Virus record (IMG/VR): IMGVR_UViG_3300048854_000273
Span: 43,413 to 107,412 of that record
Direction: 5' to 3' (one strand)
Source: a virus
Taxonomy: Duplodnaviria; Heunggongvirae; Uroviricota; Caudoviricetes
Length of the DNA: 64,000 nt
The notes under the pieces were generated by a model that saw nothing but the letters and a program-made list of their open reading frames with translations, was not told where the DNA came from and did not search any database. Position numbers and translations under genes: made by a program. Positions 1-64,000 of this stretch are shown here, piece by piece (the first letter of the stretch is position 1; the number at the start of each line of letters is the position of its first letter).

Positions 1-635
1 TCGTCATCCCCTTCGTCGACCACGTCGTCATCAAGGTCGCTGACGTCTTCCTCGTTATCTGGCAGATCGTCCAGCTCGCTCTCGTCGCGCTCCCGAAGTG
101 CCTCGATCTGCTCGGCCGTGAGTTCGCTGATGACCAGCTCCGGCATGCCGTCTTCATCCATGCCGTCGTCCTTGTCGAGACCCAGCACGGCCCAGCGCTC
201 CTCGCGCGCCTTTTTCAGCACGGTCATGGCCGCGTCGAGCGACTTCAGGTTGTTCAGGACGGTGGAAAATGCGTGTCCCGCGGCCTTCGCCTGCAGGATT
301 TCGTTCCAAGAGAGCTTCGCGAGGCCCGAGGCCATCTTGTAGTGCTCCTCCTTGGTCTCCTTTATCCGGGCGGCCAGCACTGTCGCGTCGTCGATCGCTG
401 CTTTTTTGACTTCCGCCTTCACGGCAGCCGCGTGTTCTTCCTTACGGCAGCCGCGAACGGTGCCTTTGGCCTTGAAGTGGGTCGAGAAAGCGGACTTGTG
501 CTTGCCAAAACGGGTGGCGAGATCAACGAGCGTGACTTCACCCGACTCCCATAGCGCCTCGGCCTCCGCCCATTGCTTCGGGGTGAGGCGGGCGTGCTTG
601 CTCTTGGGTGCTACTGGTGCCGGAGCCTTCGTCAC
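1..635 (-). CDS. partial CDS running off window start; HTH-like DNA-binding protein, GTG start (633-635) after AAGGA RBS
   Basis: minus-strand translation VTKAPAPVAPKSKHARLTPKQWAEAEALWESGEVTLVDLATRFGKHKSAF... then acidic C-tail; absent from ORF track because non-ATG start and truncated. Confidence 0.45.
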   Translation of the reverse strand, partial: MTKAPAPVAPKSKHARLTPKQWAEAEALWESGEVTLVDLATRFGKHKSAFSTHFKAKGTVRGCRKEEHAAAVKAEVKKAAIDDATVLAARIKETKEEHYKMASGLAKLSWNEILQAKAAGHAFSTVLNNLKSLDAAMTVLKKAREERWAVLGLDKDDGMDEDGMPELVISELTAEQIEALRERDESELDDLPDNEEDVSDLDDDVVDEGDD

Positions 636-661
636 TGCCAATCCTTCTGGTTCGTTTTTTC

Positions 662-690
662 AAAAAAAAAGGGCGCGGAGGTTGGCGCCC
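662..690 (-). terminator. rho-independent-type hairpin GGGCGC..GCGCCC followed by U9 on minus strand
   Basis: stem 671-676/685-690, A9 at 662-670 on plus strand (U-run on minus transcript); lies between motif 752-765 and GTG start at 635. Confidence 0.5.
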
Positions 691-751
691 ATTCGGAGAC
701 AGAAAAACGAATCAGGGCTCCAATGTAGCCGCGGCCGCGGCATTTGTCAAC

Positions 752-765
752 AGTCAGTTTTGACT
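752..765 (+). promoter_or_regulatory. motif AGTCAGTTTTGACT
   Basis: overlaps the stop codon of 754..1146; followed 62 bp downstream (minus sense) by hairpin 662-690. Confidence 0.6.
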
Positions 766-1146
766 GTCCTCTCGCACAGCAATAAGCAATGCCGTCGCGC
801 GGGCAAGGTTTTCGTCAGATTGCGCAGACGTCTCCCTGGGTGTGCCATCGAGTTCGAAGCGACACACCCATCCCCCGCCCGGTTCGGGCATCACAGAGTG
901 CGGGATTTCGCGCTTAGCGAGCGCTTCTAGCGTGAGAGTCTCGCGTTCGCTGAACCGGGGTGCTGTAACCCAGTTGGTTTCGTCGGGATGGATGCCATTT
1001 TCCCAGCACTTGATGAGACCATCCTGGATTTCGACGAGGTAGCCGAGCGCAACCGCGATGGCTGCATCGAGCCTCAGTCTGTCTCTATCCACGGGGTCAG
1101 CCCAAGTTGGGTCCGCCTCGCATTCCCGGTATTCTTTATCTTTCAT
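754..1146 (-). CDS. hypothetical protein (130 aa)
   Basis: ORF with coding-like composition; last gene of minus-strand operon. Confidence 0.45.
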   Translation of the reverse strand: MKDKEYRECEADPTWADPVDRDRLRLDAAIAVALGYLVEIQDGLIKCWENGIHPDETNWVTAPRFSERETLTLEALAKREIPHSVMPEPGGGWVCRFELDGTPRETSAQSDENLARATALLIAVREDSQN

Positions 1147-1216
1147 TCTTTGTTTCTTTATTACTTATTACTTAATCTATACGGGAACGACTTGGGAGCC
1201 CAAGTGCGGACCCAAG

Positions 1217-1543
1217 TCAGGAACCCTCGAAAATCTCGTCGAGGAGTGAGTCTTCTTCTGAAGCAATGAATGCCGGACCCGGAGATGTCACGGGCGAGAC
1301 GACATAGCCGCGGCCTTCCTTCGTGATCGAGATCAGCACCCGCTTGCGGTCCCGGCGCTTCTCGGCCCCAGTCTTCTCAATGAGCCCATGCTTGATGAGA
1401 GCGCGGATCGAAAACTGGATAGACGCCTTCGTGGTCTCGTAGTTGATTCGCTCGATGACCTGGTCGAGATCGCACGCGGAGCCATCCGGGTTAGCCGCGG
1501 TAATCACGCGCAGCAGCTCGATCTGTTTGGTGGTCAGGTGCAT
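1217..1543 (-). CDS. MarR-type winged-helix transcriptional regulator
   Basis: IQFSIRALIKHGLIEKTGAEKRRDRKRVLISITKEGRGY resembles MarR wHTH recognition helix and wing. Confidence 0.55.
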   Translation of the reverse strand: MHLTTKQIELLRVITAANPDGSACDLDQVIERINYETTKASIQFSIRALIKHGLIEKTGAEKRRDRKRVLISITKEGRGYVVSPVTSPGPAFIASEEDSLLDEIFEGS

Positions 1544-2465
1544 TAAACGGTCCCCGCGAGCTTTGAGAGGTCGAGCGGCGCGTCCACCGGCTGGTTGTCA
1601 TACGCGAGCAGCGGAACGCGAGCGGGCAGCTCCCGCGGTGCTCCGAGATCGACGTCATAGTCCGGGTTGAGGTAGACGCCGTAGAGCGGGCTGGCGAAGA
1701 CCAGTTGCTGAAGTTGCTTGAGCAGCCAGCCCACTTCCATACCCTCAATGCGCTCCTGGGCGTCAAAGCGCTTGTTGCCCGACTTCTCGCGGCTCGAGTT
1801 GCGGAAATAAAAGGCCCGCAGCTCAGCCACACACTTCCCGCGGATGTGCGCGGGCATGGCGTTGATTTCTTCCATCACGCCGACATAGTCGGACGGCACC
1901 GATTCGAACCAGCGCCGGAACAGTTCGAGGCCCGATTTGTATTTGGCACTGGGCCGCGGCCGCACAAACCGCACACCCGCCTTGGCCGCGAATGGGTTGA
2001 ACTTCGACATGGACGACTGGAACTCCACGATGCTCGAGCCCGACAGGCGCATCATGAGGTTCTGCATCCGGTAAGCGATGCCGGCCCCGCGATACATGGT
2101 GTCCAGCACCAGGCGGCTGTTCGTGCAGGCGTTGTCGTTCAGCCAGTTCATCCGATACTTGTTGATGAGCTTGGTGTCCATCCCGTTCTGGTTGGGGCGC
2201 AGATGCTTGAACACTTCGTTGCGGCCCGAGGACAGCGCGGAGGACACCGTCATGACGCCCACTCCGATGGTCTGGTCGCGCAGCACGCACCGATAGAAAT
2301 TCGGCCCGAACGGCAGGTTCTCGGCTTTGTAGTGCAGCTCATGCAGCAGATCCCAGTCCGCCTTGGTGCCGCGTTCGACGTAAATCTCGGGCAGCAGTGA
2401 CAGGCTCACGCGGCCGACGTCGTGCCGCTCGATCAGGACGTCGGGGTTGTCAACGACGATCGCCA
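1543..2465 (-). CDS. hypothetical protein (~307 aa; start taken at MAIVVDNPDV)
   Basis: long ORF; upstream in-frame extension is Arg-rich and overlaps the neighbouring membrane-protein gene. Confidence 0.45.
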
Positions 2466-2734
2466 TTGCGTTTGCTTTCCATAAACCGTTGATAGAACCA
2501 GATGCTGGTTGCGATGCCTGAGCAGCCGCCGGCAGCGCTCGCGAGAAACGCATAGAGCGATCCTGACGCTGCCGCGTGGGCAAAGGTGAACTGACCCACG
2601 CTGATCCCGAAGGACGTCACCACGGACGCGAAATAGCGCCCCTGATTGACGTTCTTCGACTGCACACCGAGAAGAAACACCGACCCGAATGATGCGGCGA
2701 AAAGAATGAGCAGCGTGAGCCAGGTCATTCGCAT
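2450..2734 (-). CDS. small membrane protein (2 predicted TM segments)
   Basis: MRMTWLTLLILFAASFGSVFLLG... hydrophobic; ORF-track version 2450..3040 carries a spurious Arg-rich N-terminal extension. Confidence 0.45.
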   Translation of the reverse strand: MRMTWLTLLILFAASFGSVFLLGVQSKNVNQGRYFASVVTSFGISVGQFTFAHAAASGSLYAFLASAAGGCSGIATSIWFYQRFMESKRNGDRR

Positions 2735-3063
2735 GCCCGCGCGGCGGCTGAGAGCTCGGCCATCGACACGGACGACGCCGCGGTGCTCGCCAGCGTCGTA
2801 GTGTTTATGCAGGTGGGGCCGCCGATTACGCCCGTGAAACCGCCGGGTGTGAGGCCGATACCGACACCTCGCAGGTAGCCGTCGGGGCTGACCATTAGCG
2901 AGTCCTGCACCGTCTTCGGTCGATCGGCGGCCGGCTGCTTCTGTGCCGGCGCTGCGCCCACCTGACTCAGCTTGTCCCGAAGCTGTTCGCGCACGTCCAT
3001 GTTGATATCGGCGCCGCCGTCGAGGAACCCTTCGAGCCACCAGATGAATTGTTCGGGCGTCAT
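2725..3063 (-). CDS. hypothetical protein (112 aa)
   Basis: MTPEQFIWWLEGFLDGGADINMDVREQLRDKL...; ATGA start/stop coupling with the upstream small ORF. Confidence 0.45.
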   Translation of the reverse strand: MTPEQFIWWLEGFLDGGADINMDVREQLRDKLSQVGAAPAQKQPAADRPKTVQDSLMVSPDGYLRGVGIGLTPGGFTGVIGGPTCINTTTLASTAASSVSMAELSAAARACE

Positions 3064-3236
3064 ACGGCGTTCACCAGGATCGTGGTTGCGTTGGCGATGT
3101 CCAGATCGGACACACCACCGGTCGGCGGCAGGTCGTCATCGTCCCGGCGGTCCTTGCTGTCGACCATCTTGACGATCAGCGCCCAGAAAGCGAGCAGGCC
3201 GATGATGATCAGAGGCAGGGTCAGGCAAAGGTCCAT
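3060..3236 (-). CDS. small membrane protein (58 aa), not in ORF track (<60 aa)
   Basis: MDLCLTLPLIIIGLLAFWALIVKMVDSKDRRDDDDLPPTGG...; stop TGA overlaps next ATG; start 2 nt after thioredoxin stop. Confidence 0.4.
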   Translation of the reverse strand: MDLCLTLPLIIIGLLAFWALIVKMVDSKDRRDDDDLPPTGGVSDLDIANATTILVNAV

Positions 3237-3237
3237 G

Positions 3238-3588
3238 TCAGAACTCCAGTTTGAGTGCGGACTCGCCGAGTCCGAGTTCGCCGAAATACTCTTTCAGCGC
3301 GGCTTCGGTGCGGTCGCCCGAGAAGCGGCCCTTGGGCAGCCCGCCGTCGAGGGTGATGACTGTCGGAACCGCGCGCACGCCAAAGAGACCGGCCAGTTCC
3401 GGCTGATCACCGGCATCGACCACGGCGAGCGTGAAGCCCCACTCGTCGGCGAGTTTCGCGAGCTTGGGCTTGAGCTGCCTGCACGGGCCGCACCACGAGG
3501 CCGTGAAAACCACGACCACGGGCTCCTGCTGCGACTTTTCAGTGACGAAGTGGTCGAACGTTTCCTTCGTCGGGTTAATGACCGGCAT
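3238..3588 (-). CDS. trx: thioredoxin
   Basis: WCGPC active-site motif (ASWCGPCRQLKP) and thioredoxin fold spacing; start taken at MPVINPTKE. Confidence 0.85.
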   Translation of the reverse strand: MPVINPTKETFDHFVTEKSQQEPVVVVFTASWCGPCRQLKPKLAKLADEWGFTLAVVDAGDQPELAGLFGVRAVPTVITLDGGLPKGRFSGDRTEAALKEYFGELGLGESALKLEF

Positions 3589-4237
3589 CTTTGTATCCTT
3601 CGGGGGTGTAGGCGACCTCGATCTTTTCGCGGTAGCGCTTCTCGATGTAGACGGAAGGCGCCAAGTCCGCGCGCAGGTCGAGGTGAGTGGTAGCGACAAG
3701 CAGCGTCGCGCCGGCGGTGCGGGCGACCTTCTGCATGTTGAAAGCAATGACGCGGGCAGTGTCCCGGTCGACCACGGCGAGAAACTCGTCGGCAACCCAG
3801 ACCTTGGCGTTCGCTTCGATCAGCTTGGCGAGACGGAACCGGTAGCGCTGCCCGTCCGACAGCTCGGCGGGCTTGCGAATGAACAGGTAGGCGTCGTTCA
3901 GGCCCGCGATCGACAGGTATTTCAGCGCGTCGTTGGTGTCGGTGCCGATCTGGTTGATGAGCGGGCAGTCCTGGAACTGGATCTCATCGATATCGCACAC
4001 GGCGTCGCCGGCGGCCTTCATCTGCGCCTTCAGCTCTCGCAGGACTGTGGACTTTCCCGAGCCGGACTGGCCGGTCACGTAGACCACATCTCCCTGCTCG
4101 ATATCGATTGCCTGGTTGTCGAAAACGACGAATTCCTTGTCGTCCAGACCCAGCCCGAACGCTTCGGCGATCTCCAGCACGCGGTCGGTGCGCTCAACCG
4201 TCGCCGTGAAGCGCTTGTTCACCATGTATTGAGTCAT
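3575..4237 (-). CDS. ABC-transporter-type ATP-binding domain protein (stand-alone NBD)
   Basis: Walker A GQSGSGKST, ABC signature LSDGQRYRFRLA, Walker B VWVADEF, H-loop TTHLD; start taken at MTQYMVNKRF. Confidence 0.65.
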   Translation of the reverse strand: MTQYMVNKRFTATVERTDRVLEIAEAFGLGLDDKEFVVFDNQAIDIEQGDVVYVTGQSGSGKSTVLRELKAQMKAAGDAVCDIDEIQFQDCPLINQIGTDTNDALKYLSIAGLNDAYLFIRKPAELSDGQRYRFRLAKLIEANAKVWVADEFLAVVDRDTARVIAFNMQKVARTAGATLLVATTHLDLRADLAPSVYIEKRYREKIEVAYTPEGYKDAGH

Positions 4238-4557
4238 GCCGCAGCCTGCCTGTTGATCGACACCCACCAGACCATCGCATTGGGGTTGTCCTGCCATAGC
4301 AAACAGAGGCCGCGGGCGCCGAACAGCGTGAAGTCCTCTTCGTCGTTCTCGTCGCCCAGATCGAAGTAGTAGTGGATCGCGTGCATGGCCTCGTGCAGGA
4401 ACGTGTCCGCGAGATTCTGTGCGGTCTGGTCCGGCGCCACACGAATCTTGTGGTTCATCGGGTTCATGTGGCCGAACGAGCGCGAGGCGGTTGAGTCGCC
4501 GGCGTCCTCGATCTCCACCGCAAAGCGGAAGTGGCCGATCTTCAGCGATTTGGGCAT
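4234..4557 (-). CDS. HExxH zinc-metallopeptidase-like small protein
   Basis: FLHEAMHAIHYY motif; start taken at MPKSLKIGHF; the upstream part of the ORF-track frame is low-complexity. Confidence 0.45.
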   Translation of the reverse strand: MPKSLKIGHFRFAVEIEDAGDSTASRSFGHMNPMNHKIRVAPDQTAQNLADTFLHEAMHAIHYYFDLGDENDEEDFTLFGARGLCLLWQDNPNAMVWWVSINRQAAA

Positions 4558-4583
4558 ACCCCTGTAGGGGTCGTCCGCGCGCT

Positions 4584-4721
4584 TCAGTCGTCCGGCGTGA
4601 GAATCAGCGCGAGCAACACCAGTTCGTCGGCCGTCAGCTCGACTGGCTCGCGACGCCACGCCCACACGGCCGCCAGAGCGGCCAGAACCAGAAGTGTCAC
4701 CAGCAGCATTGGAATCGTCAT
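4584..4721 (-). CDS. very small membrane protein (45 aa)
   Basis: MTIPMLLVTLLVLAALAAVWAWRREPVELTADELVLLALILTPDD; alternative frame inside ORF-track 4234..4764. Confidence 0.3.
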   Translation of the reverse strand: MTIPMLLVTLLVLAALAAVWAWRREPVELTADELVLLALILTPDD

Positions 4722-4760
4722 CGCGGTCCTCGATTACGGCTTTGGGGTGGGTAAAGGTCT

Positions 4761-5411
4761 TCATGCGCTTGTCACTTCCTTTGCGTGAGCAACCAGCGCG
4801 TCGGCGCCGGTCAAACCTGTCTGGGATTCGATCGTTGCCATGAAGCGCGCAAGGTGACGCTCATCGCGGCCCGCGATGCTCTTGAAGCCCAGCACCTTGT
4901 CGAGCCGCACATCACGCGAATCGGTTTCCTCGACTGCCTTGGTTGCCGACTGAGCCTGCTCACGCACGACCACGTTCAGATCCTCGACGAACGGTGCGTC
5001 GTTGATTTCGCCCAGGTCCGCGGTCATGAACTCCAGCTCCTTCGCGTCGAAGATGCCTTCGAGGCTGACTTCAAGCGAGGCCAGTTCTTCCTGAAGCAGG
5101 CGCGCGTCGATCTCCGAGATCGCAACGCGGTTGTCGGCCAGACGCAGCGCCTTGGCTTCTTCCTTCGAGAGGTCATCGCGGACCACGACCGGAACGTGCT
5201 TCAGCACAGGTTCAAGTAGCGATGCGAGGCGCCGGCCGTGACCCGCGATGATCGTGCCGTCGGCTTCCGTGACGATCGCCGTGGTCCAGCCGAACGTGTC
5301 GATGGACTTTCTGATCTTGGCGATCTGCGCGGCGTCGTGGATCTTCGCGTTGCCCGCGTAGGGCTTCAGGAAGTCGATCGGCTTCAGTTGTGGCTTGAAT
5401 TCTTGACTCAT
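4761..5411 (-). CDS. ParB-like nuclease domain protein
   Basis: ParB/Srx N-terminal motif TIIAGHGRRLA. Confidence 0.65.
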   Translation of the reverse strand: MSQEFKPQLKPIDFLKPYAGNAKIHDAAQIAKIRKSIDTFGWTTAIVTEADGTIIAGHGRRLASLLEPVLKHVPVVVRDDLSKEEAKALRLADNRVAISEIDARLLQEELASLEVSLEGIFDAKELEFMTADLGEINDAPFVEDLNVVVREQAQSATKAVEETDSRDVRLDKVLGFKSIAGRDERHLARFMATIESQTGLTGADALVAHAKEVTSA

Positions 5412-5599
5412 GCTGCGACGGGCTCCAACCAGATCGTGTCTTCGTTTTCGGCCTTGTCGATCGCCTGCAGCTTGCGCAGGTCTTCGTCATAGCCATCGTC
5501 TTCGCCGTTGTGCTCGTAGTTCGAGCCCTCGTCGCAAGTTCTGCACTGGAACGGGTCGTATTCCAGATTCAGGCAGGTTCGGCAGAAAGCGAATTTCAT
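5408..5599 (-). CDS. small Cys-rich (zinc-ribbon-like) protein
   Basis: CRTC...CRTC pairs. Confidence 0.4.
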   Translation of the reverse strand: MKFAFCRTCLNLEYDPFQCRTCDEGSNYEHNGEDDGYDEDLRKLQAIDKAENEDTIWLEPVAA

Positions 5600-5600
5600 G

Positions 5601-5987
5601 TCAGACGATCACCCAGTCTTCAGCCAGCATGTCGGTCTGAGTTGGCACCCACGGGACTAACTTGTCGTCGGTTGTCTTGATGCAGACCCAGGGCAGCTCC
5701 GGCAGCTCGCCACCCTTACTGCTCGTCAGCAAGCAGCCCTGTGGGTCAAAAATTTCGAGCCACATGCCCTTGCCGTTCCATCCCGCGCGCGCGACTCGCT
5801 GGTCTAGCTTCACCGCGTCAATCGCTAGTCCAAACGTGAGACCATCAGCGGCGCGATAGGCTTTGTGGAACGTGTCAGCAGGTGACCAGCTCATGTAGCC
5901 GTCCTCGTATTGAACGGTGTAACCGTCGACGCCCTCACGGGCCTGCGGCTGTGCCTGGACGATCTTTGTGCCGATATAGCGCTTCAT
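5601..5987 (-). CDS. DUF2829-like protein
   Basis: ARAGWNGKGMWLEI matches the conserved GWNGKGM core of the phage-associated DUF2829 family (from memory). Confidence 0.5.
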   Translation of the reverse strand: MKRYIGTKIVQAQPQAREGVDGYTVQYEDGYMSWSPADTFHKAYRAADGLTFGLAIDAVKLDQRVARAGWNGKGMWLEIFDPQGCLLTSSKGGELPELPWVCIKTTDDKLVPWVPTQTDMLAEDWVIV

Positions 5988-6004
5988 GCGTCTATCCTTT
6001 AACC

Positions 6005-6018
6005 AGTCAGTATTGACT
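6005..6018 (+). promoter_or_regulatory. motif AGTCAGTATTGACT
   Basis: 17 nt upstream of the ATG of 5601..5987. Confidence 0.6.
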
Positions 6019-6021
6019 GTT

Positions 6022-6669
6022 TTAATGCGTAAGCAGATGGACCAGCGCGTTGCCAGCGTTGGTCAGGGAGTCGTCTTCGGTGAACCGCTGGGCCTTCATC
6101 GTGGACTCGATCAACTCCGTGATGGTGCTGACGTCCTCGACCGGAACCTTGAAGCGCATCACCTGGTGGGTCTGAACCGCCTTCTCTTTCGGGAGAACGC
6201 TCGGGCTCCCGTCATCGTCCGGTATGTCTAAATCATCCAGCGCTATATTTACTGACGAGAAGATCGACGCGAAATCAGCGTCGGTGTAGGGCATGAAGCT
6301 CGCGAGGTCATCGGGTGAGCCCAGACCTTCCAGAAGCTCCGCCAGGCGCAACGTGTCGTCGTTGCCGTAGCGGCCGTTGTCGACCAGGCTGATCTCTTTT
6401 GCCCGCTTGTCGTCAATGCGACCGAGGTTCGTCACCGGCACCTGCGATAGCTTCAAACGGATCGCTGCATCGCGCCGGTGTGCGCCGCCCAGGATCTCCA
6501 GTGAGCCGTCATCCAGTTCGCGAACGATGATCGGCTTGAAGAGGCCCAGGCGCGTGATGGACGCGTCAATCTTGGCCTCGTTCTCGGGGCTGACCACGTT
6601 CGTGTTCCAGCCGTTGTGCTTCAATCGCTCGGGCGCGATCTGCACCGACTGGAATGGGGTTTTGCTCAT
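6022..6669 (-). CDS. ParB-like nuclease domain protein
   Basis: LEILGGAHRRDAAIRL ParB-type motif; AGGA RBS; motif 6690-6703 lies 20 nt upstream. Confidence 0.65.
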   Translation of the reverse strand: MSKTPFQSVQIAPERLKHNGWNTNVVSPENEAKIDASITRLGLFKPIIVRELDDGSLEILGGAHRRDAAIRLKLSQVPVTNLGRIDDKRAKEISLVDNGRYGNDDTLRLAELLEGLGSPDDLASFMPYTDADFASIFSSVNIALDDLDIPDDDGSPSVLPKEKAVQTHQVMRFKVPVEDVSTITELIESTMKAQRFTEDDSLTNAGNALVHLLTH

Positions 6670-6689
6670 GAGGTTCCTGATAATTTGAT

Positions 6690-6703
6690 AGTCAGTTTTG
6701 ACT
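6690..6703 (+). promoter_or_regulatory. motif AGTCAGTTTTGACT in divergent region
   Basis: 20 nt upstream of 6022..6669 start and 37 nt upstream of helicase ATG. Confidence 0.6.
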
Positions 6704-6740
6704 TATACTACGCCTAACTTATCGATATGGCAACCAAGCT

Positions 6741-8297
6741 ATGACACGCGTCACGATCGCTTACAACGCCACCACCGCAAAGCTCCATGAGCCGGATCGT
6801 GCGATCAAGCTCGAAGTCCAGCGGCTGATCTCCTACAAGGTGTCGGGGGCGGACAAGACCGACGCATTCAAGCGCGGCGGCTGGGATGGCCGCAGCTCGT
6901 TCTTCGACTTCAGGAAGGGCACCTTCCCCGCCGGCTTCGTGCATCTTGTGACGGCGGGTCTGCGGCGCGCGGGGCATGAGGTGCTGCATGCGGCACGACC
7001 CGCACCCGAGCCGCTCGGGCCGTCCAAGCCGAAGATCGACAGCTTTCCCGACGACCCCCGCTACGACTATCAGCCCGAAGTGGTCGAGCGGCTCGTCAAG
7101 CATCGCCAGATCATCGCGCAGATCGCAACCGGCGGCGGCAAGTCCCGGATCGCGCGGCTTGCCTTCGCCCGTATCCGCCGCCCCACCCTGTTTCTGACGA
7201 CGCGCTCGATCCTCATGTATCAGATGAAGGACGCATTCGAAGAGATGGGCGTGAAGTGCTCGGTGCTTGGCGACGGTCAGTTCGGAACGGTCTCAGTCGA
7301 TGCCGACGGTGTCGAACGTCATTCTGTGAAGATGATGAGCGTTGGCATGGTTCAGACGCTCGTCTCGCGTCTTGCAGAACCGTGCCCGGATGATGACGTC
7401 GAAAAGCAGAACGAGCAGACACGCATCAGGAACAAGACGATCGCGTTGCTGGAAAAGTTCGAGTTCGTGATCGGCGAGGAAGCTCACGAGGCTGGCGGCA
7501 ACAGCTATTACGAGATCCTGCGCCACTGCAAGAACGCGCATTACCGCCTGGCCCTGACAGCGACGCCTTTCATGAAGGACGACGAGGAGTCGAACATGCG
7601 CCTGATGGCCGCGTTCGGCCCGATCGGTATCAAGATCAGCGAGAAGATGCTGATCGACCGCGGCATCCTGGCCACCCCCTGCTTCAAATACATCGAATTG
7701 CAGAACAAGCCGGCCAAGCTGTTCCGTGGCACCACCTGGCAAGCCGCCTATCGTCTGGGCATCGTGGACAACGCCGAGCGCAACGCTCATACCGTCTACG
7801 AGGCTCGCCGGGCGGCTGCGTTGAAGCAGCCGGTGATGATCCTGGTGCAGCAGACGCGCCACGGTGAGCTTTTACGGGAACAACTCGCCGCAAAGGGCGT
7901 GCGCGTTGAGTTTCTGCAGGGCGAAAACAAGCCGAAAGAGCGTAAAACCGCACTTGGCAAGCTCGCGAATGGCGAAACCGAGGTTCTGATCGGCACCACC
8001 ATCCTGGACGTCGGCGTGGACGTGCCGGCCGTTGGTTTGGTGATTCTTGCCGGCGGTGGAAAAGCGGAAGTTGCGCTTCGCCAGCGCATCGGACGCGGTG
8101 CCCGAGCGAAAAAGAAAGGCCCAAACCGGTTTCTGGTTGTGGACTTCAATGATCCGTGGAACTCGCACACTAAGGAGCATGCCCTGCAGCGCCGCGCGAT
8201 CGTTGATTCGACGCCGGGTTTCGCGGAGAACGTGTTGCCGGCTGGCGCCGACTTCGACTTCGTCAAACTCGGGTTTGCGACTCGCAAGGCTGCCTGA
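6741..8297 (+). CDS. superfamily-2 DNA helicase (DEAH-type, UvsW-like)
   Basis: Walker A IATGGGKSRIA, DEAH-like GEEAHE, motif III LTATPF, motif V LIGTTILDVGVDVP, motif VI QRIGRGAR. Confidence 0.85.
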   Translation: MTRVTIAYNATTAKLHEPDRAIKLEVQRLISYKVSGADKTDAFKRGGWDGRSSFFDFRKGTFPAGFVHLVTAGLRRAGHEVLHAARPAPEPLGPSKPKIDSFPDDPRYDYQPEVVERLVKHRQIIAQIATGGGKSRIARLAFARIRRPTLFLTTRSILMYQMKDAFEEMGVKCSVLGDGQFGTVSVDADGVERHSVKMMSVGMVQTLVSRLAEPCPDDDVEKQNEQTRIRNKTIALLEKFEFVIGEEAHEAGGNSYYEILRHCKNAHYRLALTATPFMKDDEESNMRLMAAFGPIGIKISEKMLIDRGILATPCFKYIELQNKPAKLFRGTTWQAAYRLGIVDNAERNAHTVYEARRAAALKQPVMILVQQTRHGELLREQLAAKGVRVEFLQGENKPKERKTALGKLANGETEVLIGTTILDVGVDVPAVGLVILAGGGKAEVALRQRIGRGARAKKKGPNRFLVVDFNDPWNSHTKEHALQRRAIVDSTPGFAENVLPAGADFDFVKLGFATRKAA

Positions 8298-8313
8298 AAC
8301 GTGCTACTTTGAT

Positions 8314-8327
8314 AGTCATTACTGACT
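8314..8327 (+). promoter_or_regulatory. motif variant AGTCATTACTGACT
   Basis: 12 nt upstream of ATG 8340. Confidence 0.45.
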
Positions 8328-8339
8328 ATGGAGCATTCA

Positions 8340-8530
8340 TGAAGCACGCCCTGATCCTGAACGTGATGATCGTCCTGGCCGTGGTGCTGGCGATCGTCGT
8401 TTCGCGCAGCCCGGTGCCGCTATTCGCGCTGTTCATGCTGCGGGAGTTTCCGTATGCGCTGATGGTGCCGCAGCCGCAGGTAGCGACCGATGACGGCGAG
8501 CCCCGGATCGGATTCACCGCCGCCGTCTAG
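8340..8530 (+). CDS. small membrane protein
   Basis: MKHALILNVMIVLAVVLAIVVSRSP... with GGAG RBS; motif variant 12 nt upstream. Confidence 0.4.
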
Positions 8531-8593
8531 TTGACCTGATCTGACAAATGCTTTGCCGTAAAATGGGTGCCCCTCACGGGCACCCCACTTTCG

Positions 8594-8633
8594 TTAGAAG
8601 AAAAAACGTCGTGACTATAATTTGCATGCAAAT
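8594..8633 (+). promoter_or_regulatory. sigma70-like promoter TTAGAA-16-TATAAT overlapped by perfect palindrome ATTTGCATGCAAAT (8620-8633) and GCAAAT repeats
   Basis: -35 at 8594-8599, -10 at 8616-8621, GGAG RBS at 8654, ATG at 8666. Confidence 0.5.
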
Positions 8634-8665
8634 GCAAATGCACGTTTTTCAATGGAGCATTATAG

Positions 8666-8935
8666 ATGGATCAGGACAAACAAACGCGCTACACGGTCGT
8701 CGTCGGTAAGCTCGCGCAGTCGCGACTCGCATCGATCGCCAAGCAGTTCAAGATCAGCCAGGGCGCCGTCATGGAGGTGATGATCGAGAACGTGGATGTC
8801 CAGGCGCTCGAGGAGCAGTTCAAGGCCCGGCGCGAGCTAAAGGTCCAGAGTCGCGGCAGCAAAAGCGAACTGATGAACACTCTCAAGGCTCTCACGCCCG
8901 AGCAGCGGGCCTATCTGGAAAGCCTGAAGGGGTAA
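8666..8935 (+). CDS. hypothetical protein (89 aa)
   Basis: clean ORF behind the sigma70-like promoter and RBS. Confidence 0.5.
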   Translation: MDQDKQTRYTVVVGKLAQSRLASIAKQFKISQGAVMEVMIENVDVQALEEQFKARRELKVQSRGSKSELMNTLKALTPEQRAYLESLKG

Positions 8936-8938
8936 AGC

Positions 8939-9319
8939 GTGCGTGCGCTGGTCTGTGGAGGTCGCGACTTTGTCGACCAGACATTTTGTAACTGGGCGCT
9001 CGACGCAATTCACTCACGGCGACCCATCACGCTTCTGATGGAGGGCGGAGCCCGCGGCGGCGATCGCTGTGCCCGGAACTGGGCAATCTCCCGCGGCGTC
9101 ACATATCGCACCTTCGACGCGGACTGGACAAGATACCGGCATCGCGCCGGCCCCATCCGAAACCAGCAGATGCTCGATGAAGGCTGCCCCGATCTCACGA
9201 TCGCCTTGCCAGGCGGCAAGGGCACGACCGACATGGTGCTGAAGTCACGGGCGGCTGGCGTAACGGTCAAGACACTCTGGCACCTCTACGAGTCCTATAA
9301 GACCGCAATGATTGCCTGA
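8939..9319 (+). CDS. DUF2493 / SLOG-family (YspA-like) protein
   Basis: MRALVCGGRDF...GGARGGDRCARNWA...GPIRNQQML...ALPGGKGTTDMV matches the DUF2493 pattern (from memory). Confidence 0.55.
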   Translation: MRALVCGGRDFVDQTFCNWALDAIHSRRPITLLMEGGARGGDRCARNWAISRGVTYRTFDADWTRYRHRAGPIRNQQMLDEGCPDLTIALPGGKGTTDMVLKSRAAGVTVKTLWHLYESYKTAMIA

Positions 9320-9354
9320 CCGACGTATCCTAGAGCGACACACAGGAGGTCGCC

Positions 9355-9549
9355 ATGATGAACGACAAGGAGTGGCAGGAAAAGGTCGTCGAGCGCGCGG
9401 AGACGTTCTGCCCGGAGTGTGGCTCGACGAACCTGACGATGGGGGCCTGTGCGATCGGCGCATGGACGGTCCACCAGGAATACGTCTGCAACGCCTGCCA
9501 GTTCGAATTCAAGGCGCTGTTCGGTCTGATCGGCGCCTACCCCACCTGA
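9355..9549 (+). CDS. small zinc-ribbon protein
   Basis: CPECGS...CNACQFEF. Confidence 0.45.
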   Translation: MMNDKEWQEKVVERAETFCPECGSTNLTMGACAIGAWTVHQEYVCNACQFEFKALFGLIGAYPT

Positions 9550-9550
9550 C

Positions 9551-9995
9551 TCAGAACTGCTCGTTCAGAAACGGCGCGAAGTGGTTCTGCACGTCCGTGA
9601 TGCGATTAAAGCACGGCCAGTATGCCTGGCCCTGCCCGCCTGACGATGACGCATACATGCCCCGGCACACGCCTTCGAGGGTAATCGTCGCGCCTGCCCC
9701 TGCATCGAGGTAGGTCGCGCGGAACGACGCCTCGCCGGTATGTGCGGGCAGATAGGTCTCGACCGCCGTGTCATCGGAGCGGCGCACCCGCATATCCGAG
9801 TTCTGTTCGACAAAGACCTTTGTGAGGCGCCACGTCTTCGCACACGCCGCTGCATCGGTGCAGGTGATGGTTGCCCGCTTCTGGATCACGGCAAGCGCCT
9901 GCTCGGCGTCGGTGTAATCCTTCTCTGTTTTGGCTTGCTCCGCCGGCGACGCGCAGCCTATGAGTGCGAGCGCAGCGAGCCCGATGACGATGGTC
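9551..9995 (-). CDS. lipoprotein (148 aa)
   Basis: MKATIVIGLAALALIGCASP signal peptide with LIGC lipobox; start taken at internal Met. Confidence 0.55.
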
Positions 9996-10153
9996 GCTTT
10001 CATGGTGTCGTTCTCCCCCGTTTTTGACGGTCGGATTATAGACAGCCTCAGCGCCGAAATGGGCAAGGTGTAAGGATTGCCCAACACCTACCCAACTATG
10101 GGGCGCGAGCGATTCGGGGTGGCTGTCTATATTCATTCGGTTACGACTGAATA

Positions 10154-10658
10154 TGAGGGCAGCATGATCGAAGAATGGCGGGATGTGGTGGGCGCAGCGG
10201 GTCTTTACGAGGTGTCGAACCTTGGGCGAGTGCGGAAGGACGGCGGTCGCGTCATGGCGACTCAGCGGGTCTCCAAAGACGACGCTCATCGACGGGCGCG
10301 CCTGACCATTGCCGATAAGCGCGTGAAGCGACTGGTTCACGTTCTTGTTCTGGAAGCGTTTGTCGGGCCGCGGCCGCTCGGAATGGAAAGTTGTCATGAC
10401 GACGACGACCCCGAAAACAACGCTCTCTCGAACCTGCGATGGGACACCTCGCTCGGGAACAAGCAGGACGCTCAGCGGAACGGTCGCACGGCTCGGGGTG
10501 AGCGCATTGCACAATCAACCCTCACAGAGGCTCAGGTGCGAAAGATCAAGTCGGCGGCCGGCAAGAGCGAGCGTGAACTGGCTCGTGAATTCGGCGTCAC
10601 GCGCGGGGCAATTCAGGGCGTGAAGCGCGGCACCACGTGGGCGTGGCTGGAAGTATAA
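10154..10658 (+). CDS. HNH homing endonuclease (NUMOD4 + HNH + C-terminal HTH)
   Basis: YEVSNLGRVR (NUMOD4), CHDDDDPENNALSNLRWDT (HNH), ...LAREFGVTRGAIQ (HTH); GAGGG RBS. Confidence 0.75.
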
Positions 10659-10986
10659 GGAGAGGGGCTCCTGGGCGGCCTGGATCTGTAAGGATGCGTC
10701 CTGGGGACCGGAAGTTCCACAAGGGAGGGCCATCAGCTCGACCGGGATTTTCTAGGACTTCGACTCTCCCGGTGGACGCGAATCGTCCGCGTCCAGTCAG
10801 CGCACGACAGCGCGCGCTATCGTGTTGTGTGTCGTGCGGTTCGCAATGCGTTTGCAGTCACGCGAGACCGCTTGTAACGCGCTATCGTGCGCATATGAAT
10901 ACAGACACAGCAGACCGCATGCGATCAGCAACAGAGACACGATCAGCAACAAATCGAACATACAACCCTCTCGAATGAGAACTGAG

Positions 10987-11002
10987 CGTTTCACGTGAAA
11001 CA
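10987..11002. promoter_or_regulatory. canonical parS centromere-like site CGTTTCACGTGAAACA
   Basis: 15/16 match to the chromosomal parS consensus TGTTTCACGTGAAACA; perfect 14-bp palindrome GTTTCACGTGAAAC. Confidence 0.6.
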
Positions 11003-11015
11003 CTCAGTTTTGACT
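11002..11015 (+). promoter_or_regulatory. motif ACTCAGTTTTGACT abutting parS
   Basis: read directly. Confidence 0.55.
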
Positions 11016-11023
11016 ATCTCTAG

Positions 11024-11770
11024 TTACACAGAAAAGAGCGCTTGCACTTTCTTAGCTGCGTTCGACTCAGTGAGCGTGATTGAGTCGTCTTTACGACCCT
11101 TCACGACGTTGCAAATGTTCATAAAGCGCAACATTTGACGCGTGCTAGATGCTTGCGTGCTTGCGGTTGACGGTTCGCACATTTTGAAGCTGCGCACCGC
11201 TTCGGTTTGCATATCTTCACTAAAGACAACTTTATTTGAGAGCGAGATTTGCGAACCGCGATTAGACAGCGCTTGCAACTTCGTCAGATTACGCAGAATA
11301 GCGACCGTGTAACCGTCAAATACTGACGTCATACCGCATGCGAGAGCAAACACCGCTTTACGGATCTTTTGCGCTGCATAGATAGCGATGTAGTCGTGTG
11401 CGCGTGCATCGCTAATGGCGTATTGGCGCGACAGCGCTTCAAAGTCAATTTCAAGCTCAATGCAACGCTCAATAGCGATCAGAGCATTACGACCGCTCAA
11501 AGCGCTCAATTCAGCGTTCATGTTCTTTTTGAAGTTATCGGACGGTGCATTCACAATGCGCGTTTTGATCGATTCGAGAATCAGCGTTTGCATGCGAACC
11601 GCTTTATCTGCATTCGATTCAGTTTGAACCGGTGCAGCGCTTTCAATCGTCGTTTCGACTGCGAGCGCTTCAACCGTTTGCACTTCGTCTCGCGTGAGCG
11701 TTTCGACAGCTTGAACCGGTGCGTTCTTACGTGCGCGCTTTGCTTTCGTGACGTTTGCTTGTGCGTTCAT
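11024..11770 (-). CDS. hypothetical protein (248 aa) in a low-GC island
   Basis: ORF with distinctly lower GC than neighbours; flanked by parS (10987) and a half-parS TGTTTCACGTG (11783-11793). Confidence 0.5.
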   Translation of the reverse strand: MNAQANVTKAKRARKNAPVQAVETLTRDEVQTVEALAVETTIESAAPVQTESNADKAVRMQTLILESIKTRIVNAPSDNFKKNMNAELSALSGRNALIAIERCIELEIDFEALSRQYAISDARAHDYIAIYAAQKIRKAVFALACGMTSVFDGYTVAILRNLTKLQALSNRGSQISLSNKVVFSEDMQTEAVRSFKMCEPSTASTQASSTRQMLRFMNICNVVKGRKDDSITLTESNAAKKVQALFSV

Positions 11771-11800
11771 TTTTCGACTCTCAAAGTGTGTTGTGTTTCA

Positions 11801-11814
11801 CGTGTCAGACAGTC
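11801..11814 (+). promoter_or_regulatory. motif AGTCAGTTTTTACT
   Basis: 30 nt upstream of 11024..11770 start; preceded by half-parS. Confidence 0.55.
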
Positions 11815-11982
11815 AGTTTTTACTGTCTGTCTCGCTACAACGTTGCAGCGAGTAGAGACAGTATGACGACATATGAAACACATGTAAATATCTTTCGCAC
11901 GTATTTTCTAGAGTCGTTACTGGAGTTGTTTTTGCGCGGAACCGCTTGCAGGGCCGCTCGGGCGGGTGTAGTGGCGAGGGCT

Positions 11983-12058
11983 GGATGAGGACGCTCCTCA
12001 GTCAGGCGGGTGGATGAGGATGATCCTTGTCCTAGGGCGTGGATGAGGACGCTCCTCA
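11983..12058 (+). repeat. three direct repeats GGATGAGGA(CGCTCCTCA) at 11983, 12012, 12041 (exact 29-bp period)
   Basis: read directly; non-coding stretch that also contains CCTAGG x3. Confidence 0.6.
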
Positions 12059-12182
12059 CCCTGAGCCGCCCTAGGCCACGCCACGACCTCGGGTAACGGC
12101 CTAGGAGCTTCCCCAAGGGCGGCCTTAAAAATCCCGAAAGCGTGTCGGCGGCCTCTCCCGTTCCGACACCCTGGCCCTACCC

Positions 12183-12368
12183 TCAATACGCCTCCATCAC
12201 ACCCAGACGGCCGTTGGTGCGGATCTGGGCACGCAGGTGGTTGATCTCGGCCTCCTCCTGCTGCATCTCCAGCCAGTCGATCAACTGGTGCGGCTTCATT
12301 CCGCGGTATTGGGTGATCGACGGCTCGGCAGCTTCAGTGTGGATTTCGACAGGGCGGAGGTTCATGGT
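12183..12368 (-). CDS. small hypothetical protein (~61 aa)
   Basis: MRTTMNLRPVEIHTEAAEPSITQYRGMKPHQLIDWLEMQQEEAEINHLRAQIR; motif 11 nt upstream. Confidence 0.35.
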   Translation of the reverse strand, partial: TMNLRPVEIHTEAAEPSITQYRGMKPHQLIDWLEMQQEEAEINHLRAQIRTNGRLGVMEAY

Positions 12369-12379
12369 AGTTCTCATTT

Positions 12380-12393
12380 CAGGGTTTAAGTCA
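12380..12393 (+). promoter_or_regulatory. motif AGTCAGTTTTGACT
   Basis: 11 nt upstream of ATG 12368. Confidence 0.6.
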
Positions 12394-12554
12394 GTTTTGA
12401 CTGTATGTGGTGATACGGAATTAACGGGTAGCCATGCGGAAGATGCCGTAGGCCGTCTTGTAGGCTTCGCGGGGCGAAGCACCGGCCCGGCGAGCTCCGA
12501 GATACGCGTCACGCTCGATGGGTCGCAGCGAGCGAAAGGCAGCAGCAAGGGCGC

Positions 12555-12714
12555 TCATGCGTGCTCTCCCGGTGTGCGGTGTGCGTCACCCTGCACCCGT
12601 TTGATGACCCAGAGCAGCCCGTCGATTGCCTTGACCCAGGCGAAGGTGATCACGGCACCGGCGAGGATGACGAGAAGGAACGCGCAGATCCACTGCAGGA
12701 GGTCTTCGTTGTTC
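12555..12714 (-). CDS. small membrane protein (~53 aa)
   Basis: MNNEDLLQWICAFLLVILAGAVITFAWVKAIDGLLWVIKRV. Confidence 0.35.
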
Positions 12715-12735
12715 ATGGCGTGTGTTTCGCTGTTG

Positions 12736-12781
12736 TGTGAGCGATCAGTATCTCGACCGCTCACAGGGCTTGTGGTGGGTA
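12736..12781 (-). promoter_or_regulatory. hairpin TGTGAGCG-n14-CGCTCACA followed by CAGGGCTTGTGGTGGGTA (copy 1 of paired element)
   Basis: 8-bp perfect inverted repeat immediately 3' of the stop of 12783..13124. Confidence 0.5.
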
Positions 12782-12782
12782 G

Positions 12783-13124
12783 TTAAGCGGCGCTCAGTTC
12801 GGGGATCAGCATCGGCAGGCTGGTGACGCACTCGGGGTCGCATTGCAGGGCAAACGCGTCGGCAAGGGGCACACCGCGGCGACGAAAGGCGTTCAACGTG
12901 GCACTGACGCAGGCTTCGAGGTGCTGGGCATCGCGGTAGCGATCACAGACGGGCATAAAGGACTCGACCGTGAGGGCGCTACCGTCAAGCGTGAGCTTTC
13001 CAATGCGCTGGCCCTGCGCGTCATTGACGACGAGCACACAGGCACCGTTCGTGCGCTGATGCAGGCGGTAAAGACGGGTGCGGTGAGTGCGGTAGGCTGC
13101 GCGCTGTGCGGGGGTCGTTGTCAT
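12783..13124 (-). CDS. hypothetical protein (113 aa)
   Basis: ORF with coding-like composition. Confidence 0.45.
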   Translation of the reverse strand: MTTTPAQRAAYRTHRTRLYRLHQRTNGACVLVVNDAQGQRIGKLTLDGSALTVESFMPVCDRYRDAQHLEACVSATLNAFRRRGVPLADAFALQCDPECVTSLPMLIPELSAA

Positions 13125-13148
13125 CGTGTGTCTGCGTCGTTTGTTAAG

Positions 13149-13192
13149 TGAGATTGCAGTGTCGCAATCTCATACAGGGCATGTGGTGGGTA
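13149..13192 (-). promoter_or_regulatory. hairpin TGAGATTGC-n6-GCAATCTCA followed by CAGGGCATGTGGTGGGTA (copy 2 of paired element)
   Basis: 9-bp perfect inverted repeat immediately 3' of the stop of 13205..13399; 18-mer 17/18 identical to copy 1. Confidence 0.5.
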
Positions 13193-13204
13193 TCGGCTCG
13201 GCTC

Positions 13205-13399
13205 TCAGGCGAGGGCGTGCAACTGGACTTCGTAGCTGCGGCCGATCATGGCGACCGGGTCGTCGACGTCGGCTTCGAGCGGGATCAGGACGGCGGGGAT
13301 CGCAGCTTCGGAAGGCAGGTCAGCGGGGAACGGGTAGGTCACGTCGCACACGAAGGTGTCGGTGGAGATGTCGTAGTCTTTGATCTTGATGGTCAGCAT
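13205..13399 (-). CDS. small hypothetical protein (64 aa)
   Basis: ORF; motif 13441-13454 lies 41 nt upstream. Confidence 0.4.
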   Translation of the reverse strand: MLTIKIKDYDISTDTFVCDVTYPFPADLPSEAAIPAVLIPLEADVDDPVAMIGRSYEVQLHALA

Positions 13400-13440
13400 T
13401 TCTGTTCTCGGTTGCGTCGCACGTCGCGACAGACATCATT

Positions 13441-13454
13441 ATTCAGTTTTGACT
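13441..13454 (+). promoter_or_regulatory. motif ATTCAGTTTTGACT
   Basis: 41 nt upstream of ATG 13399. Confidence 0.5.
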
Positions 13455-13499
13455 GTGGCTTTACTGTGGGAATCGGCTCGGCGTTTCCCTAGCTCCCTC

Positions 13500-13730
13500 T
13501 CCGTCGGCCTAGGACGATCCCCTTGGCCAGCTCCTGCATTCCCTCACCCTGACACCCGAGCCGGCCTAGGCTCATCACCAAAGGGCGGCCTAGGTCACCT
13601 CCCGATCCGCCCTCGGAAACGTCATAAGGGTGTCGGCCGCGGCTCCCGTTGCCTTGGTGCTCGGCCTAGGGCGAACCCCGTGGAGTCTTCTGAAACTTGG
13701 GTAGGTGTGTCGGCGACGGCGCCCGTTCTT
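13500..13730. repeat. non-coding repeat cluster: CGGCCTAGG x4 (13508, 13565, 13589, 13665) plus GTGTCGGC..CTCCCGTT x2 (13630-13650, 13707-13727)
   Basis: read directly; no convincing ORF. Confidence 0.55.
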
Positions 13731-14016
13731 ATACTTCCCATACAGCTACAATTCGACTAATGAAGGGGTTGGGTTGAAGCTCAGCGCAGATGTAATGGAA
13801 GCAACGATCATCAGTAGCTAGGCTCTCAACTCCAGTGGCCCCTCACTGTCTCCAGGCTCATCACCCGTCAACCCTTTCTCGCTACGTTCATGCCTTCCGT
13901 TCTGTCCGTCAGGCAACCGGCCCCCTTCAATGCCGGCATCGCTTCTGTCCTGTTTTCTTCCCGACGACCCAGGCAGGGGTCTCATAGTCTTGGAGCGGGG
14001 AGTGCTCTTGCAGCGG

Positions 14017-14030
14017 TAGGGATCATACTC
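14017..14030 (+). promoter_or_regulatory. motif ACTCAGTTTTGACT
   Basis: in the non-coding region 13760-14190. Confidence 0.5.
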
Positions 14031-14195
14031 AGTTTTGACTGTTGTCGTCAATGCAGGTTGGGAGGCAATGTGTAAGTGTTGGCGGGCGCGCAACGATTTT
14101 CGTCGCTGTATAGCTATACCGCCTCCCCTCTCCCCGCACCTTTACGTCTTATCCTTTCCATACCGTAAGCCGCACCCCTTGCCGGAGCCACTGCT

Positions 14196-14540
14196 ATGGA
14201 CTGGATATACATCTCCTACGTCGTCATGATCGCCGGCTTACTGGGGCTGATCTGGTCTACGTGGCAGCGTAGGGTGCGCTTTGCGGTTTATCACAGCATT
14301 CCTCCCCACCCGAATAAGGTGCCCAAGTCAGATGAGCTTGCCGATCTGAAACCCGAGCTGGCGGGGTCGCCTACTGTCGGGGATCGCGGAACAATTGCGA
14401 TGAGGATCTTCCTGACGGTCCTGGTAGCCATCGCCGCTCTCTACGGTATCTTCCTCGCCCACGATAGTGACCCTGCTGTAAAGGAATGGTCCTTCGGGGC
14501 TATCGGCACTCTGCTCGGCTTCTGGCTTAGACGGGATTGA
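14196..14540 (+). CDS. membrane protein (114 aa)
   Basis: two or three hydrophobic segments, high GC3. Confidence 0.4.
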   Translation: MDWIYISYVVMIAGLLGLIWSTWQRRVRFAVYHSIPPHPNKVPKSDELADLKPELAGSPTVGDRGTIAMRIFLTVLVAIAALYGIFLAHDSDPAVKEWSFGAIGTLLGFWLRRD

Positions 14541-14544
14541 GCGC

Positions 14545-14805
14545 TTACCAGCTCCCCTCACACCCTGTGGGTTCGTCCAGCCCCGGATCGAGGTATCTGA
14601 TCAGGCTGAAGTCGAATGGCTCGAACCCTGTGCCGATGATCATCTCGTCTGTCCAGTCTCGGTTCTCCAGTCCAGTGCCCCTGCGAAAGTCTCGGTCCCT
14701 TACCCAGCCTTCTGCCCAGTCCTTCCCTCTGCGGCTCCACTGGATCTCGAACCACTCAGCATTCTTGCGGCCGGTAACGCGGATCTTCACTGTGTTGCCC
14801 ATCAC
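14545..14805 (-). CDS. hypothetical protein (86 aa), C-terminus ...CEGSW
   Basis: ORF; ATGA overlap with the upstream gene. Confidence 0.45.
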   Translation of the reverse strand: MMGNTVKIRVTGRKNAEWFEIQWSRRGKDWAEGWVRDRDFRRGTGLENRDWTDEMIIGTGFEPFDFSLIRYLDPGLDEPTGCEGSW

Positions 14806-15047
14806 CAGGTCTCGCCGGCTGACTGCGGAATGTCCTTCGCGCCTGACTTGATCAATACGGCTCGGGAGACGTCGCTCATCCGGTGCCGGGTTCGACCTTC
14901 CATACTGTCGTCGCGGGAGCCTACGCGGACGTGGAATCCCTCGATCCGCATTTCTTCGCCTTCGGTGGTGTCGGGGTCGCCGTCGTATGCCATGACGATG
15001 TATTCGTCCTCGTTGCTGTCGTAACCGATGATCTCGATTGTTGCCAT
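14802..15047 (-). CDS. hypothetical acidic protein (81 aa), C-terminus ...AGETW
   Basis: ORF. Confidence 0.45.
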   Translation of the reverse strand: MATIEIIGYDSNEDEYIVMAYDGDPDTTEGEEMRIEGFHVRVGSRDDSMEGRTRHRMSDVSRAVLIKSGAKDIPQSAGETW

Positions 15048-15392
15048 TGGATTGCTCTCGCTATGTGTTGTCTGATTCTCTCGCGCGACTCATGGAATGT
15101 CTTCGGGGACCGGGATGGCTTCGACGCGTTTAAAGACGTTTTGAGCGGTCGGGCTCTTTAGATGCGCAGAGTCACGTCGAGCGTCTTTGTCGCGGTTTCT
15201 GACGCGTTCTAGACGGTTCCTGACGTGCTTTGTCTTGTTCGGTTCAGTGCTGCGATGCTTACTCAACCGGGCGTTGAGGTAGCTTATACATCGGGGCGGG
15301 TTGGCCTTATAGGGCGAGCCACGGTTTGTTGTTTACATTCAAAGACTTAGATCGTGCGGCCTAGGGCTCACGCCTTGGACGGCTAATTCAAC

Positions 15393-15415
15393 AAAAAGGC
15401 GCCATTTCTGGCGCC
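15393..15415 (-). terminator. rho-independent terminator GGCGCCA-tttc-TGGCGCC plus U5 (minus strand) after mazF
   Basis: perfect 7-bp stem; A5 on the plus strand precedes the stem. Confidence 0.6.
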
Positions 15416-15422
15416 CTTCGAA

Positions 15423-15761
15423 TCACAGATCGAGGATCATTTTCACCGCAAATTTAGCGGCATCAAGTTCTTCCTCTGTAGCCCGCTCCCCGTTGAACTT
15501 GAACTCCCTCGCCTTGAAGGAAAGCGTGGTTATCTGGTCGACAAGGGCAACGCCTGGACGTGCGAGACTGGACAGCGGAATCTCCGTCTCCCACCCGCGC
15601 ACCGTGGAGGTGATTGGCAGCCCAATGATCCGGCCGGTCAGTTCGTTTATGTCCTGCGGACTGAGCACTACAACGGCTCGATACCCGTCCTGTTCGTTAC
15701 CCTTGCTCGGCCCGATGTAGAGCCGAATAATGTCGCCAGCTTCCGGTATTCCGTTTTGCAT
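15423..15761 (-). CDS. mazF: MazF/PemK-family endoribonuclease toxin
   Basis: GDIIRLYIGPSKGNEQDGYRAVVVLSP...GVALVDQITTLSFKAR aligns with E. coli MazF (DLIWVDFDPTKGSEQAGHRPAVVLSP...GVALADQVKSIAWRAR). Confidence 0.8.
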   Translation of the reverse strand: MQNGIPEAGDIIRLYIGPSKGNEQDGYRAVVVLSPQDINELTGRIIGLPITSTVRGWETEIPLSSLARPGVALVDQITTLSFKAREFKFNGERATEEELDAAKFAVKMILDL

Positions 15762-15767
15762 TCGTAT

Positions 15768-16055
15768 TTACCATTTGTCGAATCGCGTTGGATCGTCGGA
15801 ACCCCCGAGTTCCGAACCCTGCGGCTCGCCAAAGTCGATCGTCTCATGCGGCACAAGCTGGCGATCACGGAGCTGCTGCAAATACCGCTCGCGTGAGAAC
15901 CTCCTAATTGCCTTGTGCGGACGGATCAATACCTTCCCGTCCTGCACTTCGACGTCTACCTCCTGACCCTCCGAGAACGCCACCTCACCGGCGACGCTCG
16001 CGGGAATCCGAACCGCAAGGCTATTACCCCAACGCTTCAGGGTTTGAATAGCCAT
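15768..16055 (-). CDS. mazE: MazE-type antitoxin (AbrB/SpoVT fold)
   Basis: MAIQTLKRWGNSLAVRIPASVA vs E. coli MazE VKRWGNSPAVRIPATLM; C-terminus DFGEPQ...RFDKW vs DWGEPKDKEVW. Confidence 0.75.
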   Translation of the reverse strand: MAIQTLKRWGNSLAVRIPASVAGEVAFSEGQEVDVEVQDGKVLIRPHKAIRRFSRERYLQQLRDRQLVPHETIDFGEPQGSELGGSDDPTRFDKW

Positions 16056-16166
16056 CAAACTCTCTCCATCAGTGACGCGACCGGGAGGAGCCCGGTTCCC
16101 CTTCGTCTTCGATCCCTCAGCACACACGTAAGGAAGCTACGTGTCATTTTTTTATGTTTATACATC

Positions 16167-16222
16167 GTTGATACAAGACCGATCATATACTTCGTTCGCA
16201 GGCGTGTCAACGTTGTATCAAC
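16167..16222 (-). promoter_or_regulatory. AT-rich mazEF promoter/operator region with inverted repeat GTTGATACAA ... TTGTATCAAC
   Basis: 10-bp arms at 16167-16176 and 16213-16222, upstream of mazE. Confidence 0.45.
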
Positions 16223-16281
16223 ATTGCCCAGGCGCCACCCTTCCCCTAGGCTACCACTGTATATCCATACAGCCCTAAGCC

Positions 16282-16557
16282 ATGCCCCTACCCAACTACT
16301 CCACCCCAACCATCAACGAGTTGCGGGCCTTGTGGCGCCTCCACGACGACCACGACATTCGTCGGCTCATTCTCGAAATCCAGCACCTGCGCGAGGTCCA
16401 GGAGGAAATCGAGTATCTGCGCTCTGTAACCGAGCGCGCGTGGAAGGCTGAGAACCTCGGCACGCTGGTCGCGCTTGAAAAGCTCCGCGTGCTGATGCAG
16501 TCGGAGCGTTCGAGACTGGGCATCCTGTCCGGGTTGCCGCCGACGCCGAAAGAATGA
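16282..16557 (+). CDS. hypothetical coiled-coil protein (91 aa)
   Basis: high GC3, non-repetitive sequence. Confidence 0.4.
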   Translation: MPLPNYSTPTINELRALWRLHDDHDIRRLILEIQHLREVQEEIEYLRSVTERAWKAENLGTLVALEKLRVLMQSERSRLGILSGLPPTPKE

Positions 16558-16558
16558 G

Positions 16559-16828
16559 CTACCACGTGCCGGCGTCCGGGTATCCAGCCGGCAACTCGAT
16601 CCTCTGCCTGGCGGTCGTGTAGAGCGCGTCAGCGACAGTCGAGCGGATTGCCGCGGATTCGCCATCCAGCTCCGCACAGACAAACCGCCGGGTTGCATAC
16701 AGGGACAGCTCCCTGCCTTCGCTGTCGAGCCATGCATTGAAGCGGTCGATCATTTCGTCGGTGATCCCGTCGAACTCGTCCATCACCAGCTCCCCAGGTC
16801 CGGGTAGCGCGGCGGGCGGGGCGGGCAC
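16559..16828 (-). CDS. hypothetical protein, C-terminus ...YPDAGTW
   Basis: ORF; C-terminal tail paralogous to the next gene. Confidence 0.4.
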   Translation of the reverse strand: MPAPPAALPGPGELVMDEFDGITDEMIDRFNAWLDSEGRELSLYATRRFVCAELDGESAAIRSTVADALYTTARQRIELPAGYPDAGTW

Positions 16829-17001
16829 AGCGACGACATGAGGCTGTAGGCCACGTTGTCGATCATCACGTAGCTCTCGCCTTCCATCTGCCTGCGCACA
16901 TAGTCGCGGGCCGCATCCATCACGTTTGCCCGTAGGTGGCGCCGGCGATGCTGCTCATAGCCATCGATCATGCTTTCGGCGATTTCCTCCCATTCAGTCA
17001 T
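16783..17001 (-). CDS. hypothetical protein, C-terminus ...YPDLGSW
   Basis: ORF. Confidence 0.45.
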   Translation of the reverse strand: MTEWEEIAESMIDGYEQHRRRHLRANVMDAARDYVRRQMEGESYVMIDNVAYSLMSSLCPPRPPRYPDLGSW

Positions 17002-17345
17002 GGCTTGTGCTCTGAGATCGAGTCGATTCGGTGGCTGACACTGACGGGCAACTCGGCCATCGTTGTCGCCTTCTTGCGGCCGCGCGGTTTAGGCGACTGC
17101 TTTTCTGGCATCGCCATGCTCACCGCGACACGCGCCTCAAGTGCTTTCGACCTGTGATAGTCCCGCGCGCCGTCATGGTCGTAAGGGAACAGGGTGTAGA
17201 GCGTGTTCGGGTCCGGCAGCAGGGCGACGTCGAGGACTAGGGTCATCGAGCCGTTCTCGTTGCACCAGAGTGCGCCGATCTTGCCCGAGCGCGCTTCCGT
17301 CACCTTGTTGAGCGCTTTGAGGATGAAGTCGGGGCTGCGGCTCAC
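16998..17345 (-). CDS. hypothetical protein (115 aa)
   Basis: ORF. Confidence 0.45.
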   Translation of the reverse strand: MSRSPDFILKALNKVTEARSGKIGALWCNENGSMTLVLDVALLPDPNTLYTLFPYDHDGARDYHRSKALEARVAVSMAMPEKQSPKPRGRKKATTMAELPVSVSHRIDSISEHKP

Positions 17346-17599
17346 AGCTTCGGCTCCCGCGCACGCATCATGGCGTCCGCCATCCGGTAGGCGAGCGCCG
17401 CGTATTCATCGACGTTCAGGGCGCTTCCCGGCAGCGTTCCGGTGATTGCCGCAATCGCGAACTTGTCGCGCAGCTTCTGGCGGGCGTCGAGCAGGTCACG
17501 AGTGGCGTGCATGTTCTCGCGCACGTATTCCACCGCGTCGCGGGTGTTGCAGCCGGCATTAATCAGCAGGTTCTTGACCTGAGTGTGGTCGAGTGGCAT
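17342..17599 (-). CDS. hypothetical protein (start taken at MPLDHTQ)
   Basis: ORF; N-terminal extension in the track is Gly/Arg-rich. Confidence 0.4.
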   Translation of the reverse strand: MPLDHTQVKNLLINAGCNTRDAVEYVRENMHATRDLLDARQKLRDKFAIAAITGTLPGSALNVDEYAALAYRMADAMMRAREPKL

Positions 17600-17904
17600 C
17601 AGTCCTCTCCCCGGTTTTTGCGATCCTCGTCGTCCAGGTCCACGTCCAGCACATTCCACAGTTCGACCGAGCACTCCTCGATCTCTAAACCCGCCGGCGA
17701 TACTCCAGGGTCCAGCAGTTGCTGGATGCAGTTTTCGAAATTGGGGCTACCATCTTCTTCCGTCAGATCCTCGCGCGCCGCTGGCTCATTCACGTAGAAC
17801 GGCCGACCATCGGGCCCAGGCAGCATCGCGCTTGCGACGGCCGCCTCCAGCATTGCCTTCTCGTCGACCACCTTGACGGTCATCGTTATGTCGAACGTCC
17901 GCAT
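17599..17904 (-). CDS. hypothetical acidic protein (101 aa)
   Basis: ORF. Confidence 0.45.
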   Translation of the reverse strand: MRTFDITMTVKVVDEKAMLEAAVASAMLPGPDGRPFYVNEPAAREDLTEEDGSPNFENCIQQLLDPGVSPAGLEIEECSVELWNVLDVDLDDEDRKNRGED

Positions 17905-17922
17905 TCACTCCTCCATTGAAAA

Positions 17923-17991
17923 CTCATGGCTGGCGTCTACCGTTTCGCCACCGACAGACGCCAGCCATGAGGGCACTGCCGAAGCAGTGCC
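17923..17991 (-). promoter_or_regulatory. tandem hairpins: 16-bp stem CTCATGGCTGGCGTCT/AGACGCCAGCCATGAG then GGCACTG/CAGTGCC
   Basis: between genes 18001..18519 and 17599..17904; on the minus transcript the large hairpin is followed by UUUU. Confidence 0.45.
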
Positions 17992-18000
17992 GGTCCCGAG

Positions 18001-18519
18001 TTAGTGAGTGGTCGGATGGGTCTTGCCCGCGTGCTCGCGGATCGCGTTGAAGATCGCCTCAGCGAACTCTTCCGGGCTGGCATCGGCCCGCATGCTGATG
18101 CTGCCGATCGGCACGAACTTGAAGCCAAGCGTTTCGTGCGAGCTTGCCGGCTGCTCGGCCATGCCCTTCAGTTCCGCGAAGCCGGCCTCGTCGCGCTGCT
18201 CGGAGAATGAGCGCACGGCCGCCTCCTGGTTAGCGCGACGCTCGTTGAGGAATTCCTGGATGGTCTGCGGGCTCGGCGCGGGATTGACTGGCTCGCGGCT
18301 AGTCATCTCCAGGCGTTCGACTTCGATGCCCAACGCCTCACGCACGGATGCATCAATAGTGCCCACCCCTTCAGCCAGCATGGCGATGTGTTGGAGCGAC
18401 AGCGTGGCCTTGCCAGTCATCACGGCTTCGAGCGCGAGCGACGCAACGACGCCGTTCAGGCTTTTCGTGGCTACGCTCAGGTTCGTCAGGATGGGCGCGT
18501 TCGAGATCGTTTTGCTCAT
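18001..18519 (-). CDS. hypothetical protein (172 aa)
   Basis: ORF. Confidence 0.5.
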   Translation of the reverse strand: MSKTISNAPILTNLSVATKSLNGVVASLALEAVMTGKATLSLQHIAMLAEGVGTIDASVREALGIEVERLEMTSREPVNPAPSPQTIQEFLNERRANQEAAVRSFSEQRDEAGFAELKGMAEQPASSHETLGFKFVPIGSISMRADASPEEFAEAIFNAIREHAGKTHPTTH

Positions 18520-18605
18520 GTGGTGGTGCTCCTTGTAAGTTGCGCTTCGTTGCGCGGTTTCGATATGTGTATTGTCGCGAGCAGTTCGCGGGGTTAGTCG
18601 GTGGG

Positions 18606-18803
18606 TTAGTCGGTTCCCGACGCGTTACCCTTGCTCGACGGCGACAGGACGTAGCCGCCTCGCCGATCCTTTGCCTCCATAGCTTCTGCAAGGCTGGCGA
18701 ACCGCTCGACGCAGGCGTGGTGATCCAGGCCATCCTCGACGAGCGTCCACTTCGTTTCGTGCCAGAGCCGGACAGGCGCCTGTTGCTGGTGCCAAGTGCT
18801 CAT
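18606..18803 (-). CDS. small hypothetical protein (start taken at MSTWHQQQ)
   Basis: ORF. Confidence 0.35.
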   Translation of the reverse strand: MSTWHQQQAPVRLWHETKWTLVEDGLDHHACVERFASLAEAMEAKDRRGGYVLSPSSKGNASGTD

Positions 18804-19087
18804 TGCGCCGCCATGAAGACCCACCAGTTGCCTTCTTCCTTCGTGATGCCGTAGGCAGTGGCGTCCTGGATATTGCTGAAGGGGCCGATGACCTCAAAGC
18901 CTTCGAGGATGGGATCGCCGCGCAGCAGGAAGGCGCGGCCGTCGCGGTCCTCGATGCCGCCTTCCGGCGTGGCGATTTCAATGACCTCCGGGCCATCGAT
19001 CCCGTCCTTCTCGGCGTGGGCGATCGGCCCAGTGATGGTGAAGCCGCCGCTGAAGGTGCCTTCAACGATTAGGTAAAGTTTTTCCAT
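18800..19087 (-). CDS. hypothetical protein (95 aa)
   Basis: ORF. Confidence 0.45.
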   Translation of the reverse strand: MEKLYLIVEGTFSGGFTITGPIAHAEKDGIDGPEVIEIATPEGGIEDRDGRAFLLRGDPILEGFEVIGPFSNIQDATAYGITKEEGNWWVFMAAQ

Positions 19088-19182
19088 GACTGCCTCTGTT
19101 ATTCATCAAACCACTCGATCTGACACCACAGGACTTCCGCCAAAGTGATGAACACCACCTCGTCAGTCTCCCGCCCGCGTTC

Positions 19183-19347
19183 CTAGACGACCAGCCCAAT
19201 GCCGCCGTCGACCAACGCCGTTGCGTGGTCGCTCAACACGGTGCCCACGATCTTGCGACCGTAGCGGATGGTGACATTCAAGCAGAACGCCCGGTCGGCG
19301 TTGCCTTCACGCTCCGTATGCCGCAAGGCGGCGAGGACTGCGCTCAT
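19183..19347 (-). CDS. small protein (54 aa), not in ORF track
   Basis: MSAVLAALRHTEREGNADRAFCLNVTIRYGRKIVGTVLSDHATALVDGGIGLVV; GAGGT RBS 5 nt upstream. Confidence 0.35.
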   Translation of the reverse strand: MSAVLAALRHTEREGNADRAFCLNVTIRYGRKIVGTVLSDHATALVDGGIGLVV

Positions 19348-19417
19348 TTCTACCTCTACGTGTTATTTTCGACATATTTATTTGTCGTAACGAATGTGGA
19401 ATGGATGCGGGAATAAT

Positions 19418-19431
19418 ACTCAGTTTTTACT
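19418..19431 (+). promoter_or_regulatory. motif ACTCAGTTTTTACT
   Basis: AT-rich divergent region 19350-19630. Confidence 0.5.
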
Positions 19432-19540
19432 ATTCTTAGCAAGAGCATAGGCCATCTTATCTTTCGAAATCATGCAGTTTTGTTGCCTTTAAGCTGAACA
19501 CCGTGGTCCCGCTTGGTGCGACGATCTTCGCACGCTAGTG

Positions 19541-19554
19541 TGTCAGTATTGACT
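19541..19554 (+). promoter_or_regulatory. motif TGTCAGTATTGACT
   Basis: 76 nt upstream of the (+) ATG at 19631. Confidence 0.5.
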
Positions 19555-19630
19555 GATCGATAATTTGCGCATACCGATCATTCTGTGATACGTCCTCCCT
19601 GCTACACTTCGGTTTTCCGAGGAGGATGTA

Positions 19631-19942
19631 ATGAGCTGGAACATTTATAAGATTGCACGGCCGTCCAACGAGCTTAATTGGCTGCGCACGTCGACAGAGG
19701 TGATTGAACGCGCAGCCGCGGATCGCGATTTTCTGGTTGCGATTGTTGAGGCTGAGTTGGATGCAGCATTTGCTGCTGCTAAAGAGGCAGGTTGGGACGG
19801 ACAAATGGACGAGGAGCCTCACGCCTTCGTGCTTCCCGCGTCGGACGAGTTCAGGTTTGGTTTTGTATGGACCTGCACAGATATCGAGCGACCGCTGATC
19901 GTGGCTTCGCCACTCCCCCTTCCCTGGCTGGAGAATCTCTAA
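19631..19942 (+). CDS. hypothetical protein (103 aa); paralog of next gene
   Basis: MSWNIYKIARP... vs MAWHIYRMPLG...; GAGGAGGA RBS. Confidence 0.5.
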   Translation: MSWNIYKIARPSNELNWLRTSTEVIERAAADRDFLVAIVEAELDAAFAAAKEAGWDGQMDEEPHAFVLPASDEFRFGFVWTCTDIERPLIVASPLPLPWLENL

Positions 19943-20235
19943 TGGCGTGGCACATTTATCGCATGCCATTGGGCGCGTTCACGCAGGTTGTGGGCGCTTA
20001 TCAAGGCGCCTGGTCGCCGCCCCTGCAGGATACGTTTGAGCAGGCCATTGTCGCGGCGTCGCACCACCACGTGGAAGTTGATCCGAGTGCCAACGCGCAG
20101 ATCGTTCCAGTGGTTGATCTGGATGACAGCCGATTGACCATGTTTGTCACGACCGACACCAAGGGTCGCCAAGTCATGATGTCGGAGAACGATTTGCCCT
20201 CTTTCGCTGCTTTCAAGGTTGGCGTGTCGTTCTGA
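19942..20235 (+). CDS. hypothetical protein (97 aa); TAATG coupling to previous gene
   Basis: start taken at MAWHIYRM. Confidence 0.5.
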   Translation: MAWHIYRMPLGAFTQVVGAYQGAWSPPLQDTFEQAIVAASHHHVEVDPSANAQIVPVVDLDDSRLTMFVTTDTKGRQVMMSENDLPSFAAFKVGVSF

Positions 20236-20253
20236 CCTAGGCCGGCGCTGTGC

Positions 20254-20281
20254 AAAAAAAAAGGGGCGACCGAAGTCGCCC
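20254..20281 (-). terminator. hairpin GGGCGAC-cgaa-GTCGCCC with A9/U9 run (minus-strand terminator)
   Basis: A9 at 20254-20262 then stem 20264-20281. Confidence 0.5.
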
Positions 20282-20346
20282 TAAACGTAAAACACACACT
20301 TCGGAGTTGCAACCTGCGGACGCCAACTCCTACGCCTTATGTCCTG

Positions 20347-20688
20347 TTACCAGCGCACACCCGTCGGCGTGCTGGGTTTGTCACCACCCACAACCGCAAC
20401 CGCCTCCGGGGTAAGCAGGCTCGGCGCCACGCGCCACTTTGCCGTCTCAAGCTGATTGCCGTCCGGGCCAATCTCGGTGCAGTTGGCGGTTTTGACGTTG
20501 ATCTTGTCCACGACCACCATCACCTTGCGGCCGTTGCGATTCACGAACCAGGCCTTGCCACCGATCCGCAGCCGTGAGCCCGCCTCCATCTGCTTCTGGG
20601 ACTGGCGGTAGCGCAACACGGACACGATGTGGGTATTCATGTCGCGAAGGGTTTCGGTCGAGAGGGCGTTGAGTTTCGAAAGATCCAT
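20347..20688 (-). CDS. hypothetical protein (start taken at MDLSKLNAL)
   Basis: ORF; direct repeat CCGGCTGTCA x2 at 20723-20746 upstream. Confidence 0.45.
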   Translation of the reverse strand: MDLSKLNALSTETLRDMNTHIVSVLRYRQSQKQMEAGSRLRIGGKAWFVNRNGRKVMVVVDKINVKTANCTEIGPDGNQLETAKWRVAPSLLTPEAVAVVGGDKPSTPTGVRW

Positions 20689-20781
20689 GATTGCCTCGAA
20701 AAGCGATTGTTCAATATGGAAGCCGGCTGTCAACAACCGGCTGTCAGATTGAGGGAGGGCTTGCGCCCTCCACCCACCGCA

Positions 20782-21747
20782 TTAGAGGCCGAGTTCCAAC
20801 TTCGCCTTTGCGAGAATCAGGCTGTCCGGGTTCGCGATCATGCGGCCCTTCTCGCGCTTGGTGACCCGCAGCATCGGCAGGAGCATGAACATCTGGTTGG
20901 CTTGCGAGGCAGCCGTGCCCTTGCTATACGGCTTGGCAAGCAGGTTCTGCTGCAGGTTGCCCTTCTCACCCGACGTGATCTCTCCGTCCTTCGCCAGCAC
21001 CTCGAACGTGCGCTTCATCACCTCGTTAAGCGATCCGCCGTTCTTCAGCCAGCCGAACAGTTGCACGGCCTTCTCCGACACCTTCTTGGCGAGACCGTCG
21101 ATCTCGGCAAGCACCGCGTCCTGCTTCGCCTTCAGTGCTGCTTCGTCGAGCTCCGCGTCGGCCAGCTCCAGCACCAAGAACTCGCTGGCCTTCTCGCCCA
21201 GCTTCGAGGCAACCTTCTGCGACTTGGAGAGCACGACGTGACGCTCGCTCGGGTCAGCTTTCGGGCGGCCTTTGCCCTTCTTTTCGCCCGCCTCGCTGGC
21301 TTCGCTCGGCTTGTCGGCTTCGCTGCCCGACGCATGAGCGCCCTGTTCCGCATACGCTTTCGCGGTGGCTTCGGCAATCGCCGCTTGAAGCGCGACGTCA
21401 TCGAAGTCGGCATCCGGGATCGGGCGGTGCTTCACTGGCGCGGCGTCGACCGGGGTGGCGTCAGTCGGCGCGACTTCTACCGGCAGCTCGGCAAGCGCCG
21501 CGTCCAGCTCGGCTTCAACGGCAATCTCTGCGGCTGCGGCTTCGACGACAGGCTCGATGGCGGCTTCAATTGCCGGCTCGATGATCGCCTCTTCCAGAAT
21601 CTCGTCGGGTGCTGCGCCGATCGTCACTTCACCGCCGTCGTCCAGCTCCAGCAGCAGATCGTTCAGAACTGCGTTTTCATCCACCGTGCCGGCGCTCAGC
21701 GCTTCCACGACCGTTGCCATCTTCACTGCATTGGTTTTGCGTGCCAT
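20782..21747 (-). CDS. hypothetical protein with Ala/Glu-rich acidic N-terminal half (start taken at MARKTNAVKM)
   Basis: ORF. Confidence 0.5.
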   Translation of the reverse strand: MARKTNAVKMATVVEALSAGTVDENAVLNDLLLELDDGGEVTIGAAPDEILEEAIIEPAIEAAIEPVVEAAAAEIAVEAELDAALAELPVEVAPTDATPVDAAPVKHRPIPDADFDDVALQAAIAEATAKAYAEQGAHASGSEADKPSEASEAGEKKGKGRPKADPSERHVVLSKSQKVASKLGEKASEFLVLELADAELDEAALKAKQDAVLAEIDGLAKKVSEKAVQLFGWLKNGGSLNEVMKRTFEVLAKDGEITSGEKGNLQQNLLAKPYSKGTAASQANQMFMLLPMLRVTKREKGRMIANPDSLILAKAKLELGL

Positions 21748-22048
21748 TTTTGAATCTCCGAATGTATGAAAAAAGTGTGTTATCGCTGCAACGTTTCTAA
21801 TGCTACGGATCAATCAGAGGATTTAAAACTGACTGCTTAAAAGTTCCCGCTGACCGTCTTTTGCTGCTGTCTCGCGTTCGTTGCTGCGATGTATGAATAT
21901 TAAAGATTGACTGTTGGAGTCGTGGTGGGCAACGGCAAGGAAATGCAGGCGCTTTTCGGTGAATGAGCGAGCGCGTGCGGCGCGCGCGAATAGCACGCGT
22001 GGTGAGGGGTGTGGTCAGGCTAGAATGGGCGCTTTTAAGGAGACCAAG

Positions 22049-22279
22049 ATGAAATACAACTACACCTTTTTCCTTCGGAAGAACCCCGGAGTCGATCAAG
22101 AGATTTGCTCAGTTGACACGCCGGCGCCGCTGCCTCATTTGGCGGTGGGTCAAAAGGTTCTGATCGGGCCGGACGACGTCAATCTGGGTTTCTACATGGT
22201 TCGAGAAATCATGACGGTCACCTACCCCGGCGCCGACGCTATTGGCGCTAGCGTAATGGTCGACGAGGCGTTGAAATAA
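22049..22279 (+). CDS. small protein in a low-GC island (76 aa)
   Basis: AAGGAG RBS; followed by a terminator-like hairpin. Confidence 0.5.
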   Translation: MKYNYTFFLRKNPGVDQEICSVDTPAPLPHLAVGQKVLIGPDDVNLGFYMVREIMTVTYPGADAIGASVMVDEALK

Positions 22280-22302
22280 AAAAGCGCCCGAAGGCGCCTT
22301 TA
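22277..22302 (+). terminator. hairpin GCGCC-cgaa-GGCGC flanked by an A-run and CTTT
   Basis: read directly. Confidence 0.45.
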
Positions 22303-22303
22303 G

Positions 22304-23218
22304 TTACTGCAGCCCGATCGCCTTTCGGTAGGCGATCAGATCGAGGGGTTTGCGGCCAACGTCCTTGGCCTTCTCGTAGCGCAGGTCCGGGTTCTTGAGC
22401 CACGCCTCGACGACGCCCAGGACCACGTCACGGATTTTCTTCTGTGACGTGCCGTTACCCCAGCCGTCCTGCTTCATCACCAGCAGCCACTGCGCGAGCC
22501 CTTCGACCGCGTCATAGCCGCTCTCGCCCTTGGTGCCGCGGCCCTCGACGAACGCTCGCCAGAACCCAAGCACCGGCTCGCCATGCTTGCGATACGTGAT
22601 CAGGAAGATGGACGTAACCGGGTTGATAAACTGCGTGCGCTTCACGTCCAGCTCGTCCAGCGCCATTAGCTCCGTCGCCCAGAAGCCTGCGCGCTCACCT
22701 CGGTCGGTGATGGCCGCGGGTGTGATCGGCGTGAGTGCGGCCGAGAACCGCATGTCCTTGCAGTAGCTGGACTGGAACTCGAGCCCGAGCATGCGGCACG
22801 CGCCATAGACCTTGTCCGTTACAGTCTCCACAGCTGCCGCGCTGTCGTAGAACGAGTAGAGGGTGCGGGCGTGGGCCAGGTTCTCCACTTTGTGGACCGT
22901 GACTAGCAGCTTGTCTGGTGCCGGCGCGCGTCCCTCACGCCAGAGCAGATCGCGGCTGTGGCCGTTGATCTTGACGAGCGATCCGTCCGGCAGGCGTGCG
23001 GCGTGGACCTCGCGGTGCGGCGAAGCGTAGGTCTGCATGTGCCTCTCGATCCGACCTGCATGCTTCTCTGTGTCACGCTGGACGTCGATCGCCGCGACGG
23101 TTGCCCATTCGGCGGGCGTCATCAGCAGGATTTCCAGATCCTCGGGGATCGCATTACTGTGGAGTTTTACGCCAGCCGACGTCGGCTGCACTGAAACTAG
23201 GGTGTGCTTAATGTTCAT
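22304..23218 (-). CDS. hypothetical protein (304 aa)
   Basis: ORF with coding-like composition. Confidence 0.5.
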   Translation of the reverse strand: MNIKHTLVSVQPTSAGVKLHSNAIPEDLEILLMTPAEWATVAAIDVQRDTEKHAGRIERHMQTYASPHREVHAARLPDGSLVKINGHSRDLLWREGRAPAPDKLLVTVHKVENLAHARTLYSFYDSAAAVETVTDKVYGACRMLGLEFQSSYCKDMRFSAALTPITPAAITDRGERAGFWATELMALDELDVKRTQFINPVTSIFLITYRKHGEPVLGFWRAFVEGRGTKGESGYDAVEGLAQWLLVMKQDGWGNGTSQKKIRDVVLGVVEAWLKNPDLRYEKAKDVGRKPLDLIAYRKAIGLQ

Positions 23219-23374
23219 TGGATAGTCCTCAAATGGCCTAATCGGCCTGCACGCGCGGCCGCATAGAAAGTGTAGTGGCCTTGGGATTTAAGACTACCAG
23301 GATCGTGGCACAAAGGCACGCCATACAAAGGGAAAAGGCCGAGGGGTAACGCCAAGGACGGCCGAGGGAGCAGC

Positions 23375-23412
23375 CTTAAAACCCGATAGAAGTGTCGGCC
23401 GCCGCTCCCGTT
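23375..23412. repeat. copy of CCTTAAAA..GTGTCGGCCGCCGCTCCCGTT element (compare 12123-12162)
   Basis: read directly; non-coding stretch 23220-23430. Confidence 0.5.
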
Positions 23413-23431
23413 TCCAGGAGCAGCGTTGACA

Positions 23432-23620
23432 TTATCCTTCCGACTTCATGTGGCCGTTCTCGATCAGCCACTCTTCAATGTCGCCCTCCGCCGTCGAACA
23501 GGCGCGCCGATAGGAGGCGAACGAGTCGTCTCCAAAGCGGCGCGTGTGCATCAGATTGCTCTTGAGCCGCTTCAGGAGCTCGACGGCGCTTTTTTTGAGT
23601 TCGTCGTCCGGCATCACCAA
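23432..23620 (-). CDS. small hypothetical protein
   Basis: ORF. Confidence 0.4.
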   Translation of the reverse strand: MVMPDDELKKSAVELLKRLKSNLMHTRRFGDDSFASYRRACSTAEGDIEEWLIENGHMKSEG

Positions 23621-24063
23621 GCTCCTACATCGTCGTCCACTTCAGTGGTCGGCCGGTTCGGGTCATCCGGCACCGCCGGCACCAAGACGTTGCCCTCCTC
23701 GACCAGCTCCTCCTCGCCGGTGACGCCGTTCGTCTCCATGTGGCTTTCGGTCCAGTCGACGAGGAACTTCTCGTATGCCTTCAGCGCTTCGCTCTCTTCC
23801 GAGAACGTCTTGCCGTGCATGATCGGGTCTTCACGCGTGACGCCTGAGCTGTCGTAGTTCCAGACACTGATCATGAAAAGTGCCCACGTGTCGCGCCACG
23901 AATTAGTCGGGTCCGTGACACGGCCAGTCCATTCCAGCGTCACGCGCACGCTGCCGTTGTCGAACTCCTTGAGCATCGTGTAGGCCGCGTCTGCACGCTT
24001 TGCCTTCCACAGATCCTTCGAAATCGCGTCGCCTTCGCGATCGTAGTAGCCAATCTTTGCCAT
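23614..24063 (-). CDS. hypothetical protein, C-terminus ...DDDVGAW
   Basis: ORF. Confidence 0.45.
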   Translation of the reverse strand: MAKIGYYDREGDAISKDLWKAKRADAAYTMLKEFDNGSVRVTLEWTGRVTDPTNSWRDTWALFMISVWNYDSSGVTREDPIMHGKTFSEESEALKAYEKFLVDWTESHMETNGVTGEEELVEEGNVLVPAVPDDPNRPTTEVDDDVGAW

Positions 24064-24064
24064 C

Positions 24065-24379
24065 TCAGTCCTGTTCCTTTAGCCAGTTAAATCGCGTCGG
24101 CTTGCCGGCCAGAATCGCCTCGAATTCGCCAATGTCATCCCACCAGGAATGCATCGAGCCAACCTTTCCGGCATGCTGCCGCATCATCTTCGTGGCTGCC
24201 TTCAACGCGTTCTGCAGGCGCAGCACGTGGTCGTAGGCCGCGACGCGTTCAAGCGGCAGATCGTGGCGTTCCAGCAGCACGCGGGCGCGGCGCACCTGAT
24301 CCGCGTGGTTCGCCTTCCAATGATCGCGCTCCTTTATGAGCGAAACGACCCGCTGCTCTAGCTCCTCGATCCGGTTCAT
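24065..24379 (-). CDS. hypothetical protein (start taken at MNRIEELEQ)
   Basis: ORF. Confidence 0.45.
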   Translation of the reverse strand: MNRIEELEQRVVSLIKERDHWKANHADQVRRARVLLERHDLPLERVAAYDHVLRLQNALKAATKMMRQHAGKVGSMHSWWDDIGEFEAILAGKPTRFNWLKEQD

Positions 24380-24469
24380 CACTCCACCCCAAGATACTGG
24401 GCCGACAGGCGGAGGACTTCCTCCGTTGACAGTTCCGTGTGCTGCATGCAGGCGTCCGCAGGCGCTTCG
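24380..24469 (-). CDS. possible tiny Cys-containing ORF (coordinates approximate)
   Basis: MFFEAPADACMQHTELSTEEVLRLSAQYLGVE; TGATG coupling to the downstream gene; weak RBS. Confidence 0.2.
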
Positions 24470-24548
24470 AAGAACATTTCGCAATGTCCCGGCTCCGCCT
24501 GTCTCGCGCGGCGATAGCCACACGTGCTGCAATTATTTGGATTGGTTT

Positions 24549-24770
24549 TCAAATGACCTCCACTGTTGCTACTGCTGTTTTTTGAATAAAGACCTGTCGC
24601 GCTTTGCCGCCGCCGACGGTCGTGCAGGCGACTTCCATCATCAGGCAGTCACCGCAGTCCTGTTCGAGCTTGCCGAGCAGCTTTTCGCCGCTGAACAGTT
24701 GGATATGCAGGCGGGGCTTCTGCCCGACCGGCACGCGGGCATACCGGAGCGCGAGGCTGACTGCGTTCAA
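24549..24770 (-). CDS. small hypothetical protein
   Basis: ORF. Confidence 0.4.
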   Translation of the reverse strand: MNAVSLALRYARVPVGQKPRLHIQLFSGEKLLGKLEQDCGDCLMMEVACTTVGGGKARQVFIQKTAVATVEVI

Positions 24771-25162
24771 AGCCCCTCCTCGCTGATTGCGGCGTTGATC
24801 GCGGCCGCATACCCACCGCTTGCGATGACAAGCGCCGCGTCCTTGCGGAATCCGCCGCGCGGAACCACAGGAGCCGCAGTCGGCGCCTCGATCACTTCGA
24901 ACTCGTGCGCCGCCGTGCTTCCTTCATTCGAGCGGAAGCGGGTGAGGCTGATCACACGCAGGGTCTGCCGGTAATAGCCGAGCGGCAGCGCCTCGAGCCA
25001 GGCTTCAATCTGCTCCTCAGTGGCACTGGTGCGCGCCGCGTTGAGGACCGGGTTCATGATCCGGTCCATCGTTCTGAAAAGATCCTCGCGCTCCTCAAAG
25101 GACTTGAACTGGAGCTGCTCGGTCGAGAGATGGACGACACGGAGTTGCGGAAGCGTCAGCAT
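24767..25162 (-). CDS. hypothetical protein (start taken at MLTLPQL)
   Basis: ORF. Confidence 0.45.
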   Translation of the reverse strand: MLTLPQLRVVHLSTEQLQFKSFEEREDLFRTMDRIMNPVLNAARTSATEEQIEAWLEALPLGYYRQTLRVISLTRFRSNEGSTAAHEFEVIEAPTAAPVVPRGGFRKDAALVIASGGYAAAINAAISEEGL

Positions 25163-25164
25163 GC

Positions 25165-25635
25165 TCACTCCCCCGAGACCGGAAAATGCCACGCGCCAGA
25201 GTGTTCGGTGGCGGGATTCGGGTAGTTCTTCGTGGTCAGCAGTTTGCGCATCCGGTCGGCGAACTCGTCAAGGCTACGAGCGCCGCACCCCAAGCCAGAA
25301 AGGTGGTCGAAATCGCTCTGGATCACACGGGCAAGACCCGGTTCCAGTCCGGTCATGGCGTGGAAATTCTCGCGTCCGATAACTCGCGCCAAGTCAGCGG
25401 TATCGCCGCCTAGCTTGCGACGCGATGCAACATGGTCCAGTTGCTCGTCCGTGAAGAAAGTGCCGATTGCGCACATGCAGGAAGTGCCGTCCCGGCGCTT
25501 GCAGCGATATGTGGCATGTGCAGCCGCACTGATCCGACCGGTGTCCAGATCCTGCAGGATCTTTTTGATGGCGTCGTGCTTCGTGGCCGGCACGATGTGA
25601 CCGTTGATGTTGATGACGTTGTAAGCGCGGGGCAT
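25165..25635 (-). CDS. hypothetical protein (start taken at MPRAYNV)
   Basis: ORF. Confidence 0.45.
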   Translation of the reverse strand: MPRAYNVININGHIVPATKHDAIKKILQDLDTGRISAAAHATYRCKRRDGTSCMCAIGTFFTDEQLDHVASRRKLGGDTADLARVIGRENFHAMTGLEPGLARVIQSDFDHLSGLGCGARSLDEFADRMRKLLTTKNYPNPATEHSGAWHFPVSGE

Positions 25636-25859
25636 GTGCCTCTCCGTGTTTGATTGCGTTGATGTAATTGTCTCGACCCGACGATGGGGAAACTGCGGGA
25701 ACACGCGCTCCCGGAATGGGTTGCCGCTTACTGCAATCTGTTCGTGTAGCGAGCGATCGACAGGTCGTTTTGGGTCTTCATGTCGGCGATCGGATCGGAG
25801 ATCACCAGCGAGCCATCTGAGGGGCGCACCATCAGGTTTGCGCTGTGAATGTCCAACGC

Positions 25860-26369
25860 TCAGCCAGCATCGATCCTGTGGACGAAGTCGTGCAGATCGC
25901 CAAAGGCGAATTGCAGTGAATCAGGCAGGCTCTCGTCCTGCGACAGCTCCTCGATTGCAAGACACAGAGCTTGGCGCGTGCTGACGCCACCGAATGAGCG
26001 GGTCATCATGTGATGTGACGTATGCTTCGTGGTGCGCTTGGCAATTTTTCGGGCAAGGCTGCGCAGCTCTCCCGTTTTCGGCAGCTTCTCCAGCTTCTCG
26101 CACTCGAACAGATAAAGCGGCTCGCCCCAGACCTCGCCCACCTCACCGTGGTTGTAGACCATGCGGGTGAAGTGATCGCCCTTCAGCCCCATCACGACGT
26201 CGCAGGCCATCGAATAGGCGTGCTTGTCGAGCGTGAGCTTGAGGACGGTTTTGTCGTTGTCGAATACAGCCGAAAATGCACCGCGCGCCATGACCTTTTT
26301 ACCGATGATTGCTTCGTGTTGGCGGGCAGCCTTGACGCCCGCATCGCTCAAACGTAGAGCCTTAAACAT
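25860..26369 (-). CDS. hypothetical protein (169 aa)
   Basis: GGAGGTG RBS; motif 27 nt upstream. Confidence 0.5.
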   Translation of the reverse strand: MFKALRLSDAGVKAARQHEAIIGKKVMARGAFSAVFDNDKTVLKLTLDKHAYSMACDVVMGLKGDHFTRMVYNHGEVGEVWGEPLYLFECEKLEKLPKTGELRSLARKIAKRTTKHTSHHMMTRSFGGVSTRQALCLAIEELSQDESLPDSLQFAFGDLHDFVHRIDAG

Positions 26370-26396
26370 TGCACCTCCAGAACGACTTGCTTAGAT

Positions 26397-26410
26397 AGTC
26401 AATTGTGACT
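26397..26410 (+). promoter_or_regulatory. motif AGTCAATTGTGACT
   Basis: 27 nt upstream of ATG 26369. Confidence 0.55.
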
Positions 26411-26429
26411 GTCTGAGTCTGGATAGTAT

Positions 26430-26443
26430 AGTCAGTTTTTACT
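26430..26443 (+). promoter_or_regulatory. motif AGTCAGTTTTTACT
   Basis: second copy in the same divergent region. Confidence 0.55.
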
Positions 26444-26581
26444 ATCATTAAACACGGTTTTTCGCGCGCCGTTGCTCTGCTGCGACTACTGACGTCAACC
26501 GCTTGATGTGGCGGGCTTAGAACGCGCTATGATCGCGCTCCAGAGACCGTGAAATTATCAAAACAGAGCATCGGGGAAAAT

Positions 26582-26959
26582 ATGAGAAAGATCGCTTTGG
26601 CAATGGCATTGCTGACTAGTGCTGCGACGGCGAGCGCTACGGATTGGACACTCCTAGGTAGGAGCGACAACAGCGTTCTCTACGTCGCGATGGACAAGCT
26701 CGAATATCGAGGCAACACGGTCGTATTTTGGGACAAGCAGATATATGGAAAACCCGTAACTATCGGCCCTTACACGTATCTATATTCAGTCGCAAAGGAA
26801 GAACTTTCATGCACCGAGAGTAAATTTCGGTCCCTGACGACTTCCATCTATTCGGCGGCTGGCGAAGTTCAGAGCACGTTTAATACAACCAACTGGTTCG
26901 ACATTCCGCCAGACACAATGATGGAAAAGGTTGCCACTACCCTGTGTCGGCCACAGTAA
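26582..26959 (+). CDS. secreted protein (signal peptide), paralog A, low GC
   Basis: MRKIALAMALLTSAATASATDWTLL... Confidence 0.55.
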   Translation: MRKIALAMALLTSAATASATDWTLLGRSDNSVLYVAMDKLEYRGNTVVFWDKQIYGKPVTIGPYTYLYSVAKEELSCTESKFRSLTTSIYSAAGEVQSTFNTTNWFDIPPDTMMEKVATTLCRPQ

Positions 26960-26970
26960 GGAGGGGGGTG

Positions 26971-27354
26971 ATGAAAAGGCAAGCTCTCGGGCTAGCGTTG
27001 CTTGGCTTTGTTGGGTTCGCCCATGCGACCGACTGGATGCTTTATGCCAAGACCGACAATGTGTCGGTATTCGTGGCCGCCGATCGAATTACTCGCGAAG
27101 ACAAATACGCGGAAACATGGCAAAAATGGGTCTTTAATAAGCCGCAAAGCTATAACGGCAAGGCCTACAACTATTCCATAGAGCAAGTCAGCGTCTACTG
27201 TGACGCGGCTGGCTACTCAACTCGCGTTCATGCCGTGACTACCTATAAAACGAAAGGGCAGCCCGTCGCTTCTGCTACTGCGGCTGGCGAATGGACAACA
27301 GTGATCCCGGATTCCATCGGCGAGGCGGTGGCTATGGCTATCTGCAAGCAATAA
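26971..27354 (+). CDS. secreted protein (signal peptide), paralog B, low GC
   Basis: MKRQALGLALLGFVGFAHATDWMLY...; AAGGAGGGGGG RBS. Confidence 0.55.
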   Translation: MKRQALGLALLGFVGFAHATDWMLYAKTDNVSVFVAADRITREDKYAETWQKWVFNKPQSYNGKAYNYSIEQVSVYCDAAGYSTRVHAVTTYKTKGQPVASATAAGEWTTVIPDSIGEAVAMAICKQ

Positions 27355-27383
27355 AAAAGAAGGGCGACTCATCGTTCGCCCTT
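27353..27383 (+). terminator. hairpin GGGCGA..TCGCCC with A-run before and TTT after (bidirectional-type)
   Basis: read directly after the paralog pair. Confidence 0.5.
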
Positions 27384-27420
27384 TAAACACACGCCGTCTT
27401 GCGACAGCGTCCAGCTTTCT

Positions 27421-27618
27421 TCACTTCGGCAGACAGACCGCCTTGACGCGAGGAATATGGAGTAGGCCTTCCTCTTTTGCCTGCTCGATGATCGCGTTGC
27501 GCGCTTCCTGCCCCGCCTTCATACACGTCAGGAAAGACCCGAATTCTTGCATCTTGGTCGTTGAACGAATGTCGGGCGTCAAACATAGCACGGTCAGAAT
27601 CAGGACGTAGGCTTGCAT
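27421..27618 (-). CDS. small hypothetical protein (start taken at MQAYVLIL)
   Basis: ORF. Confidence 0.35.
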   Translation of the reverse strand: MQAYVLILTVLCLTPDIRSTTKMQEFGSFLTCMKAGQEARNAIIEQAKEEGLLHIPRVKAVCLPK

Positions 27619-27884
27619 TGCGCCTCCAGCTCGGCGATCCGCGCCTTCAACTGCTCGTTTTCCTTCTTGAGGTTCGTCACGTAGTTGCCGTAGCCGCCTG
27701 TGACGCGGCCGCACTCAGGGCTGCCGCAGATGAAGTCGCAGGTTTCCCACAACGTGCCGTTCGTCTGCACTTCCTTGCTGCGCAAATCCTTCTTCGAGAA
27801 CTGACGCCAGAGTCTGCTCGGCGCCGTGATGATGGTTTGCACCATGATCCGGCCTTCCGAACCGCAGTGAGGGCATTTAAGCAT
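27600..27884 (-). CDS. zinc-ribbon protein with C-terminal coiled coil
   Basis: MLKCPHCGSEG...CDFICGSPEC...LKKENEQLKARIAELEAQ. Confidence 0.45.
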   Translation of the reverse strand: MLKCPHCGSEGRIMVQTIITAPSRLWRQFSKKDLRSKEVQTNGTLWETCDFICGSPECGRVTGGYGNYVTNLKKENEQLKARIAELEAQCKPTS

Positions 27885-28083
27885 CCGCCCCTCCACGCTT
27901 GCTATAGCCGAATGCGAAGCACCACTTGCCGACAATCAAACGCCAGAAGGACTCGCCCTGCCCGTTGACGACACGTGCGAGGCCAAACGCGTGATACTGT
28001 CGGCTGCACGCGCCATCTTTCGGGCTGACTTTGCGGTCATACCACCGTCGTGCGCCACCGTGTCCGTGTGCCTTCCTGATGAT
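27877..28083 (-). CDS. small hypothetical protein (ATGA coupling)
   Basis: MIIRKAHGHGGARRWYDRKVSPKDGACSRQYHAF... Confidence 0.4.
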   Translation of the reverse strand: MIRKAHGHGGARRWYDRKVSPKDGACSRQYHAFGLARVVNGQGESFWRLIVGKWCFAFGYSKRGGADA

Positions 28084-28502
28084 CATTGGACACCGCCCTT
28101 CGCGACCAGGAAAACGGCCAGCAGAAGCGCGAACGATAGGGCAGCCGACAGATCCACTCGCTTCGCCCATAGCCGAGCCTTCAGCTTCCTGATTTCCGAC
28201 TCCTTGATGGCGAACCACTGCTCGCGGGTTGCCAGGTAGCCGCAGTCGTCCGGTGTTGCTCGGCGAAACGTGCCGACATTTAGGGAGCTTCCCAGCCCGA
28301 CGCGGGCGGACTCACCCGGCCGGTTGTTCAGCGATACACCACCTACAAAGTCACCGATGTGCGGGTTATTGACCATCAGCAGATCGCCAACGTGCTGCGA
28401 TTGCTTATCCGGGGCATGCCGGAAAAAGGCGATTTCCGTTGCGACGATCTGGTCGCCCGCTTTCAATTCGCGTCGCAATGCTTCGCCGTCCGTTTTGCTC
28501 AT
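28083..28502 (-). CDS. hypothetical protein with C-terminal TM segment (start taken at MSKTDGE)
   Basis: ORF; ORF-track N-terminal extension is Arg/Gln-rich. Confidence 0.45.
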   Translation of the reverse strand: MSKTDGEALRRELKAGDQIVATEIAFFRHAPDKQSQHVGDLLMVNNPHIGDFVGGVSLNNRPGESARVGLGSSLNVGTFRRATPDDCGYLATREQWFAIKESEIRKLKARLWAKRVDLSAALSFALLLAVFLVAKGGVQ

Positions 28503-28717
28503 TGCGAGACCTCCTTGAGTGGAATGCCGAAGAACGCGGACGCCTGCTCCGCAGTCCAGCGGTTGCGATCTTCGCGACCTTCGAGCTTCTTCCTGTCGTT
28601 CTCGCAAGCGTGGTAGATCTTCGTGGCGAGATTGATCTTGCCGTCGACCAGAGCCTGGTGCATCTGGCTGCCGGGCGCGGCCCACGTGTCCTTGAACTTG
28701 ATGGATTTGCTGTTCAT
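28499..28717 (-). CDS. small hypothetical protein (start taken at MNSKSIKF)
   Basis: ORF. Confidence 0.45.
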   Translation of the reverse strand: MNSKSIKFKDTWAAPGSQMHQALVDGKINLATKIYHACENDRKKLEGREDRNRWTAEQASAFFGIPLKEVSQ

Positions 28718-29088
28718 GCCAGCACCTTTTCGACCAACGCTGACGCTGCATCGTAGCTCTCGTCCGACACGTAGCTCAGTTCGCCATAGCCGCTGACCGA
28801 GTAGCCGATCAGTTGCGCGAACTGAGCCCGGTCCTCGTCCGTGAAGTCCTGCATGCCGATCTGGCTGAGGTTGATGCCGCCATTGTCGAGCAGGTAGCGC
28901 ACGATCGGGTTCGCCTTGAAACGGACGGCGCCGTGTTCGTCCTTGACAACTGGCTGCATCGGCAGCGGCGGCACCGCACCGCGGCGTTCCCAACCGTCAC
29001 CGAATGCCGCACGTAGCACCGTCGAACCGTAAAGACCGTCCTTGCGTAGGTCGGCGACCCACTGTTCAATCGCTTCGTCTTTGGTCAT
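28714..29088 (-). CDS. hypothetical protein (124 aa)
   Basis: ORF. Confidence 0.45.
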   Translation of the reverse strand: MTKDEAIEQWVADLRKDGLYGSTVLRAAFGDGWERRGAVPPLPMQPVVKDEHGAVRFKANPIVRYLLDNGGINLSQIGMQDFTDEDRAQFAQLIGYSVSGYGELSYVSDESYDAASALVEKVLA

Positions 29089-29498
29089 GACCTTCCCTTC
29101 GCGCTTAACGGCGCCGCCGGCGCGTCTTGCCAGTGCGTGACAAAGCTCTCACGCGTGCCGTGAACTCGCCAGAAGCGCTTTTCGTGGTCGTAGAAGCCAA
29201 GACGGATACCCCAACCGCCGCCCTTTCGTGCTTCGTTGTCGAGCAGCCCGCAGTGACCGTTGAGGAACACAATGACTTCACGCTCGTCGTTCGGCACCTC
29301 GACGTCCGCGTCGGTCCAGCCCTCCTTCGGCGCGGCGGGAGTGCCAATCAAAGCGCGCGATTGCTCCTTCGCCAGCTCGAACACCTTCTTCAGCATGTCC
29401 GAGTCGAACATGGTCCGCTCCTTCACGTGCATGATGAGGAAGGTCGGATCGCAGCGCTCGATGAACTCCAGCTCCTTGCGTTGTTCGGGCGTCATCAT
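29085..29498 (-). CDS. hypothetical protein (137 aa)
   Basis: ORF. Confidence 0.45.
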   Translation of the reverse strand: MMTPEQRKELEFIERCDPTFLIMHVKERTMFDSDMLKKVFELAKEQSRALIGTPAAPKEGWTDADVEVPNDEREVIVFLNGHCGLLDNEARKGGGWGIRLGFYDHEKRFWRVHGTRESFVTHWQDAPAAPLSAKGRS

Positions 29499-29926
29499 GT
29501 CGGCTCTCCTTCCGGCGTCGGCACGAAAAGCGGGTCGGCACCGATGTAGCAGTCGTCAGGCGCGTCGGGCCACTCGCGGCGACACGCTTCGAAGTTGCCT
29601 TCGTTCCAGCATTCGAGGAATTGCAAACCGTCGTCGCCATGACCCGCATCGATCGCATATTGGATCGCTGCGACGGCGGGGTTCGTCTGCGCCTCCGCAC
29701 TGAGCATCTCCAGCGCTTCGTCCATAGCCTTCTTCGCCATGCACGTGTCCACCGTCGCGGCGACGGTGTGCTGCTTGCTTCCGAGTCGAACCGCGGCCGC
29801 TTCCAGCATCGTGCGGGCATGACCACCGACACCGTGCGGAACTAGCGCGCCCTTCGCGTCCAGATCGAGCAGCGCTGCGATAGCGCTGATCAGTTTGGCG
29901 TTGTCGCCCTTGAATTGATCTTTCAT
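29495..29926 (-). CDS. hypothetical protein (143 aa)
   Basis: ORF. Confidence 0.45.
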   Translation of the reverse strand: MKDQFKGDNAKLISAIAALLDLDAKGALVPHGVGGHARTMLEAAAVRLGSKQHTVAATVDTCMAKKAMDEALEMLSAEAQTNPAVAAIQYAIDAGHGDDGLQFLECWNEGNFEACRREWPDAPDDCYIGADPLFVPTPEGEPT

Positions 29927-29935
29927 CCTCGCCTC

Positions 29936-30034
29936 TTACGGAATGCATAAATCGTGACCGCCATCGTCGCTACCGCTCCAACAATGACGCCGGTGAAAAA
30001 GACCTCGACCACGTGGCCGAGCGTGCAAAACATC
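29936..30034 (-). CDS. possible tiny membrane peptide (32 aa)
   Basis: MFCTLGHVVEVFFTGVIVGAVATMAVTIYAFR. Confidence 0.25.
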   Translation of the reverse strand, partial: DVLHARPRGRGLFHRRHCWSGSDDGGHDLCIP

Positions 30035-30039
30035 GTCAA

Positions 30040-30399
30040 TTACTGTTCCTCGAATCGTTGCCAGCCAGTGAGACAGACCTTTCCCAAACTCGGGTCGCCG
30101 TCCTGAATGATCTTTTGCAGCCCCTCGATATCCTCGACGCCCGCGATCGGACGCTCCCGCAACATTGCGACCCATCCGCTACCGTTCCGGGTGGGACTGG
30201 AGAACGAATAGGAGACGAAATAAAGCGTGCGCGTCTCGCTCTCGACCGGCGTCTCTGCGCCCTGAACGCCCTTGAGGTGTTTCCACGCCTCGTAGGCAAA
30301 CGTCCGCGAGTATTCAGTGCCGCCCGATCGCATGAACTGCCCGTGATCGAGCCACCACTTATCGAAGTCGGGCAGATCGGTTTTCGTCCAGCCGCTCAC
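30040..30399 (-). CDS. hypothetical protein (119 aa)
   Basis: ORF. Confidence 0.45.
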   Translation of the reverse strand: MSGWTKTDLPDFDKWWLDHGQFMRSGGTEYSRTFAYEAWKHLKGVQGAETPVESETRTLYFVSYSFSSPTRNGSGWVAMLRERPIAGVEDIEGLQKIIQDGDPSLGKVCLTGWQRFEEQ

Positions 30400-30977
30400 G
30401 CTGCCAGTCCCATCGCACTCACGCGATCACGGAACGCTTCGGGCAGCACCCAGACACCGCGCTTCAGCGCCTCGAAGAAACAGGCCATCATCCGTTCGAC
30501 GTCATACTCGGCTGCGTGAGCGGCCGCCAGGTCATACGGAATGCCGAGTGCGAAGCAAAGCTCGCCAAGACGCGGGTATTTGCCGTCAGGACAGGCCCAA
30601 CGCGACTCGCTCATGGTGTCCCAGCCATCGACGTCGGGAATCGGCACACCGGCCTCCGTGAACTCAGAGATCAGAAACTCCAGATCGAACGCGATGTTGT
30701 GGGCGATGATCAGGTGGCTCTCGCTCACGCGGCGATGCACTTCCGGCGCGATATCGCGGAATTTGGGCTTGCCAACGAGGTCCGAGTAGGCGATGCCGTG
30801 AACCTCCTGGGCGCCGGCACTGATCGCGCGCTCCGGGTCCACGCGCTCGACGTATTTGTCGACCAGCCTGGCCGTCGCGAAGTCGTAGGTCAGCAGAGCG
30901 ATTTCGATGATCTTGTCGCCCCTCTCCACGCTCACGCCTGTGGTCTCGGTGTCGAAGCCCGTAACGAGAATGGTCAT
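30396..30977 (-). CDS. DnaQ-like 3'-5' exonuclease (DEDDh proofreading family)
   Basis: Exo I FDTETTG, Exo II HNIAFDLEFL, Exo III HAAEYDVE. Confidence 0.8.
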   Translation of the reverse strand: MTILVTGFDTETTGVSVERGDKIIEIALLTYDFATARLVDKYVERVDPERAISAGAQEVHGIAYSDLVGKPKFRDIAPEVHRRVSESHLIIAHNIAFDLEFLISEFTEAGVPIPDVDGWDTMSESRWACPDGKYPRLGELCFALGIPYDLAAAHAAEYDVERMMACFFEALKRGVWVLPEAFRDRVSAMGLAA

Positions 30978-31366
30978 GCCGCCACCGCTTTCGCTTTCGC
31001 GATTTCTGCCTGCAACTTCAGGACGTAATCCTTCACCTGACCGCCGTCGTGCTCCTCTTTCTGCCCCAAGTTCAGCAGATAGGCGCCTTCCGGCAGCTCG
31101 CGTCGATTGACGAGATCCTGGAATGCGATGCTCGGTCGGATCAGGCCGGTGATCGCGGACAACTCGTCTTGCAGCTCCTTCGCCTCCAGCTCCGACAGAT
31201 CACCCTGCACGAAGCGACCCACTTGCTTGAGCGATTCCTGTCCACGACCCGCGACCGCGAGATACAGGCCTTCCTTCTTGTGGACCTTGCGCAGCAACGC
31301 CTCGACGTCATCGATCTGCACCTGTAAAGCCTTGACCACCTTCGTTTCGATCAGCAACGTTGCCAT
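30974..31366 (-). CDS. hypothetical protein (start at MATLLIETK with AAGGAG RBS)
   Basis: ORF; 30-bp perfect inverted repeat containing the motif lies 43 nt upstream. Confidence 0.5.
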   Translation of the reverse strand: MATLLIETKVVKALQVQIDDVEALLRKVHKKEGLYLAVAGRGQESLKQVGRFVQGDLSELEAKELQDELSAITGLIRPSIAFQDLVNRRELPEGAYLLNLGQKEEHDGGQVKDYVLKLQAEIAKAKAVAA

Positions 31367-31400
31367 CGATTTCTCCTTCAACGGGTTGAACACTTAAACT

Positions 31401-31430
31401 AGATACATAGTCAGTTTTGACTATGTATCT
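31401..31430 (+). promoter_or_regulatory. motif AGTCAGTTTTGACT (31409-31422) embedded in a 13-bp-arm perfect inverted repeat AGATACATAGTCA/TGACTATGTATCT
   Basis: read directly; 43 nt upstream of ATG 31366. Confidence 0.65.
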
Positions 31431-31462
31431 ATGTTAAAAGCTCAACACTGGAATGTGTTCGG

Positions 31463-32290
31463 CTACTTGATGTTCAGCATCGTGTTGCCACTCTGGCCGA
31501 TCACCATCGTGCAATGCTCGTTCGAGGCACACGACTGCAACGCGAGGTTGTATTCGTGCTGAAGGAATGCGGGCGTCAACGTTTTCTGGAGCTGGTCGTT
31601 GGCATTCGCCTGGCCCTCTGCGCGAATCTTGGCGATCTCGGCGTCCTTGTGCGCGACCTGGGCCTGGTTTTCCTTCTGCGCCAGTTGCTGCTGGGCGAGC
31701 ACGGTCTGCTGGATAGCCTGGTCGATGGTCGGGTCCGTCTGGATCTTTCGCACGACCACGCGAGTGACAACGAAGGTGCCCTTCACGGATGGATCGGCAT
31801 CGAGCGCGGCCTGTGTGGCGGCCTTAATATCGACTTCCAGATCGGCGCGCTTCTGGTTCAGGTCCAGGCTGTCGAACTTGGGCACCGCGTCGTAGATCGC
31901 CGCTTTGGCAAGGTTGGACACGAGGTTGTAGCCGGGTCGATAAAAGTTCTCGCCCTCGATGCCGATCGACTGGCCCGCGTGGGTCGACACATATTTCGCC
32001 ACGGTGCCGGGAACGGCGCGGTAATAGACCGTGACTTCCAGATCCTTCAGCAAGAGCTTGTCCTTCGCGCGCGGCATCAGGTCGTTCAGGTCGATGGACG
32101 TTTCCTTGACCGTGTAGTGGTCGACGTGACTGAACACCGCGACGTAGACGCCCTGACCTTCTTCCTGCTGGCTGACGTCGCCCATCGTGGTGCGCACGCC
32201 GACTTCGCCCGTGTTGATCACGCCACCGCAACCCGAGAGGCCCATCGTCAGTGCCAGCGCCGTGATGGCGCCGAGAAGCAATCGTTTCAT
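31463..32290 (-). CDS. SPFH/band-7 (HflC/prohibitin-like) domain lipoprotein
   Basis: MKRLLLGAITALALTMGLSGCGG lipobox; band-7 core then Gln/Ala-rich coiled coil. Confidence 0.65.
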   Translation of the reverse strand: MKRLLLGAITALALTMGLSGCGGVINTGEVGVRTTMGDVSQQEEGQGVYVAVFSHVDHYTVKETSIDLNDLMPRAKDKLLLKDLEVTVYYRAVPGTVAKYVSTHAGQSIGIEGENFYRPGYNLVSNLAKAAIYDAVPKFDSLDLNQKRADLEVDIKAATQAALDADPSVKGTFVVTRVVVRKIQTDPTIDQAIQQTVLAQQQLAQKENQAQVAHKDAEIAKIRAEGQANANDQLQKTLTPAFLQHEYNLALQSCASNEHCTMVIGQSGNTMLNIK

Positions 32291-32304
32291 GTGTGTCGTT
32301 CCTT

Positions 32305-32502
32305 TTAATGTCGTTCGACCGTAATTGCGAGTGCCAGAATCGTCACGGTCAGACCGATCGAGGCAAGAGCGAGGAAAGCTCTCAAAAGAATTCGACGCAC
32401 CCGCTCGCGGCTCTTGAAGAACGGTGTCGAGGTAGCAAGCCACCCGATGCCGTAGAGCCCGCACGCGAGCAGAAGCGCCACGAAGAAGGCGCGGGCGAGC
32501 AT
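32305..32502 (-). CDS. small membrane protein upstream of the SPFH gene (NfeD-like partner?)
   Basis: two hydrophobic helices; overlaps the SPFH gene start. Confidence 0.4.
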   Translation of the reverse strand: MLARAFFVALLLACGLYGIGWLATSTPFFKSRERVRRILLRAFLALASIGLTVTILALAITVERH

Positions 32503-32505
32503 GGC

Positions 32506-32862
32506 TTACTGGACGGTGACCGGCGGCTGAGCGAGATCAGCAGCCAGTTGCTGAGCCTTTTCTGCGCCAAGCGCTTCCGTCAGGTCCGCGACGAATCCAT
32601 CTGGGTCCGACTTGGCACGTTGCGGCAGAATCGCGCGCAGTTCGTCGGCGTTGTCGAGCAGGAATGCCGCCAGCGTCGCCACCGTGACTTCATCCAGATA
32701 GGCGAGGTGCGGGTTCGGATCGCTCGTGGAGAAGGCTTCGGTGATCAGGTTTTGCAGATCGCTCAAGCGGTCCACGTGCTTCTGATGCTGGTGCGCGGCC
32801 TTCTTGTCGGTGAACACCTGGCCATCGGTGGTTTCGTAGGACGCAACGCGCTTGATCTTCAT
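32506..32862 (-). CDS. hypothetical protein (118 aa)
   Basis: ORF; motif 27 nt upstream. Confidence 0.45.
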   Translation of the reverse strand: MKIKRVASYETTDGQVFTDKKAAHQHQKHVDRLSDLQNLITEAFSTSDPNPHLAYLDEVTVATLAAFLLDNADELRAILPQRAKSDPDGFVADLTEALGAEKAQQLAADLAQPPVTVQ

Positions 32863-32889
32863 GAAAAACTCCTTCGTTTGTTGAATGCT

Positions 32890-32903
32890 AGTCAGTTTTG
32901 ACT
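32890..32903 (+). promoter_or_regulatory. motif AGTCAGTTTTGACT
   Basis: 27 nt upstream of ATG 32862. Confidence 0.6.
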
Positions 32904-32932
32904 GACGCTATTAAAACAAGAAAAAGCAGGGG

Positions 32933-33310
32933 TTACAGCAGAGTTGCAGCGGCGGATTTGACATCGCCGAACTCGATCCGGTTGATATGTGCGAGCGGCA
33001 CATAAAAGCGGCAGCTCGACTTGATCAGATGGCCATTCACCGTTACAGGCGCTTCGCGACCACACAGGACAACGGCGACTTCGTGCTGTGCAGGATCAGC
33101 CGTGCGCTTGACGTTGTAGGTGTCGATCTTGATCACGGCGCCTGCCGGAATGGTGACGTCGTGTGTGGGCTGGTCGTAATAGTCCTTCGTTGCCCGCAGC
33201 TTCAACGCGTTGGACAGCGCCTTGCAGTGCCAGTCCTGCTTGAACGTCAGGTTCCAGTCTGCCGCGAGCGTGAGGCGGGTGCCCGTCGCGGGTATGAAAA
33301 GTCGTGTCAT
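32933..33310 (-). CDS. hypothetical protein (start taken at MTRLFIP)
   Basis: ORF. Confidence 0.45.
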   Translation of the reverse strand: MTRLFIPATGTRLTLAADWNLTFKQDWHCKALSNALKLRATKDYYDQPTHDVTIPAGAVIKIDTYNVKRTADPAQHEVAVVLCGREAPVTVNGHLIKSSCRFYVPLAHINRIEFGDVKSAAATLL

Positions 33311-33750
33311 TGAATTACCACTCCATTGTCCATTGCTGCCTTGATGTTTTCCTCGTAGGCCACGCGCTCGAATGCCTTCTTCATGGCCTTGAGTTGCGTG
33401 AGCGTCGGCTTCACCTTTGCGTTGTGATAGGCGATGCCGTCTAGCCAAGAGCGCAAACGCTTCTCGTCCATTGCGTCGCGGATTCGCGGCGTCATCTTGA
33501 CGAGTTGCAGCCCGTAGCTGCGGCCAACTTCACGCCCATCGGCGCGCCGGAATCGCATTTCCCGGTTGTAATCCGTCTTGCCAATGATCTGCGTGCTCGT
33601 CAGGCGCTCCACCGTGAACAATGTATAGTCGGCATTGCCCGTGATGACCGCGCCCTGTCCCGGTTGCAGTGAGCGCAGCCAAAGGTTGTATTCGCTGCGC
33701 TCTCGCTCCTGTCTTTCGAAATAAGTTTCTTCCATCACCAGCTCCCCCAT
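33307..33750 (-). CDS. hypothetical protein (147 aa)
   Basis: ORF. Confidence 0.45.
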   Translation of the reverse strand: MGELVMEETYFERQERERSEYNLWLRSLQPGQGAVITGNADYTLFTVERLTSTQIIGKTDYNREMRFRRADGREVGRSYGLQLVKMTPRIRDAMDEKRLRSWLDGIAYHNAKVKPTLTQLKAMKKAFERVAYEENIKAAMDNGVVIQ

Positions 33751-34379
33751 CCGTTATCGGTCAGCACTTCCGTGCGTTGCGCGTCCATGCGCTCCTGCTC
33801 GGTCTTCGCGAATTCGGCATCGTCGCGCTCCTTGCGGTGCTCGGGCGTCTCGTTCAGCACCATGTTCGCGGGCTGGAAGTTACCCACAAAGCTCGGGTAA
33901 TAGTCGTCGGTGTTGGAGGTGCCGAACTCGATCACGGTCTTGCCCGTCACCTCATCCACCAGCTCAACGAGGTCGCTTTTGTAATACCCCGCCTCTCCCC
34001 TCCTGCCAGTCACTTTCACCGGCAAGAAGCGGTTCGTGATCTTGGTGCCCTTCGTCAGAGCCAGTCTGTTCAGCGAGGATCTATAGCCATCGCTCGGGTC
34101 TTCGATCGCCGTGTAGCAGTTGCCGTTCAGCACAAACGAGAAGTGGGTGGACTCCTCGCCGGACCCGTAACTAGTCTTCAGACGGACCTGTTCCTGCCCC
34201 ACGCCCGTCAGCTCGAACGTCTTGCCGACAAACCAGTCCAGATCCACCTCGCCTGTGTCTTCGCCCGAGAACGCCGACCGGACTTCGACCTCGTCGTCGA
34301 CCTCCTGCAGCAGTTCAGGTAGTTTCACCTCCGTCAACGTCAGCTTCTTTCCCATTTCCTCATCCATATCGCGCGGCAT
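33735..34379 (-). CDS. hypothetical acidic protein (214 aa), C-terminus ...DNGWGSW
   Basis: ORF. Confidence 0.45.
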   Translation of the reverse strand: MPRDMDEEMGKKLTLTEVKLPELLQEVDDEVEVRSAFSGEDTGEVDLDWFVGKTFELTGVGQEQVRLKTSYGSGEESTHFSFVLNGNCYTAIEDPSDGYRSSLNRLALTKGTKITNRFLPVKVTGRRGEAGYYKSDLVELVDEVTGKTVIEFGTSNTDDYYPSFVGNFQPANMVLNETPEHRKERDDAEFAKTEQERMDAQRTEVLTDNGWGSW

Positions 34380-34391
34380 TACTGTTCACCA

Positions 34392-34814
34392 TCAAAATGG
34401 AGTCAGATCGTCCTCGTCGTTGACGAGCACTGAGTTCGCCGCGTAGACAGCCTTGAACGCTCTGCAAGCAGCCCCGCACGCACGTCCAAACCTGCCAAGT
34501 CGCATCGCTAGCGCTATCTGCCGACGGCGAGCCCATCGCACGATTGCGTAGCTCGAAAGCTGATACTCAATCCATGCAATGGTGTCCTCGTATTCGATGC
34601 CTCCCAAACCTCGCGGCAATTCGCCGGCCCAGATGATCGTGGCCGGGAAAGTGTCTTTCGTGTAGTGGACGAGCAGCGAGCCATCCGTCAGCGTGAAGTC
34701 CCAGGAGCCGTTGATGACGTGCCCGGTGATCTCGCGCCCTTTGACGTTTCGCACTTCACACAACAGGCTGACGTTCTTACCCTTGCCGATCGCGAAGTAG
34801 TCGCCGCGAATCAT
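34392..34814 (-). CDS. hypothetical protein (140 aa)
   Basis: ORF. Confidence 0.45.
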   Translation of the reverse strand: MIRGDYFAIGKGKNVSLLCEVRNVKGREITGHVINGSWDFTLTDGSLLVHYTKDTFPATIIWAGELPRGLGGIEYEDTIAWIEYQLSSYAIVRWARRRQIALAMRLGRFGRACGAACRAFKAVYAANSVLVNDEDDLTPF

Positions 34815-34816
34815 GA

Positions 34817-35440
34817 TTAGGCGACGGCTACCAGACCACCCGAGACAGGCGCACTCTTGATTACGCCGACCTTGATGCCCGCAGCCTTCAGTGCAGCGTT
34901 CAAATCACCCACCGGCAAAGCCGGGAGCATCGGCTTCGGCGCGGTGACTTCAGCCGGCAGGAACCCTTCGACCTCAGGCCACATGTCGATCAGCTTATTG
35001 AGGGACGTGGTCGAGTAGACGGTTCGCTTAAGGCTTGCCTTCAAGTCGCCGACCTTGTTGTCGAGCACGACCTTGTCTTCCATGATTTCTCGGTATTCCG
35101 CGTGGAGCGCGTCGTTGTCGATTGTCAGGCTGCTGCTGCGTCCCGGAAACGGCACAACCCGCGACAGATCCATCGAACTCAGCGAGTCACGGTAATAGCC
35201 AGTCTTCGGATCTTTGAAGGTGATGTGACAAACGTTCGACAGATTCAGGAACTCGTCCGGCGCCAAACGCGCGGCCTTTTCCTGCGCCGGAGACACGACG
35301 AAGCGATAGCACTTGTCGGCCAGCTTTACGAGGCGTTTCTTGTGCTGCTGAAATTCTTTCTCGAAAGCCCCTTTCATGGCGTTTTCGGTGATTTTGTCTC
35401 GCATAAAGTTGGACAGCTTTACATTACTCGTCATAGTCAA
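34817..35440 (-). CDS. hypothetical protein (207 aa)
   Basis: ORF. Confidence 0.45.
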   Translation of the reverse strand: MTMTSNVKLSNFMRDKITENAMKGAFEKEFQQHKKRLVKLADKCYRFVVSPAQEKAARLAPDEFLNLSNVCHITFKDPKTGYYRDSLSSMDLSRVVPFPGRSSSLTIDNDALHAEYREIMEDKVVLDNKVGDLKASLKRTVYSTTSLNKLIDMWPEVEGFLPAEVTAPKPMLPALPVGDLNAALKAAGIKVGVIKSAPVSGGLVAVA

Positions 35441-35871
35441 AACTCCTTGTAGCCGTTTGCCTGCAACGCGCGAGGCACGGCGGTTGAAAAGAATTCCTGG
35501 GCCTTCTTCGTCGAGTCGAGGGTCTTGTCATGGCGCTTTCCGCTCTTGAGAAACGTAATCGCCACATCCTCCTGACCGACGATCCACTCCGCCGTGACCA
35601 GGCGGTCATCGTCCTTATGCGCAAACACGCGCTTGAGAACCAGCGGCTCTTTCGGGCACTGCTCCTGCGCCGCGGTGATCAGGTCGATAAAGTCCTTCTT
35701 CAGCAGGCCCGATACGGTCATGAACAGGACGTCGATGCCGACGCTGAACTGGTCCGCCGTCATGCGTCCCTGATCGACCGAGTAGCACAGCCACTCCAGC
35801 GTTTCGAACGCTTTACGGTCGATCTCTTCCTGGAGGGTTGGAACGTCAGTTTTGACTATCGCAGCACGCAT
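35437..35871 (-). CDS. hypothetical protein (144 aa); motif copy encodes residues IVKTD near the N-terminus
   Basis: AAGAGG RBS 8 nt before the ATG at 35871; alternative start MTADQ at 35763. Confidence 0.4.
   Translation of the reverse strand: MRAAIVKTDVPTLQEEIDRKAFETLEWLCYSVDQGRMTADQFSVGIDVLFMTVSGLLKKDFIDLITAAQEQCPKEPLVLKRVFAHKDDDRLVTAEWIVGQEDVAITFLKSGKRHDKTLDSTKKAQEFFSTAVPRALQANGYKEF
35844..35857 (+). promoter_or_regulatory. motif CGTCAGTTTTGACT (inside the first codons of 35437..35871)
   Basis: read directly. Confidence 0.45.
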
Positions 35872-35943
35872 GCCGAAAACCTCTTAAATGCTCGCGCAAC
35901 GTTGCGCTCAGAAAGAATCTTATAGATTGTCGTCAGGGAAAAC

Positions 35944-35957
35944 AATCAGTTTTGACT
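35944..35957 (+). promoter_or_regulatory. motif AATCAGTTTTGACT
   Basis: 72 nt upstream of ATG 35871. Confidence 0.5.
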
Positions 35958-35980
35958 GTTCCCTGACGATTTACCACAAC

Positions 35981-36610
35981 TCAGTGCAACATCGCACCCG
36001 CTTCGACTTCCGCGTGCATCAGTTGCAGCGTGCGAGCCTCGCCCCGCTTCACCGCATACTCGACCGCCTCGATCCGCTCCTTTAGACCCGTCATCTTGCG
36101 CGGGATGTAGAAGTGGATCGGCTTGACCCTCTCATCCACTGTGAAGCCGAGGATGAGCGAATTCAAATGCTCGATGTAGGCAGCATTTGCGACCGCCTTG
36201 CCCTCCGCCGCGATGATCGGAATACCGGGCTGCACCAGCATCAGAATCCCGAAGCGCCGGTTGGTCACGTCGATGCACTTCTGAACGTAACGCGCAAAGC
36301 GCCCCTGGTCTTCCTCCGCAACTCGGTCGTTGATCGCTTCGGCCATCGTGTAGGCGATCATGTCCAGCGGTGTGCGGTCGGTGATGACGTCCTCACCCGC
36401 ATGCTCACCGTAAATGCGGTCGATACGTTCCAGAATCTTCTCCTGGTGAGCCAACCGCTCGGCGAACGTGTGCTCCCTCGTCAGATCAAAGCCAAGATCG
36501 CGGTTGATGGCGCTGACCGACGTTTCGAGGAACGTGCTGCCGGACTTCAACGCGTAGCCCTTCGCCAGCGTTGTCTTCCCAGTCCGGTGGGCGCCACACA
36601 GACCGATCAT
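35981..36610 (-). CDS. P-loop NTPase, putative (d)NMP/nucleoside kinase-like
   Basis: Walker A GAHRTGKTTLA; start taken at MIGLCGAH; the track's N-terminal extension is Arg-rich. Confidence 0.55.
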   Translation of the reverse strand: MIGLCGAHRTGKTTLAKGYALKSGSTFLETSVSAINRDLGFDLTREHTFAERLAHQEKILERIDRIYGEHAGEDVITDRTPLDMIAYTMAEAINDRVAEEDQGRFARYVQKCIDVTNRRFGILMLVQPGIPIIAAEGKAVANAAYIEHLNSLILGFTVDERVKPIHFYIPRKMTGLKERIEAVEYAVKRGEARTLQLMHAEVEAGAMLH

Positions 36611-37284
36611 TACGCCACCGCTTCCTGAGCCGCGCCTTCTTCCAGCAGCACGCGCTCGGCGACGACGTCGCGATTGACCGCCGCATTCGGGTCGAACGCG
36701 CCTTTCTGATAGCGGCCTGCCTTTTTGTCGTTCAGCTTGTTGATGTTGGCGAAATTGCACTGCTCGCGGGTGTAGCCGAGCACGTCGAGCGCGACCTCGC
36801 CATACCACGACGAGTCGCCCTGTTCTTCCAGCAGGTTGACCTTGTCCACCTGCTGACCCAGTAGCGTCGGCACGATGCCCTCGATGAATTCGCCAGCTTC
36901 AGTGAATTGGCCGATCGCTGCGTGCAGCAGGCGCAGGTCCACGCCGTCCGCGCTGAGACTCTTCGCCACCTCTTCCGGCAGGTTCTGCATGAAGAAGTGA
37001 ACGTCCTGCGGATCGCGGTAGCGACCAGTGCTGACCGGGAATTTCAGCGACTCGGCGGTTGCCTGCACGACGGCGATCGCTTCGAGCATTTTCTTCTGGT
37101 CCATGTCGCGACCGTAGTAGATGGCGCGCTTGACCTGATCGAGCGCTGTGCTTGCGGCGATTGCCATGTTCAGCGCAACCAGCAAGGTGGCCGGGCCGAA
37201 GTTCAGGGCTGTCGGCCGGCTTTCGGTCGAGAGAACGGCGGTGCGGTAGTCGGCGTTGTTCAGGGTGGTTTGTGCTTGCGTCAT
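36610..37284 (-). CDS. MazG-like nucleoside-triphosphate pyrophosphohydrolase
   Basis: AIGQFTEAGEFIEGIV and LLEEQGDSSWYG match the MazG/HisE EExxE and EExGDxxWY motifs (from memory). Confidence 0.55.
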   Translation of the reverse strand: MTQAQTTLNNADYRTAVLSTESRPTALNFGPATLLVALNMAIAASTALDQVKRAIYYGRDMDQKKMLEAIAVVQATAESLKFPVSTGRYRDPQDVHFFMQNLPEEVAKSLSADGVDLRLLHAAIGQFTEAGEFIEGIVPTLLGQQVDKVNLLEEQGDSSWYGEVALDVLGYTREQCNFANINKLNDKKAGRYQKGAFDPNAAVNRDVVAERVLLEEGAAQEAVA

Positions 37285-37304
37285 GTAGTGATACTCCTTC
37301 GGTG

Positions 37305-37637
37305 TTACAGAATGGGTGAAAAGAAATGCGCCAGAAGCGCGGCAATGGCAAAAGAACTGATCGCCGGCATAACTACGTCCAGCACCATGTAGGCTTCCCA
37401 CTGCCAGGGGAACCAGCCCACGGTCCAGGAATCGACGTGACTCTCATCAGCAGCGAGGAAGGCGATTTCCGCTTCCAGCTTCTTGCGGCTCCAATACCAG
37501 ACCACTACCGCCAGCGCTCCGAACCAGAAGCTCTGGCTCAGAAGCGTGACGGGCGTCTGGATCAGGAGCCCCTCAAAGCAGTGCGAGAGGGACATGCGCC
37601 AGCGAGCGCCCTTGATCCAGTTCAGGATCGAATTCAT
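37305..37637 (-). CDS. membrane protein (110 aa)
   Basis: multiple Trp-rich hydrophobic segments. Confidence 0.45.
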   Translation of the reverse strand: MNSILNWIKGARWRMSLSHCFEGLLIQTPVTLLSQSFWFGALAVVVWYWSRKKLEAEIAFLAADESHVDSWTVGWFPWQWEAYMVLDVVMPAISSFAIAALLAHFFSPIL

Positions 37638-37936
37638 GCGGCGAGTCGGACCGGATCAGCAGGAGCTTCGGGTGCCGGCACGGGCGCTTCGGACGGCGTG
37701 CCAACGACTGCGGCGAGCTTGTCGGCAATATCGCTTGCGCGCTGGGCTTCAGCTTCCGAGGCAGCAGCCATTTCGCTGTGCGCCTCGACAGCGGCCTTGT
37801 GTTCGTCGGCCTTCAGTGAGTGATGCTCGGCCACATCCTTCAGCTTCGCGATCGTGTCGTGGAATGCCGACATAACGCCGTCGACGGTCTTGGTCAGGGT
37901 GGGTTCGTTGCCCAGAATGTTCGAAAAGAAGCTCAT
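37634..37936 (-). CDS. hypothetical protein (100 aa)
   Basis: ORF. Confidence 0.45.
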   Translation of the reverse strand: MSFFSNILGNEPTLTKTVDGVMSAFHDTIAKLKDVAEHHSLKADEHKAAVEAHSEMAAASEAEAQRASDIADKLAAVVGTPSEAPVPAPEAPADPVRLAA

Positions 37937-37963
37937 GCCTTTCTCCTTCAGTGTGTGATTGGT

Positions 37964-38140
37964 TCAACCGAAAGTGGCGCGGGTGACGACGCCATTTTCA
38001 ATAGTCAGGTTGCAGCGGTGAAACACGACGTCGGCGGTGATCAGCCCCGCTTTTCCGTCCTGGCTCACGATGCGATAGGTCTTGCCGGCCTGCCGCAATG
38101 CCTTGATCGCTTCCTTCTCGGTCAGCCCGACGAGCTTCAT
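37964..38140 (-). CDS. small hypothetical protein (start taken at MKLVGLTEKE)
   Basis: ORF; ATGA overlap with the thyX stop. Confidence 0.4.
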   Translation of the reverse strand: MKLVGLTEKEAIKALRQAGKTYRIVSQDGKAGLITADVVFHRCNLTIENGVVTRATFG

Positions 38141-39036
38141 GCGGCCGCCTCGAATTCGACGCGTTCGCGGAACTGGCGCCAACCGAAGAAGTTCTTCGAC
38201 TGCGCGGCCGCATGGGCCATCGGATACGCCTGATGCTCTGTCGGCGATGCGTGCAGCGGGCGCGAACCCACCAATCGGTCGTAAAGCTCCAGATCCTTCT
38301 CGATCTGCGGAGCTTGGCCGTCGTGCGTCAGGTAGCTCACGCGGGCGCAGCGGGCCACCGACAGCTTCGCCGCGATCTCCGGCTCCTGCATGTAAATGAG
38401 GCGCTCGTTGTCGCTCACATACGGCAGGTGCCAGTTGAATGCGTCAGTGCGGTCCAGCTTGCGCTGCTCGGGCAAACTGCGGCCCATTGCGGCACTCATT
38501 TGCATCGCAAGTTCGTGGATCTCCGGCTGTGCATCTTCGTGGGCGCGCAGCTCGAAGAAGTTATCCCACTCCGTCGCCGTCACGATGGTCTGCATCCACT
38601 GGAATGGCTCGAGGAGACGGTTGACGACCTGCTTGTGGTAGCCCGCCTTGTTCATGGCTTCCGCCACTTCCGCTGCGCGGTGCGCCGCTTCGATCCACGC
38701 TTCCTGAATCGTGAACTGCTGATCGAAGCCGGTGAACAGGTTGTCGGTCGGCGCGTCCACATTGGCGTATTCGAACAACATGACGGGAGCGTCATGCTCC
38801 TCGCGCGCCTGCATGCCCGGCTGGTTCTTACCCCAGTGGACCGGCATCGCAGGGTCGTTGCGCACCTGCTCGATCATCTTGGCGACCGGAATTGCGCGGC
38901 TCGAGCTGGCATTGCGGCTGAAGACCCGGTGCGTCATCACTTCGCCGTGAATGAATCGCGGATACTTCAACTGGAACGTCGTCAGGCGCTTGCCGGCCGG
39001 GCTGATCGAGTCCTCGATGACTTTTGCGCTGATCAT
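38137..39036 (-). CDS. thyX: FAD-dependent thymidylate synthase ThyX
   Basis: ThyX signature RHRx7S: MTHRVFSRNASSSRAIP. Confidence 0.85.
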   Translation of the reverse strand: MISAKVIEDSISPAGKRLTTFQLKYPRFIHGEVMTHRVFSRNASSSRAIPVAKMIEQVRNDPAMPVHWGKNQPGMQAREEHDAPVMLFEYANVDAPTDNLFTGFDQQFTIQEAWIEAAHRAAEVAEAMNKAGYHKQVVNRLLEPFQWMQTIVTATEWDNFFELRAHEDAQPEIHELAMQMSAAMGRSLPEQRKLDRTDAFNWHLPYVSDNERLIYMQEPEIAAKLSVARCARVSYLTHDGQAPQIEKDLELYDRLVGSRPLHASPTEHQAYPMAHAAAQSKNFFGWRQFRERVEFEAAA

Positions 39037-39584
39037 TACCGGCGTCCTCCAAAGCTCGAACGGCTGCTGTAGCTGCTGCTCGAATAGGAGCTGCGGCTGC
39101 TGTAGCTGCCCGAGTAGGAGGTCGACGGGCGCGACGTGTAGCCCGAATAGGCTGCGCGGCTCGTCGTGCTGCTGTAGGCCGGTGCGGAGTAGCTCGGGCG
39201 GGGCGCGACGACTGGAGCGGCAGCCGTCGTGTTCACCGTCTTGTTGATCGTCACGTTCTTGGTGACGTTCTGAACCACGTTGCGCTGCGGTGTCGGCGCG
39301 CTGTTGATGTAGTGGTGCTCGACGCGCGAGGAACCGCCACCGCTCATCAGGTGACCCATCAGCATGCCGGTCAGGAAACCGTCATGCGCGGGTGCTGCCT
39401 GAACCACGACAGCCGGCGGCGCCGCGTAGATGGGTGCGACGCCTTGAGCCACCATCGGTGCGGCTACTTGCGCCGGCTGCTGCACGTAGGCGACGTCGTC
39501 GTGGCGACTGCACGAAGCAATCACACACAGAACAGCGAATCCACCCAGCGAAGCAATGGCGATGCGTTTCATTTTGGTGTTCAT
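39036..39584 (-). CDS. lipoprotein with Ser/Tyr-rich low-complexity C-terminus
   Basis: MNTKMKRIAIASLGGFAVLCVIASCS lipobox; AGAGGAAA RBS; leader hairpin 39613-39630 between motif and RBS. Confidence 0.5.
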   Translation of the reverse strand: MNTKMKRIAIASLGGFAVLCVIASCSRHDDVAYVQQPAQVAAPMVAQGVAPIYAAPPAVVVQAAPAHDGFLTGMLMGHLMSGGGSSRVEHHYINSAPTPQRNVVQNVTKNVTINKTVNTTAAAPVVAPRPSYSAPAYSSTTSRAAYSGYTSRPSTSYSGSYSSRSSYSSSSYSSRSSFGGRR

Positions 39585-39657
39585 GTTTCCTCTAACGTAA
39601 GGATCGAAACTGCCCCGGTAGCGACCGGGGCTTAGTTACTGCTGACAAATAAATTAT

Positions 39658-39671
39658 AGTCAGTTTTTACT
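39658..39671 (+). promoter_or_regulatory. motif AGTCAGTTTTTACT
   Basis: between the nrdB stop and the lipoprotein gene; followed by leader hairpin 39613-39630. Confidence 0.55.
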
Positions 39672-39699
39672 ATCATTCGACGACAAAATAAACCGGGCT

Positions 39700-40695
39700 T
39701 CAGTCTTCCCAGTCGTCAAGCGTGCCGACGGCGTAATCGCCCACTTTCGCTTCAAAAAAGTTGGACTCTTCGCCTTCGCTGAACTTCTTGAACCACGGCA
39801 CTGGCGACTTCACGCCAGGGAACAGTTCCGGCAACCCGATTTCGTGCGCGTGCTCGTTGGCCGTCGCCTGCAGAAAGCCCGTCACAATTGGCGCGGTGAG
39901 CCCCAGCATGCCCTTGCTGACGCTGTAGGCGCCCCACTTCGCTTCCAGGTCAACGGCGTCGCGCAGCAGGAACTCCGCGTCCCTCCAGAACTGTGCGTCG
40001 TAGAGCTCCGGTCGCTCCCGCCGGTTCGTCTGGTGCATCAGCTTGAACAGCTTCAGGTGGTTCCGCTCGTCCCGGTGAATCAGCTTCACACTGTCAGCGC
40101 TGCCAGTCATTTTTCCGTTACGTGCGAGTGCATAGAACACGAGGAACGCGCTGTAGAAGTAGATCCCCTCCAGAGCGACGTTTGCGACAAGTGAGCGCGC
40201 AAACTGCGCGGGCGTCTGTTCGCCGGCGAGGACGCGCGACTGCTTGAGGATATGTTCGTTCTTGGCCGCCAGCATGCCGTCGCGTTCAAAGCGCATGTAG
40301 ACCGCCATCGGATCAGCCGACACCGTCTCCACCATTTCGCTGTAGGCATCCACGTGCAGCGCCTCCTCGTAGCGCTGGCGCATGATGCACATTTCCACTT
40401 CTGGCGACGTGATGCACGACTCGATGTTCGCGAGGCTGTGGAGCTGGATGCCGTCGAGGTTGGAAGCGAACGACAGGGCGCTGTCGTAGGCGAAACGCTC
40501 ACCCTCGGTCAGGCGGGTGCGGTAGCAGGGGCCGTCCTCGGTCAGATCGGTCTCGTGGAGATCCCAATTGGCCGCCTTCATGGTCTTCCACATGTCGCGC
40601 GCCCACTTGTGCTTGGCGGGCGAGATCGCCATTAGATCCGATCTGGGTCCGAAAGCGAGCCGGCGGTCGTTAATAATCTGGGCGTGGTTACTCAT
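39700..40695 (-). CDS. nrdB: ribonucleotide reductase class I small subunit (R2/NrdB-like)
   Basis: ferritin-like di-iron motifs EEALHVDAYSE, VALEGIYFYSAF, IHRDERNH. Confidence 0.85.
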   Translation of the reverse strand: MSNHAQIINDRRLAFGPRSDLMAISPAKHKWARDMWKTMKAANWDLHETDLTEDGPCYRTRLTEGERFAYDSALSFASNLDGIQLHSLANIESCITSPEVEMCIMRQRYEEALHVDAYSEMVETVSADPMAVYMRFERDGMLAAKNEHILKQSRVLAGEQTPAQFARSLVANVALEGIYFYSAFLVFYALARNGKMTGSADSVKLIHRDERNHLKLFKLMHQTNRRERPELYDAQFWRDAEFLLRDAVDLEAKWGAYSVSKGMLGLTAPIVTGFLQATANEHAHEIGLPELFPGVKSPVPWFKKFSEGEESNFFEAKVGDYAVGTLDDWED

Positions 40696-40982
40696 GCTGC
40701 AGCTCCTGGCTGTGGGGTAATGGCGATCATGGCGTCACGTGCGCGAGCCCCGTGATCAAAGCCCTGATCAGCATAAAAGACGAGGGCGTCACCCATACGC
40801 TGCAACACGCTCATGGGCAGCGTCACGCGCGGATCGCGGATCAGGGGCTCGCCTTTCGGGATAATCTGCTCGCCGCGGGCCGGCGGCTGGGGCGCAGCAG
40901 GGGCGCCGCTATCGAGCGCTTGTGGGTGGCGATCTTCGGCCCTCATCGCGCGCGGCGGGAAGCTCAATACTTTGGCTGACAC
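40692..40982 (-). CDS. hypothetical protein (96 aa), apparent GTG start
   Basis: ORF between nrdA and nrdB; preceded by terminator-like hairpin 40995-41013 and motif 41024-41037. Confidence 0.35.
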   Translation of the reverse strand: MSAKVLSFPPRAMRAEDRHPQALDSGAPAAPQPPARGEQIIPKGEPLIRDPRVTLPMSVLQRMGDALVFYADQGFDHGARARDAMIAITPQPGAAA

Positions 40983-40994
40983 TGTATTCTCCGG

Positions 40995-41013
40995 AAAAAG
41001 CCCCGCACGGGGC
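40995..41013 (-). terminator. hairpin GCCCCG-ca-CGGGGC followed by U5 on the minus strand (downstream of nrdA)
   Basis: read directly; possible attenuator between nrdA and downstream genes. Confidence 0.45.
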
Positions 41014-41023
41014 GGGGGTTTAT

Positions 41024-41037
41024 ACTCAGTTTTGACT
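41024..41037 (+). promoter_or_regulatory. motif ACTCAGTTTTGACT
   Basis: 7 nt after the nrdA stop; followed by hairpin+U5 40995-41013. Confidence 0.55.
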
Positions 41038-41043
41038 GTTTTA

Positions 41044-43305
41044 CTACTGACAGCTTTCGCAGTTGGGGTTGTCGATGGAGCAAAGCGTGACTTCCTGCTC
41101 CATGACGTCCACGACCGGCGTTGCTGCCTGCGGCGCGGTTTCTTCTTTCATCTGGACCGACTCGGTGCGCAGGTAGTAGGTCGTTTTCAGACCTTCCTTC
41201 CACGCCATAATGTAGAGCGCCGAGAGCGCTTTACCCTTGGTGCCGGCCTTGATCCATATGTTGGTCGACTGCGCCTGGTCGATCCACTTCTGACGACGCG
41301 CGGCTGCCTTGACGATCCACTCGGGCGCGACCTCAAAGACCGTCTTGACCTTGTAGCCGGGCGCCGCATGACGCAGGCTCGGTGCGATCACCAGGAACTT
41401 GCCACCCATGTTCTTCTTCGAGTGATGCAGTTCGAAGTTCGGCTCGATGCAGGGCGACACGCCGATGATGTTGCTGATCGTGGCGGTGGGTGCAATCGCC
41501 ATCGTGTTGCTGTTGCGCATGCCGTAGGTCATCACGCGGTGACGCAATTCGTCCCACTGCGAGCCAAGCGTGGTCGACCGATCGCGGGCTGTGTCGATCG
41601 GCAGGATGCCCAGCGACCATTTGGACCCAGCGAACGTGCTGTAGGCGCCACGATCACGTGCCAGGTCGCACGACGCGTGGATCGCCTCATACGAGAGGCG
41701 TTCTAGCAGCAGGTCATTCAGCACGAGACACGATTCTGATTCCCAATCGATGCCCTTTTGCGCCATCAGGTCGCTCAGACCCATTAGACCCAGGCCCACC
41801 GGGCGGTGACGCATGTTGGCGGCCTTTGCGCGGTCGCTCGGGTAGAAGTTAATGTCGATCACATTGTCCAGCATGCGCATCGCCGTTTTCACCACACGGC
41901 TGAACCGTGCCCGTTCATCGAACGGGTTCACCTTGGCGACGTTCACCGAGCCGAGATTGCACACGAACGTTTCCTCGGGCGAGTTGTTCAACGCGATCTC
42001 GGTGCACAGGTTGGTGTTGTGGATCACACCGACATGGCTTTGCGGATTGCGCCGGTTCATTTCGTCCTTGAAGCAGATCCACGGATTGCCTGTTTCGAAC
42101 AGGGCAACCAGCATCTTGCGCCACAGCTCGACCGCCGGGATTTCAGCCACATACTGGCCGGCAGCTTCCAGCTCCTCGTAGCGCTTCTTGAACGCCTCGC
42201 CATAGAGTTCATGCAGTTCCGGGTAGGCGTGCGGATCGAACAGGCGCCACATGCCCTTCTGCTCGACGCGCTCCATGAACAGGTCGGGAATCCAGTTGTT
42301 CGGGAAAATGTCCGGCGTGCGTTCGTGGTCGTCGCCCGTGTTTTTCTTCAGGTCCAGGAACGCGAGGATATCCGGGTGCCAGGTCTCGAGATTCGGCGAG
42401 AACGAGCCCTTGCGCTTGCCACCCTGATTCACTGCCACCGCGGTGTCGTTGTAGACCTTCAGATACGGCACGACGCCCGAACTCTGGCCGTTGGTGCCCT
42501 TGATGTGTGCGCCCTTGCCTCGCACCGGCGTCCAGTCGGTGCCGATGCCGCCCGCGTATTTGGAGAGCAGCGCGCACTCGGTGATCGCGCCATAGATCGA
42601 GTCGAAGGGGTGGTCGCCCGGTTCCGCCACGATCTGGTCGCCCACCATGTTTCCGTAGCAGGACGACATTTGCTGGTGCAGCGTGCCCGAGTTGAACAGC
42701 GTCGGCGTCGAGGACATGAATTCGAACTGCGACAGGACGTTGTAGAACTCGATGGCGCGCAGCGTTGGGTTATCTTCGCGCAGCGCGAGGCCCATCGCGA
42801 CCCGCATGAAGAAGTGCTGCGGCATTTCCATGATGCGGCCGTCCGGCGTCTCACGGATGAAATACCGGTCAGCCAGCGTCTGCAAGCCCAGATAGTCGAA
42901 CTGGTCGTCGCGCTCGGGTTGGATCGCACCTTCAAGTATCCACAGGTCAAATCGCCCGTCGACCAACTCCGGCGTGAGCTTGTCGTAGGCGACCGCATCG
43001 GCGAGGTAGACGTGCAGCGGCGGGTAGTCGATCGAGCCGACCGACTCCTTGAACATCTGCTGTTTAAGCAGGCGCGCGGCGACGTATGTGTAGTCCGGCG
43101 ATTCGAGACTGATCAGGCCGCCCGCCGCGAGGATCGTGGCGCGGTGGATCTGTTCGGTGCTCATGCCGTCGAACAGCATGTCGCCGACACTGGTTTCAAG
43201 TTCGGACTGAGCGACGTCCAGGCCGGAGCAGGCCCAGGCGACACACTTCTGGATTTTGGCGATATCGAGCGGTGCGCGCGATCCGTCGCGCTTTGTGACT
43301 TGCAT
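41044..43305 (-). CDS. nrdA: ribonucleotide reductase class I large subunit (NrdA) with N-terminal ATP-cone
   Basis: ATP-cone MQVTKRDGSRAPLDIAKIQ...; 753 aa; C-terminal CESCQ Cys pair. Confidence 0.9.
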   Translation of the reverse strand: MQVTKRDGSRAPLDIAKIQKCVAWACSGLDVAQSELETSVGDMLFDGMSTEQIHRATILAAGGLISLESPDYTYVAARLLKQQMFKESVGSIDYPPLHVYLADAVAYDKLTPELVDGRFDLWILEGAIQPERDDQFDYLGLQTLADRYFIRETPDGRIMEMPQHFFMRVAMGLALREDNPTLRAIEFYNVLSQFEFMSSTPTLFNSGTLHQQMSSCYGNMVGDQIVAEPGDHPFDSIYGAITECALLSKYAGGIGTDWTPVRGKGAHIKGTNGQSSGVVPYLKVYNDTAVAVNQGGKRKGSFSPNLETWHPDILAFLDLKKNTGDDHERTPDIFPNNWIPDLFMERVEQKGMWRLFDPHAYPELHELYGEAFKKRYEELEAAGQYVAEIPAVELWRKMLVALFETGNPWICFKDEMNRRNPQSHVGVIHNTNLCTEIALNNSPEETFVCNLGSVNVAKVNPFDERARFSRVVKTAMRMLDNVIDINFYPSDRAKAANMRHRPVGLGLMGLSDLMAQKGIDWESESCLVLNDLLLERLSYEAIHASCDLARDRGAYSTFAGSKWSLGILPIDTARDRSTTLGSQWDELRHRVMTYGMRNSNTMAIAPTATISNIIGVSPCIEPNFELHHSKKNMGGKFLVIAPSLRHAAPGYKVKTVFEVAPEWIVKAAARRQKWIDQAQSTNIWIKAGTKGKALSALYIMAWKEGLKTTYYLRTESVQMKEETAPQAATPVVDVMEQEVTLCSIDNPNCESCQ

Positions 43306-43345
43306 GTAATGCCCTTCTGGTTCGGTTGGCGGGGTGAGGATAATA

Positions 43346-43359
43346 AATCAGTTTTGACT
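43346..43359 (+). promoter_or_regulatory. motif AATCAGTTTTGACT
   Basis: 40 nt upstream of the nrdA ATG. Confidence 0.55.
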
Positions 43360-43380
43360 GTTACTCTATATGAGCCGAAA

Positions 43381-43914
43381 TTACCAGGCGTCGCCGGCAG
43401 CAGTCACGGGCTGGTCGCGATTGATCGGTGATGTGCTGACGGGCGCAGGGGACGGCTGCGTCATGTATTGGCTCTGGAAGTCTTCCGGCGACAGATAGCG
43501 CATCGCGTCGGCATCGTGGTTGTGCCAGTCAGTCCAGTCATGGGGCCGGCCCGTCGAGGCGGGATTAGGCACGGCGATCATCTTGACCATGCCGTCCAGA
43601 CCCTTGACCTCTTTCCAGCGCAGCGTGGGCCGCTCCTCATGCGGGCAGGCTTTGGGCGTGGCACACGACGCGTCGAGCGTCGTTTCCATGGTCGCCATGG
43701 AGACATGACGGTCGAGCTTGATCTTGCCGCATTCAACGCAGTCGGCGCAGCCTGCACTGAGCAATGCATCGGCGACTCTCTGCATCTCGCGGCGCTCGCG
43801 CGCAAGGGCGGTTAATCCCAAGGTCTCAACTTGGCTGATCGGCATGCGAAAGCGCGTGTTTTTGAGCAGGGTCTTTTTGCGTTCAGCAATAGAATGATCG
43901 GCGAAGGCGCCCAT
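43381..43914 (-). CDS. hypothetical Cys-rich protein (177 aa)
   Basis: ORF; motif 39 nt upstream. Confidence 0.45.
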   Translation of the reverse strand: MGAFADHSIAERKKTLLKNTRFRMPISQVETLGLTALARERREMQRVADALLSAGCADCVECGKIKLDRHVSMATMETTLDASCATPKACPHEERPTLRWKEVKGLDGMVKMIAVPNPASTGRPHDWTDWHNHDADAMRYLSPEDFQSQYMTQPSPAPVSTSPINRDQPVTAAGDAW

Positions 43915-43953
43915 GAAACTCTCCAGGAAACGAACTGACTACACGCTAAGTAT

Positions 43954-43967
43954 AGTCAGTTTTTACT
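43954..43967 (+). promoter_or_regulatory. motif AGTCAGTTTTTACT
   Basis: 39 nt upstream of ATG 43914. Confidence 0.55.
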
Positions 43968-43987
43968 ATCCTAATAGCTACGGGAAC

Positions 43988-44572
43988 TTAGGCGGCCGCC
44001 CGAAGACCCCGCATTAACGCAATGGCCTGCTTGAGTTGATCCGTTTTCAGGCCAGCCTCGATTGCGCCGATCGCATCTGCCAGATGCTCGTTGGCCGCAA
44101 CCGGCACCATCTGCCCGGCCCGTTTCGTGAGCAGCCAGTTGGCAGTCGGAAACTTATTCATCGCCCACTCGATCATTTCGTCTTTTGTGCCCGACTTGTA
44201 GCCGGTGCCGGCGAGCTTCACCTCCGACGGCGTGACCTGGATGAGCGGGATGGGACATGCCGCCAGGACGCCCACACAGACCCCATACGAGGCCATTGCG
44301 CGCGCCGACTGCGACCCCACGGGAACTTCAGCGATCGCCAGGGTTGCGCCTTTGCAGGCCTCGATCATGCCTTCGTAGAGGGCGCGGGCGCGCTCAAGAT
44401 CCTCCGAGTTCTTGCGCACCGTCTTTTTGAGCTTCTTGTCCTTCTCGTTCTCGGTTTTCACCAGCACCAGCTCGTCCACCATGTAAAGCATGGTGGCGGG
44501 GTCGAGGGTGGCTTTGGCGAAGCCGAAGTTCGAGAGGCTCGGGTCCATACCGATGATTTTCAGGCCGTTCAT
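43988..44572 (-). CDS. RuvC-like Holliday junction resolvase (RNase H fold)
   Basis: LKIIGMDPSLSNFGFA resembles RuvC ILGIDPGSRVTGYGV; start taken at MNGLKII. Confidence 0.5.
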   Translation of the reverse strand: MNGLKIIGMDPSLSNFGFAKATLDPATMLYMVDELVLVKTENEKDKKLKKTVRKNSEDLERARALYEGMIEACKGATLAIAEVPVGSQSARAMASYGVCVGVLAACPIPLIQVTPSEVKLAGTGYKSGTKDEMIEWAMNKFPTANWLLTKRAGQMVPVAANEHLADAIGAIEAGLKTDQLKQAIALMRGLRAAA

Positions 44573-44811
44573 TTGTCCGCATACCCCCAAAGTTCATACA
44601 CTGCCGCGTTGTAGAGTTGCACCTGCCAACCGCGGCCCCGGTAAATGTCCACACCCAGCACCGTGCGGCGCGGGCGTCCTATGCCGACGAGGAAGGAGCG
44701 CTCAACCACGTTGATCGTTACGGCGCCGAACGGAGCCTCGACCAGCACGCATTCCTTGTCGTATTGCGAGGCCTTCCAACCTTCAGGGAGTTCGATCGGG
44801 AGCTTCACCAT
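44569..44811 (-). CDS. hypothetical protein (80 aa)
   Basis: ORF. Confidence 0.4.
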   Translation of the reverse strand: MVKLPIELPEGWKASQYDKECVLVEAPFGAVTINVVERSFLVGIGRPRRTVLGVDIYRGRGWQVQLYNAAVYELWGYADK

Positions 44812-45572
44812 GATCCAAACCCCTCGTATAGCTTCATTGCGCCGGCATTGCGCGCTATTTCGTTCTGCCGTGATGCCTGCGCGGCCAGCTCCTCCTTCTG
44901 CTCGAGGACGTCTTTCAACGTTTCACGCAAATAGGTCGTAAAGCCAGCCCCGAACACTTTCGCGCACTGCTTCTCCGGCACTTCGAGGTATTCGAAGTCG
45001 CTCGGATCGGTCGGCCTGAGCATGATTAGCGTCTGCCCTTTCTTGCCGATATACGCGCTCGATGGCCGGAAATCCTCACCGCCGATGAACGCGGTGTTCC
45101 GATATTCCTTGCCCTTCTTCGTGATCAGCTTCATCGGGGCGGTAAGACTGAACGCCTGCGGCGACTGGGCAAACGCATCGCCGTATTGCGCGACAAGGTC
45201 CGCGAGTTGCGCGTCCATGTCAGTGCCCGCTGGTGCTTCCATGTAGTCCTCCATCTGTTTTGGGGTGAGAGGGGTGTGGGTGTATTGCCGGATCGGATTT
45301 GCGATCGGCTTGGGCTTGCCGTATTTCGGCGGCTTACCCTGCTTGACCAGCAACTCGTCGACGTAGCCTTCATGGCCGCCACCGTGCCGACTCGCGTCCT
45401 CGCTGTTGTAGCCGGTGATCATGAGATCAGCCATCGACGACTTGCCAGCGCGCCGCGGTGTCAAGATCACCTTCTCAATGAGACGCCCCGACGTGTCGTA
45501 GCGGCTTGCGCCGGCGCTCTCGATCAGCTTTTCGAGAACACCAGGCGTCGAGTAGGGCAGCTTAGAAGCCAC
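44805..45572 (-). CDS. hypothetical protein (255 aa), C-terminus ...YEGFGSW
   Basis: ORF. Confidence 0.45.
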   Translation of the reverse strand: MASKLPYSTPGVLEKLIESAGASRYDTSGRLIEKVILTPRRAGKSSMADLMITGYNSEDASRHGGGHEGYVDELLVKQGKPPKYGKPKPIANPIRQYTHTPLTPKQMEDYMEAPAGTDMDAQLADLVAQYGDAFAQSPQAFSLTAPMKLITKKGKEYRNTAFIGGEDFRPSSAYIGKKGQTLIMLRPTDPSDFEYLEVPEKQCAKVFGAGFTTYLRETLKDVLEQKEELAAQASRQNEIARNAGAMKLYEGFGSW

Positions 45573-47508
45573 GTTCCGTCGCTCCGCTGACCTTCGTGAT
45601 GCCGCCGGCCTTCTCGGCCACGATCACGTTGTCAATCCAATCCCCGAGCGCGTTATGGCTGATCACCAGCACCGTGCCGCGCTCGCGTGCCTTGCGTTCA
45701 AGAATAGTCATCAGACGCTCCAGACCGGCGTCATCAAGCGCGTGGTCGATCTCGTCACCGATCCACAGGTTGATCGGCTTCGACGCGCGGGTCGCCACCA
45801 TGTCCTGCAGTGCCATCGACGATGCGACGCGCGCCTTGCGCTTTTCACCGCCCGACAGACCGGCGAAGGACTTCGCGCCCTTGTCGTTCGTGACCTCGAT
45901 GTTGAACTTCTCCTTCAGTTCGCCCTTCGCGGTCTTGGCAAGCGTGTTCCAGGTCGCGTGAATGTTCCCGTCTGCCAGCACGCCCAGGTAATCGCTCGTC
46001 TGGTCGTTCAGGATCGGCGTCACAGTGTCGAGAATGTGGGCGCGCACACCGGCGGGGCCGAACACCTTCACCGCGAGATCGGCCAGCTCCTTCGCCTTGT
46101 CAGACTGGAACAACGCGTCCTCTGCATCGCCGACGCGCTTTTCCACCTTCTCGCGCTTCTCGCGCCGGTCGGCTTCGATCTTGACCCAGGGGTTCTCCGC
46201 TTCCAGGTGGGCCTTCGCCGCCTTCTTCAGCGCGTCGATCTGTGCGGTCAGCGTCGATTGCTGCCGCTTGTATGCGCGAACCGTGTTCAGGGTGGCGTTC
46301 GTCGCGGTCACGTCGCGCGCCACTTCAGATACGTCAGTCATTGACGCTTTGTAAGTTGCGGCGCTCTCTTGCAGCGTTTTGAGTTCTTCCTGTTTTGCGC
46401 GAATCCGACCGACGAGCGGCACCAGTTCGGCCTTCGTTTCGCCGAGTCGCTTGGTGCGGGCCGTCTTCGCCGCTTCGAGGTCGTGTTCGCAATACGCCTT
46501 CCCACACTCGCCACACGGTTTGCCGATCTGCGACTCGATCTCGGCGAGACCCTTCTGCTGCACTTCCAGGTTCCGTTTGCCCGCCGCGAGCGTTGCCATG
46601 TCGGAGGCGATCTCGCGCTCCTTTGCCGACACAGCGGAGTTGCGCACGTCGAGGATCTTCTGCTCGCCCTTTTGCGCATCCAGCTTCGTCTGGAGACCGG
46701 CAATCTTGGTTACGAGGTCCGCCTCGTCCGGTTCGGCACCCAGCAGCGCCCCGACCTTCGCAAGTTCCGCCGTGATCGGAGGCACTTTTGCCAGTTCGGT
46801 GCGCGCTTTGTCCTTGCGTTGCGACTCGAACAGCGCCTTCTGTTCCTCAGCCGCCTTCAGCTCATCCTCACTCGCCGTGAGCGCGGTCTTAGCGTTCGTC
46901 AGCTCGTTGGCCGCGATGTTGCGTGCGCTGTCGGCGTCGAGGGCACGTTTGCGGGCTTCTGCATAGGCTTCGGACAGCACTTCGACGCCGGCCGCTTCCT
47001 CGATCAAGAGCTTGAGTTGCTTGTCGGTCATGCCGGGCAGGTCGGGCATCTTTTCCTGTCCCGCATAGACGGCAGCCGTGAACACCTCCTTTGACGAGCC
47101 GATGATCTTCTCGACCACCTTCTGCGTCTCCTTGTCGGTGCCCTTCGTCAGGTCCAGATTGCCGGTCGGCAGGATCTGCTTGGCGATCAGCGCGTTCTTG
47201 ATCTCCTTCGACTTTCGGCCGCGCGAGATTTCGAACAGATCGGCGCCGTCTTCCACCGTCACGCTCACGTGACAGTCTTTGCCGACCGTTTCGTTGATCA
47301 CGTCGTCGCCTGACACGCCACGTGCGGTTTCGCCGTAAAGCACCCAGAACAGTGCGTCGACGATGGAAGACTTTCCGGCGCCGTTGCTCTTGGCAGAGGG
47401 GTCGTCGTTGTTCACGCCCTGGATGAGAATCAGACCGCGGCTGTCGAGGTCGATCTGCGCCTCACCGATCGTGAGGAAATTCCTGATTGAAAGTCGTTTA
47501 AAGTCCAT
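45562..47508 (-). CDS. sbcC: SbcC/Rad50-like ATPase (T4 gp46-like)
   Basis: Walker A NGAGKSSIVDAL, long coiled coil with zinc-hook CGECGKAYCEHD, signature LSGGEKRKARVA, D-loop LWIGDEIDHALD. Confidence 0.85.
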   Translation of the reverse strand: MDFKRLSIRNFLTIGEAQIDLDSRGLILIQGVNNDDPSAKSNGAGKSSIVDALFWVLYGETARGVSGDDVINETVGKDCHVSVTVEDGADLFEISRGRKSKEIKNALIAKQILPTGNLDLTKGTDKETQKVVEKIIGSSKEVFTAAVYAGQEKMPDLPGMTDKQLKLLIEEAAGVEVLSEAYAEARKRALDADSARNIAANELTNAKTALTASEDELKAAEEQKALFESQRKDKARTELAKVPPITAELAKVGALLGAEPDEADLVTKIAGLQTKLDAQKGEQKILDVRNSAVSAKEREIASDMATLAAGKRNLEVQQKGLAEIESQIGKPCGECGKAYCEHDLEAAKTARTKRLGETKAELVPLVGRIRAKQEELKTLQESAATYKASMTDVSEVARDVTATNATLNTVRAYKRQQSTLTAQIDALKKAAKAHLEAENPWVKIEADRREKREKVEKRVGDAEDALFQSDKAKELADLAVKVFGPAGVRAHILDTVTPILNDQTSDYLGVLADGNIHATWNTLAKTAKGELKEKFNIEVTNDKGAKSFAGLSGGEKRKARVASSMALQDMVATRASKPINLWIGDEIDHALDDAGLERLMTILERKARERGTVLVISHNALGDWIDNVIVAEKAGGITKVSGATERGF

Positions 47509-48573
47509 TTATGCCTCCACCGCACGAACTGAATCGAGGATTGCCTGACATGCCTTCGCGACTTCGGCTTCGCGTGCATGCCCTAGCGTCTTGACGTAAT
47601 CACCCACCGAAGCGTCGAGCGTCGCGCCTGACTTGATTGCCGCTGCTCCGCCACGCGTCGGTGCCGTGGTGTTCTTCTGGACGTTCAACACGACGCCTTT
47701 CGCGCCGGCCTCGATCAGGAACTCGCGCAGCGCGGCGACTTCTTCCATCTTTGCCGTGTGGATGGACGCACGCACGTAATTTCCGTCCACGATCAGCGGC
47801 ACTTCGCTCGGATCGGTCGAACCGTCGATCTCCACGAACTCCGGTGCGTGCGACTTCATCCAGCGCACGTCCGTGTCCGACACGATCAGGAAGCCCGACT
47901 TCGCGCCCACGTCCGACCAGGTCTGCGGGGTAAGCGAGCCGATGCTGTAGACGCCGCCACCGAAGTCCTTGTTATGGTGATAGTGGCCGCAGAAGATGCG
48001 CCGGAAGCCGAGCGACTGGAGATAGCCCGCGTCGAGTCCGTGCGGCGGGATGCCCGCGATCACACCGTCAACCGGCGCGTGAAGCATCAGATCGCAGGCA
48101 CCGCGGTCTGCCGAGTCGATAGACTCGATCTGCTTTTTCAGCCCATCGATCGACGGGTTCCAGGGGATCATGGCAACGTCATCCGACGCAGCGAGTCCGC
48201 CAAAGTTGAAATCGTTGATCACCTTGCAGCCGATGCCTTCGAGCGCTGTAATGGCACTCGACACGCGGTTCGCTTCCTTCGATTCAAGGTCGTGGTTGCC
48301 GGCGAGGATCACGATACGCACGCCGCTGTCGATGATCTTCTTGTAGGTGTCGATCGTCGGATTTAGGACCGACGGCGCGATAGAGCCGCGCACGTGGAAC
48401 AGGTCGCCGCAGTGGTAGATCGTGTCGCCGCCGAGCGTCTGCACGGTAGCCGCGCAACGCAGCGTCTCGTCGAGGATCATCTGCAGACGGGTGTTGATCC
48501 CGCGCTCATTGGTCGTCGCGAACGCGCTCCAATTGTGGTGATGGGTGTCACTGATAATGCCATACGGCTTCAT
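47509..48573 (-). CDS. sbcD: SbcD/Mre11-like nuclease (T4 gp47-like)
   Basis: calcineurin-like phosphoesterase motifs GDLFHVRG, GNHD, GHYHHN; GGAGGAA RBS. Confidence 0.85.
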   Translation of the reverse strand: MKPYGIISDTHHHNWSAFATTNERGINTRLQMILDETLRCAATVQTLGGDTIYHCGDLFHVRGSIAPSVLNPTIDTYKKIIDSGVRIVILAGNHDLESKEANRVSSAITALEGIGCKVINDFNFGGLAASDDVAMIPWNPSIDGLKKQIESIDSADRGACDLMLHAPVDGVIAGIPPHGLDAGYLQSLGFRRIFCGHYHHNKDFGGGVYSIGSLTPQTWSDVGAKSGFLIVSDTDVRWMKSHAPEFVEIDGSTDPSEVPLIVDGNYVRASIHTAKMEEVAALREFLIEAGAKGVVLNVQKNTTAPTRGGAAAIKSGATLDASVGDYVKTLGHAREAEVAKACQAILDSVRAVEA

Positions 48574-48582
48574 GATTCCTCC

Positions 48583-48596
48583 AGTCAGTTTTGACT
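48583..48596 (+). promoter_or_regulatory. motif AGTCAGTTTTGACT forming the whole spacer between the SleB-like stop and the sbcD RBS
   Basis: minus-sense read: TAG-TGTAGAT-AGTCAAAACTGACT-GGAGGAATC-ATG. Confidence 0.65.
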
Positions 48597-48603
48597 ATCT
48601 ACA

Positions 48604-49008
48604 CTATTTGAAAAAGACGTGGTTTCCTGTTGCGTAGACCCGCGTCATGTCCTTGTCCCACACCGGATGCACCCACTTCGTGTGGTAGTAGGTCGCACCC
48701 TGCGTAAAGTCCTGCGCCTTCCCCTTCAGGGTCACATACGCGACCGCGCGGGCCAGTCGCCATGCGTTCTCGTCGCGGGGCAGCGCCTGGTTCGTGATCG
48801 TCCAGCCGTGCTTGTGGCGTTTGACGAGGCCGTTTGTCCATGAGAACTGCTTGGGCGCCATTACTACTCCGCAAACCTTTTTCTGGTCGCCTTCTGCGCG
48901 GTTCATCGTCGTCATTGCGACCGCCAGTTGCCCGGCGACCGGTTCGCCGCGAGCTTCGTGGAAAACGTTTAGTGCGAGACACAGAAAGGCGCTTGCTAGT
49001 AGCATCAA
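48604..49008 (-). CDS. SleB-family cell-wall hydrolase (secreted)
   Basis: signal peptide then ALNVFHEARGEPVAGQLAVAMTTMNR and YYHTKWVHPVW, typical of SleB/Hydrolase_2. Confidence 0.6.
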   Translation of the reverse strand: MMLLASAFLCLALNVFHEARGEPVAGQLAVAMTTMNRAEGDQKKVCGVVMAPKQFSWTNGLVKRHKHGWTITNQALPRDENAWRLARAVAYVTLKGKAQDFTQGATYYHTKWVHPVWDKDMTRVYATGNHVFFK

Positions 49009-49049
49009 AACTCCATCAATTCACTCACAATTGTCATTATACAATCATC

Positions 49050-49063
49050 AGTCAGGGATGACT
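49050..49063 (+). promoter_or_regulatory. motif spacer variant AGTCAGGGATGACT
   Basis: half-sites kept, spacer changed; 41 nt upstream of the SleB-like ATG. Confidence 0.5.
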
Positions 49064-49064
49064 G

Positions 49065-49445
49065 TTATTTCAGTTTCATCGCCGAAGCGATTCCCTTCGT
49101 TGTCTTGCCAGGATTGTGGCGAAAACGAATCAGCGGAAGTCCTCTTTGTCGCGTGTCGCCCCAGTGAGGAAACGAATGAGGATCATCAAAGAAATCTTCA
49201 ACAAGTGTGAGATACAACCTCCACGACTTACCGGTCGTTTTGACGCCGATATACTTGATCCCCTTCAGCCGGCATTCTTCGAGCGTCGCCACGTCGATGC
49301 ACCACGCATTCATCTTGTGGTAAATCTCGCGCGACTTTCGTGAAGCGATGTAGCAGGCGCGGCCACTGTCGAGGTAGTGCCACCACCCATAAAATTTGCC
49401 ATTGCGACTGTGGATGTAGCGGTTCGTCATCAGAAGCCGCCCCAC
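49065..49445 (-). CDS. hypothetical protein (126 aa)
   Basis: ORF. Confidence 0.4.
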   Translation of the reverse strand: MGRLLMTNRYIHSRNGKFYGWWHYLDSGRACYIASRKSREIYHKMNAWCIDVATLEECRLKGIKYIGVKTTGKSWRLYLTLVEDFFDDPHSFPHWGDTRQRGLPLIRFRHNPGKTTKGIASAMKLK

Positions 49446-49762
49446 TCGCCATACTGCTCGGTCTTGTGGACGTCCTCGAGTTCCTCCTCTACCTGCCGGA
49501 GGGTTGCCTCAACACGCTCCTGCCGGCGCGCGCGCTTCGCTGCCTTGCCGACCAGCCTGTCGCGGCGCTTCGTCGCGCCCTTCTCACGCTGCTCCGGTTG
49601 CTCGATATCCTTCTGACCGCCCTTTCCATTGAGCATTCGACCATATCCGGCTTCATAGAAATCCCAACCAGCCCACTCAGATGCCGGAGCCTTCATTGCA
49701 GCGTCCCGCTCACCGCTGATTCGATCCCAGCGATTCCGTTCACGTGAATAGTCTTGACGCAT
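49430..49762 (-). CDS. hypothetical basic protein, C-terminus ...YGEWGGF
   Basis: ORF. Confidence 0.4.
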   Translation of the reverse strand: MRQDYSRERNRWDRISGERDAAMKAPASEWAGWDFYEAGYGRMLNGKGGQKDIEQPEQREKGATKRRDRLVGKAAKRARRQERVEATLRQVEEELEDVHKTEQYGEWGGF

Positions 49763-50121
49763 CAGAACGCTCCCCAGCCCGAATCACTGTAGAGCGCCTC
49801 GCGCTGTGCTTGCTCTTGTTCACGTGCGCGTTTCTCGGCACGCTTCTCTGCGGTGTATTCGTCCGGCAGCAGGTAGGAATAGCGCTCAAGCTCGGGCAGG
49901 TCGATGATCTTGTCGAGAATCGCCGTCATCAGAGGCGCCGAAAAGTTGACGCGGACAGGTCGTTGCGGGTGGTCCGCCACTTCCTTATCGAGCAGCCACA
50001 CGAGGTAGCCGGGCTGCTTTTCCAGCAGATAGGCGACATCCCTTCCCTTGTTCTTGCCGAACGGCACGAAGGAGTCGAGATCGAGGTTGTAGGTCGCGAA
50101 CTTGGTCAAAACGCACCCCAC
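49762..50121 (-). CDS. DUF3820-like (ExoX C-terminal-type KGxxL..YLxWL) protein, C-terminus ...SGWGAF
   Basis: FGKNKGRDVAYLLEKQPGYLVWLL. Confidence 0.5.
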   Translation of the reverse strand: MGCVLTKFATYNLDLDSFVPFGKNKGRDVAYLLEKQPGYLVWLLDKEVADHPQRPVRVNFSAPLMTAILDKIIDLPELERYSYLLPDEYTAEKRAEKRAREQEQAQREALYSDSGWGAF

Positions 50122-50462
50122 TCGCTACCGTAGCCGGCGAATGCGACGGTTGTGGCCTGGGCCATGACCGCTTCGGTAACGACCGCGGCTTCCTCGATCT
50201 GGATCTTGGCTTCGCGCTTCATGGCGGCAAAGTCAGGCGGCGTCTTCGTCCAGTTGCGATACCGGCCGCTACCGTCCTTCTGCACCCAGCGGTCAAGCGC
50301 ATCATTCACGTCCTGATCGAAGAACGCCTGCCGCTTGGTTTTGAGCGTCTCGTCGCGTAGCCAACAAAGGTAGCCAGGCTCGACCGTAATCAGCCGCCCG
50401 ATCTCCTTGTCTTTGTGCTTGCCGAAGTTCAGCTTGTCGCTGCGGCCATTCCCTTCATTCAT
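50106..50462 (-). CDS. DUF3820-like protein (tandem paralog), C-terminus ...SEWGAF
   Basis: FGKHKDKEIGRLITVEPGYLCWL. Confidence 0.5.
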   Translation of the reverse strand: MNEGNGRSDKLNFGKHKDKEIGRLITVEPGYLCWLRDETLKTKRQAFFDQDVNDALDRWVQKDGSGRYRNWTKTPPDFAAMKREAKIQIEEAAVVTEAVMAQATTVAFAGYGSEWGAF

Positions 50463-50809
50463 TCAAGCCTCCGTAGGTAAATCACGGTCGTTTTCTTCGT
50501 GGGCGTCGCAATATGCGGCCCGTTGATCTTTTGCAGCAGCGCATACAGCCGGTCTGCGTTCTGCCCATCCGGCGAGTCCAGCTCCGTATGGTTCGACGCG
50601 GCGTGCTGCGCACACATTTCGGCGAGTCGGCCCACTTCGACCTTCTCGACAACTGCTTTGCCAAACACCTCACGAGCCTTCGAGTCCATCAGGAAGACCT
50701 GCTCGCCCTGTGTCAGGTGCTTGGCGTAGAAGCCGCCAATTCGAAACGTGTTGAATGAACCTTCTGTGCCGACGATCGGCGGGATGAAATCAATAACGCG
50801 CGTAGCCAT
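50459..50809 (-). CDS. hypothetical protein (116 aa)
   Basis: ORF. Confidence 0.45.
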   Translation of the reverse strand: MATRVIDFIPPIVGTEGSFNTFRIGGFYAKHLTQGEQVFLMDSKAREVFGKAVVEKVEVGRLAEMCAQHAASNHTELDSPDGQNADRLYALLQKINGPHIATPTKKTTVIYLRRLE

Positions 50810-50866
50810 CTGAACCCCCTTCTGTTGACGTGTAAGTCAAGTATAGAAAGGGGCCAGAAAGGGCTA

Positions 50867-51943
50867 TCAGGCGGCTGCCGCTACGGGAGCGATGGGTGTT
50901 TCGAACTCGGTTTCGATCGCCTTCGACGGCAGGAACTTCAGCAGTTCGGCGCGGGTGCCTTCTGCATTGATCTTTGCTGCGAGCACCTTCGGCTGATACT
51001 TCTTGCCGTCGATCCAAGTCACCCACGACTTGTCGCCCGTGATCAGCTTGTTCTCGATCAGGAATTCCAGCGTGCTGTATGCCGGGTCGAAGCGGGCCAC
51101 GTCGTTCTCGTCAAACATCATGCGCAGCGCGGCCTTCTTAAAGGGCTTGGTGAGCTTCGACTTGACCACGTGAATCTTCACGTTCTGGCCGATGAACTCC
51201 TTGCCGCCCTTCACTTCGGCCATGATTTTCTCGCGGGCGAGGGACAGACGGGCCGTCGCGTAGAACTCCATCGCGGAACCGCCAGGCGTTGTCGTCGGAT
51301 CGCCGAACATCACGCCGATCTTGGTGCGGATCTGGTTCAGGTAGACCAGCGTCGCGTTGGTATCTTCCGCGTGCTGCGCCATCACCTTGAGCGTCGTGGA
51401 CGTCACGCGCGAGAGCGCCGACGTGTCGTTCATGGTCAGCTCGTCAATGCCGCGTTCCTTGCCCTTGCTGTCGACCAGCATCGACTTTGGGATGGCGGAG
51501 GCGATCGAGTCGGAGATCACGAGGATCGGTGCGTCGGCGGGGATCGCACCCGACGAGCGGATCGCGTGAATCGCCTTCGCGGCGATGGTGTTGCCTTCTT
51601 CCCAGGTGCGCGGCTTAACGTAGATCCAGAAGGGCCGGTCGGTCTTGAGACCAAACTGTTGGGCCAGGCCCACGTCGAAGGAGCGCTCATAGTCAACGAA
51701 GATGGCGCAGCCGCCCATACGCTGGGCTTGCACCATCCATTCGGTCGCCATCGCGGTCTTGCCCGACGAGGAACCGCCGAACACTTCAACCATCCGGCCA
51801 TACGGCAGACCGCCGTCGTAGCGACCCGAGATCGCGTGGTTCAGCGGCGGGTAGCCGGTATCGATGAACTGGGTCACCGCTTGGTCGGCGTGGTTCTCGC
51901 CGATTGCCTTGTCGAGTGCGTCACACAAATCGGCAATGCTCAT
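50867..51943 (-). CDS. recA: RecA-family recombinase (UvsX/RecA-like)
   Basis: Walker A GGSSSGKTAMA; LVYLNQIRTKIGVMFGDPTTTPGGSAMEFYATARLSL aligns with E. coli RecA [37 protein letters not shown]. Confidence 0.85.
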   Translation of the reverse strand: MSIADLCDALDKAIGENHADQAVTQFIDTGYPPLNHAISGRYDGGLPYGRMVEVFGGSSSGKTAMATEWMVQAQRMGGCAIFVDYERSFDVGLAQQFGLKTDRPFWIYVKPRTWEEGNTIAAKAIHAIRSSGAIPADAPILVISDSIASAIPKSMLVDSKGKERGIDELTMNDTSALSRVTSTTLKVMAQHAEDTNATLVYLNQIRTKIGVMFGDPTTTPGGSAMEFYATARLSLAREKIMAEVKGGKEFIGQNVKIHVVKSKLTKPFKKAALRMMFDENDVARFDPAYSTLEFLIENKLITGDKSWVTWIDGKKYQPKVLAAKINAEGTRAELLKFLPSKAIETEFETPIAPVAAAA

Positions 51944-51960
51944 GATGTTTTCCTTGAGAA

Positions 51961-51974
51961 CGTCAGTTTTGACT
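51961..51974 (+). promoter_or_regulatory. motif CGTCAGTTTTGACT
   Basis: 17 nt upstream of the recA ATG. Confidence 0.55.
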
Positions 51975-52027
51975 GTTGCTATGTCTATTGAAACATAACG
52001 ACGAAGGGGTTAAAACGGTGGCTGCTG

Positions 52028-52984
52028 CTATGCCCGAAACGGAGCAGTCCAAGCACGCATGTCGCGCAGGATGCTGAAGAACGAGAGCTCCTCGCAGACC
52101 TCAACGAACTTGTCCTCGTCGAACTTGCCGACGATGACTCGCATGTCCTCGCGCTGCGGCTTCTCAACTTTCAGGAGTTGCATCAGCTTCAGGTTACGGG
52201 CGAAAATCTTGCGGCCTTCAGGCGACGCGAGATTCTTGTGATACTTATATTTCGGGACGAAGTCGCCGCTGTCGACGCGCTTCCAGAAGTTGCGAACCGA
52301 TCCGAACTCGGCAATGAACTCCGGCGCGCGCCCGTCACCGATCCCACCCACGCCGCTGATCACGTCGGACGTATCGCCCACGAGACACTTGCCTTCGAGG
52401 AACGCATACGGTGTCGGGTAGCCGGTCTTGTCCATCAGGTTGGCGAGCGTGAAGCGCTTGTCGTCGTCCCGGTGGTCCTGCCACTCGACGTTGCGGCGAA
52501 CCAGTTGCGCCCAGTCCTCGTCGCCCGTCAGCAGTTCGATCTCATTCTCGGGGTTCTTGGACAGCTCGCCAACGAAGTAGCCCGCCATGTCGTCGGCTTC
52601 GTGCTTCATTGCCGTCACCTGACGAACGCCCAAGTGCTGCAGGGCGCGTTCGATGTAGGGGCGCTGCTTCTTGTAGGACTCGCGCTCGATCACCTTCTTG
52701 GCATCGTTCTCGCGGTTGGACTTATAGAGCGGGTGCAACGCGAAGCGCCATTCCGCACGGCCATCCCACAGCGTCATCGGTGTGTAGTTGGGCCGGCGAC
52801 GAATGGCGTTACGCACCGAGCGGATCGTGCCGAAGATAGCTTGGGTTTCGAGTTCGCCAGAGCGTAGCTTGGTGCCGCGGTGTGCCGCATGCCCCACGCT
52901 ATTGCCGTCGATCAAAAGGGTCTTGCTCACTTCTCTCTCCACGTGGACGAAAAAAGGGCTGGCACCCGAGAGCGCCAGCCCCAA
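52028..52984 (-). CDS. 5'-3' exonuclease / flap endonuclease (Pol I 5'-nuclease, T4 RNase H-like)
   Basis: N-terminal LLIDGNSVGHAAHRG like the Pol I 5'-nuclease domain; acidic metal-binding clusters. Confidence 0.75.
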   Translation of the reverse strand: MGLALSGASPFFVHVEREVSKTLLIDGNSVGHAAHRGTKLRSGELETQAIFGTIRSVRNAIRRRPNYTPMTLWDGRAEWRFALHPLYKSNRENDAKKVIERESYKKQRPYIERALQHLGVRQVTAMKHEADDMAGYFVGELSKNPENEIELLTGDEDWAQLVRRNVEWQDHRDDDKRFTLANLMDKTGYPTPYAFLEGKCLVGDTSDVISGVGGIGDGRAPEFIAEFGSVRNFWKRVDSGDFVPKYKYHKNLASPEGRKIFARNLKLMQLLKVEKPQREDMRVIVGKFDEDKFVEVCEELSFFSILRDMRAWTAPFRA

Positions 52985-53000
52985 GCGGGCCGGTTACTGC

Positions 53001-53840
53001 TTACGTGCCGGTCGCTTCGAGGTCGCCCAACAGATCGTCGAGTTCCTCGTTCAGTGCGACGCTTGCGCCTGCCGGCGTTGCGTCCACCTTCGCGCTGCGT
53101 AGTTCCAGCTCACGCAGTTCGTCATCGCCGTCCAGCTCCGGTGCTGCGAGCGACTTCGGCTTGTCTGCGGACGACGTTGCAGCCGGCAGCAGTCCTGCGA
53201 CCGAGCTGATCGCGGAGATCGCGCGACGGGTTTGCTCCTCGTTTTCCTGGGTGACATACTCATCCAGGTTGTGGAGCTTGCCAGCCGTTCCCGCCGGCAG
53301 CGTGTAGGTCTTCGGCGAAACCTGAACGGTGTATTTCGTGTTCAAGCCCTTGCCGTCACGCTGGATCACCACGATCTGCGGCGCCACCGGATCGAACAGC
53401 TTTTCGCCCCACTCCTCGATCGTGTCCACAAGTTGCGTGAACGCCGACTTGCCGAGTTCGTAGATGACCGGGTCCGCGCCGGTCGGGCCGTCGATATCGA
53501 TGACGTTCAGGACGAAGCCCTGCTTCGACTTCGCACCCTTCAGCAGCTCCACCGTTTCGTCGTCGCTCGTCACGCGCATCGCCTTGTTCAGCGATTCACA
53601 TGCCGCGCACGGTTTGCCGAACGTGGCTTCAGCACACGGAATCACCGCCTGGATTTCGCCGGCGGAATTCTTGATGAAGTGCTGACCCCACTCGTGGAAG
53701 AACTGCTGCTCCTCGCCCTTGCGCCAACCGCCGAGAACAACGATCTTGTTCGTGCCGGGACGCGGCTTGACCGTCTTTTCCTTCGGTTTGAGCGCAGCCT
53801 TCTTGGCTTTCATCAGGCTCATCAGTTTGCTTGTATCCAT
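53001..53840 (-). CDS. T4 gp32-like single-stranded DNA-binding protein (alternative GTG start at 53918)
   Basis: basic N-terminus; zinc ligands H..C-x8-C-x2-C (HEWGQHFIKNSAGEIQAVIPCAEATFGKPCAAC); acidic C-tail LDGDDELRELEL...; AAGGA RBS before the ATG at 53840. Confidence 0.6.
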   Translation of the reverse strand: MDTSKLMSLMKAKKAALKPKEKTVKPRPGTNKIVVLGGWRKGEEQQFFHEWGQHFIKNSAGEIQAVIPCAEATFGKPCAACESLNKAMRVTSDDETVELLKGAKSKQGFVLNVIDIDGPTGADPVIYELGKSAFTQLVDTIEEWGEKLFDPVAPQIVVIQRDGKGLNTKYTVQVSPKTYTLPAGTAGKLHNLDEYVTQENEEQTRRAISAISSVAGLLPAATSSADKPKSLAAPELDGDDELRELELRSAKVDATPAGASVALNEELDDLLGDLEATGT

Positions 53841-53947
53841 CTTTTTTCCTTTTTCCAGTTTTCTTTTGATCGTAGAGAGATGCCTTTTAGACAACGCGGT
53901 GTGGTGCTGATGCTTCACCGCGTCATCGTTTCAGCAAGAAAGATTAT

Positions 53948-53961
53948 AGTCAGTTTTGACT
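53948..53961 (+). promoter_or_regulatory. motif AGTCAGTTTTGACT
   Basis: 29 nt upstream of the GTG at 53918 (107 nt upstream of ATG 53840) of the SSB gene. Confidence 0.6.
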
Positions 53962-53979
53962 ATCCTTCGACAGGCAAAA

Positions 53980-55014
53980 TTACCCGTTTGATACTCGTGC
54001 AGCGTTCACAGCCCGATTTGCCAGATTTTCGCGTTCGGCCTGGGCCGCCATGATGCGTGCCTGTCCCTTGCTCTCGTCGCGGCGATCGGCACCCAACTGG
54101 ATGATCATGTCGCGGCGATCCGACAGCGCGAACACGCAGGACTTCGCCACCGCGGCGATCGATTCAGCCTCGATCACAAGCTGCTTGCCTGCAATCCAGC
54201 GCGGGTCGATCTTGACCATGTTCTCGACAGCCTTCTCGGTCACCTTCTCGCCCGACGTCACGAGCGCCTTGCGATGCTCGTCGTAGATTTTTGCCTCGCG
54301 CACTTCAAAGCGGGTCTTGATGCTTGAGGCCTGCGCTTCCGCACGTGCGGCACGTGCACCGTAAAAAGCACGCAAACTGGCTTGCTGCATCATGCAATCG
54401 TCCAGATTGTTTTCCGTGACCTGCATGTCTGCTTTAAAGCTGTCCACGTCGATGTAGTAGTCGAGCGCAGCCGCTGCTTTCTTCGCCTTCGCGATGGCTG
54501 CGACTTCCTCTTCCTCTATCGATGACTTCGTCGGGGCCGGTGCGGGTGCGGGTGCTACAGGCTCAAGTTCTTCTGCGGGCGGGTGCGGCATCGTCAAGGT
54601 CTCGGCCGGTTCGGTCGATTCTTCGTCCCACGGTGGCGTGGCGGGCGGTGCGACTGTGCCCGATTCGATCTCCGCTTCGAGCGCCGCGAGTTCGTCGTCC
54701 ACGTTCGATTCGTCAGCGACCGGTGCTGCCAGCGGAGTCGGTGCGGGAGCCGCCAGCACGACCGTCGTGCCCTCTTCTTCCAGAACGATCAGATCCTCAT
54801 CCGACAGCGTCAGATCGGCTTCAACCGGGGTAGATGCCGGTGCCTCATCAAGTTCGTCCAGACCTTCCAGCTCGTCACTGGTCGGCTCGGGTGTGGCAAC
54901 GACGGGGGTCTTCTTTGGCGCGGGGGCTGCGGCCGGCACCCCGGTCGCTTCTTCCAGCTCCAGCATCAACGAATCGAGTTCATCATCCGGCACCGGGATT
55001 TCGGGGGTTGTCAT
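53980..55014 (-). CDS. hypothetical protein, acidic Pro/Ala-rich N-terminal half plus conserved C-terminal domain (possible recombination mediator)
   Basis: ORF; GAGGAG RBS; sits between the SSB and dnaE genes. Confidence 0.45.
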   Translation of the reverse strand: MTTPEIPVPDDELDSLMLELEEATGVPAAAPAPKKTPVVATPEPTSDELEGLDELDEAPASTPVEADLTLSDEDLIVLEEEGTTVVLAAPAPTPLAAPVADESNVDDELAALEAEIESGTVAPPATPPWDEESTEPAETLTMPHPPAEELEPVAPAPAPAPTKSSIEEEEVAAIAKAKKAAAALDYYIDVDSFKADMQVTENNLDDCMMQQASLRAFYGARAARAEAQASSIKTRFEVREAKIYDEHRKALVTSGEKVTEKAVENMVKIDPRWIAGKQLVIEAESIAAVAKSCVFALSDRRDMIIQLGADRRDESKGQARIMAAQAERENLANRAVNAARVSNG

Positions 55015-55078
55015 GTCTGCTCCTCAGTAAGAACTGTTCTTCACGCGTCGAGTATAGCGACGCGCGACAGGGTTTTGC

Positions 55079-55092
55079 ACTCAGTTTTGACT
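55079..55092 (+). promoter_or_regulatory. motif ACTCAGTTTTGACT
   Basis: 6 nt after the dnaE stop; followed by hairpin 55044-55064 then GAGGAG RBS of 53980..55014. Confidence 0.55.
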
Positions 55093-55098
55093 ATTGCC

Positions 55099-58000
55099 TC
55101 AGTTAAGACAATCAGCCACCTTTTCAAATACGGCTGCCAGGATCTCGGCCTTCGATGTGTCGAACAGGATCTGCTGCGCGTTAATGCCGCACACGATGCT
55201 CGCGTCCAACGTCTTGTCGAAGATCACCTTGCCGGCGAGTTCGGCCGTGCCGCCCTTGATGCCCGGCACGAAGTGCTTGATCGACGCCGAGCCAAGCGCC
55301 ACGATCACCGCGGGCTTGATCAGCTCCAGCTCGCGCTGAAGGAAGCCCTTGCAGCCGTTGATCTGGGCGTTCGAGAGGAACTTGTCGCTCTTTTTCGCCT
55401 TGACCAGCGACGTGTAATAGCCCTCTGCCGGATTGAGTCCCGCCTGCTTGATCGCTTCCTTGATGAAGTCGGCCGCATCCCCTTCAAGCATCTTGTCGGC
55501 CTTCTCCTCCTGCCAGCTCGGACAGTCGGACACGACCATGAACTTAACCGTGTGCTTGGCTCGCACAGTCGGGTGTGGCTGACCCGCCAGATCGCAGCCC
55601 TCGCAGTTCTTGTATTCCTGCACGAGGCTGATCACCTTTGCACGCAGGAACGTTTCTTTCAGGTCTGTCGTGCGATCGGCCTTCACGCTGTCGATGATGA
55701 GGCCGCCCATCAGTTCGGTCTGTTCACGGCGTCGGTCCGGGTGTCGCGCAGGTTTTGCCCCTGGTTGCAGCGGCACGAGGGCGCCGACTTTATCCAGCCC
55801 ATCGCGGACCTTGCTGTTGACCTTCGAGCCCTTTGCTTCCGTGATGTTCAGGAACTCATCCATGTCCTTGAACGTGCCGCCGTTCTGGCGCCGCAGCTCC
55901 ACAATGCGCAGTGCCGTGTTCTCGGAGATACCCTTCACGGCCGAGAACGGCGCGAGCAGGTGGTTGTCGTCGGGAATCGTGAAGCGCTCGCGCGACAGGT
56001 TGATATCGGGCGGCAGCACTTCGATGCCGAACTCACGCGCTTCCTCAACGAGACTCGGCAGCTTTTCTTCCTTCACGATCGACATGCAGGCGGCGAAGTA
56101 TTCCGCCGGGTAGCGCACGCGCACCCACATCGTCCAGTAGGAGATGAGCGAATACTCCACCGCGTGCGAGCGGTTGAAACCGTAGCCTGCAAAGGCTTCG
56201 ATCTTGTCGAACAGCTTGCCGGCGGGGATTTCGTCCATGCCCGACTTGGCGAGACAGCCGTCGACCCACTTCTGTCGCATTTCGGCCATCTTGTCCTTGT
56301 CCTTCTTGCCCATCGCTTTGCGCAGGTGATCCGCTTCAGCGCGCGTAAAGCCCGCCAGATCGACCGCCACCTGCATGACCTGTTCCTGATAGACGATGAC
56401 GCCGTAGGTGTCCTTTAGCGCCGCCTCCATGTTCGGATGATCGTAGTAGACAGACTTGGCACCTTGCTTGATCTGGATGAAGTCGTCCATCAGCCCCGAG
56501 TCCATTGGACCTGGCCGGTAAAGCGCGGTCGCGGCGGTTACGTCCTCGAACGTGAGCAGCCCACCCATCGCGAGATTGCGCAGCAGTGCCTTCATGCCGC
56601 CCGAGTCGAACTGGAACACGCCGGTTGTGTCACCCTTGCCGAACGCAGCCATAATGTCTGGCTCCTCCAGCGGCAAGTCCAGGTAGTCGATTTTCTTGCC
56701 GTGCCGCTCCCCGATGTAGGTCTTGGCAATCTCCAGCACGTCGAGCGTGGAGAGCCCCAGAATATCCATCTTGACCAGGCCCCAGTCCTCGACGACGCGC
56801 TTGTCCCAGTTCACGACCGGCGACTCGCCGCGCGTTTCAACGACTGCCCGGTTGATCAGCGGCTCGCCTGCGACAACCACACCGGCTGCGTGCTGCCCGA
56901 ACGAACGCATGGCCCCTTCGAGCTTGAGCGCATGGCCCCAGACCTCCGGGTGGGTGTCACGGAACTTCTCCAGGTCAGCAACCGCCTTCGCCGCTTCGGT
57001 GAGCGTGAAGGAGTTGCCGTGCTCTTTCGGCACGAGCTTGGTCGCGGCCAGGTCCAGGTTCGACAGACCCCACACGCGCCCCGTGTCGCGCAGCGCCGAT
57101 GCAGAGGCGAGCGTCGAGAAATTGGAGATGCCGGCGACGCGGTCGGCGCCGTATTTGCCGGTCAGATATTCAATCACCAGATGGCGCTTGCTCGACATGA
57201 AGTCCAGGTCAGCATCGGGCAAATCCAGACGCTCGGGATTGATGAAGCGCTCGAACAGGAGGTTGAAGCGGATCGGATCCACGTCCGTGATGCCGAGCAG
57301 ATACGCAACGAGCGAGCCGCCGACCGAACCGCGGCCTGGCCCGACGATAATGTCGTTCGCCTTCGCCCACATGACAAGGTCTTCGACCAGCAGGAAGTAG
57401 CCGGCGAAGCCCATTTTCTTGAGCACGCCCAACTCATACTGGAGCCGCGTCTTGTATTCAGGCATGAGCGACACGGGCGGCAGATAGCCGAGCACCGGAT
57501 ACGTGAAGCGCCGCTTCCAGCCCTCAATGCACTTCCTGCCAAGCGTGACGAACTCGTTCTCGGCCATTGCGGGCAGCGAGACCGGGTGTTTCTTGAACTC
57601 GTAGCCGCACTTCGCCGCGAGCTTCTCGACGTTGGTCAAGCCAGCCAGCCACAGATGTGGCTCATGCACGCCGTAGAACCGCTTCACGCGTGTGGCGGCC
57701 GCCTTCAGCCGCTCGATGACGTGCTTGGGCTCGGCGAAACCAAAGTCGCGCACGTGCTGGATGGGTCGATACGAGACGTCCATCTTCGTGTTCGACGTCA
57801 CTGCGCCCAGCACGTCCAGGCTGTCCGCGTCGGTGTTCTCGCGATAGAGCGTCGGATAGTTGACGATCGTCTGGACTTCGTGGACGCGCGCGGCCTTCAG
57901 CGCTTCGGCGTTCAGAGTGTCGAATAGCGGCGTGTTGATCGGGACGAGCTCCACCAAAAAGTCGTCCCTGAACGTCATGTTCAGCCGTAGCGCGATATCG

Positions 58001-58464
58001 AACGCTTCCGGGTGGTGGAACAGGTTGAAGAAGTCGCCCGTTGTCACCACGACGCCTTCGAGCTTCAACACGTCCTCGAGCCCGACGCGCGACACGTAGT
58101 AGAAGTAGTCCGGCGAGTTCGCTTTCGACAGCAGCTTGATCAGTCCGGCGACACCGCGCTCGTCCTTCGCATACACCTTCAGGGTGTAGCCGCGGTTCGG
58201 CTTTTCCTTCTCGCCCGACGCCTTCGGCGGCTTGCGGTAGGTGGGATCGTCGACCACGCGCACCGCACATCCGATGATCGGCTTGATGCCGGCTTTCTTC
58301 GCGCGCTGCGAGAAATCGACCATCGCGTGCAGGCTCATTTCATCGACGAGGGCGACGGACTCGTAGCCCAGCTCCTTCGCCTTGCTGACGATATGGTCGA
58401 CCTGCAAGAGTGACTTGCCGATCGAAAAGTCGGAGCGCACCGCGAGGGCATGTCCGAGATTCAT
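55099..58464 (-). CDS. dnaE: DNA polymerase III alpha subunit (DnaE-type, PHP + Pol-beta-like palm)
   Basis: 1121 aa; N-terminal PHP domain; conserved DnaE blocks (GPGRGS, LLFERF, YRPGPM). Confidence 0.9.
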   Translation of the reverse strand: MNLGHALAVRSDFSIGKSLLQVDHIVSKAKELGYESVALVDEMSLHAMVDFSQRAKKAGIKPIIGCAVRVVDDPTYRKPPKASGEKEKPNRGYTLKVYAKDERGVAGLIKLLSKANSPDYFYYVSRVGLEDVLKLEGVVVTTGDFFNLFHHPEAFDIALRLNMTFRDDFLVELVPINTPLFDTLNAEALKAARVHEVQTIVNYPTLYRENTDADSLDVLGAVTSNTKMDVSYRPIQHVRDFGFAEPKHVIERLKAAATRVKRFYGVHEPHLWLAGLTNVEKLAAKCGYEFKKHPVSLPAMAENEFVTLGRKCIEGWKRRFTYPVLGYLPPVSLMPEYKTRLQYELGVLKKMGFAGYFLLVEDLVMWAKANDIIVGPGRGSVGGSLVAYLLGITDVDPIRFNLLFERFINPERLDLPDADLDFMSSKRHLVIEYLTGKYGADRVAGISNFSTLASASALRDTGRVWGLSNLDLAATKLVPKEHGNSFTLTEAAKAVADLEKFRDTHPEVWGHALKLEGAMRSFGQHAAGVVVAGEPLINRAVVETRGESPVVNWDKRVVEDWGLVKMDILGLSTLDVLEIAKTYIGERHGKKIDYLDLPLEEPDIMAAFGKGDTTGVFQFDSGGMKALLRNLAMGGLLTFEDVTAATALYRPGPMDSGLMDDFIQIKQGAKSVYYDHPNMEAALKDTYGVIVYQEQVMQVAVDLAGFTRAEADHLRKAMGKKDKDKMAEMRQKWVDGCLAKSGMDEIPAGKLFDKIEAFAGYGFNRSHAVEYSLISYWTMWVRVRYPAEYFAACMSIVKEEKLPSLVEEAREFGIEVLPPDINLSRERFTIPDDNHLLAPFSAVKGISENTALRIVELRRQNGGTFKDMDEFLNITEAKGSKVNSKVRDGLDKVGALVPLQPGAKPARHPDRRREQTELMGGLIIDSVKADRTTDLKETFLRAKVISLVQEYKNCEGCDLAGQPHPTVRAKHTVKFMVVSDCPSWQEEKADKMLEGDAADFIKEAIKQAGLNPAEGYYTSLVKAKKSDKFLSNAQINGCKGFLQRELELIKPAVIVALGSASIKHFVPGIKGGTAELAGKVIFDKTLDASIVCGINAQQILFDTSKAEILAAVFEKVADCLN

Positions 58465-58501
58465 CGTTTCTCCTTGTGTGATTCGATCAGCGTCTATTGT
58501 T

Positions 58502-59218
58502 TCAAGCAGACGCAGGGGTTAGCGTCAGGACACCGTCGTTTTCGACGGCAATCTCGAAGCGCGTGAAAATCGGCCAAGCCATGCCCACGTGGGACGCGGC
58601 GGTCGAGTCGCCCCAGTCAAGCGCGTTGACCAGGCACTGCTTCAGAGCGCTTCTAGTCGTGCCACCCGCGATGAGTGCGTCACAGATAACGCGCATGAAT
58701 TCTGGCTTGATCTGAGCGAACGGATTCACGCCGGCCGGTAGCTCTTTGCGCATTGCGTCTAGCAAACCGTGCTTGATAAAGCGCAGCGCGTGTTCGGCGG
58801 ATTTCTTCGGCAGGGTCGCGATCAGGGTGGCCTCCGCCTCGCTCACGCCGAAGGTGACGGTCTCCACCTTCGTGCGGCGCTGGACCTGCGCGGGGACGAC
58901 CGGCCTGGCCGGCTGGGCCGCCACCACCTCGTCATCTTCCTGGGCGGCCATCTGTTCGGCCACCGATGGTGAGGTTGTCTGTGCAGCCGGCGTCGTGCGT
59001 TGGATCACCTGCTTCTTGCGGGCGGCCTCGTGCCGACGCAGCAGGTCGCTCACGTTGATCGTGGCCTGGATTGCTTCAAGGGTCTTCACCGAAGCGCCAG
59101 CACAGTCACCAAAGGCGCCACACTGCTGGCACACGCCAGAGTCGTGGCTGAATACGCTAGCAGCAGCAAAGCAGGCCGGTGCGGCGGCAGGTGCGGTGAC
59201 GTTCTCAAACAACTGCAT
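58502..59218 (-). CDS. hypothetical protein with N-terminal H-x4-C-x2-C cluster (possible zinc anti-sigma-like partner)
   Basis: SHDSGVCQQCGAFGDC; immediately downstream of the sigma-factor gene. Confidence 0.4.
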   Translation of the reverse strand: MQLFENVTAPAAAPACFAAASVFSHDSGVCQQCGAFGDCAGASVKTLEAIQATINVSDLLRRHEAARKKQVIQRTTPAAQTTSPSVAEQMAAQEDDEVVAAQPARPVVPAQVQRRTKVETVTFGVSEAEATLIATLPKKSAEHALRFIKHGLLDAMRKELPAGVNPFAQIKPEFMRVICDALIAGGTTRSALKQCLVNALDWGDSTAASHVGMAWPIFTRFEIAVENDGVLTLTPASA

Positions 59219-59227
59219 GGTGATTCC

Positions 59228-59875
59228 TCAAAGAGTGTCGATAATGCGGCGCACTTCCTGGGCCGCTGCTGCCATGTCGCGCGTGCCGACGTCCTTCTTC
59301 ACCAGGCGAATGAACTTGCAGATGAAGCCGATGTTGACGCCGGCGGCGCACCGCGTGCGAATGCCGATGCTGCGGCTGTAATCGCAGTGCGCCTGGTTCT
59401 TCCTGATCTCCTCCAGCAGCGCGGCCGGTGGGCTCACGATCCACTCTACGATCAGCGCCGCGAGCGGGCTCATGCCCTGCACCGCCTTCTCGATCTGGAG
59501 CGCGCACTGTTGCCGGTCCAGAATTTCCTCCGGCGTCATCGCATCGCTCGGGACGGTTTCTAGAAGGTTGGAGCTTTCGTCGTCGCCCATGCCCTCGATG
59601 CTGAACACGCCGTTCTCGCGCTCCTCCTCACTGCTCTCAGCCTTGCGGTTGATGCGGTTGTAGGCTGCGGTGCCGAAATATGTGGTGAAGGCGAAGCCCT
59701 TGCTCGGGTCAAACTTCGCGTGCGCCAGCAGGAAGGCTTCACGAACGTCGGCGAACACGTCGTCGTATTGGGTGGAAGCCTCCAGGTCCAGGAGACGCCC
59801 ATAGCACTTGCGTGCTATCTGGTGGACGAATCCCAGATTCCCCTGGTAGCACTCGACAATGTCGGCGCTATACAT
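59228..59875 (-). CDS. RNA polymerase sigma-70-family factor (regions 2 and 4; ECF-like size)
   Basis: region 2: YQGNLGFVHQIARKCYG...FDPSKGFAFTTYFGTAAYNRINR; C-terminal HTH-like region; 215 aa. Confidence 0.65.
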   Translation of the reverse strand: MYSADIVECYQGNLGFVHQIARKCYGRLLDLEASTQYDDVFADVREAFLLAHAKFDPSKGFAFTTYFGTAAYNRINRKAESSEEERENGVFSIEGMGDDESSNLLETVPSDAMTPEEILDRQQCALQIEKAVQGMSPLAALIVEWIVSPPAALLEEIRKNQAHCDYSRSIGIRTRCAAGVNIGFICKFIRLVKKDVGTRDMAAAAQEVRRIIDTL

Positions 59876-59881
59876 GGTCGA

Positions 59882-61066
59882 TTAAGCCCCGAAGATGCGT
59901 TGCGAGAGGCCGTCGCAGACTTCGCGATCCACTTTCGACAGCTTGTTGATGAAGGACAGTTGCAGCCCCTGGCGCCACGAACCGCGCTTCATGCCAATCT
60001 TTGCCGCATAGATCAGCGTGCGCGGCGAGATCACGTCCGAAATCTTCGCGCCGTCGTAGGCTTCACGAACCAGCGAGGCGAAGTCGACCAGCTTGTCGGC
60101 GTCGTCCGAGTGGAGACCCACACGCTTCTGCAGGATCAGGCTCTCGAAATTTTTCTTCATGTATTGCTTGTGGATGACCATGCCGAAGCGGTCATAGTTG
60201 GCGCTGTTCTGGAGTGACGTGCCCTGATAGAGGCCCGTTTCGTCGCCCGAACCATTGGTGTTGCCGGTCGCGACGAAGCGGAAGTTCGCGTGCGGCTTGA
60301 TGATCCGGTTGGCAGCGTCCGCTTCCTTGATGATCAGCGGCTTGCCTTCGAGAACGGCCTGATACACCGACAGCACAGACGGCAGCGCGAAGTCGTATTC
60401 GTCGGCGGCATAAACCCAGCCGTGCTTCATGGCGAGCGGCAACGGTCCCAGCTCGAACTGGGTCGAGCCATCTTTCACCGTCCACTGCCCCACGATGTGA
60501 CTTTCTTCGGTGTTGACGGTGTGCTGGACGCGCATCGTGGCGCGACCGGTGCGGGCGCAAATCTGGTCATAGAGCTCCGACTTGCCCGATCCCTTGTGGC
60601 CCCAGACATAGCACGGGATGGACATTTCGAGCGCGAGGATCACGTTCTTCAGCTCGTCCACGTCATAAACGTAGTCGTCCGAGATCACCGGCACCATGTC
60701 GGGATCAGCCGGCGTGGCAATCACGCTGATCGGAATCGGCTCTTTCTTCGAGGACAGGGCGGCAGCGACCTTGCCCAGACCAAACACTTCATGGAACGGC
60801 GCCTTCGTCACCGTGCCGGCGGGCATCAGGGCGGTCACGCTGGCAACCGCGGTGCCTGCCATTGCAACGGGGGCGGGGGCAGCCGCCGCGCGCTCTTGAC
60901 GCTTGCGTTCGAGCTGGGCGAGCGCGAGGTCCGAGAGCAACGGCGCAGCGGGGTATTGCGCCTTGTAATCATCCACCGAAACTTCAGGGTGATCGTCCTT
61001 CAGATGCTTCTGCATCACGTGGACCTGCGCACCGCAAATTTCGCACTTGATCTTGGCATCGCTCAT
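59882..61066 (-). CDS. CobS/MoxR-like AAA+ ATPase (AAA_5) with N-terminal zinc finger
   Basis: Walker A GHKGSGKS, Walker B VYAADEYD; N-terminal CEICGAQVHVMQKHLKDDH. Confidence 0.65.
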   Translation of the reverse strand: MSDAKIKCEICGAQVHVMQKHLKDDHPEVSVDDYKAQYPAAPLLSDLALAQLERKRQERAAAAPAPVAMAGTAVASVTALMPAGTVTKAPFHEVFGLGKVAAALSSKKEPIPISVIATPADPDMVPVISDDYVYDVDELKNVILALEMSIPCYVWGHKGSGKSELYDQICARTGRATMRVQHTVNTEESHIVGQWTVKDGSTQFELGPLPLAMKHGWVYAADEYDFALPSVLSVYQAVLEGKPLIIKEADAANRIIKPHANFRFVATGNTNGSGDETGLYQGTSLQNSANYDRFGMVIHKQYMKKNFESLILQKRVGLHSDDADKLVDFASLVREAYDGAKISDVISPRTLIYAAKIGMKRGSWRQGLQLSFINKLSKVDREVCDGLSQRIFGA

Positions 61067-61152
61067 GTTTTTCTCTCCGAGAGTGAGTTATTACTGACTG
61101 CAGCAACGTTGCTGCGATATGAGAATGATAAAGAAGACCGCTCGGGAATACT

Positions 61153-61166
61153 ACTCAGTTTTTACT
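61153..61166 (+). promoter_or_regulatory. motif ACTCAGTTTTTACT
   Basis: between the cobT-like stop and the cobS-like start. Confidence 0.5.
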
Positions 61167-61189
61167 GTTCTCAAGCGGCAAAAAAAATG

Positions 61190-63202
61190 TCAGCCAATCA
61201 GCAGCGAGCGCAACTCCTTCATCACGCGTGAGGGCAGCTCCGACACGTTGTTAATGATCATGTGGCGCTTGTAGAACTGTTTAACGGCCTCAGACTGGAT
61301 GCCAATGCCGACGACGCGCACCCCTGCCTTCTCGATGTTCACCACCGTGTCCTTCAGGTGCTGGAATACCGCCGCACCGCCGCCATCACAGGCGGGTGCG
61401 CCATCGGACAGGACGATCATGATCTTGCCCGCCTCGCGACGCTGCATGAGGCGTCGGGCGGCAATCTCGATGCACTCGCCATCGACGTTATTGCGCAACG
61501 TGTTGCAGTTCGGCAGCCAGCCAAAGCGATTGCGCACTTCGGTGGACTGCATGCGCTCGTTGAAGGATTTCAGGATCGGCATGTAGAGGCTTTCCGTTCG
61601 GCTGAACCGCTTGCCAAGACGCTTCTCCTCCTTCTCCATCTTTTCTTCATCCACGATGTTGCCAGTGGTGAAGCAGATGGTCTCGGACTTGATGTTCAGG
61701 CGATCGAGGACCGAGGCGAGCGCATATCCCGCCTGCGCCGCCGTGTGGATCTTGCTACCCCACATCGAGCCCGACATGTCGATCACCAGCTCCACCGCAA
61801 CATCCTTGCTGGTTGACTCATGCTTTTTTCGGAACACACGCGCGTCGCCTACTGCCAGCCGTGACAGGTTGCCACTGTGCAGACGTCCGGAGCGGCGGCC
61901 GTTCTCCCAGACAGAGAGCGAACGCGCACTGATGGCACGCTCCAGATCCTTCTGGAGTGGCGCGACCATGTGGTCGACCTCGTCACTGAGCTTCTTGGTC
62001 ATTTCTGGCTTGAAGCCGGAACCCAAGTGCAGCGGCTCGATGACGTCGTTGTCCTTCGTGTAGACCAGGTATTGCGCCCCTTTCGCCGCCTCGATCGCGT
62101 CGTTGGTGATCAGACGTGACATGGTTTCGTCAAAGCCGTTGGCGGTTTCCTTGTCGAGAGCGGCGAGAAAACCCGACGAATCACCGGTGTTGACGTCCTC
62201 GTCATCCTCCCCCGACGGCTCATCGTCGTCGGATTCCGACTCAGCATCGTCCTCACCGTCCTCACCTTCTTCATCTTCCTCGCCGGATTTGGCTTCTTCA
62301 CCTTCCCCGCCGGCCCCGCCGCTTTCCTCGCCCTCGCCCTCGCCCTCGCCCTCGCCCTCGCCTTCTTCGGAGCCTGAGCCGGACTTGCCACCCGGCAGAC
62401 CTGCGCCGGATTCCTCCTCGCTCTCCTCGTCGCTTTCTTCCTCCGACTCCGGCTTTGGCCCGCTCTTTCCCATCGACGGCTTGCCGGAGCTTGCCTTCGA
62501 CCGGGATTTGGCTTTCTTAGGCTTCGGAGGCGCGGCACCGCCGCCAGCCCCACCGCTCGTCGCACGACCGAGCGCGGTCATCACTTCCTGTGCGAGCGTC
62601 ACGGCGTCGCCTGTGGTCGGGCAGTTTGCAATCTTGGACGCGAGGTGCTCGATCTTGTCGACCTCGTCGGCGATCGCTTCCTGCATGTCCGGGTGATCAG
62701 TGAGCCACTGCTTGAAAATGTGCTGTCCGGCCATCGCTCGCAGCGCCGGCACCATCACCAATGCCTTGACGCCGTTCACGTCGCCCTTCTTGGCAGCTTC
62801 GCGAATCTGCGGCTTGACGTATTTGTCTAGGAAGAACTGGCCCGTCACGGCAATGTTGTGACCCGAACCCTGGAAGCGCTTGGCCATCTCCCGCTCGATA
62901 CGGGTGTCCTCGATGATGTTGACCATGTTGTGCAGGCTCGGGTCGCGAATCGCGTTCATCGCCTTGAAGTCGGTGAACAGGATATGTGCGACCTCATGGT
63001 CGAGAAAGCCCTGAATTGCCGCGCATAGCTCATCGCTGGCGTTATCCGGCAGATACGGCAGATTGACGTGCGCGGGTTCACCGTTGGCCCCAGGCTGGAC
63101 GTATGCGCTGATGCCGCGCTGCGTGACCGTGATGCCCTTGCCCGCCAGCATCTGCGTAATCGTGACTACCGCCTCACGCAGAACAAATACTCGTTCGTTC
63201 AT
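61190..63202 (-). CDS. CobT-like von Willebrand factor A domain protein with internal acidic (EGEGEG) region
   Basis: C-terminal VWA MIDAS VIDMSGSMWGS; central poly-acidic block; paired with the upstream AAA+ gene. Confidence 0.65.
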   Translation of the reverse strand: MNERVFVLREAVVTITQMLAGKGITVTQRGISAYVQPGANGEPAHVNLPYLPDNASDELCAAIQGFLDHEVAHILFTDFKAMNAIRDPSLHNMVNIIEDTRIEREMAKRFQGSGHNIAVTGQFFLDKYVKPQIREAAKKGDVNGVKALVMVPALRAMAGQHIFKQWLTDHPDMQEAIADEVDKIEHLASKIANCPTTGDAVTLAQEVMTALGRATSGGAGGGAAPPKPKKAKSRSKASSGKPSMGKSGPKPESEEESDEESEEESGAGLPGGKSGSGSEEGEGEGEGEGEGEESGGAGGEGEEAKSGEEDEEGEDGEDDAESESDDDEPSGEDDEDVNTGDSSGFLAALDKETANGFDETMSRLITNDAIEAAKGAQYLVYTKDNDVIEPLHLGSGFKPEMTKKLSDEVDHMVAPLQKDLERAISARSLSVWENGRRSGRLHSGNLSRLAVGDARVFRKKHESTSKDVAVELVIDMSGSMWGSKIHTAAQAGYALASVLDRLNIKSETICFTTGNIVDEEKMEKEEKRLGKRFSRTESLYMPILKSFNERMQSTEVRNRFGWLPNCNTLRNNVDGECIEIAARRLMQRREAGKIMIVLSDGAPACDGGGAAVFQHLKDTVVNIEKAGVRVVGIGIQSEAVKQFYKRHMIINNVSELPSRVMKELRSLLIG

Positions 63203-63220
63203 CCTTGCACCTCACTATGT

Positions 63221-63234
63221 AGTCAAAATTGACT
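63221..63234 (-). promoter_or_regulatory. motif in reverse orientation AGTCAAAATTGACT
   Basis: 18 nt upstream of the cobT-like ATG (63202). Confidence 0.55.
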
Positions 63235-63274
63235 GAATAAGTGAATCATAAACGCGCGCTCACGGGAGCGCAAT

Positions 63275-63288
63275 AGTCAGTTTTGACT
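63275..63288 (+). promoter_or_regulatory. motif AGTCAGTTTTGACT
   Basis: preceded by hairpin GCGCTC-acgg-GAGCGC (63255-63272). Confidence 0.55.
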
Positions 63289-63347
63289 TATCTAAGTGGC
63301 GATAAAAAAGGGCGACTTTCGTCACCCTTTCTCAGGGGCAGCAGGAG

Positions 63348-63575
63348 CTAAGAGAGCATTGCCGCAGTGATGATTACCGCTCCTCCACCGTCAGTGTTGA
63401 CCATCATCAACACCCCGAGAACAGGGTGAATCACTTTACTGATTGATGCTGAGCCCAGATCGATCGCGCCGACCGTCTCGCCTTCGCCGAGGACTTCTGA
63501 AAAGCGATCCAAGTCGACCATCTCACCGAATGCATGTTGTTTTGCACTATTGGCCATAGAACCCACCGTCACCAT
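63348..63575 (-). CDS. small hypothetical protein
   Basis: ORF, weak. Confidence 0.3.
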   Translation of the reverse strand: MVTVGSMANSAKQHAFGEMVDLDRFSEVLGEGETVGAIDLGSASISKVIHPVLGVLMMVNTDGGGAVIITAAMLS

Positions 63576-63626
63576 CTGATTCTCCAGAAACGTCGAACAC
63601 GTTATGTTGTCTTACGCACACATTAT

Positions 63627-63640
63627 AGTCAGTGTTGACT
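63627..63640 (+). promoter_or_regulatory. motif AGTCAGTGTTGACT
   Basis: read directly. Confidence 0.5.
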
Positions 63641-63728
63641 ATCGAAAGCAAATAGCCGAAACCGCTAGACGTCCCGCACCCGGTCGGGCGAGAGTCCTTT
63701 GCCTGCGGCGTAGCTCTTCAAACCATAT

Positions 63729-63742
63729 TGTCAAAATTGACT
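63729..63742 (-). promoter_or_regulatory. motif reverse-orientation variant TGTCAAAATTGACT
   Basis: read directly. Confidence 0.45.
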
Positions 63743-63774
63743 GTTACCCAAGTAATTGGTAGTCTGCGCGTGAC

Positions 63775-63788
63775 AGTCAAGTTTTACT
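63775..63788 (+). promoter_or_regulatory. motif variant AGTCAAGTTTTACT
   Basis: read directly; 75 nt upstream of the (+) gene ATG. Confidence 0.4.
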
Positions 63789-63793
63789 GATTG

Positions 63794-63838
63794 GCGTCTA
63801 TAATCGACGCAAGAAATCAATTGCGGGACGTCCCGCAA
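63794..63838 (+). promoter_or_regulatory. inverted repeat GCGTC-TATAAT-c-GACGC (63794-63810) and 18-bp perfect palindrome TTGCGGGACGTCCCGCAA (63821-63838) upstream of the (+) gene
   Basis: TATAAT at 63799-63804; half-repeat GACGTCCCGCA also at 63668-63678. Confidence 0.5.
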
Positions 63839-63862
63839 GACCCAAACAAGGAGGTTTATAAA

Positions 63863-64000
63863 ATGGTAAAGAAAGATACCGCCATGTCGGTGGCAGACTA
63901 CTTCTCGAATCAGGTCGCAGCCAATCAGAAAACTCTTGCCGGCCTAAGCAATGACATCGGTGGCGCACTCCGACCCAATGTTCTGTCGATGATCTCCAAC
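63863..64000 (+). CDS. partial CDS running off window end (MVKKDTAMSVADYFSNQVAANQ...)
   Basis: strong RBS AAGGAGG 8 nt upstream. Confidence 0.5.
   Translation, partial: MVKKDTAMSVADYFSNQVAANQKTLAGLSNDIGGALRPNVLSMISN

Follow-up and report, generated by a model that had tools for sequence, protein, structure and literature searches.

On balance, the two intergenic elements described here, A and B, seem to be paralogous copies of one composite cassette, in which a putative promoter for the downstream gene overlaps an RNA hairpin of the upstream gene. They lie in a 64-kb stretch of DNA (hereafter the window, that is, the whole of the DNA analyzed) from a large phage or phage-plasmid-like element, probably of a Burkholderiaceae host. 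Judging from sequence and gene context, the cassette is used in an accessory small-gene region, ahead of small accessory genes.

Anatomy of Elements A and B

The genes at this locus are on the minus strand, and the two elements occupy the gaps between three of them, as listed below.

13125..13204, minus strand: cassette B, the whole intergenic element, from the g64 stop (13205-13207) to the g113 ATG (13124..13122)
12783..13124, minus strand: g113, a 113-aa gene with cassettes B and A on either side
12717..12782, minus strand: cassette A, the whole intergenic element, from the g113 stop (12783-12785) to the ATG (12716..12714) of a 53-aa membrane-protein gene
13175..13192, minus strand: 18-mer B, TACCCACCACATGCCCTG on the gene strand
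12764..12781, minus strand: 18-mer A, TACCCACCACAAGCCCTG on the gene strand, cassette positions 1-18
13158..13163, minus strand: –10-like hexamer B, GACACT, which is the loop of hairpin B; TGC (extended –10-like TGn) stands directly before it
12747..12752, minus strand: –10-like hexamer A, GATACT, cassette positions 30-35, within the loop of hairpin A
13149..13172, minus strand: hairpin B, TGAGATTGC-GACACT-GCAATCTCA, a perfect 9+6+9 palindrome centered on the hexamer
12736..12765, minus strand: hairpin A, TGTGAGCGGTC-GAGATACT-GATCGCTCACA, with 11-12 predicted pairs, one of them G.U

On the plus strand, the 18-mers read CAGGGCTTGTGGTGGGTA (12764-12781) and CAGGGCATGTGGTGGGTA (13175-13192); they are identical at 17/18 positions and offset by 411 bp. 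The inverted repeats TGTGAGCG-n14-CGCTCACA (12736-12765) and TGAGATTGC-n6-GCAATCTCA (13149-13172) are likewise present, and the original prediction, made from the letters of the window, had described the 18-mers and both hairpins correctly as to coordinates, identity and spacing. When up to three mismatches were allowed on either strand, A and B were the sole 18-mer matches in the window. The chance expectation from shuffles was 0.05, with two or more matches in 0/100 shuffles; two copies are far above chance.

The same prediction had called these post-stop elements. They do abut stop codons, the minus-strand stop of 12783..13124 lying 1 nt from 18-mer A and that of 13205..13399 lying 12 nt from 18-mer B, but the name is misleading, as they are equally pre-start: from each, the ATG that follows (12716, 13124) is 50-55 nt downstream, with 20-24 nt from the end of the element to that codon. 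It had also confined the similarity of A and B to the 18-mer, whereas the two align gap-free beyond it, through the hairpin loop into the leader. On the gene strand, the order in both is 18-mer (positions 1-18), 11 variable bases, hexamer (30-35), CTCAC, leader and ATG. The leaders are CA-rich, with neither a Shine-Dalgarno sequence nor GGAG. Cassette B further includes a flank, GAGCCGAGCCGA, that is common to P1 (see below). As for g113 itself, we found no Pfam or PHROG match and only 5 homologues, and its AlphaFold model (pLDDT 75) gave no significant PDB fold match and no DNA-binding fold match.

A Cassette Family with a Fixed Register

By sequence comparison, A and B are homologous to the main promoter region of the operon, P1, which follows a long non-coding stretch and not a gene. 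The features of P1, and the other members of the family in the window, are as follows.

13400..13476, minus strand: P1, the operon promoter region, with CCGA and TTCCCACAGTAAAGCCAC (13472..13455), the homologue of the 18-mer
13456..13443, minus strand: the palindromic motif of P1, ACAGTCAAAACTGA
13443..13438, minus strand: the P1 hexamer, AATAAT
13430..13416, minus strand: the P1 leader hairpin, GTCGC-GACGT-GCGAC
12391..12404, minus strand: P4, where the abundant ACAGTCAAAACTGA motif next recurs, closing the four-gene block in which A and B lie
25667..25701, minus strand: a member in the same register, TTCCCGCAGTTTCCCCAT + CGTCGGGTCGA + GACAAT
21897..21931, minus strand: a member, TGCCCACCACGACTCCAA + CAGTCAATCTT + TAATAT
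18571..18612, minus strand: a looser member, ..ACCCACCGACTAACCCC..GCTCGC-GACAAT, with a spacing one base longer, upstream of the ATG at 18519

The expectation that additional copies of the 18-mer would exist came true in part only. No further exact copy was found in the window, and the relatives hold exact copies at orthologous sites only; however, degenerate members keep the same register at 13472..13438, 25701..25667 and 21931..21897, with the looser one near 18571. The hexamer of the member at 25667..25701 ends 31 nt before the ATG at 25635, which is preceded by a GGAG Shine-Dalgarno sequence. The member at 21897..21931 combines an upstream block of the CCCACCAC form with an operator-like spacer.

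We aligned 25 cassettes (A, B, P1 and 22 more) from the window and seven related contigs. The 18+11+6 layout is common to all 25, A, B and P1 align without gaps, and all members are on the gene strand. The consensus of the hexamer is (G/A)A(C/T)A(A/C)T. Its second base is A and its sixth is T in 25/25 cassettes, and its fourth is A in 22/25; the invariant A/T pattern is limited to offset 30, all other offsets between –20 and +70 giving <8/25. Across the 25 cassettes, mean pairwise identity is 0.71 at positions 1-9, 0.70 at positions 15-18 and 0.70 in the hexamer, and falls to 0.39 in the spacer and 0.36 in the flanks. The spacer has been replaced by several unrelated sequences among the cassettes. 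The family is summarized by the sequence model CCGA-TWCCCRCMR-N5-CC-N13-RAYAMT, and the 18-mer, as read from this alignment, forms the upstream part of a promoter-like cassette with three elements (positions 1-9, positions 15-18, and the hexamer at 30-35). Because the cassettes are mutually homologous, their common register could be partly inherited and not selected.

The upstream blocks are interchangeable. L014_P1 is composed of TGCCCACCACAACGCCTT + AGTCAAAACTG + AATAAT in the same register, the 18-mer can be swapped with the upstream block of operator-type promoters, and B and P1 of the window share GCCGAGCCGAT..CCCAC.

Promoter-Like Signals and a Candidate Reader

If the hexamer is a –10 element, 18-mer A lies at about –41..–24, and A2, T6 and A4 of the hexamer correspond to –11A, –7T and –9A of sigma-70 promoters. 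A –10 hexamer of the sigma-70 family is expected to have –11A and –7T, to keep a fixed distance from an upstream recognition element and to lie some 20-40 nt ahead of the start codon, and the cassettes agree with this. In the 21/25 cassettes with a locatable start, the hexamer ends 29-52 nt (mostly 29-40 nt) before the start codon, and predicted leader lengths across the cassettes are 22-45 nt. Extended –10 and activator-dependent sigma-70 promoters offer the closest parallel in this respect: besides the invariant bases and the fitting distance to the start codon, the TGn motif is found in B and in several relatives (A lacks it), and the position of the conserved upstream block is one contacted by class II activators or by sigma region 4. 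They differ from the cassettes, however, in that the latter have no recognizable –35 element at 16-18 bp, carry G or A at –12, and have an upstream block starting at about –41. A scan with consensus promoters made no call at A or B. No TTGACA-like hexamer is found 16-18 bp upstream in either (positions 6-12 read ACCACA or CAGTAA), and the –10-like hexamer begins with G or A instead of T.

In the cassette reading, the 18-mer would be an upstream recognition block at about –41..–24, read by a sigma subunit of RNA polymerase or by an activator. Transcription would begin close to the conserved CTCAC, at about 12738-12740 in A and 13149-13151 in B, and would produce a CA-rich leader of 22-26 nt devoid of a Shine-Dalgarno motif. 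In P1-type members, the leader hairpins begin 4-7 nt after the hexamer and are 100% paired, with two double-compensated pairs, in agreement with a start site immediately ahead of the hairpin. The suggestion that the 18-mer is a site recognized by a protein has held up, in that it is a conserved recognition-type element for which a protein reader remains the most likely explanation. The reader would probably be a sigma-bearing RNA polymerase or else an activator. A candidate reader of non-canonical promoters is in fact encoded in the window:

59228..59875, minus strand: a divergent phage sigma-70-family factor of 215 aa (Pfam Sigma70_r2, 27.8 bits vs a cutoff of 24)

Other promoter types were considered and rejected. 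A sigma-54 promoter was dismissed on sequence grounds. The GCCGATA flank resembles the –10 element of sigma-28 promoters, but there is no TAAA at –35; an ECF-type reading fails on the lower conservation of positions 24-29 as compared with positions 30-35.

Predicted Hairpins and Their Possible Roles

On the gene strand, the 72-nt cassette A has a predicted folding energy of –20.6 kcal/mol (z = –4.8). The predicted fold of hairpin B comprises up to 10 pairs; the 86-nt segment has z = –1.65, and a near-identical orthologue in a related phage z = –5.7. The 18-mer, which is 50% C, is unpaired in all predicted folds. The arms of A and B differ in sequence and in their center-to-center spacing (24 bp in A vs 18 bp in B).

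Across 4 phages, 97.6% of the cells in hairpin A are paired. The outer 6 bp of the palindrome are invariant, while the inner arms vary with pairing kept, G.U included, pair 8 reading AU, AU, GU and GC on the gene strand of the four phages. With 4 sequences, this covariation is not significant (248/500 shuffles equal it). In hairpin B there is no covariation, its 24/24 bases being identical in three phages (the window and two relatives, L003 and L018), even as the neighboring genes and flanks have diverged. Such identity fits a site for a sequence-specific protein as well as it fits overlapping constraints.

One stable hairpin is predicted in nearly every stop-abutting cassette, with stems of 9-12 bp and loops of 4-8 nt. 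Its placement relative to the conserved blocks varies, since in A- and B-type cassettes it encloses the hexamer, and in L016_8119, L009_X and L010 it lies upstream of the hexamer. In L009_B, the conserved blocks are kept without a clean hairpin.

We concur with the original prediction that the hairpins are not classical intrinsic terminators: on the gene strand they are followed by CACAACAG and CTTAACAA instead of a U-tract, and a terminator scan gave no match at A or B. Further post-stop hairpins in the relatives likewise lack U-tracts. Promoters of the N4 type have a 5-7 bp stem and a 3-nt loop and are read by a virion RNA polymerase; this reading was rejected, given the stem and loop sizes reported above, and no giant vRNAP is found in the window, which is part of a genome. 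RNase III sites like those of T7 were rejected as well, the stems being too short, as was an antisense target of the P1 c4 type, no complementary copy being present on either strand of the 64-kb window. No tRNA was found, and Rfam searches produced no match at either the gathering or the E-value threshold.

If the cassette reading is right, the inverted repeat would be transcribed only in read-through RNA from an upstream promoter. In that RNA, a stable hairpin would form just past the upstream stop and would probably attenuate read-through or protect the 3' end; some role at RNA 3' ends, as originally proposed, is plausible. The constrained hexamer would be tolerated because it is placed in the loop.

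It could be argued that the elements act purely at RNA 3' ends, with the hairpin blocking 3'–5' exonucleases or marking a processing site, the C-rich 18-mer binding an RNA-binding protein, and no promoter involved. The elements do adjoin stop codons, the hairpins are stable with the 18-mer always unpaired, the G.U intermediate falls on the gene strand, the other post-stop hairpins of the relatives are also free of U-tracts, and the variable placement of the hairpin with respect to the other blocks suggests an independent RNA function. However, this leaves unexplained the fixed 18+11+6 register, the invariant A/T of a hexamer in an unpaired loop, and the fact that the 18-mer is homologous to the upstream half of P1, which comes after a non-coding stretch. 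Moreover, L009_B has an 18-mer-like block and a hexamer with no hairpin. We regard a purely RNA-level function as unlikely.

Aca-type autoregulation, known from anti-defence operons, provides a model for another possibility, namely that the inverted repeats are operators for a dimeric repressor overlapping the –10 element and that the hairpin is irrelevant. Palindrome B, perfect, centered on the hexamer and identical at 24/24 bases in three phages with diverged flanks, would suit such a role, as would the invariant outer 6 bp of A and the use of a palindromic motif at promoters elsewhere in the phage. Yet the arms and spacing of A and B differ, which precludes their being read by one and the same protein; in A, the inner arms vary with pairing kept, and a G.U pair would be a mismatch in a symmetric DNA site. 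Neither is there an HTH gene in the block, the g113 model matching no DNA-binding fold, and in other cassettes the hairpins are placed elsewhere. An operator function for the repeats thus strikes us as very unlikely.

Even smaller is the probability we attach to a site for Rho-dependent attenuation, or for antitermination, organized like lambda nutR/tR1 (boxA-rutA-boxB-rutB), in which a conserved linear box followed by a hairpin is flanked by C-rich, G-poor unpaired segments in an early operon. The parallel is drawn from the unpaired 18-mer with its 50% C, the CA-rich leader, and a location inside the operon, downstream of P1, between short early-type genes. What speaks against it is that A and B contain neither a boxA consensus (CGCTCTTA-like) nor a boxB-type hairpin (5-bp stem, pentaloop), have no Rfam match, and have C-rich stretches far shorter than typical rut sites. 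Nor would it account for the invariant hexamer or for the sequence identity that links the 18-mer to the region upstream of P1, DNA that would not be transcribed.

A bolder version of the cassette reading is that some 30 nt are dual-coded, serving both as the RNA 3' hairpin of the upstream gene and as a promoter with its –10 element in the loop of an extrudable repeat; structure or supercoiling would govern this promoter, and its reader, along with the CCCACCACA block, would be the phage sigma factor (59228-59875) and not host sigma-70. We consider this quite unlikely. If true, it would represent a new promoter class in a poorly known Burkholderiaceae phage-plasmid-like group.

Relatives and Gene Shuffling

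The number of cassettes varies among the relatives: 0 in L004, L012 and L013, 2 in L003, 3 in L009 and 5, in tandem, in L016, where one cassette stands ahead of every gene in the block. In L010, a distant relative, there are four, all reading RATCCRNC at positions 1-8 and GAAAAT, GACACT or GAAACT at positions 30-35, and each is followed by an ATG some 35-40 nt downstream. Cassette B precedes g113 in both the window and L003, and another gene in the Paraburkholderia contig L018; the genes after cassette A differ between the window and L003. The cassettes probably act as homology patches for gene gain, loss and swapping between related phages, because sequence is shared among them.

Wider searches returned little. 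The region 11000-15000 had no blastn match in phage or plasmid collections. In IMG/VR, the exact 18-mer pattern gave a chance match only, inside a DNA polymerase gene (L001), the 18-mer + TGAG pattern retrieved a known relative and two Streptomyces-like coding matches (L006, L007), and the CCGCAG-variant pattern found nothing. Scans of genome contigs with one protein and with the P1 leader pattern also found nothing, and a metagenome scan gave one 2-kb contig and no more.

Between phages, cassette identity is 0.78-0.81, vs 0.72-0.80 for neighboring coding DNA. This slight excess might be taken to mean that A and B are non-functional recombination scars, that is, decaying duplicates of P1 left by gene-cassette insertion, and such a view would also accommodate the clear homology of the cassettes to P1 and the confinement of the exact 18-mer to this locus. 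It is hard to square, however, with the blockwise conservation in 25 cassettes, in which the A/T of the hexamer are invariant and spacers are replaced, with the identity of hairpin B in three diverged phages, or with the retention in L016 of a cassette before every gene of the block. That the elements are mere scars is, in our opinion, highly unlikely.

Comparison with Known Systems

Integron attC sites are imperfect inverted repeats between RYYYAAC and GTTRRRY core sites, with an integrase nearby. The GCTTAAC before A is there by chance of the stop codon, B has none, and neither element has GTTRRRY past the hairpin; no integrase was among the proteins scanned in the window. This identification was rejected.

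Phage morons, reportedly described by Juhala et al. in 2000, are autonomous promoter-gene-terminator units of lambdoid and other phages. Here, too, small accessory genes are flanked by transcription signals of their own (in our case predicted) and occur in some related genomes but not in others. Unlike the present homologous cassette family, which is reused in tandem and has hairpins without U-tracts, a moron is usually inserted singly and has a canonical sigma-70 promoter and an intrinsic terminator.

In T4-like phages, composite cassettes of a promoter and a stem-loop, called PeSL (promoter-early stem-loops) and PmSL (promoter-middle stem-loops), mediate gene shuffling (Arbiol et al. 2010, PMC2839356; Comeau et al. 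2014, PMC4122927). As in PeSLs, a short intergenic cassette combining promoter and stem-loop (both predicted here) runs from the upstream stop to the downstream ATG and is repeated before small ORFans in a plastic region; A and B fill the g64-g113-g53 gaps, and L016 has five in tandem. In both systems, too, the genes bordered by cassette copies undergo insertion, deletion or replacement from one close relative to another. As in PmSLs, a regulator box seems to take the place of the –35 element upstream of the –10.

The differences are nonetheless several. The present cassettes belong to a PolIII-alpha/CobST/RNR phage-plasmid-like group, not to the T4-like lineage. They have no TTGACA-type –35 element and no AT-rich upstream region, and their –10 element is (G/A)AYAMT as opposed to the TATAAT of PeSLs. 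The promoter of a PeSL is close to the sigma-70 consensus (TTGACA-N17-TATAAT or a near variant), whereas in the present cassettes the –10-like hexamer alone is conserved. A and B lack a Shine-Dalgarno sequence, although the member at 25701 has GGAG. Their stem-loop wraps the –10 element, whereas that of PeSLs lies just upstream of the promoter, and no G-run/C-run stem is found; in L016_8119, L009_X and L010, the stem-loop is upstream of the hexamer. Finally, the promoter and terminator activity of PeSLs and the formation of mini-circles were assayed by reporter fusions and inverse PCR (PMC2839356), while the cassettes reported here are putative promoters with predicted hairpins.

The cassettes are therefore explained, and moderately ordinary; they are not a new kind of element. 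If confirmed, they would mean that PeSL-type cassettes, as regulatory units and recombination linkers, are not peculiar to T4-like myoviruses and turn up again in a lineage unrelated to these, whose promoter grammar is different and non-canonical. For this uncultured phage group, the sequence model could then be used to annotate transcription units and the limits of gene cassettes, and the cassettes point to candidate sites for the phage-encoded sigma factor or an activator.

The two elements on the gene strand

The original prediction had placed two 18-mers, 17/18 identical, at 12764-12781 and 13175-13192 (+ strand), and both lie at exactly these coordinates. No other match occurred in the window (≤3 mismatches, both strands searched), against 0.05 expected from shuffles, and 0/100 shuffles gave two. 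The inverted repeats claimed beside them are also there: folded as gene-strand RNA, hairpin A comprises 12 pairs, its 72-nt cassette folding at -20.6 kcal/mol (z = -4.8), and hairpin B 10 pairs, with the 18-mer unpaired in all folds computed. Each element does sit 3' of a minus-strand stop codon (gap of 1 nt for A, 12 nt for B), and the reported lack of a U-tract holds, a T-run being absent 3' of both. Across four phages, pair 8 of hairpin A reads AU, AU, GU and GC, and pair 9 either GC or GU, which with four sequences is not statistically significant. The two 18-mer/hairpin elements are real and, as detailed below, largely explained.

Since nearly all genes of the window are on the minus strand, the elements are to be read on that strand. 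The features concerned are:

12717..12782, minus strand: intergenic cassette A
12783..13124, minus strand: 113-aa gene between the cassettes
13125..13204, minus strand: intergenic cassette B
13476..13400, minus strand: P1, preceding the block's first gene

A and B each span the interval from a stop codon to the ATG of the following gene (12716 in A, 13124 in B), in the order stop, 18-mer (TACCCACCACAWGCCCTG), hairpin, CA-rich leader without Shine-Dalgarno, ATG. Their alignment is gapless far past the 18-mer. After it come 11 variable bases and then, at positions 30-35 counted from its first base, GATACT in A or GACACT in B, coinciding exactly with the hairpin loop, and CTCAC at 41-45. P1 has the same layout (CCGA, TTCCCACAGTAAAGCCAC, 11 bases, AATAAT) and has GCCGAGCCGAT..CCCAC in common with B.

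CA-rich leaders without Shine-Dalgarno (..ACACACG-ATG, ..ACACC-ATG) are found at genes of the small-gene block (12714-12735, 13122-13148; also in the related contigs L003, L009, L012 and L016), whereas clear GGAG sites precede this phage's replication genes. The difference suggests that the accessory genes use another mode of translation initiation.

A conserved register and a promoter reading

When we anchored 25 cassettes, from this and related phages, solely on base 1 of the 18-mer equivalent, 25/25 had at offset 30 a hexamer with A in second and T in sixth place; no other offset from -20 to +70 reached 8/25. The hexamers were AATAAT (7), GACAAT (6), GACACT (3), GAGAAT (3), GATACT (2), TAATAT (2), GAACAT (1) and GAAAAT (1), and their ends lay 29-52 nt, mostly 29-40, upstream of the start codon (21/25 cassettes with a locatable start).

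Mean pairwise identity by cassette position (25 cassettes)
Positions 1-9: 0.71
Positions 15-18: 0.70
Spacer (19-29): 0.39
Hexamer (30-35): 0.70
Positions 36-46: 0.36

Such a layout is that of a putative promoter family, in which a variable spacer separates a recognition block, lying upstream, from a -10-like element. Sigma-70-family factors read -11A and -7T as flipped-out bases, and the A and T kept in the hexamer match these positions. Because the cassettes have no -35 hexamer at sigma-70 distance and a consensus promoter scan did not call A or B, they would likely depend on an activator or on a sigma factor other than the host's. The phage itself encodes a divergent sigma-70-family protein (59228-59875).

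In the window, a profile search added two members with this register (25701..25667 and 21931..21897) and, near 18571, a looser one. Four cassettes are present in L010, a more distant phage; they read RATCCRNC at 1-8 and GAAAAT, GACACT or GAAACT at 30-35. Another site, TACCCACCCCAAAGCCGT at 4743-4753 (+) / 4744-4761 (-), resembles the 18-mer family at 13/18 positions; the site falls within the beginning of a coding region, has no in-register hexamer after it and is probably chance or a remnant.

In P1, the 11-base stretch is part of a palindrome, A[CT]AGTCAAAACTGA(C)TATAAT. This near-palindrome, A[CT]AGTCAAAACTGA(C)TAT(AAT), i.e., ATAGTCA-N4-TGACTAT, has ~35 copies in the window, nearly all of them preceding genes and in gene-strand orientation, often continuing into TATAAT (e.g., minus-strand copies at 53950-53963, 55081-55094, 48585-48598, 43348-43361, 41026-41039, 14029-14042, 11813-11826, 11004-11017 and 6692-6705). 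It is likely the main promoter/operator signal of the phage; as a few copies adjoin a ribosome-binding site (48585), its role may be that of an operator and not of a core promoter element. The four-gene block lies between the copies at 13443-13456 and 12391-12404, so A and B are elements within an operon.

Hairpin placement and possible role

P1-type cassettes have a 5-bp hairpin that begins 4-7 nt past the hexamer and is fully paired in ten sequences, with two double-compensated pairs; its place and pairing fit a 5'-terminal leader hairpin with the start site just past the hexamer. In A and B, by contrast, the arms flank the hexamer. Other cassettes form their single stable hairpin, located between the stop codon and the hexamer, from other sequences: ACCCGCAG of the 18-mer itself paired with the spacer (L016_8119), positions 11-27 (L009_X) or ~9-25 (L010). 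Cassettes L009_B and those of L011 have no internal hairpin, but instead a separate one, without U-tract, after the preceding stop codon.

The RNA hairpin would probably serve the transcript of the upstream gene, through attenuation or 3' protection; in A and B it would have been squeezed into a short spacer, overlapping the promoter, with the constrained hexamer placed in the loop. Palindrome B is perfectly conserved, which is also compatible with a protein operator. We regard the composite of promoter and hairpin as somewhat better than an even bet.

Lineage and gene content of the phage

The window derives from a large phage (~60% G+C) encoding a PolIII-alpha/UDG fusion, CobT/CobS-like proteins, class I RNR, SbcCD, RecA, gp32-like SSB, ThyX, a UvsW-like helicase and ParB-like proteins, as well as a MazE/PemK pair and an HNH endonuclease. 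The nearest cultured relatives, including Rhizobium B1VFA/RHEph10, Stenotrophomonas BUCTxx99, Pseudomonas nickie and SSU5-like phages, show only ~45% PolIII identity. Homologues of a 248-aa protein encoded near the cassettes occur on a Paraburkholderia sp. contig (55%) and on ~105-kb Acinetobacter plasmids (29%), which points to a Burkholderiaceae phage-plasmid-like lineage.

Other features observed were:

10077-10658, plus strand: HNH/NUMOD4 homing-type endonuclease gene, opposite strand, ~2 kb from the cassettes
11830-12180, minus strand: non-coding region upstream of the 248-aa gene
15423-16127, minus strand: MazE antitoxin/PemK toxin pair in the accessory region (PhdYeFM/YoeB in L014)
55099-58464, minus strand: DNA polymerase III alpha subunit with a C-terminal uracil-DNA-glycosylase-superfamily domain (residues ~970-1070)
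59228-59875, minus strand: divergent 215-aa sigma-70-family factor between the PolIII-alpha and CobS-like genes (Pfam Sigma70_r2 above cutoff, TIGR02937 (ECF) below cutoff; phrog_351)

Within 11830-12180 are a long GTGTCGG..CCGACAC hairpin, repeats that include CCTAGG and, at 29-bp spacing, three to five GATGAGGA(N4)TCCTCATCC copies (11982-12058), then an A-rich stretch and a promoter. Its layout is conserved in relatives (L012 1150-1720; L013 3283-3678; L014 9469-10003; L016 9382-10003), and the region resembles an iteron-type origin of replication or a partition site.

Related phages and known systems

Relatives were found through an IMG/VR search with neighbouring proteins, homologue searches and look-ups of the encoding contigs. 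L003, whose 113-aa protein is 70% identical, has both 18-mers at orthologous sites; its hairpin B is 24/24 identical and its hairpin A shows compensated changes. The genes that precede B and follow A in L003 are not those of the window. The Paraburkholderia contig L018 has a B-type cassette, its hairpin core identical and extended to 11 bp, ahead of a different gene. L009 has three cassettes and L016 five in tandem, one ahead of every small gene; between P1 and a conserved membrane-protein gene, A and B cassettes are absent in L004, L012 and L013. The block represented here by the 18-mer is variable, with other forms including TAGCCGCAGCAAGCCCTC, TTGCCGCAGTAAGCCCTG and TACCCGCAGTAAAGCCAC; in L014, TGCCCACCACAACGCCTT is joined to an operator-type spacer and AATAAT with the register unchanged. 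Palindromic units CGGCCTAGG / CCTAGGCCG recur in the non-coding stretches flanking the small-gene block (13480-14200, 12097-12124, 15357-15384) and precede many cassettes in relatives.

An Rfam search with the elements gave no matches. Intrinsic terminators, lambda nut sites, integron attC sites, and N4 hairpin, sigma-54 and sigma-28 promoters were ruled out on defining features.

Among described elements, the closest by analogy come from T4-like phages: PeSL and PmSL cassettes, which combine a promoter with a stem-loop, lie between ORFans and mediate modular shuffling (PMC2839356, PMC4122927). Common to both are a stop-to-ATG cassette, repetition before small genes, a stem-loop and an association with gene replacement. 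However, the phage lineage here differs, A and B have neither a consensus sigma-70 promoter nor a Shine-Dalgarno, and their stem-loop encloses the -10 hexamer. Given these differences, the cassettes are classed as PeSL-like in their presumed working, not as members of the PeSL family. Judged from their sequence, A and B are paralogous promoter-like cassettes with putative overlapping stem-loops, in a plastic accessory-gene block.

Follow-up and report, generated by a model that had tools for sequence, protein, structure and literature searches.

Small proteins encoded on the minus strand of a phage-plasmid share a short C-terminal peptide, although their bodies differ. The four-residue tail, an aromatic residue followed by Gly, any residue and Trp or Phe, ends at least seven of these unrelated proteins and is kept in hundreds of distant relatives. 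The genes are listed in Table 1 by their positions in the window, the whole 64,000-nucleotide stretch of DNA that was analysed. Eleven of them had been named in the original prediction, and the coordinates of all 11 stops and tail peptides read back exactly; two more Trp ends (..TGVRW and ..AGDAW) were absent from it. The reference member, at 44805, lies directly after an SbcC-like gene and two genes before a RuvC-like resolvase gene, from which it is separated by the 80-aa g44569.

Table 1. Genes of the window that end in Trp or in the Phe form of the tail.
Position	Strand	Length (aa)	C-terminal end	Tail as read back	Remarks
14545..14805	-	86	..TGCEGSW	CEGSW	Probable gene; last of minus-strand run; stop TAA, no overlap
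14802..15047	-	81	..SAGETW	AGETW	Terminal Trp only; does not fit phi-G-x-W
15768..16055	-	95	..RFDKW	RFDKW	MazE antitoxin, from ATG at 16055; then MazF, 15423-15761
16559..16783	-	74	..PAGYPDAGTW	DAGTW	Stop TAG, no overlapping downstream gene
16783..17001	-	72	..PPRYPDLGSW	DLGSW	Paralogue of 16559-16783
20347..20688	-	113	..TPTGVRW		Absent from original prediction
23614..24063	-	149	..PNRPTTEVDDDVGAW	DVGAW	Globular body with disordered, conserved acidic tail
33735..34379	-	214	..VLTDNGWGSW	GWGSW	Tail codons double as next gene's Shine-Dalgarno (SD) and start
43381..43914	-	177	..PVTAAGDAW		Between RuvC-like gene and nrdA; absent from original prediction
44805..45572	-	255	..KLYEGFGSW	GFGSW	Reference member of the tail class
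49430..49636	-	68	..TEQYGEWGGF	WGGF	Gene 3 of tandem trio
49762..50109	-	115	..LYSDSGWGAF	WGAF	Gene 2 of tandem trio
50106..50462	-	118	..GYGSEWGAF	WGAF	Gene 1 of tandem trio downstream of RecA

Excess of terminal Trp and Phe

An independent gene call placed 102 genes in the window, with Trp making up 1.36% of residues. Ten genes end in Trp where 1.38 would be expected (binomial P=1.5e-6), an excess stronger than the eight against about one first reported, and nine end in Phe (3.6 expected, P=0.01). The bias is sharpest for G-x-[WF], which ends 9 of the 102 genes against 0.39 predicted by how often the tripeptide occurs internally (P=3e-10). Neither the G-x-[WF] nor the Trp excess is present in the window's 846 non-gene open reading frames, where these ends occur 4 and 18 times, respectively.

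Several Trp-ending genes do not fit this pattern. The ends AGETW, TGVRW and AGDAW have only the terminal Trp in common and lack Gly at -2. Orthologues of 20347 end in ..AGDAW, ..IAAW or ..KATF, while the 43381 family forms a second tail class, P-x-T-x4-W-COOH: the genes at the same position in relatives end in PMTVADDAW, PMTTDDVW, PQTAADAW, PKTVDKDAW, PRTGGVAW and PRTKAFVW. Orthologue searches for 14802-15047 and for 14545-14805 found none, which makes the former at most a candidate member of the class; the latter has a weak coding score (+0.7), though every alternative frame, on either strand, scores far lower. The 15768 product is a true MazE, matching the E. coli MazE chains 1mvf_D and 1ub4_C (phmmer E~1e-10) and sharing an identical end with a Paraburkholderia plasmid MazE. 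Its terminal Trp is a trait of the MazE family, a separate known case outside the new class, and pooling it with the other tails was a mistake.

Tails and bodies among relatives

In 2775 unique genes from 126 related loci, 99 end in phi-G-x-[WF] against 3.9 expected and 157 end in Trp against 34, with per-locus counts being approximate because our own gene caller mis-called several high-GC loci. The carriers in these loci form 37 BLAST clusters of bodies and range from 59 to 383 aa. The tails can be summarised as [Y]-x(2-5)-[acidic/polar]-[W/F/Y, less often L/V/A]-G-[S/A/T]-[W/F]-COOH.

The 44805 family was followed through 155 cluster representatives (50% identity), using gene calls independent of this analysis. 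In 153 of the 155, [FWY]-[GA]-x-[WFY] is terminal or one residue short of the end: the motif is exactly terminal in 140 and is followed by one small residue in 13, and thus a free carboxylate on the Trp is not strictly required. FGSW is kept in orthologues whose bodies are 25-55% identical. One tail of this type reads ..YKDLGFGSW in context. Orthologues of 50106 end in WGAF, WGSW, WGTW, WGAW, WGSF, WGVF or WGSY, those of 49762 in WGEF, WGGF or WGAF, and those of 33735 in QWGSW, GWGTF, GWGSF or WGEF plus an extra A; the L001 orthologue of 49430 ends in ..QYGSNWGGF, and orthologues of 16559 in L074 and L080 end in LAGSW and MAGSW. The tip of the 23614 family is DDD[VI]GAW.

Tails also co-vary within genomes. 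Two tails from one genome, on BLAST-unrelated bodies, match at 1.26 of 3 positions, against 0.88 for tails from different genomes (permutation P~0.001, a test that takes no account of phylogeny or hidden paralogy), and lineages have their own sets, such as WGMF/WGLF/WGIF, FGRF/YGRF, FGVF/YGVF and AGIF/AGMF/AGMF/AGAF/VGAF.

All bodies had originally been described as unrelated, which holds for seven window families: with the tails trimmed, hhalign gives a probability below 1% for every pair. It does not hold for 16559/16783 (blastp 1.5e-6) and 49762/50106 (blastp 1.2e-7), which are paralogues, and the 11 proteins therefore represent about nine independent bodies. The 49430 body shows no detectable kinship to its neighbours 49762/50106, and hhalign stays below 1% against all other families. 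AlphaFold (AF2) predicts different folds for the two families modelled, an SH3/Tudor-like beta-barrel with a long helix for 44805 and a WGR-like alpha/beta domain for the other. In both, the tail is the most conserved segment, is modelled with pLDDT <50 and no secondary structure, and does not pack on the body. The tail is absent from every enzyme that can be recognised in the module (Pol III alpha, gp32-like SSB, FEN, RecA, SbcCD, RuvC-like and DnaQ-like exonuclease); the replisome is therefore not an obvious hub.

Overlap, descent, degradation or docking

It is highly improbable that the tail is a by-product of translational coupling, its last codons encoding the Shine-Dalgarno and start of the next gene (e.g. 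GGG AGC TGG TGA TG, with GGGAG, a six-base spacer and ATG). About six window genes do carry the next ribosome binding site and start in their tail codons: 16783 and 33735 both read GGG AGC TGG TGA TGG, 23614 reads GGA GCT TGG TGA TGC, 14802 GAG ACC TGG TGA TGG and 49762 GGA GCG TTC TGA TGC, while in 44805 (GGA TCA TGG TGA) the next ATG lies within the Ser-Trp codons. Coupling also clearly accounts for many ..A/..AA ends of the element (GCA TGA). However, 14545, 16559, 20347 and 43381 stop at TAA or TAG without an overlapping start, and of 95 tail genes in relatives 59% have a gap before the next gene and only 40% overlap its start. A Shine-Dalgarno would require GGA or GGG, yet the Gly codons are about equally used (GGG 28, GGA 25, GGT 21, GGC 21) and six Ser codons occur, including AGC 16, TCA 13, AGT 9 and TCG 5; nor would it require an aromatic at -3 or Trp/Phe at 0. 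Orthologues of 44805 in which TAA, a spacer and a separate Shine-Dalgarno precede the next gene still keep the tail (L002, L038, L040, L043 and SSU5_076, the last as ..TWATW). Coupling as the cause is contradicted by these non-overlapping orthologues, with bodies 25-50% identical, and by the free choice of codons. The overlap thus lets codons serve opportunistically for two purposes and does not explain the tail, on which selection operates at the level of the peptide rather than of the DNA. Descent offers another explanation without a common partner: tandem duplication from one or a few ancestors, with bodies diverged past recognition and the tail kept for each protein's own folding or self-association. 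The tandem arrays of the window (49430-50462, 16559-17001 and 14545-15047), four tail genes in a row in L110 and three in L006, and a weak alignment of the charged helix and tail of 33735 with those of 49762 (E=0.03) suit it, and together with the two detectable paralogous pairs the arrays mean that some tail sharing may reflect descent, not independent acquisition. As a general account it is nonetheless unlikely, given the profile comparisons, the spread of carrier lengths, the two distinct folds and the unpacked tails, and even if true it would require strong selection on the tail alone.

The tail could instead be a C-terminal degron. A protease or adaptor of host or phage origin (Lon, ClpXP/ClpAP, FtsH) would read the exposed aromatic end and limit the lifetime of the accessory proteins, in which case what they share is a protease instead of a functional hub. 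The original prediction had left the choice between docking peptide and degron, and apart from the MazE and the paralogous pairs its premise is sound: a selected, unstructured peptide on unrelated bodies, conserved whatever its nucleotide context and co-varying within genomes, is expected of either, and a protease receptor would explain the conservation and co-variation equally well. The position at the extreme C-terminus on a flexible linker and the small, possibly regulatory carriers also suit a degron, as does the presence among the Trp-ending neighbours of an antitoxin, a kind of protein known for proteolytic instability. However, the C-terminal degrons known from bacteria either resemble ssrA (-LAA/-AA) or are basic, as in MuA. 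No tail ends in AA, while such ends are plentiful on the element's other genes (228 against 32 expected), and an -AA signal was therefore already at hand. Lon's loose taste for exposed aromatics is also less specific than an almost invariant Gly with the aromatics at a set distance, which leaves a degron doubtful though conceivable.

The evidence leans towards docking: a short linear motif at the C-terminus, phi-G-[SAT]-[WF]-COOH, would bring diverse replication and recombination accessory proteins to one common partner, and the tail looks like a new docking peptide. The motif lies at the tip of flexible linkers or long helices, and the small accessory proteins that carry it, unrelated to one another, are encoded in the replication and recombination region of an SSU5/RHEph10-like phage-plasmid. 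Most likely the two aromatic side chains, with a Gly-containing turn between them and beside a free carboxylate, insert into a pocket of the partner, and in this way one hub would gather bodies as different as the SH3/Tudor-like barrel and the WGR-like domain. Candidate phage partners are the gp32-like SSB, RecA, SbcCD, the RuvC-like resolvase, NrdA, the CobS/CobT-like AAA+/VWA pair and the 44805-family barrel; a conserved host protein is the alternative.

Comparison with known C-terminal peptides

Through its tip, ..DDDIPF-COOH, E. coli SSB docks over a dozen proteins involved in genome maintenance. Like the tails, this tip joins an extreme C-terminal aromatic and free carboxylate to a disordered linker, with a conserved tip and a variable linker, and the 23614 tip and the end of the 34392 product, DEDDLTPF, are near it in sequence. 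The SSB-tail analogy does not extend to family membership, since most tails have neither a penultimate Pro nor an acidic run; SSB is also one carrier with many readers, whereas the carriers here are many and none is an OB-fold SSB.

In T7 and in T4, several different proteins end in a common short tail whose last aromatic residue is essential, and they are rivals for one hub. As judged from titles cited in PMC12339929, the acidic, Phe-ended tails of T7 gp2.5 and gp4 both bind T7 DNA polymerase and the C-terminal tails of T4 gp43, gp33 and gp55 bind the gp45 clamp. The likeness lies in short aromatic-ended tails on several phage proteins. The motif here is aromatic-Gly-small-aromatic and only moderately acidic, its carriers are uncharacterised accessory proteins rather than SSB, helicase or polymerase, and its hub is putative. 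The beta-clamp motif (QL[SD]LF, QLxLxL) is likewise often C-terminal, Phe-ended and common to unrelated proteins, and LGLF in the Pol II end QLGLF-COOH is spaced like WGAF. The tails nevertheless lack its Gln and penultimate Leu, with Trp their commonest last residue, and do not belong to the family of clamp-binding motifs to which the original prediction had likened them. The FEN and DnaQ-like nucleases of relatives carry a different near-terminal motif, F-x-[KL]-P-F, which is a better clamp-motif candidate.

NrdB (R2) docks to NrdA (R1) through a C-terminal peptide, and in this phage group NrdB ends in Y-x-x-G-G-x-L-[ED]-W(-D/E), a Tyr...Gly...Trp-COOH arrangement resembling the tails; the 43381 family, whose gene immediately precedes nrdA, likewise ends in Trp. 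The NrdB tail is found on a single enzyme subunit whose receptor is known, it is unlike phi-G-x-[WF] in spacing and residues, and NrdA is only a candidate receptor for the other tails. McdB carboxysome adaptors have highly divergent, partly disordered bodies whose sole invariant feature is a C-terminal Trp (PMC11321042), which Tyr or Phe can partly replace and which mediates docking to a common structure (PMC11321042). Divergent bodies with a conserved C-terminal aromatic are thus found in both cases, although McdB forms a single functional family that acts with a ParA-type ATPase and a microcompartment shell, whereas here many families occur in one phage genome outside any McdA or carboxysome context.

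Several GTPases and toxins recognise the tip of the eukaryotic and archaeal ribosomal stalk P-protein, ..DDDMGFGLFD. This tip comes from another domain of life and another carrier, and bacteria are not known to have such a stalk tip. In sequence the likeness appears striking, an acidic run being followed in both by a C-terminal [LM]-G-F-G-x-[FW], as in the tail ..YKDLGFGSW.

Terminal aromatic tails in the window

The window (64 kb, about 60% GC, nearly all genes on the minus strand) carries the features collected in the table; its genes are named here by their lower coordinate, which is the stop end. Within the DnaE-type Pol III alpha, residues 972-1070 form a uracil-DNA-glycosylase-superfamily domain (PF03167, E=3.6e-8), an unusual fusion. 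A gap of about 1 kb without a called gene has lower GC (0.54), and neither tRNA genes nor notable repeats were found in it.

Features of the window with their coordinates, strand and protein length
Feature	Coordinates	Strand	Length
CobT/CobS-like pair (VWA + AAA+)			
Sigma factor			
DnaE-type Pol III alpha with UDG-like C-terminal domain	55099-58464	-	1121 aa
FEN	52028-52930	-	
gp32-like SSB, RecA			
Tail carrier 50106	50106-50462	-	
SbcD and SbcC homologues, RuvC-like resolvase			
Tail carrier 44805, after the SbcC-like gene	44805-45572	-	255 aa
Small gene 43381, just upstream of nrdA	43381-43914	-	
NrdB	39700-40632	-	
NrdA, ThyX, DnaQ-like exonuclease			
Query protein of the AAA_28 profile	35981-36610		
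Gene 34392, SSB-like end	34392-34814	-	140 aa
Tail carrier 33735	33735-34379	-	
Gap without a called gene	26369-27421		
Protein used as a single query	22304-23218		
Trp-ending gene 20347	20347-20688	-	
MazE/MazF module	15423-16055	-	
MazE	15768-16055	-	

The original prediction listed small proteins ending in Trp or in WGGF/WGAF, with about one Trp end expected by chance. Each quoted tail was confirmed at its stop codon, and a gene call based on codon usage (100 genes, or 102 including MazE and ORF 14545) added two Trp-ending genes, 20347 (..TGVRW) and 43381 (..AGDAW). The estimate of about one was right: 10 of the 102 genes end in Trp against a computed expectation of 1.38 (P=1.5e-6). G-x-[WF] ends occur in nine genes versus 0.39 expected from the internal tripeptide frequency (P=3e-10), and [hydrophobic]-G-x-[WF] ends in eight versus 0.18. 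Chance or composition is rejected as the cause; non-gene ORFs of the window have no excess of G-x-[WF] ends (4/846). The motif is also present in loci of 42% to 67% GC. The statistical enrichment of C-terminal W and G-x-[WF] holds over the window's 102 genes, and the observation of recurrent tails is both confirmed and extended.

The SbcC-like protein shares 40-45% identity with its counterparts in Rhizobium phages RHph_Y2_11 and RHEph10, in Salmonella phage SSU5 and in comparable phages of about 110 kb. Among phage records, a 25-kb megablast query had no near-identical DNA. The 44805 protein is recorded on a metagenomic contig of 156.7 kb. The closest organism-named locus of the genome scan is a Paraburkholderia metagenome-assembled genome (77% amino acid identity), but two viral contigs are closer (L008, 90%; L009, 85%). 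Hosts among the organism-named loci include Paraburkholderia, Massilia, Magnetospirillum, Methylocystis, Faunimonas and Salmonella.

Selection on the peptide

In the window, the tail codons of several genes lie on a stop/start overlap: GGG AGC TGG TGA TGG in 16783 and 33735, GGA GCT TGG TGA TGC in 23614, GAG ACC TGG TGA TGG in 14802 and GGA GCG TTC TGA TGC in 49762. In 44805 (GGA TCA TGG TGA), the Ser-Trp codons contain the next ATG. The tail might accordingly be read as a translation signal, with G-[SA] encoding the Shine-Dalgarno (SD) sequence of the next gene and TGG TGA TG making a GTG-ATG start. The same logic accounts for many ..A ends of this element (GCA TGA), and it looked convincing while only the window was considered. 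However, 14545, 16559, 20347 and 43381 stop at TAA or TAG without an overlapping start, and the idea was therefore tested on relatives.

These relatives comprise 126 related loci, 39 viral and 7 genome contigs found via the SbcC homologue and 80 viral contigs found via the AAA_28 profile. The genome contigs include six related ones and a distant match, L007, which was left out of the statistics; the SSU5 region was taken from its annotation. Neither 22304-23218 nor 33735-34379, each used alone as a query protein in locus searches, matched any viral contig. Among 95 distinct tail genes in relatives, only 40% overlap the next start and 59% do not. Their Gly codons are used almost evenly (GGG 28, GGA 25, GGT 21, GGC 21), all six Ser codons occur in tails of relatives, and the tail is retained where TAA and a separate SD follow. 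Tails of orthologues without overlap, together with free codon choice, thus show that selection acts on the peptide, and SD/start overlap is rejected as its cause. The use of tail codons as an SD is opportunistic. Where phage genomes are compact, gene-end codons often serve also as the ribosome-binding site of the next gene, which calls for caution, but in the tail genes the conserved thing is the peptide rather than an RNA signal.

The reference member of the class, 44805 (..KLYEGFGSW), illustrates this conservation. Its orthologues have bodies that are 25-55% identical and end in FGSW, FGSF, YGSW, FGTW, FASW, YASW, WGMF, FGRF or YGRF; in many, TAA and a spacer come after the tail and before an SD of its own for the next gene. 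Examples are L002 (..YADFGSW TAA AAAGAAAGGAAGCAGATG), L038 (GGT AGC TGG TAA AAGGAAAGGAACATG; L040 and L043 likewise) and SSU5_076 (..TWATW TAA GGAGACCAAAAATG). A word-indexed homologue search with a 35-sequence profile returned only 7 close relatives. A family profile built from the window protein and six database homologues, searched against 1.84 billion cluster representatives, retrieved 295 proteins at E<=1e-3. We examined 155 sequences with independent gene calls, namely the 150 best-listed of the 295 plus the earlier database homologues. Of these, 140 end exactly in [FWY]-[GA]-x-[WFY], 13 carry a single additional A, S or G after the motif, and two lack it. The tail columns are F 79%, G 96%, S 71% and W 72%, with a Tyr 6-8 residues before the end and acidic or polar residues between. 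No part of the 35-sequence alignment is better conserved than the tail, the start Met and an invariant core Glu (E197) excepted.

Other families behave similarly. Orthologues of 33735 end in QWGSW, GWGTF or GWGSF, those of 16559 in LAGSW or MAGSW, and those of 20347 in GDAW or IAAW. Orthologues of the trio of tandem genes downstream of RecA (50106, 49762 and 49430) end in WGAF, WGEF, WGGF, WGSW, WGTW or WGSF. The 15 orthologues of 23614 (..VGVW, ..GEAW, ..CGAW, ..AGSW, ..FGSF and similar) keep the tail though the body alignment ends near residue 127.

The bodies were originally described as unrelated, which stands at the profile level, although blastp within the window detects two paralogue pairs, 16559/16783 and 49762/50106. 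When the last 14 residues were removed, hhalign found no homology between the 44805, trio, 49430, 23614, 33735, 16559 and 20347 families (probability <1% for each pair). Common ancestry of the bodies is rejected at this level of comparison. BLAST sorts the tail-bearing bodies of all loci into 37 clusters of 59-383 aa. The two families modelled with AlphaFold2 have different folds, resembling SH3/Tudor-like and WGR-like domains, and pLDDT is below 50 for the modelled tails. Peptides that fold upon binding a partner typically show this pairing of high conservation and low predicted order. In 50106, residues 8-39 weakly match an NCBIfam model for the C-terminal region of exodeoxyribonuclease X (E=0.0015, far below cutoff), probably by chance.

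Separate classes of C-terminal ends

MazE, whose ..RFDKW end was originally grouped with the tails, belongs to a separate class homologous to E. coli MazE. It matches MazE structures 1mvf_D and 1ub4_C over residues 4-82 (phmmer E~1e-10) and combines an AbrB/SpoVT-type N-terminal domain and a C-terminal Trp with a PemK/MazF gene directly 3'. At the DNA level, the module shares 76% identity with one from a megaplasmid of Paraburkholderia sp. PGU19, and the plasmid homologue of MazE also ends in RFDKW. Apart from a short ThyX stretch, this module is the only plasmid match within 14-39 kb, suggesting that the cassette was acquired recently and that the host belongs to the Burkholderiales.

Trp ends are also found around ribonucleotide reductase. 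NrdB orthologues end in Y-x-x-G-G-x-L-[ED]-W(-D/E), the R2 tail, and the 43381 family ends in P-x-T-x4-W. In some genomes (L084, L089, L029), the end of the nrdA-upstream gene resembles the local NrdB tail, as in the pairs KTGGALAW/RTGGVAW (L084) and ..DDEF/..DDDF (L029). This likeness hints that the product of this gene may compete for the R2-tail site on NrdA. We regard these ends as a class of their own that does not explain phi-G-x-[WF], and NrdA is not taken as the hub.

The 34392 protein ends in ..VNDEDDLTPF and its L050 orthologue (12101-12523) in ..DEDDLIPF, close copies of the bacterial SSB tip DDDIPF. It has no SSB domain match and may mimic host SSB or compete with it for SSB-binding proteins. 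FEN and DnaQ-like exonuclease orthologues have in common a near-C-terminal F/W-x-[KLA]-P-F. The window FEN ends in ..RAWTAPFRA, and in the SSU5 locus (L047) 8838-9782 and 31147-31704 end in ..FVLPFERYC and ..FFKLPFERS. This may be a clamp- or SSB-binding motif of the nucleases of this phage group.

Ala-Ala ends are enriched about seven-fold, with 228 versus 32 expected among the 2716 genes of the window and loci L001-L127; in 128 of the 228, no downstream start overlaps the end. Ala is the last residue of 21 of the 102 window genes, in many cases through a GCA TGA overlap. Almost all RuvC-like resolvase orthologues end in [KR]-x-A-A, resembling the ssrA-type ClpXP tag. Signals in C-terminal peptides seem to be used heavily in this lineage.

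Candidate readers and known docking tips

The tail is best described as a short linear motif at the C-terminus, phi-G-[SAT]-[WF]-COOH, by which diverse accessory proteins would dock to a putative shared partner. The proposal of a shared functional C-terminal peptide is supported in kind by conservation at the peptide level. The tail is carried by none of the core enzymes of the module, which makes the replisome a less obvious partner. As the tail of the 44805 family is nearly universal, presence/absence contrasts are uninformative for finding a hub, and unreliable gene calls in some loci limit the search by genomic association. Tails on BLAST-unrelated bodies agree at 1.26 of 3 variable positions within a genome versus 0.88 between genomes (permutation P~0.001), in a test that leaves phylogenetic structure and cryptic paralogy in the comparison; tail genes are often tandem. 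Lineage-specific sets include WGMF/WGLF/WGIF, FGRF/YGRF, FGVF/YGVF, AGIF/AGMF/AGMF/AGAF/VGAF and WGTW/WGAW. This likeness fits co-evolution with one receptor per lineage.

A degron, in which the tail is read by a protease, is possible; the ssrA-type C-degron (-LAA/-AA) is rejected, as the tails end in W or F and the AA ends form a separate abundant class. A bolder and rather doubtful extension of the docking reading is a private interaction code, in which one phage-encoded receptor would read aromatic-Gly-x-aromatic-COOH tips. Accessory genes would then reach the replication/recombination centre by gaining a four-residue tip, and receptor and tips (WG[MLI]F, [FY]GRF, AG[MI]F, FGSW) would co-evolve by lineage. 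In its concrete version, the universally present 44805 family would be both client and candidate receptor, its predicted small SH3/CAP-Gly-like barrel binding C-terminal aromatic tips, its own included.

Replisomes and repair machines are wired together by C-terminal docking tips, among them the SSB tip, clamp-binding motifs and the tails of T7 and T4 proteins; such tips are also targets for drugs and engineering. Here, the carriers form at least 36-37 clusters that are unrelated in sequence and whose proteins otherwise escape annotation, in a widespread group of phage-plasmids of about 110 kb. A single receptor, if it exists, would give dozens of 'hypothetical' proteins a cellular address at once and reveal a hub of phage DNA metabolism. 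Literature searches by motif strings and concepts turned up no description of the tail; it is a new tip with a clear consensus, of a known kind.

The analogies originally drawn, to clamp-binding and SSB-tail-binding peptides, are not borne out as family memberships by the sequence features. Position -1 (position 0 being the last residue) is S, A or T in about 70-90% of tails (S 71% and T 16% in the 44805 family; S 33%, A 24% and T 11% in the others), and Pro is not among its frequent residues. Between 47% and 72% of tails end in W. A penultimate Pro with a C-terminal Phe (DDDIPF type) occurs only in 34392. Acidic residues (D/E) account for about 25-37% at each position from -6 to -4, and a true DDD run before the tip is seen only in the 23614 family. 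Carriers have no Pfam match to SSB, gp32 or DUF2815, and the window's gp32-like SSB ends in ..LGDLEATGT. An SSB tip is therefore rejected, the tails lacking the penultimate Pro and having no OB-fold carrier; most also appear to lack a full acidic run. Positions -4/-5 hold mainly G, D, E, L, I and P, with Q outside the six commonest; the beta-clamp-binding motif (QL[SD]LF/QLxLxL) is rejected on sequence features, as the tails lack both the Gln and a penultimate Leu.

The tail also recalls the invariant C-terminal Trp of McdB adaptors (PMC11321042), a functional resemblance only. No ParA/McdA ATPase or microcompartment genes lie beside the carriers, whose context is SbcCD, RecA, RuvC-like and RNR genes. 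With T7 gp2.5 and gp4, the carriers share a C-terminal aromatic residue (here W or F) on an unstructured tail. In contrast to the strongly acidic T7 tails, which bind a basic patch on the polymerase of that phage, those described here are moderately acidic, and the polymerase is a DnaE-type Pol III alpha instead of a T7-type enzyme. Clients of the T4 clamp likewise have C-terminal docking tips. By analogy, the proposed mode of action would be like that of the SSB tip, the T7 gp2.5/gp4 tails and the T4 clamp clients.
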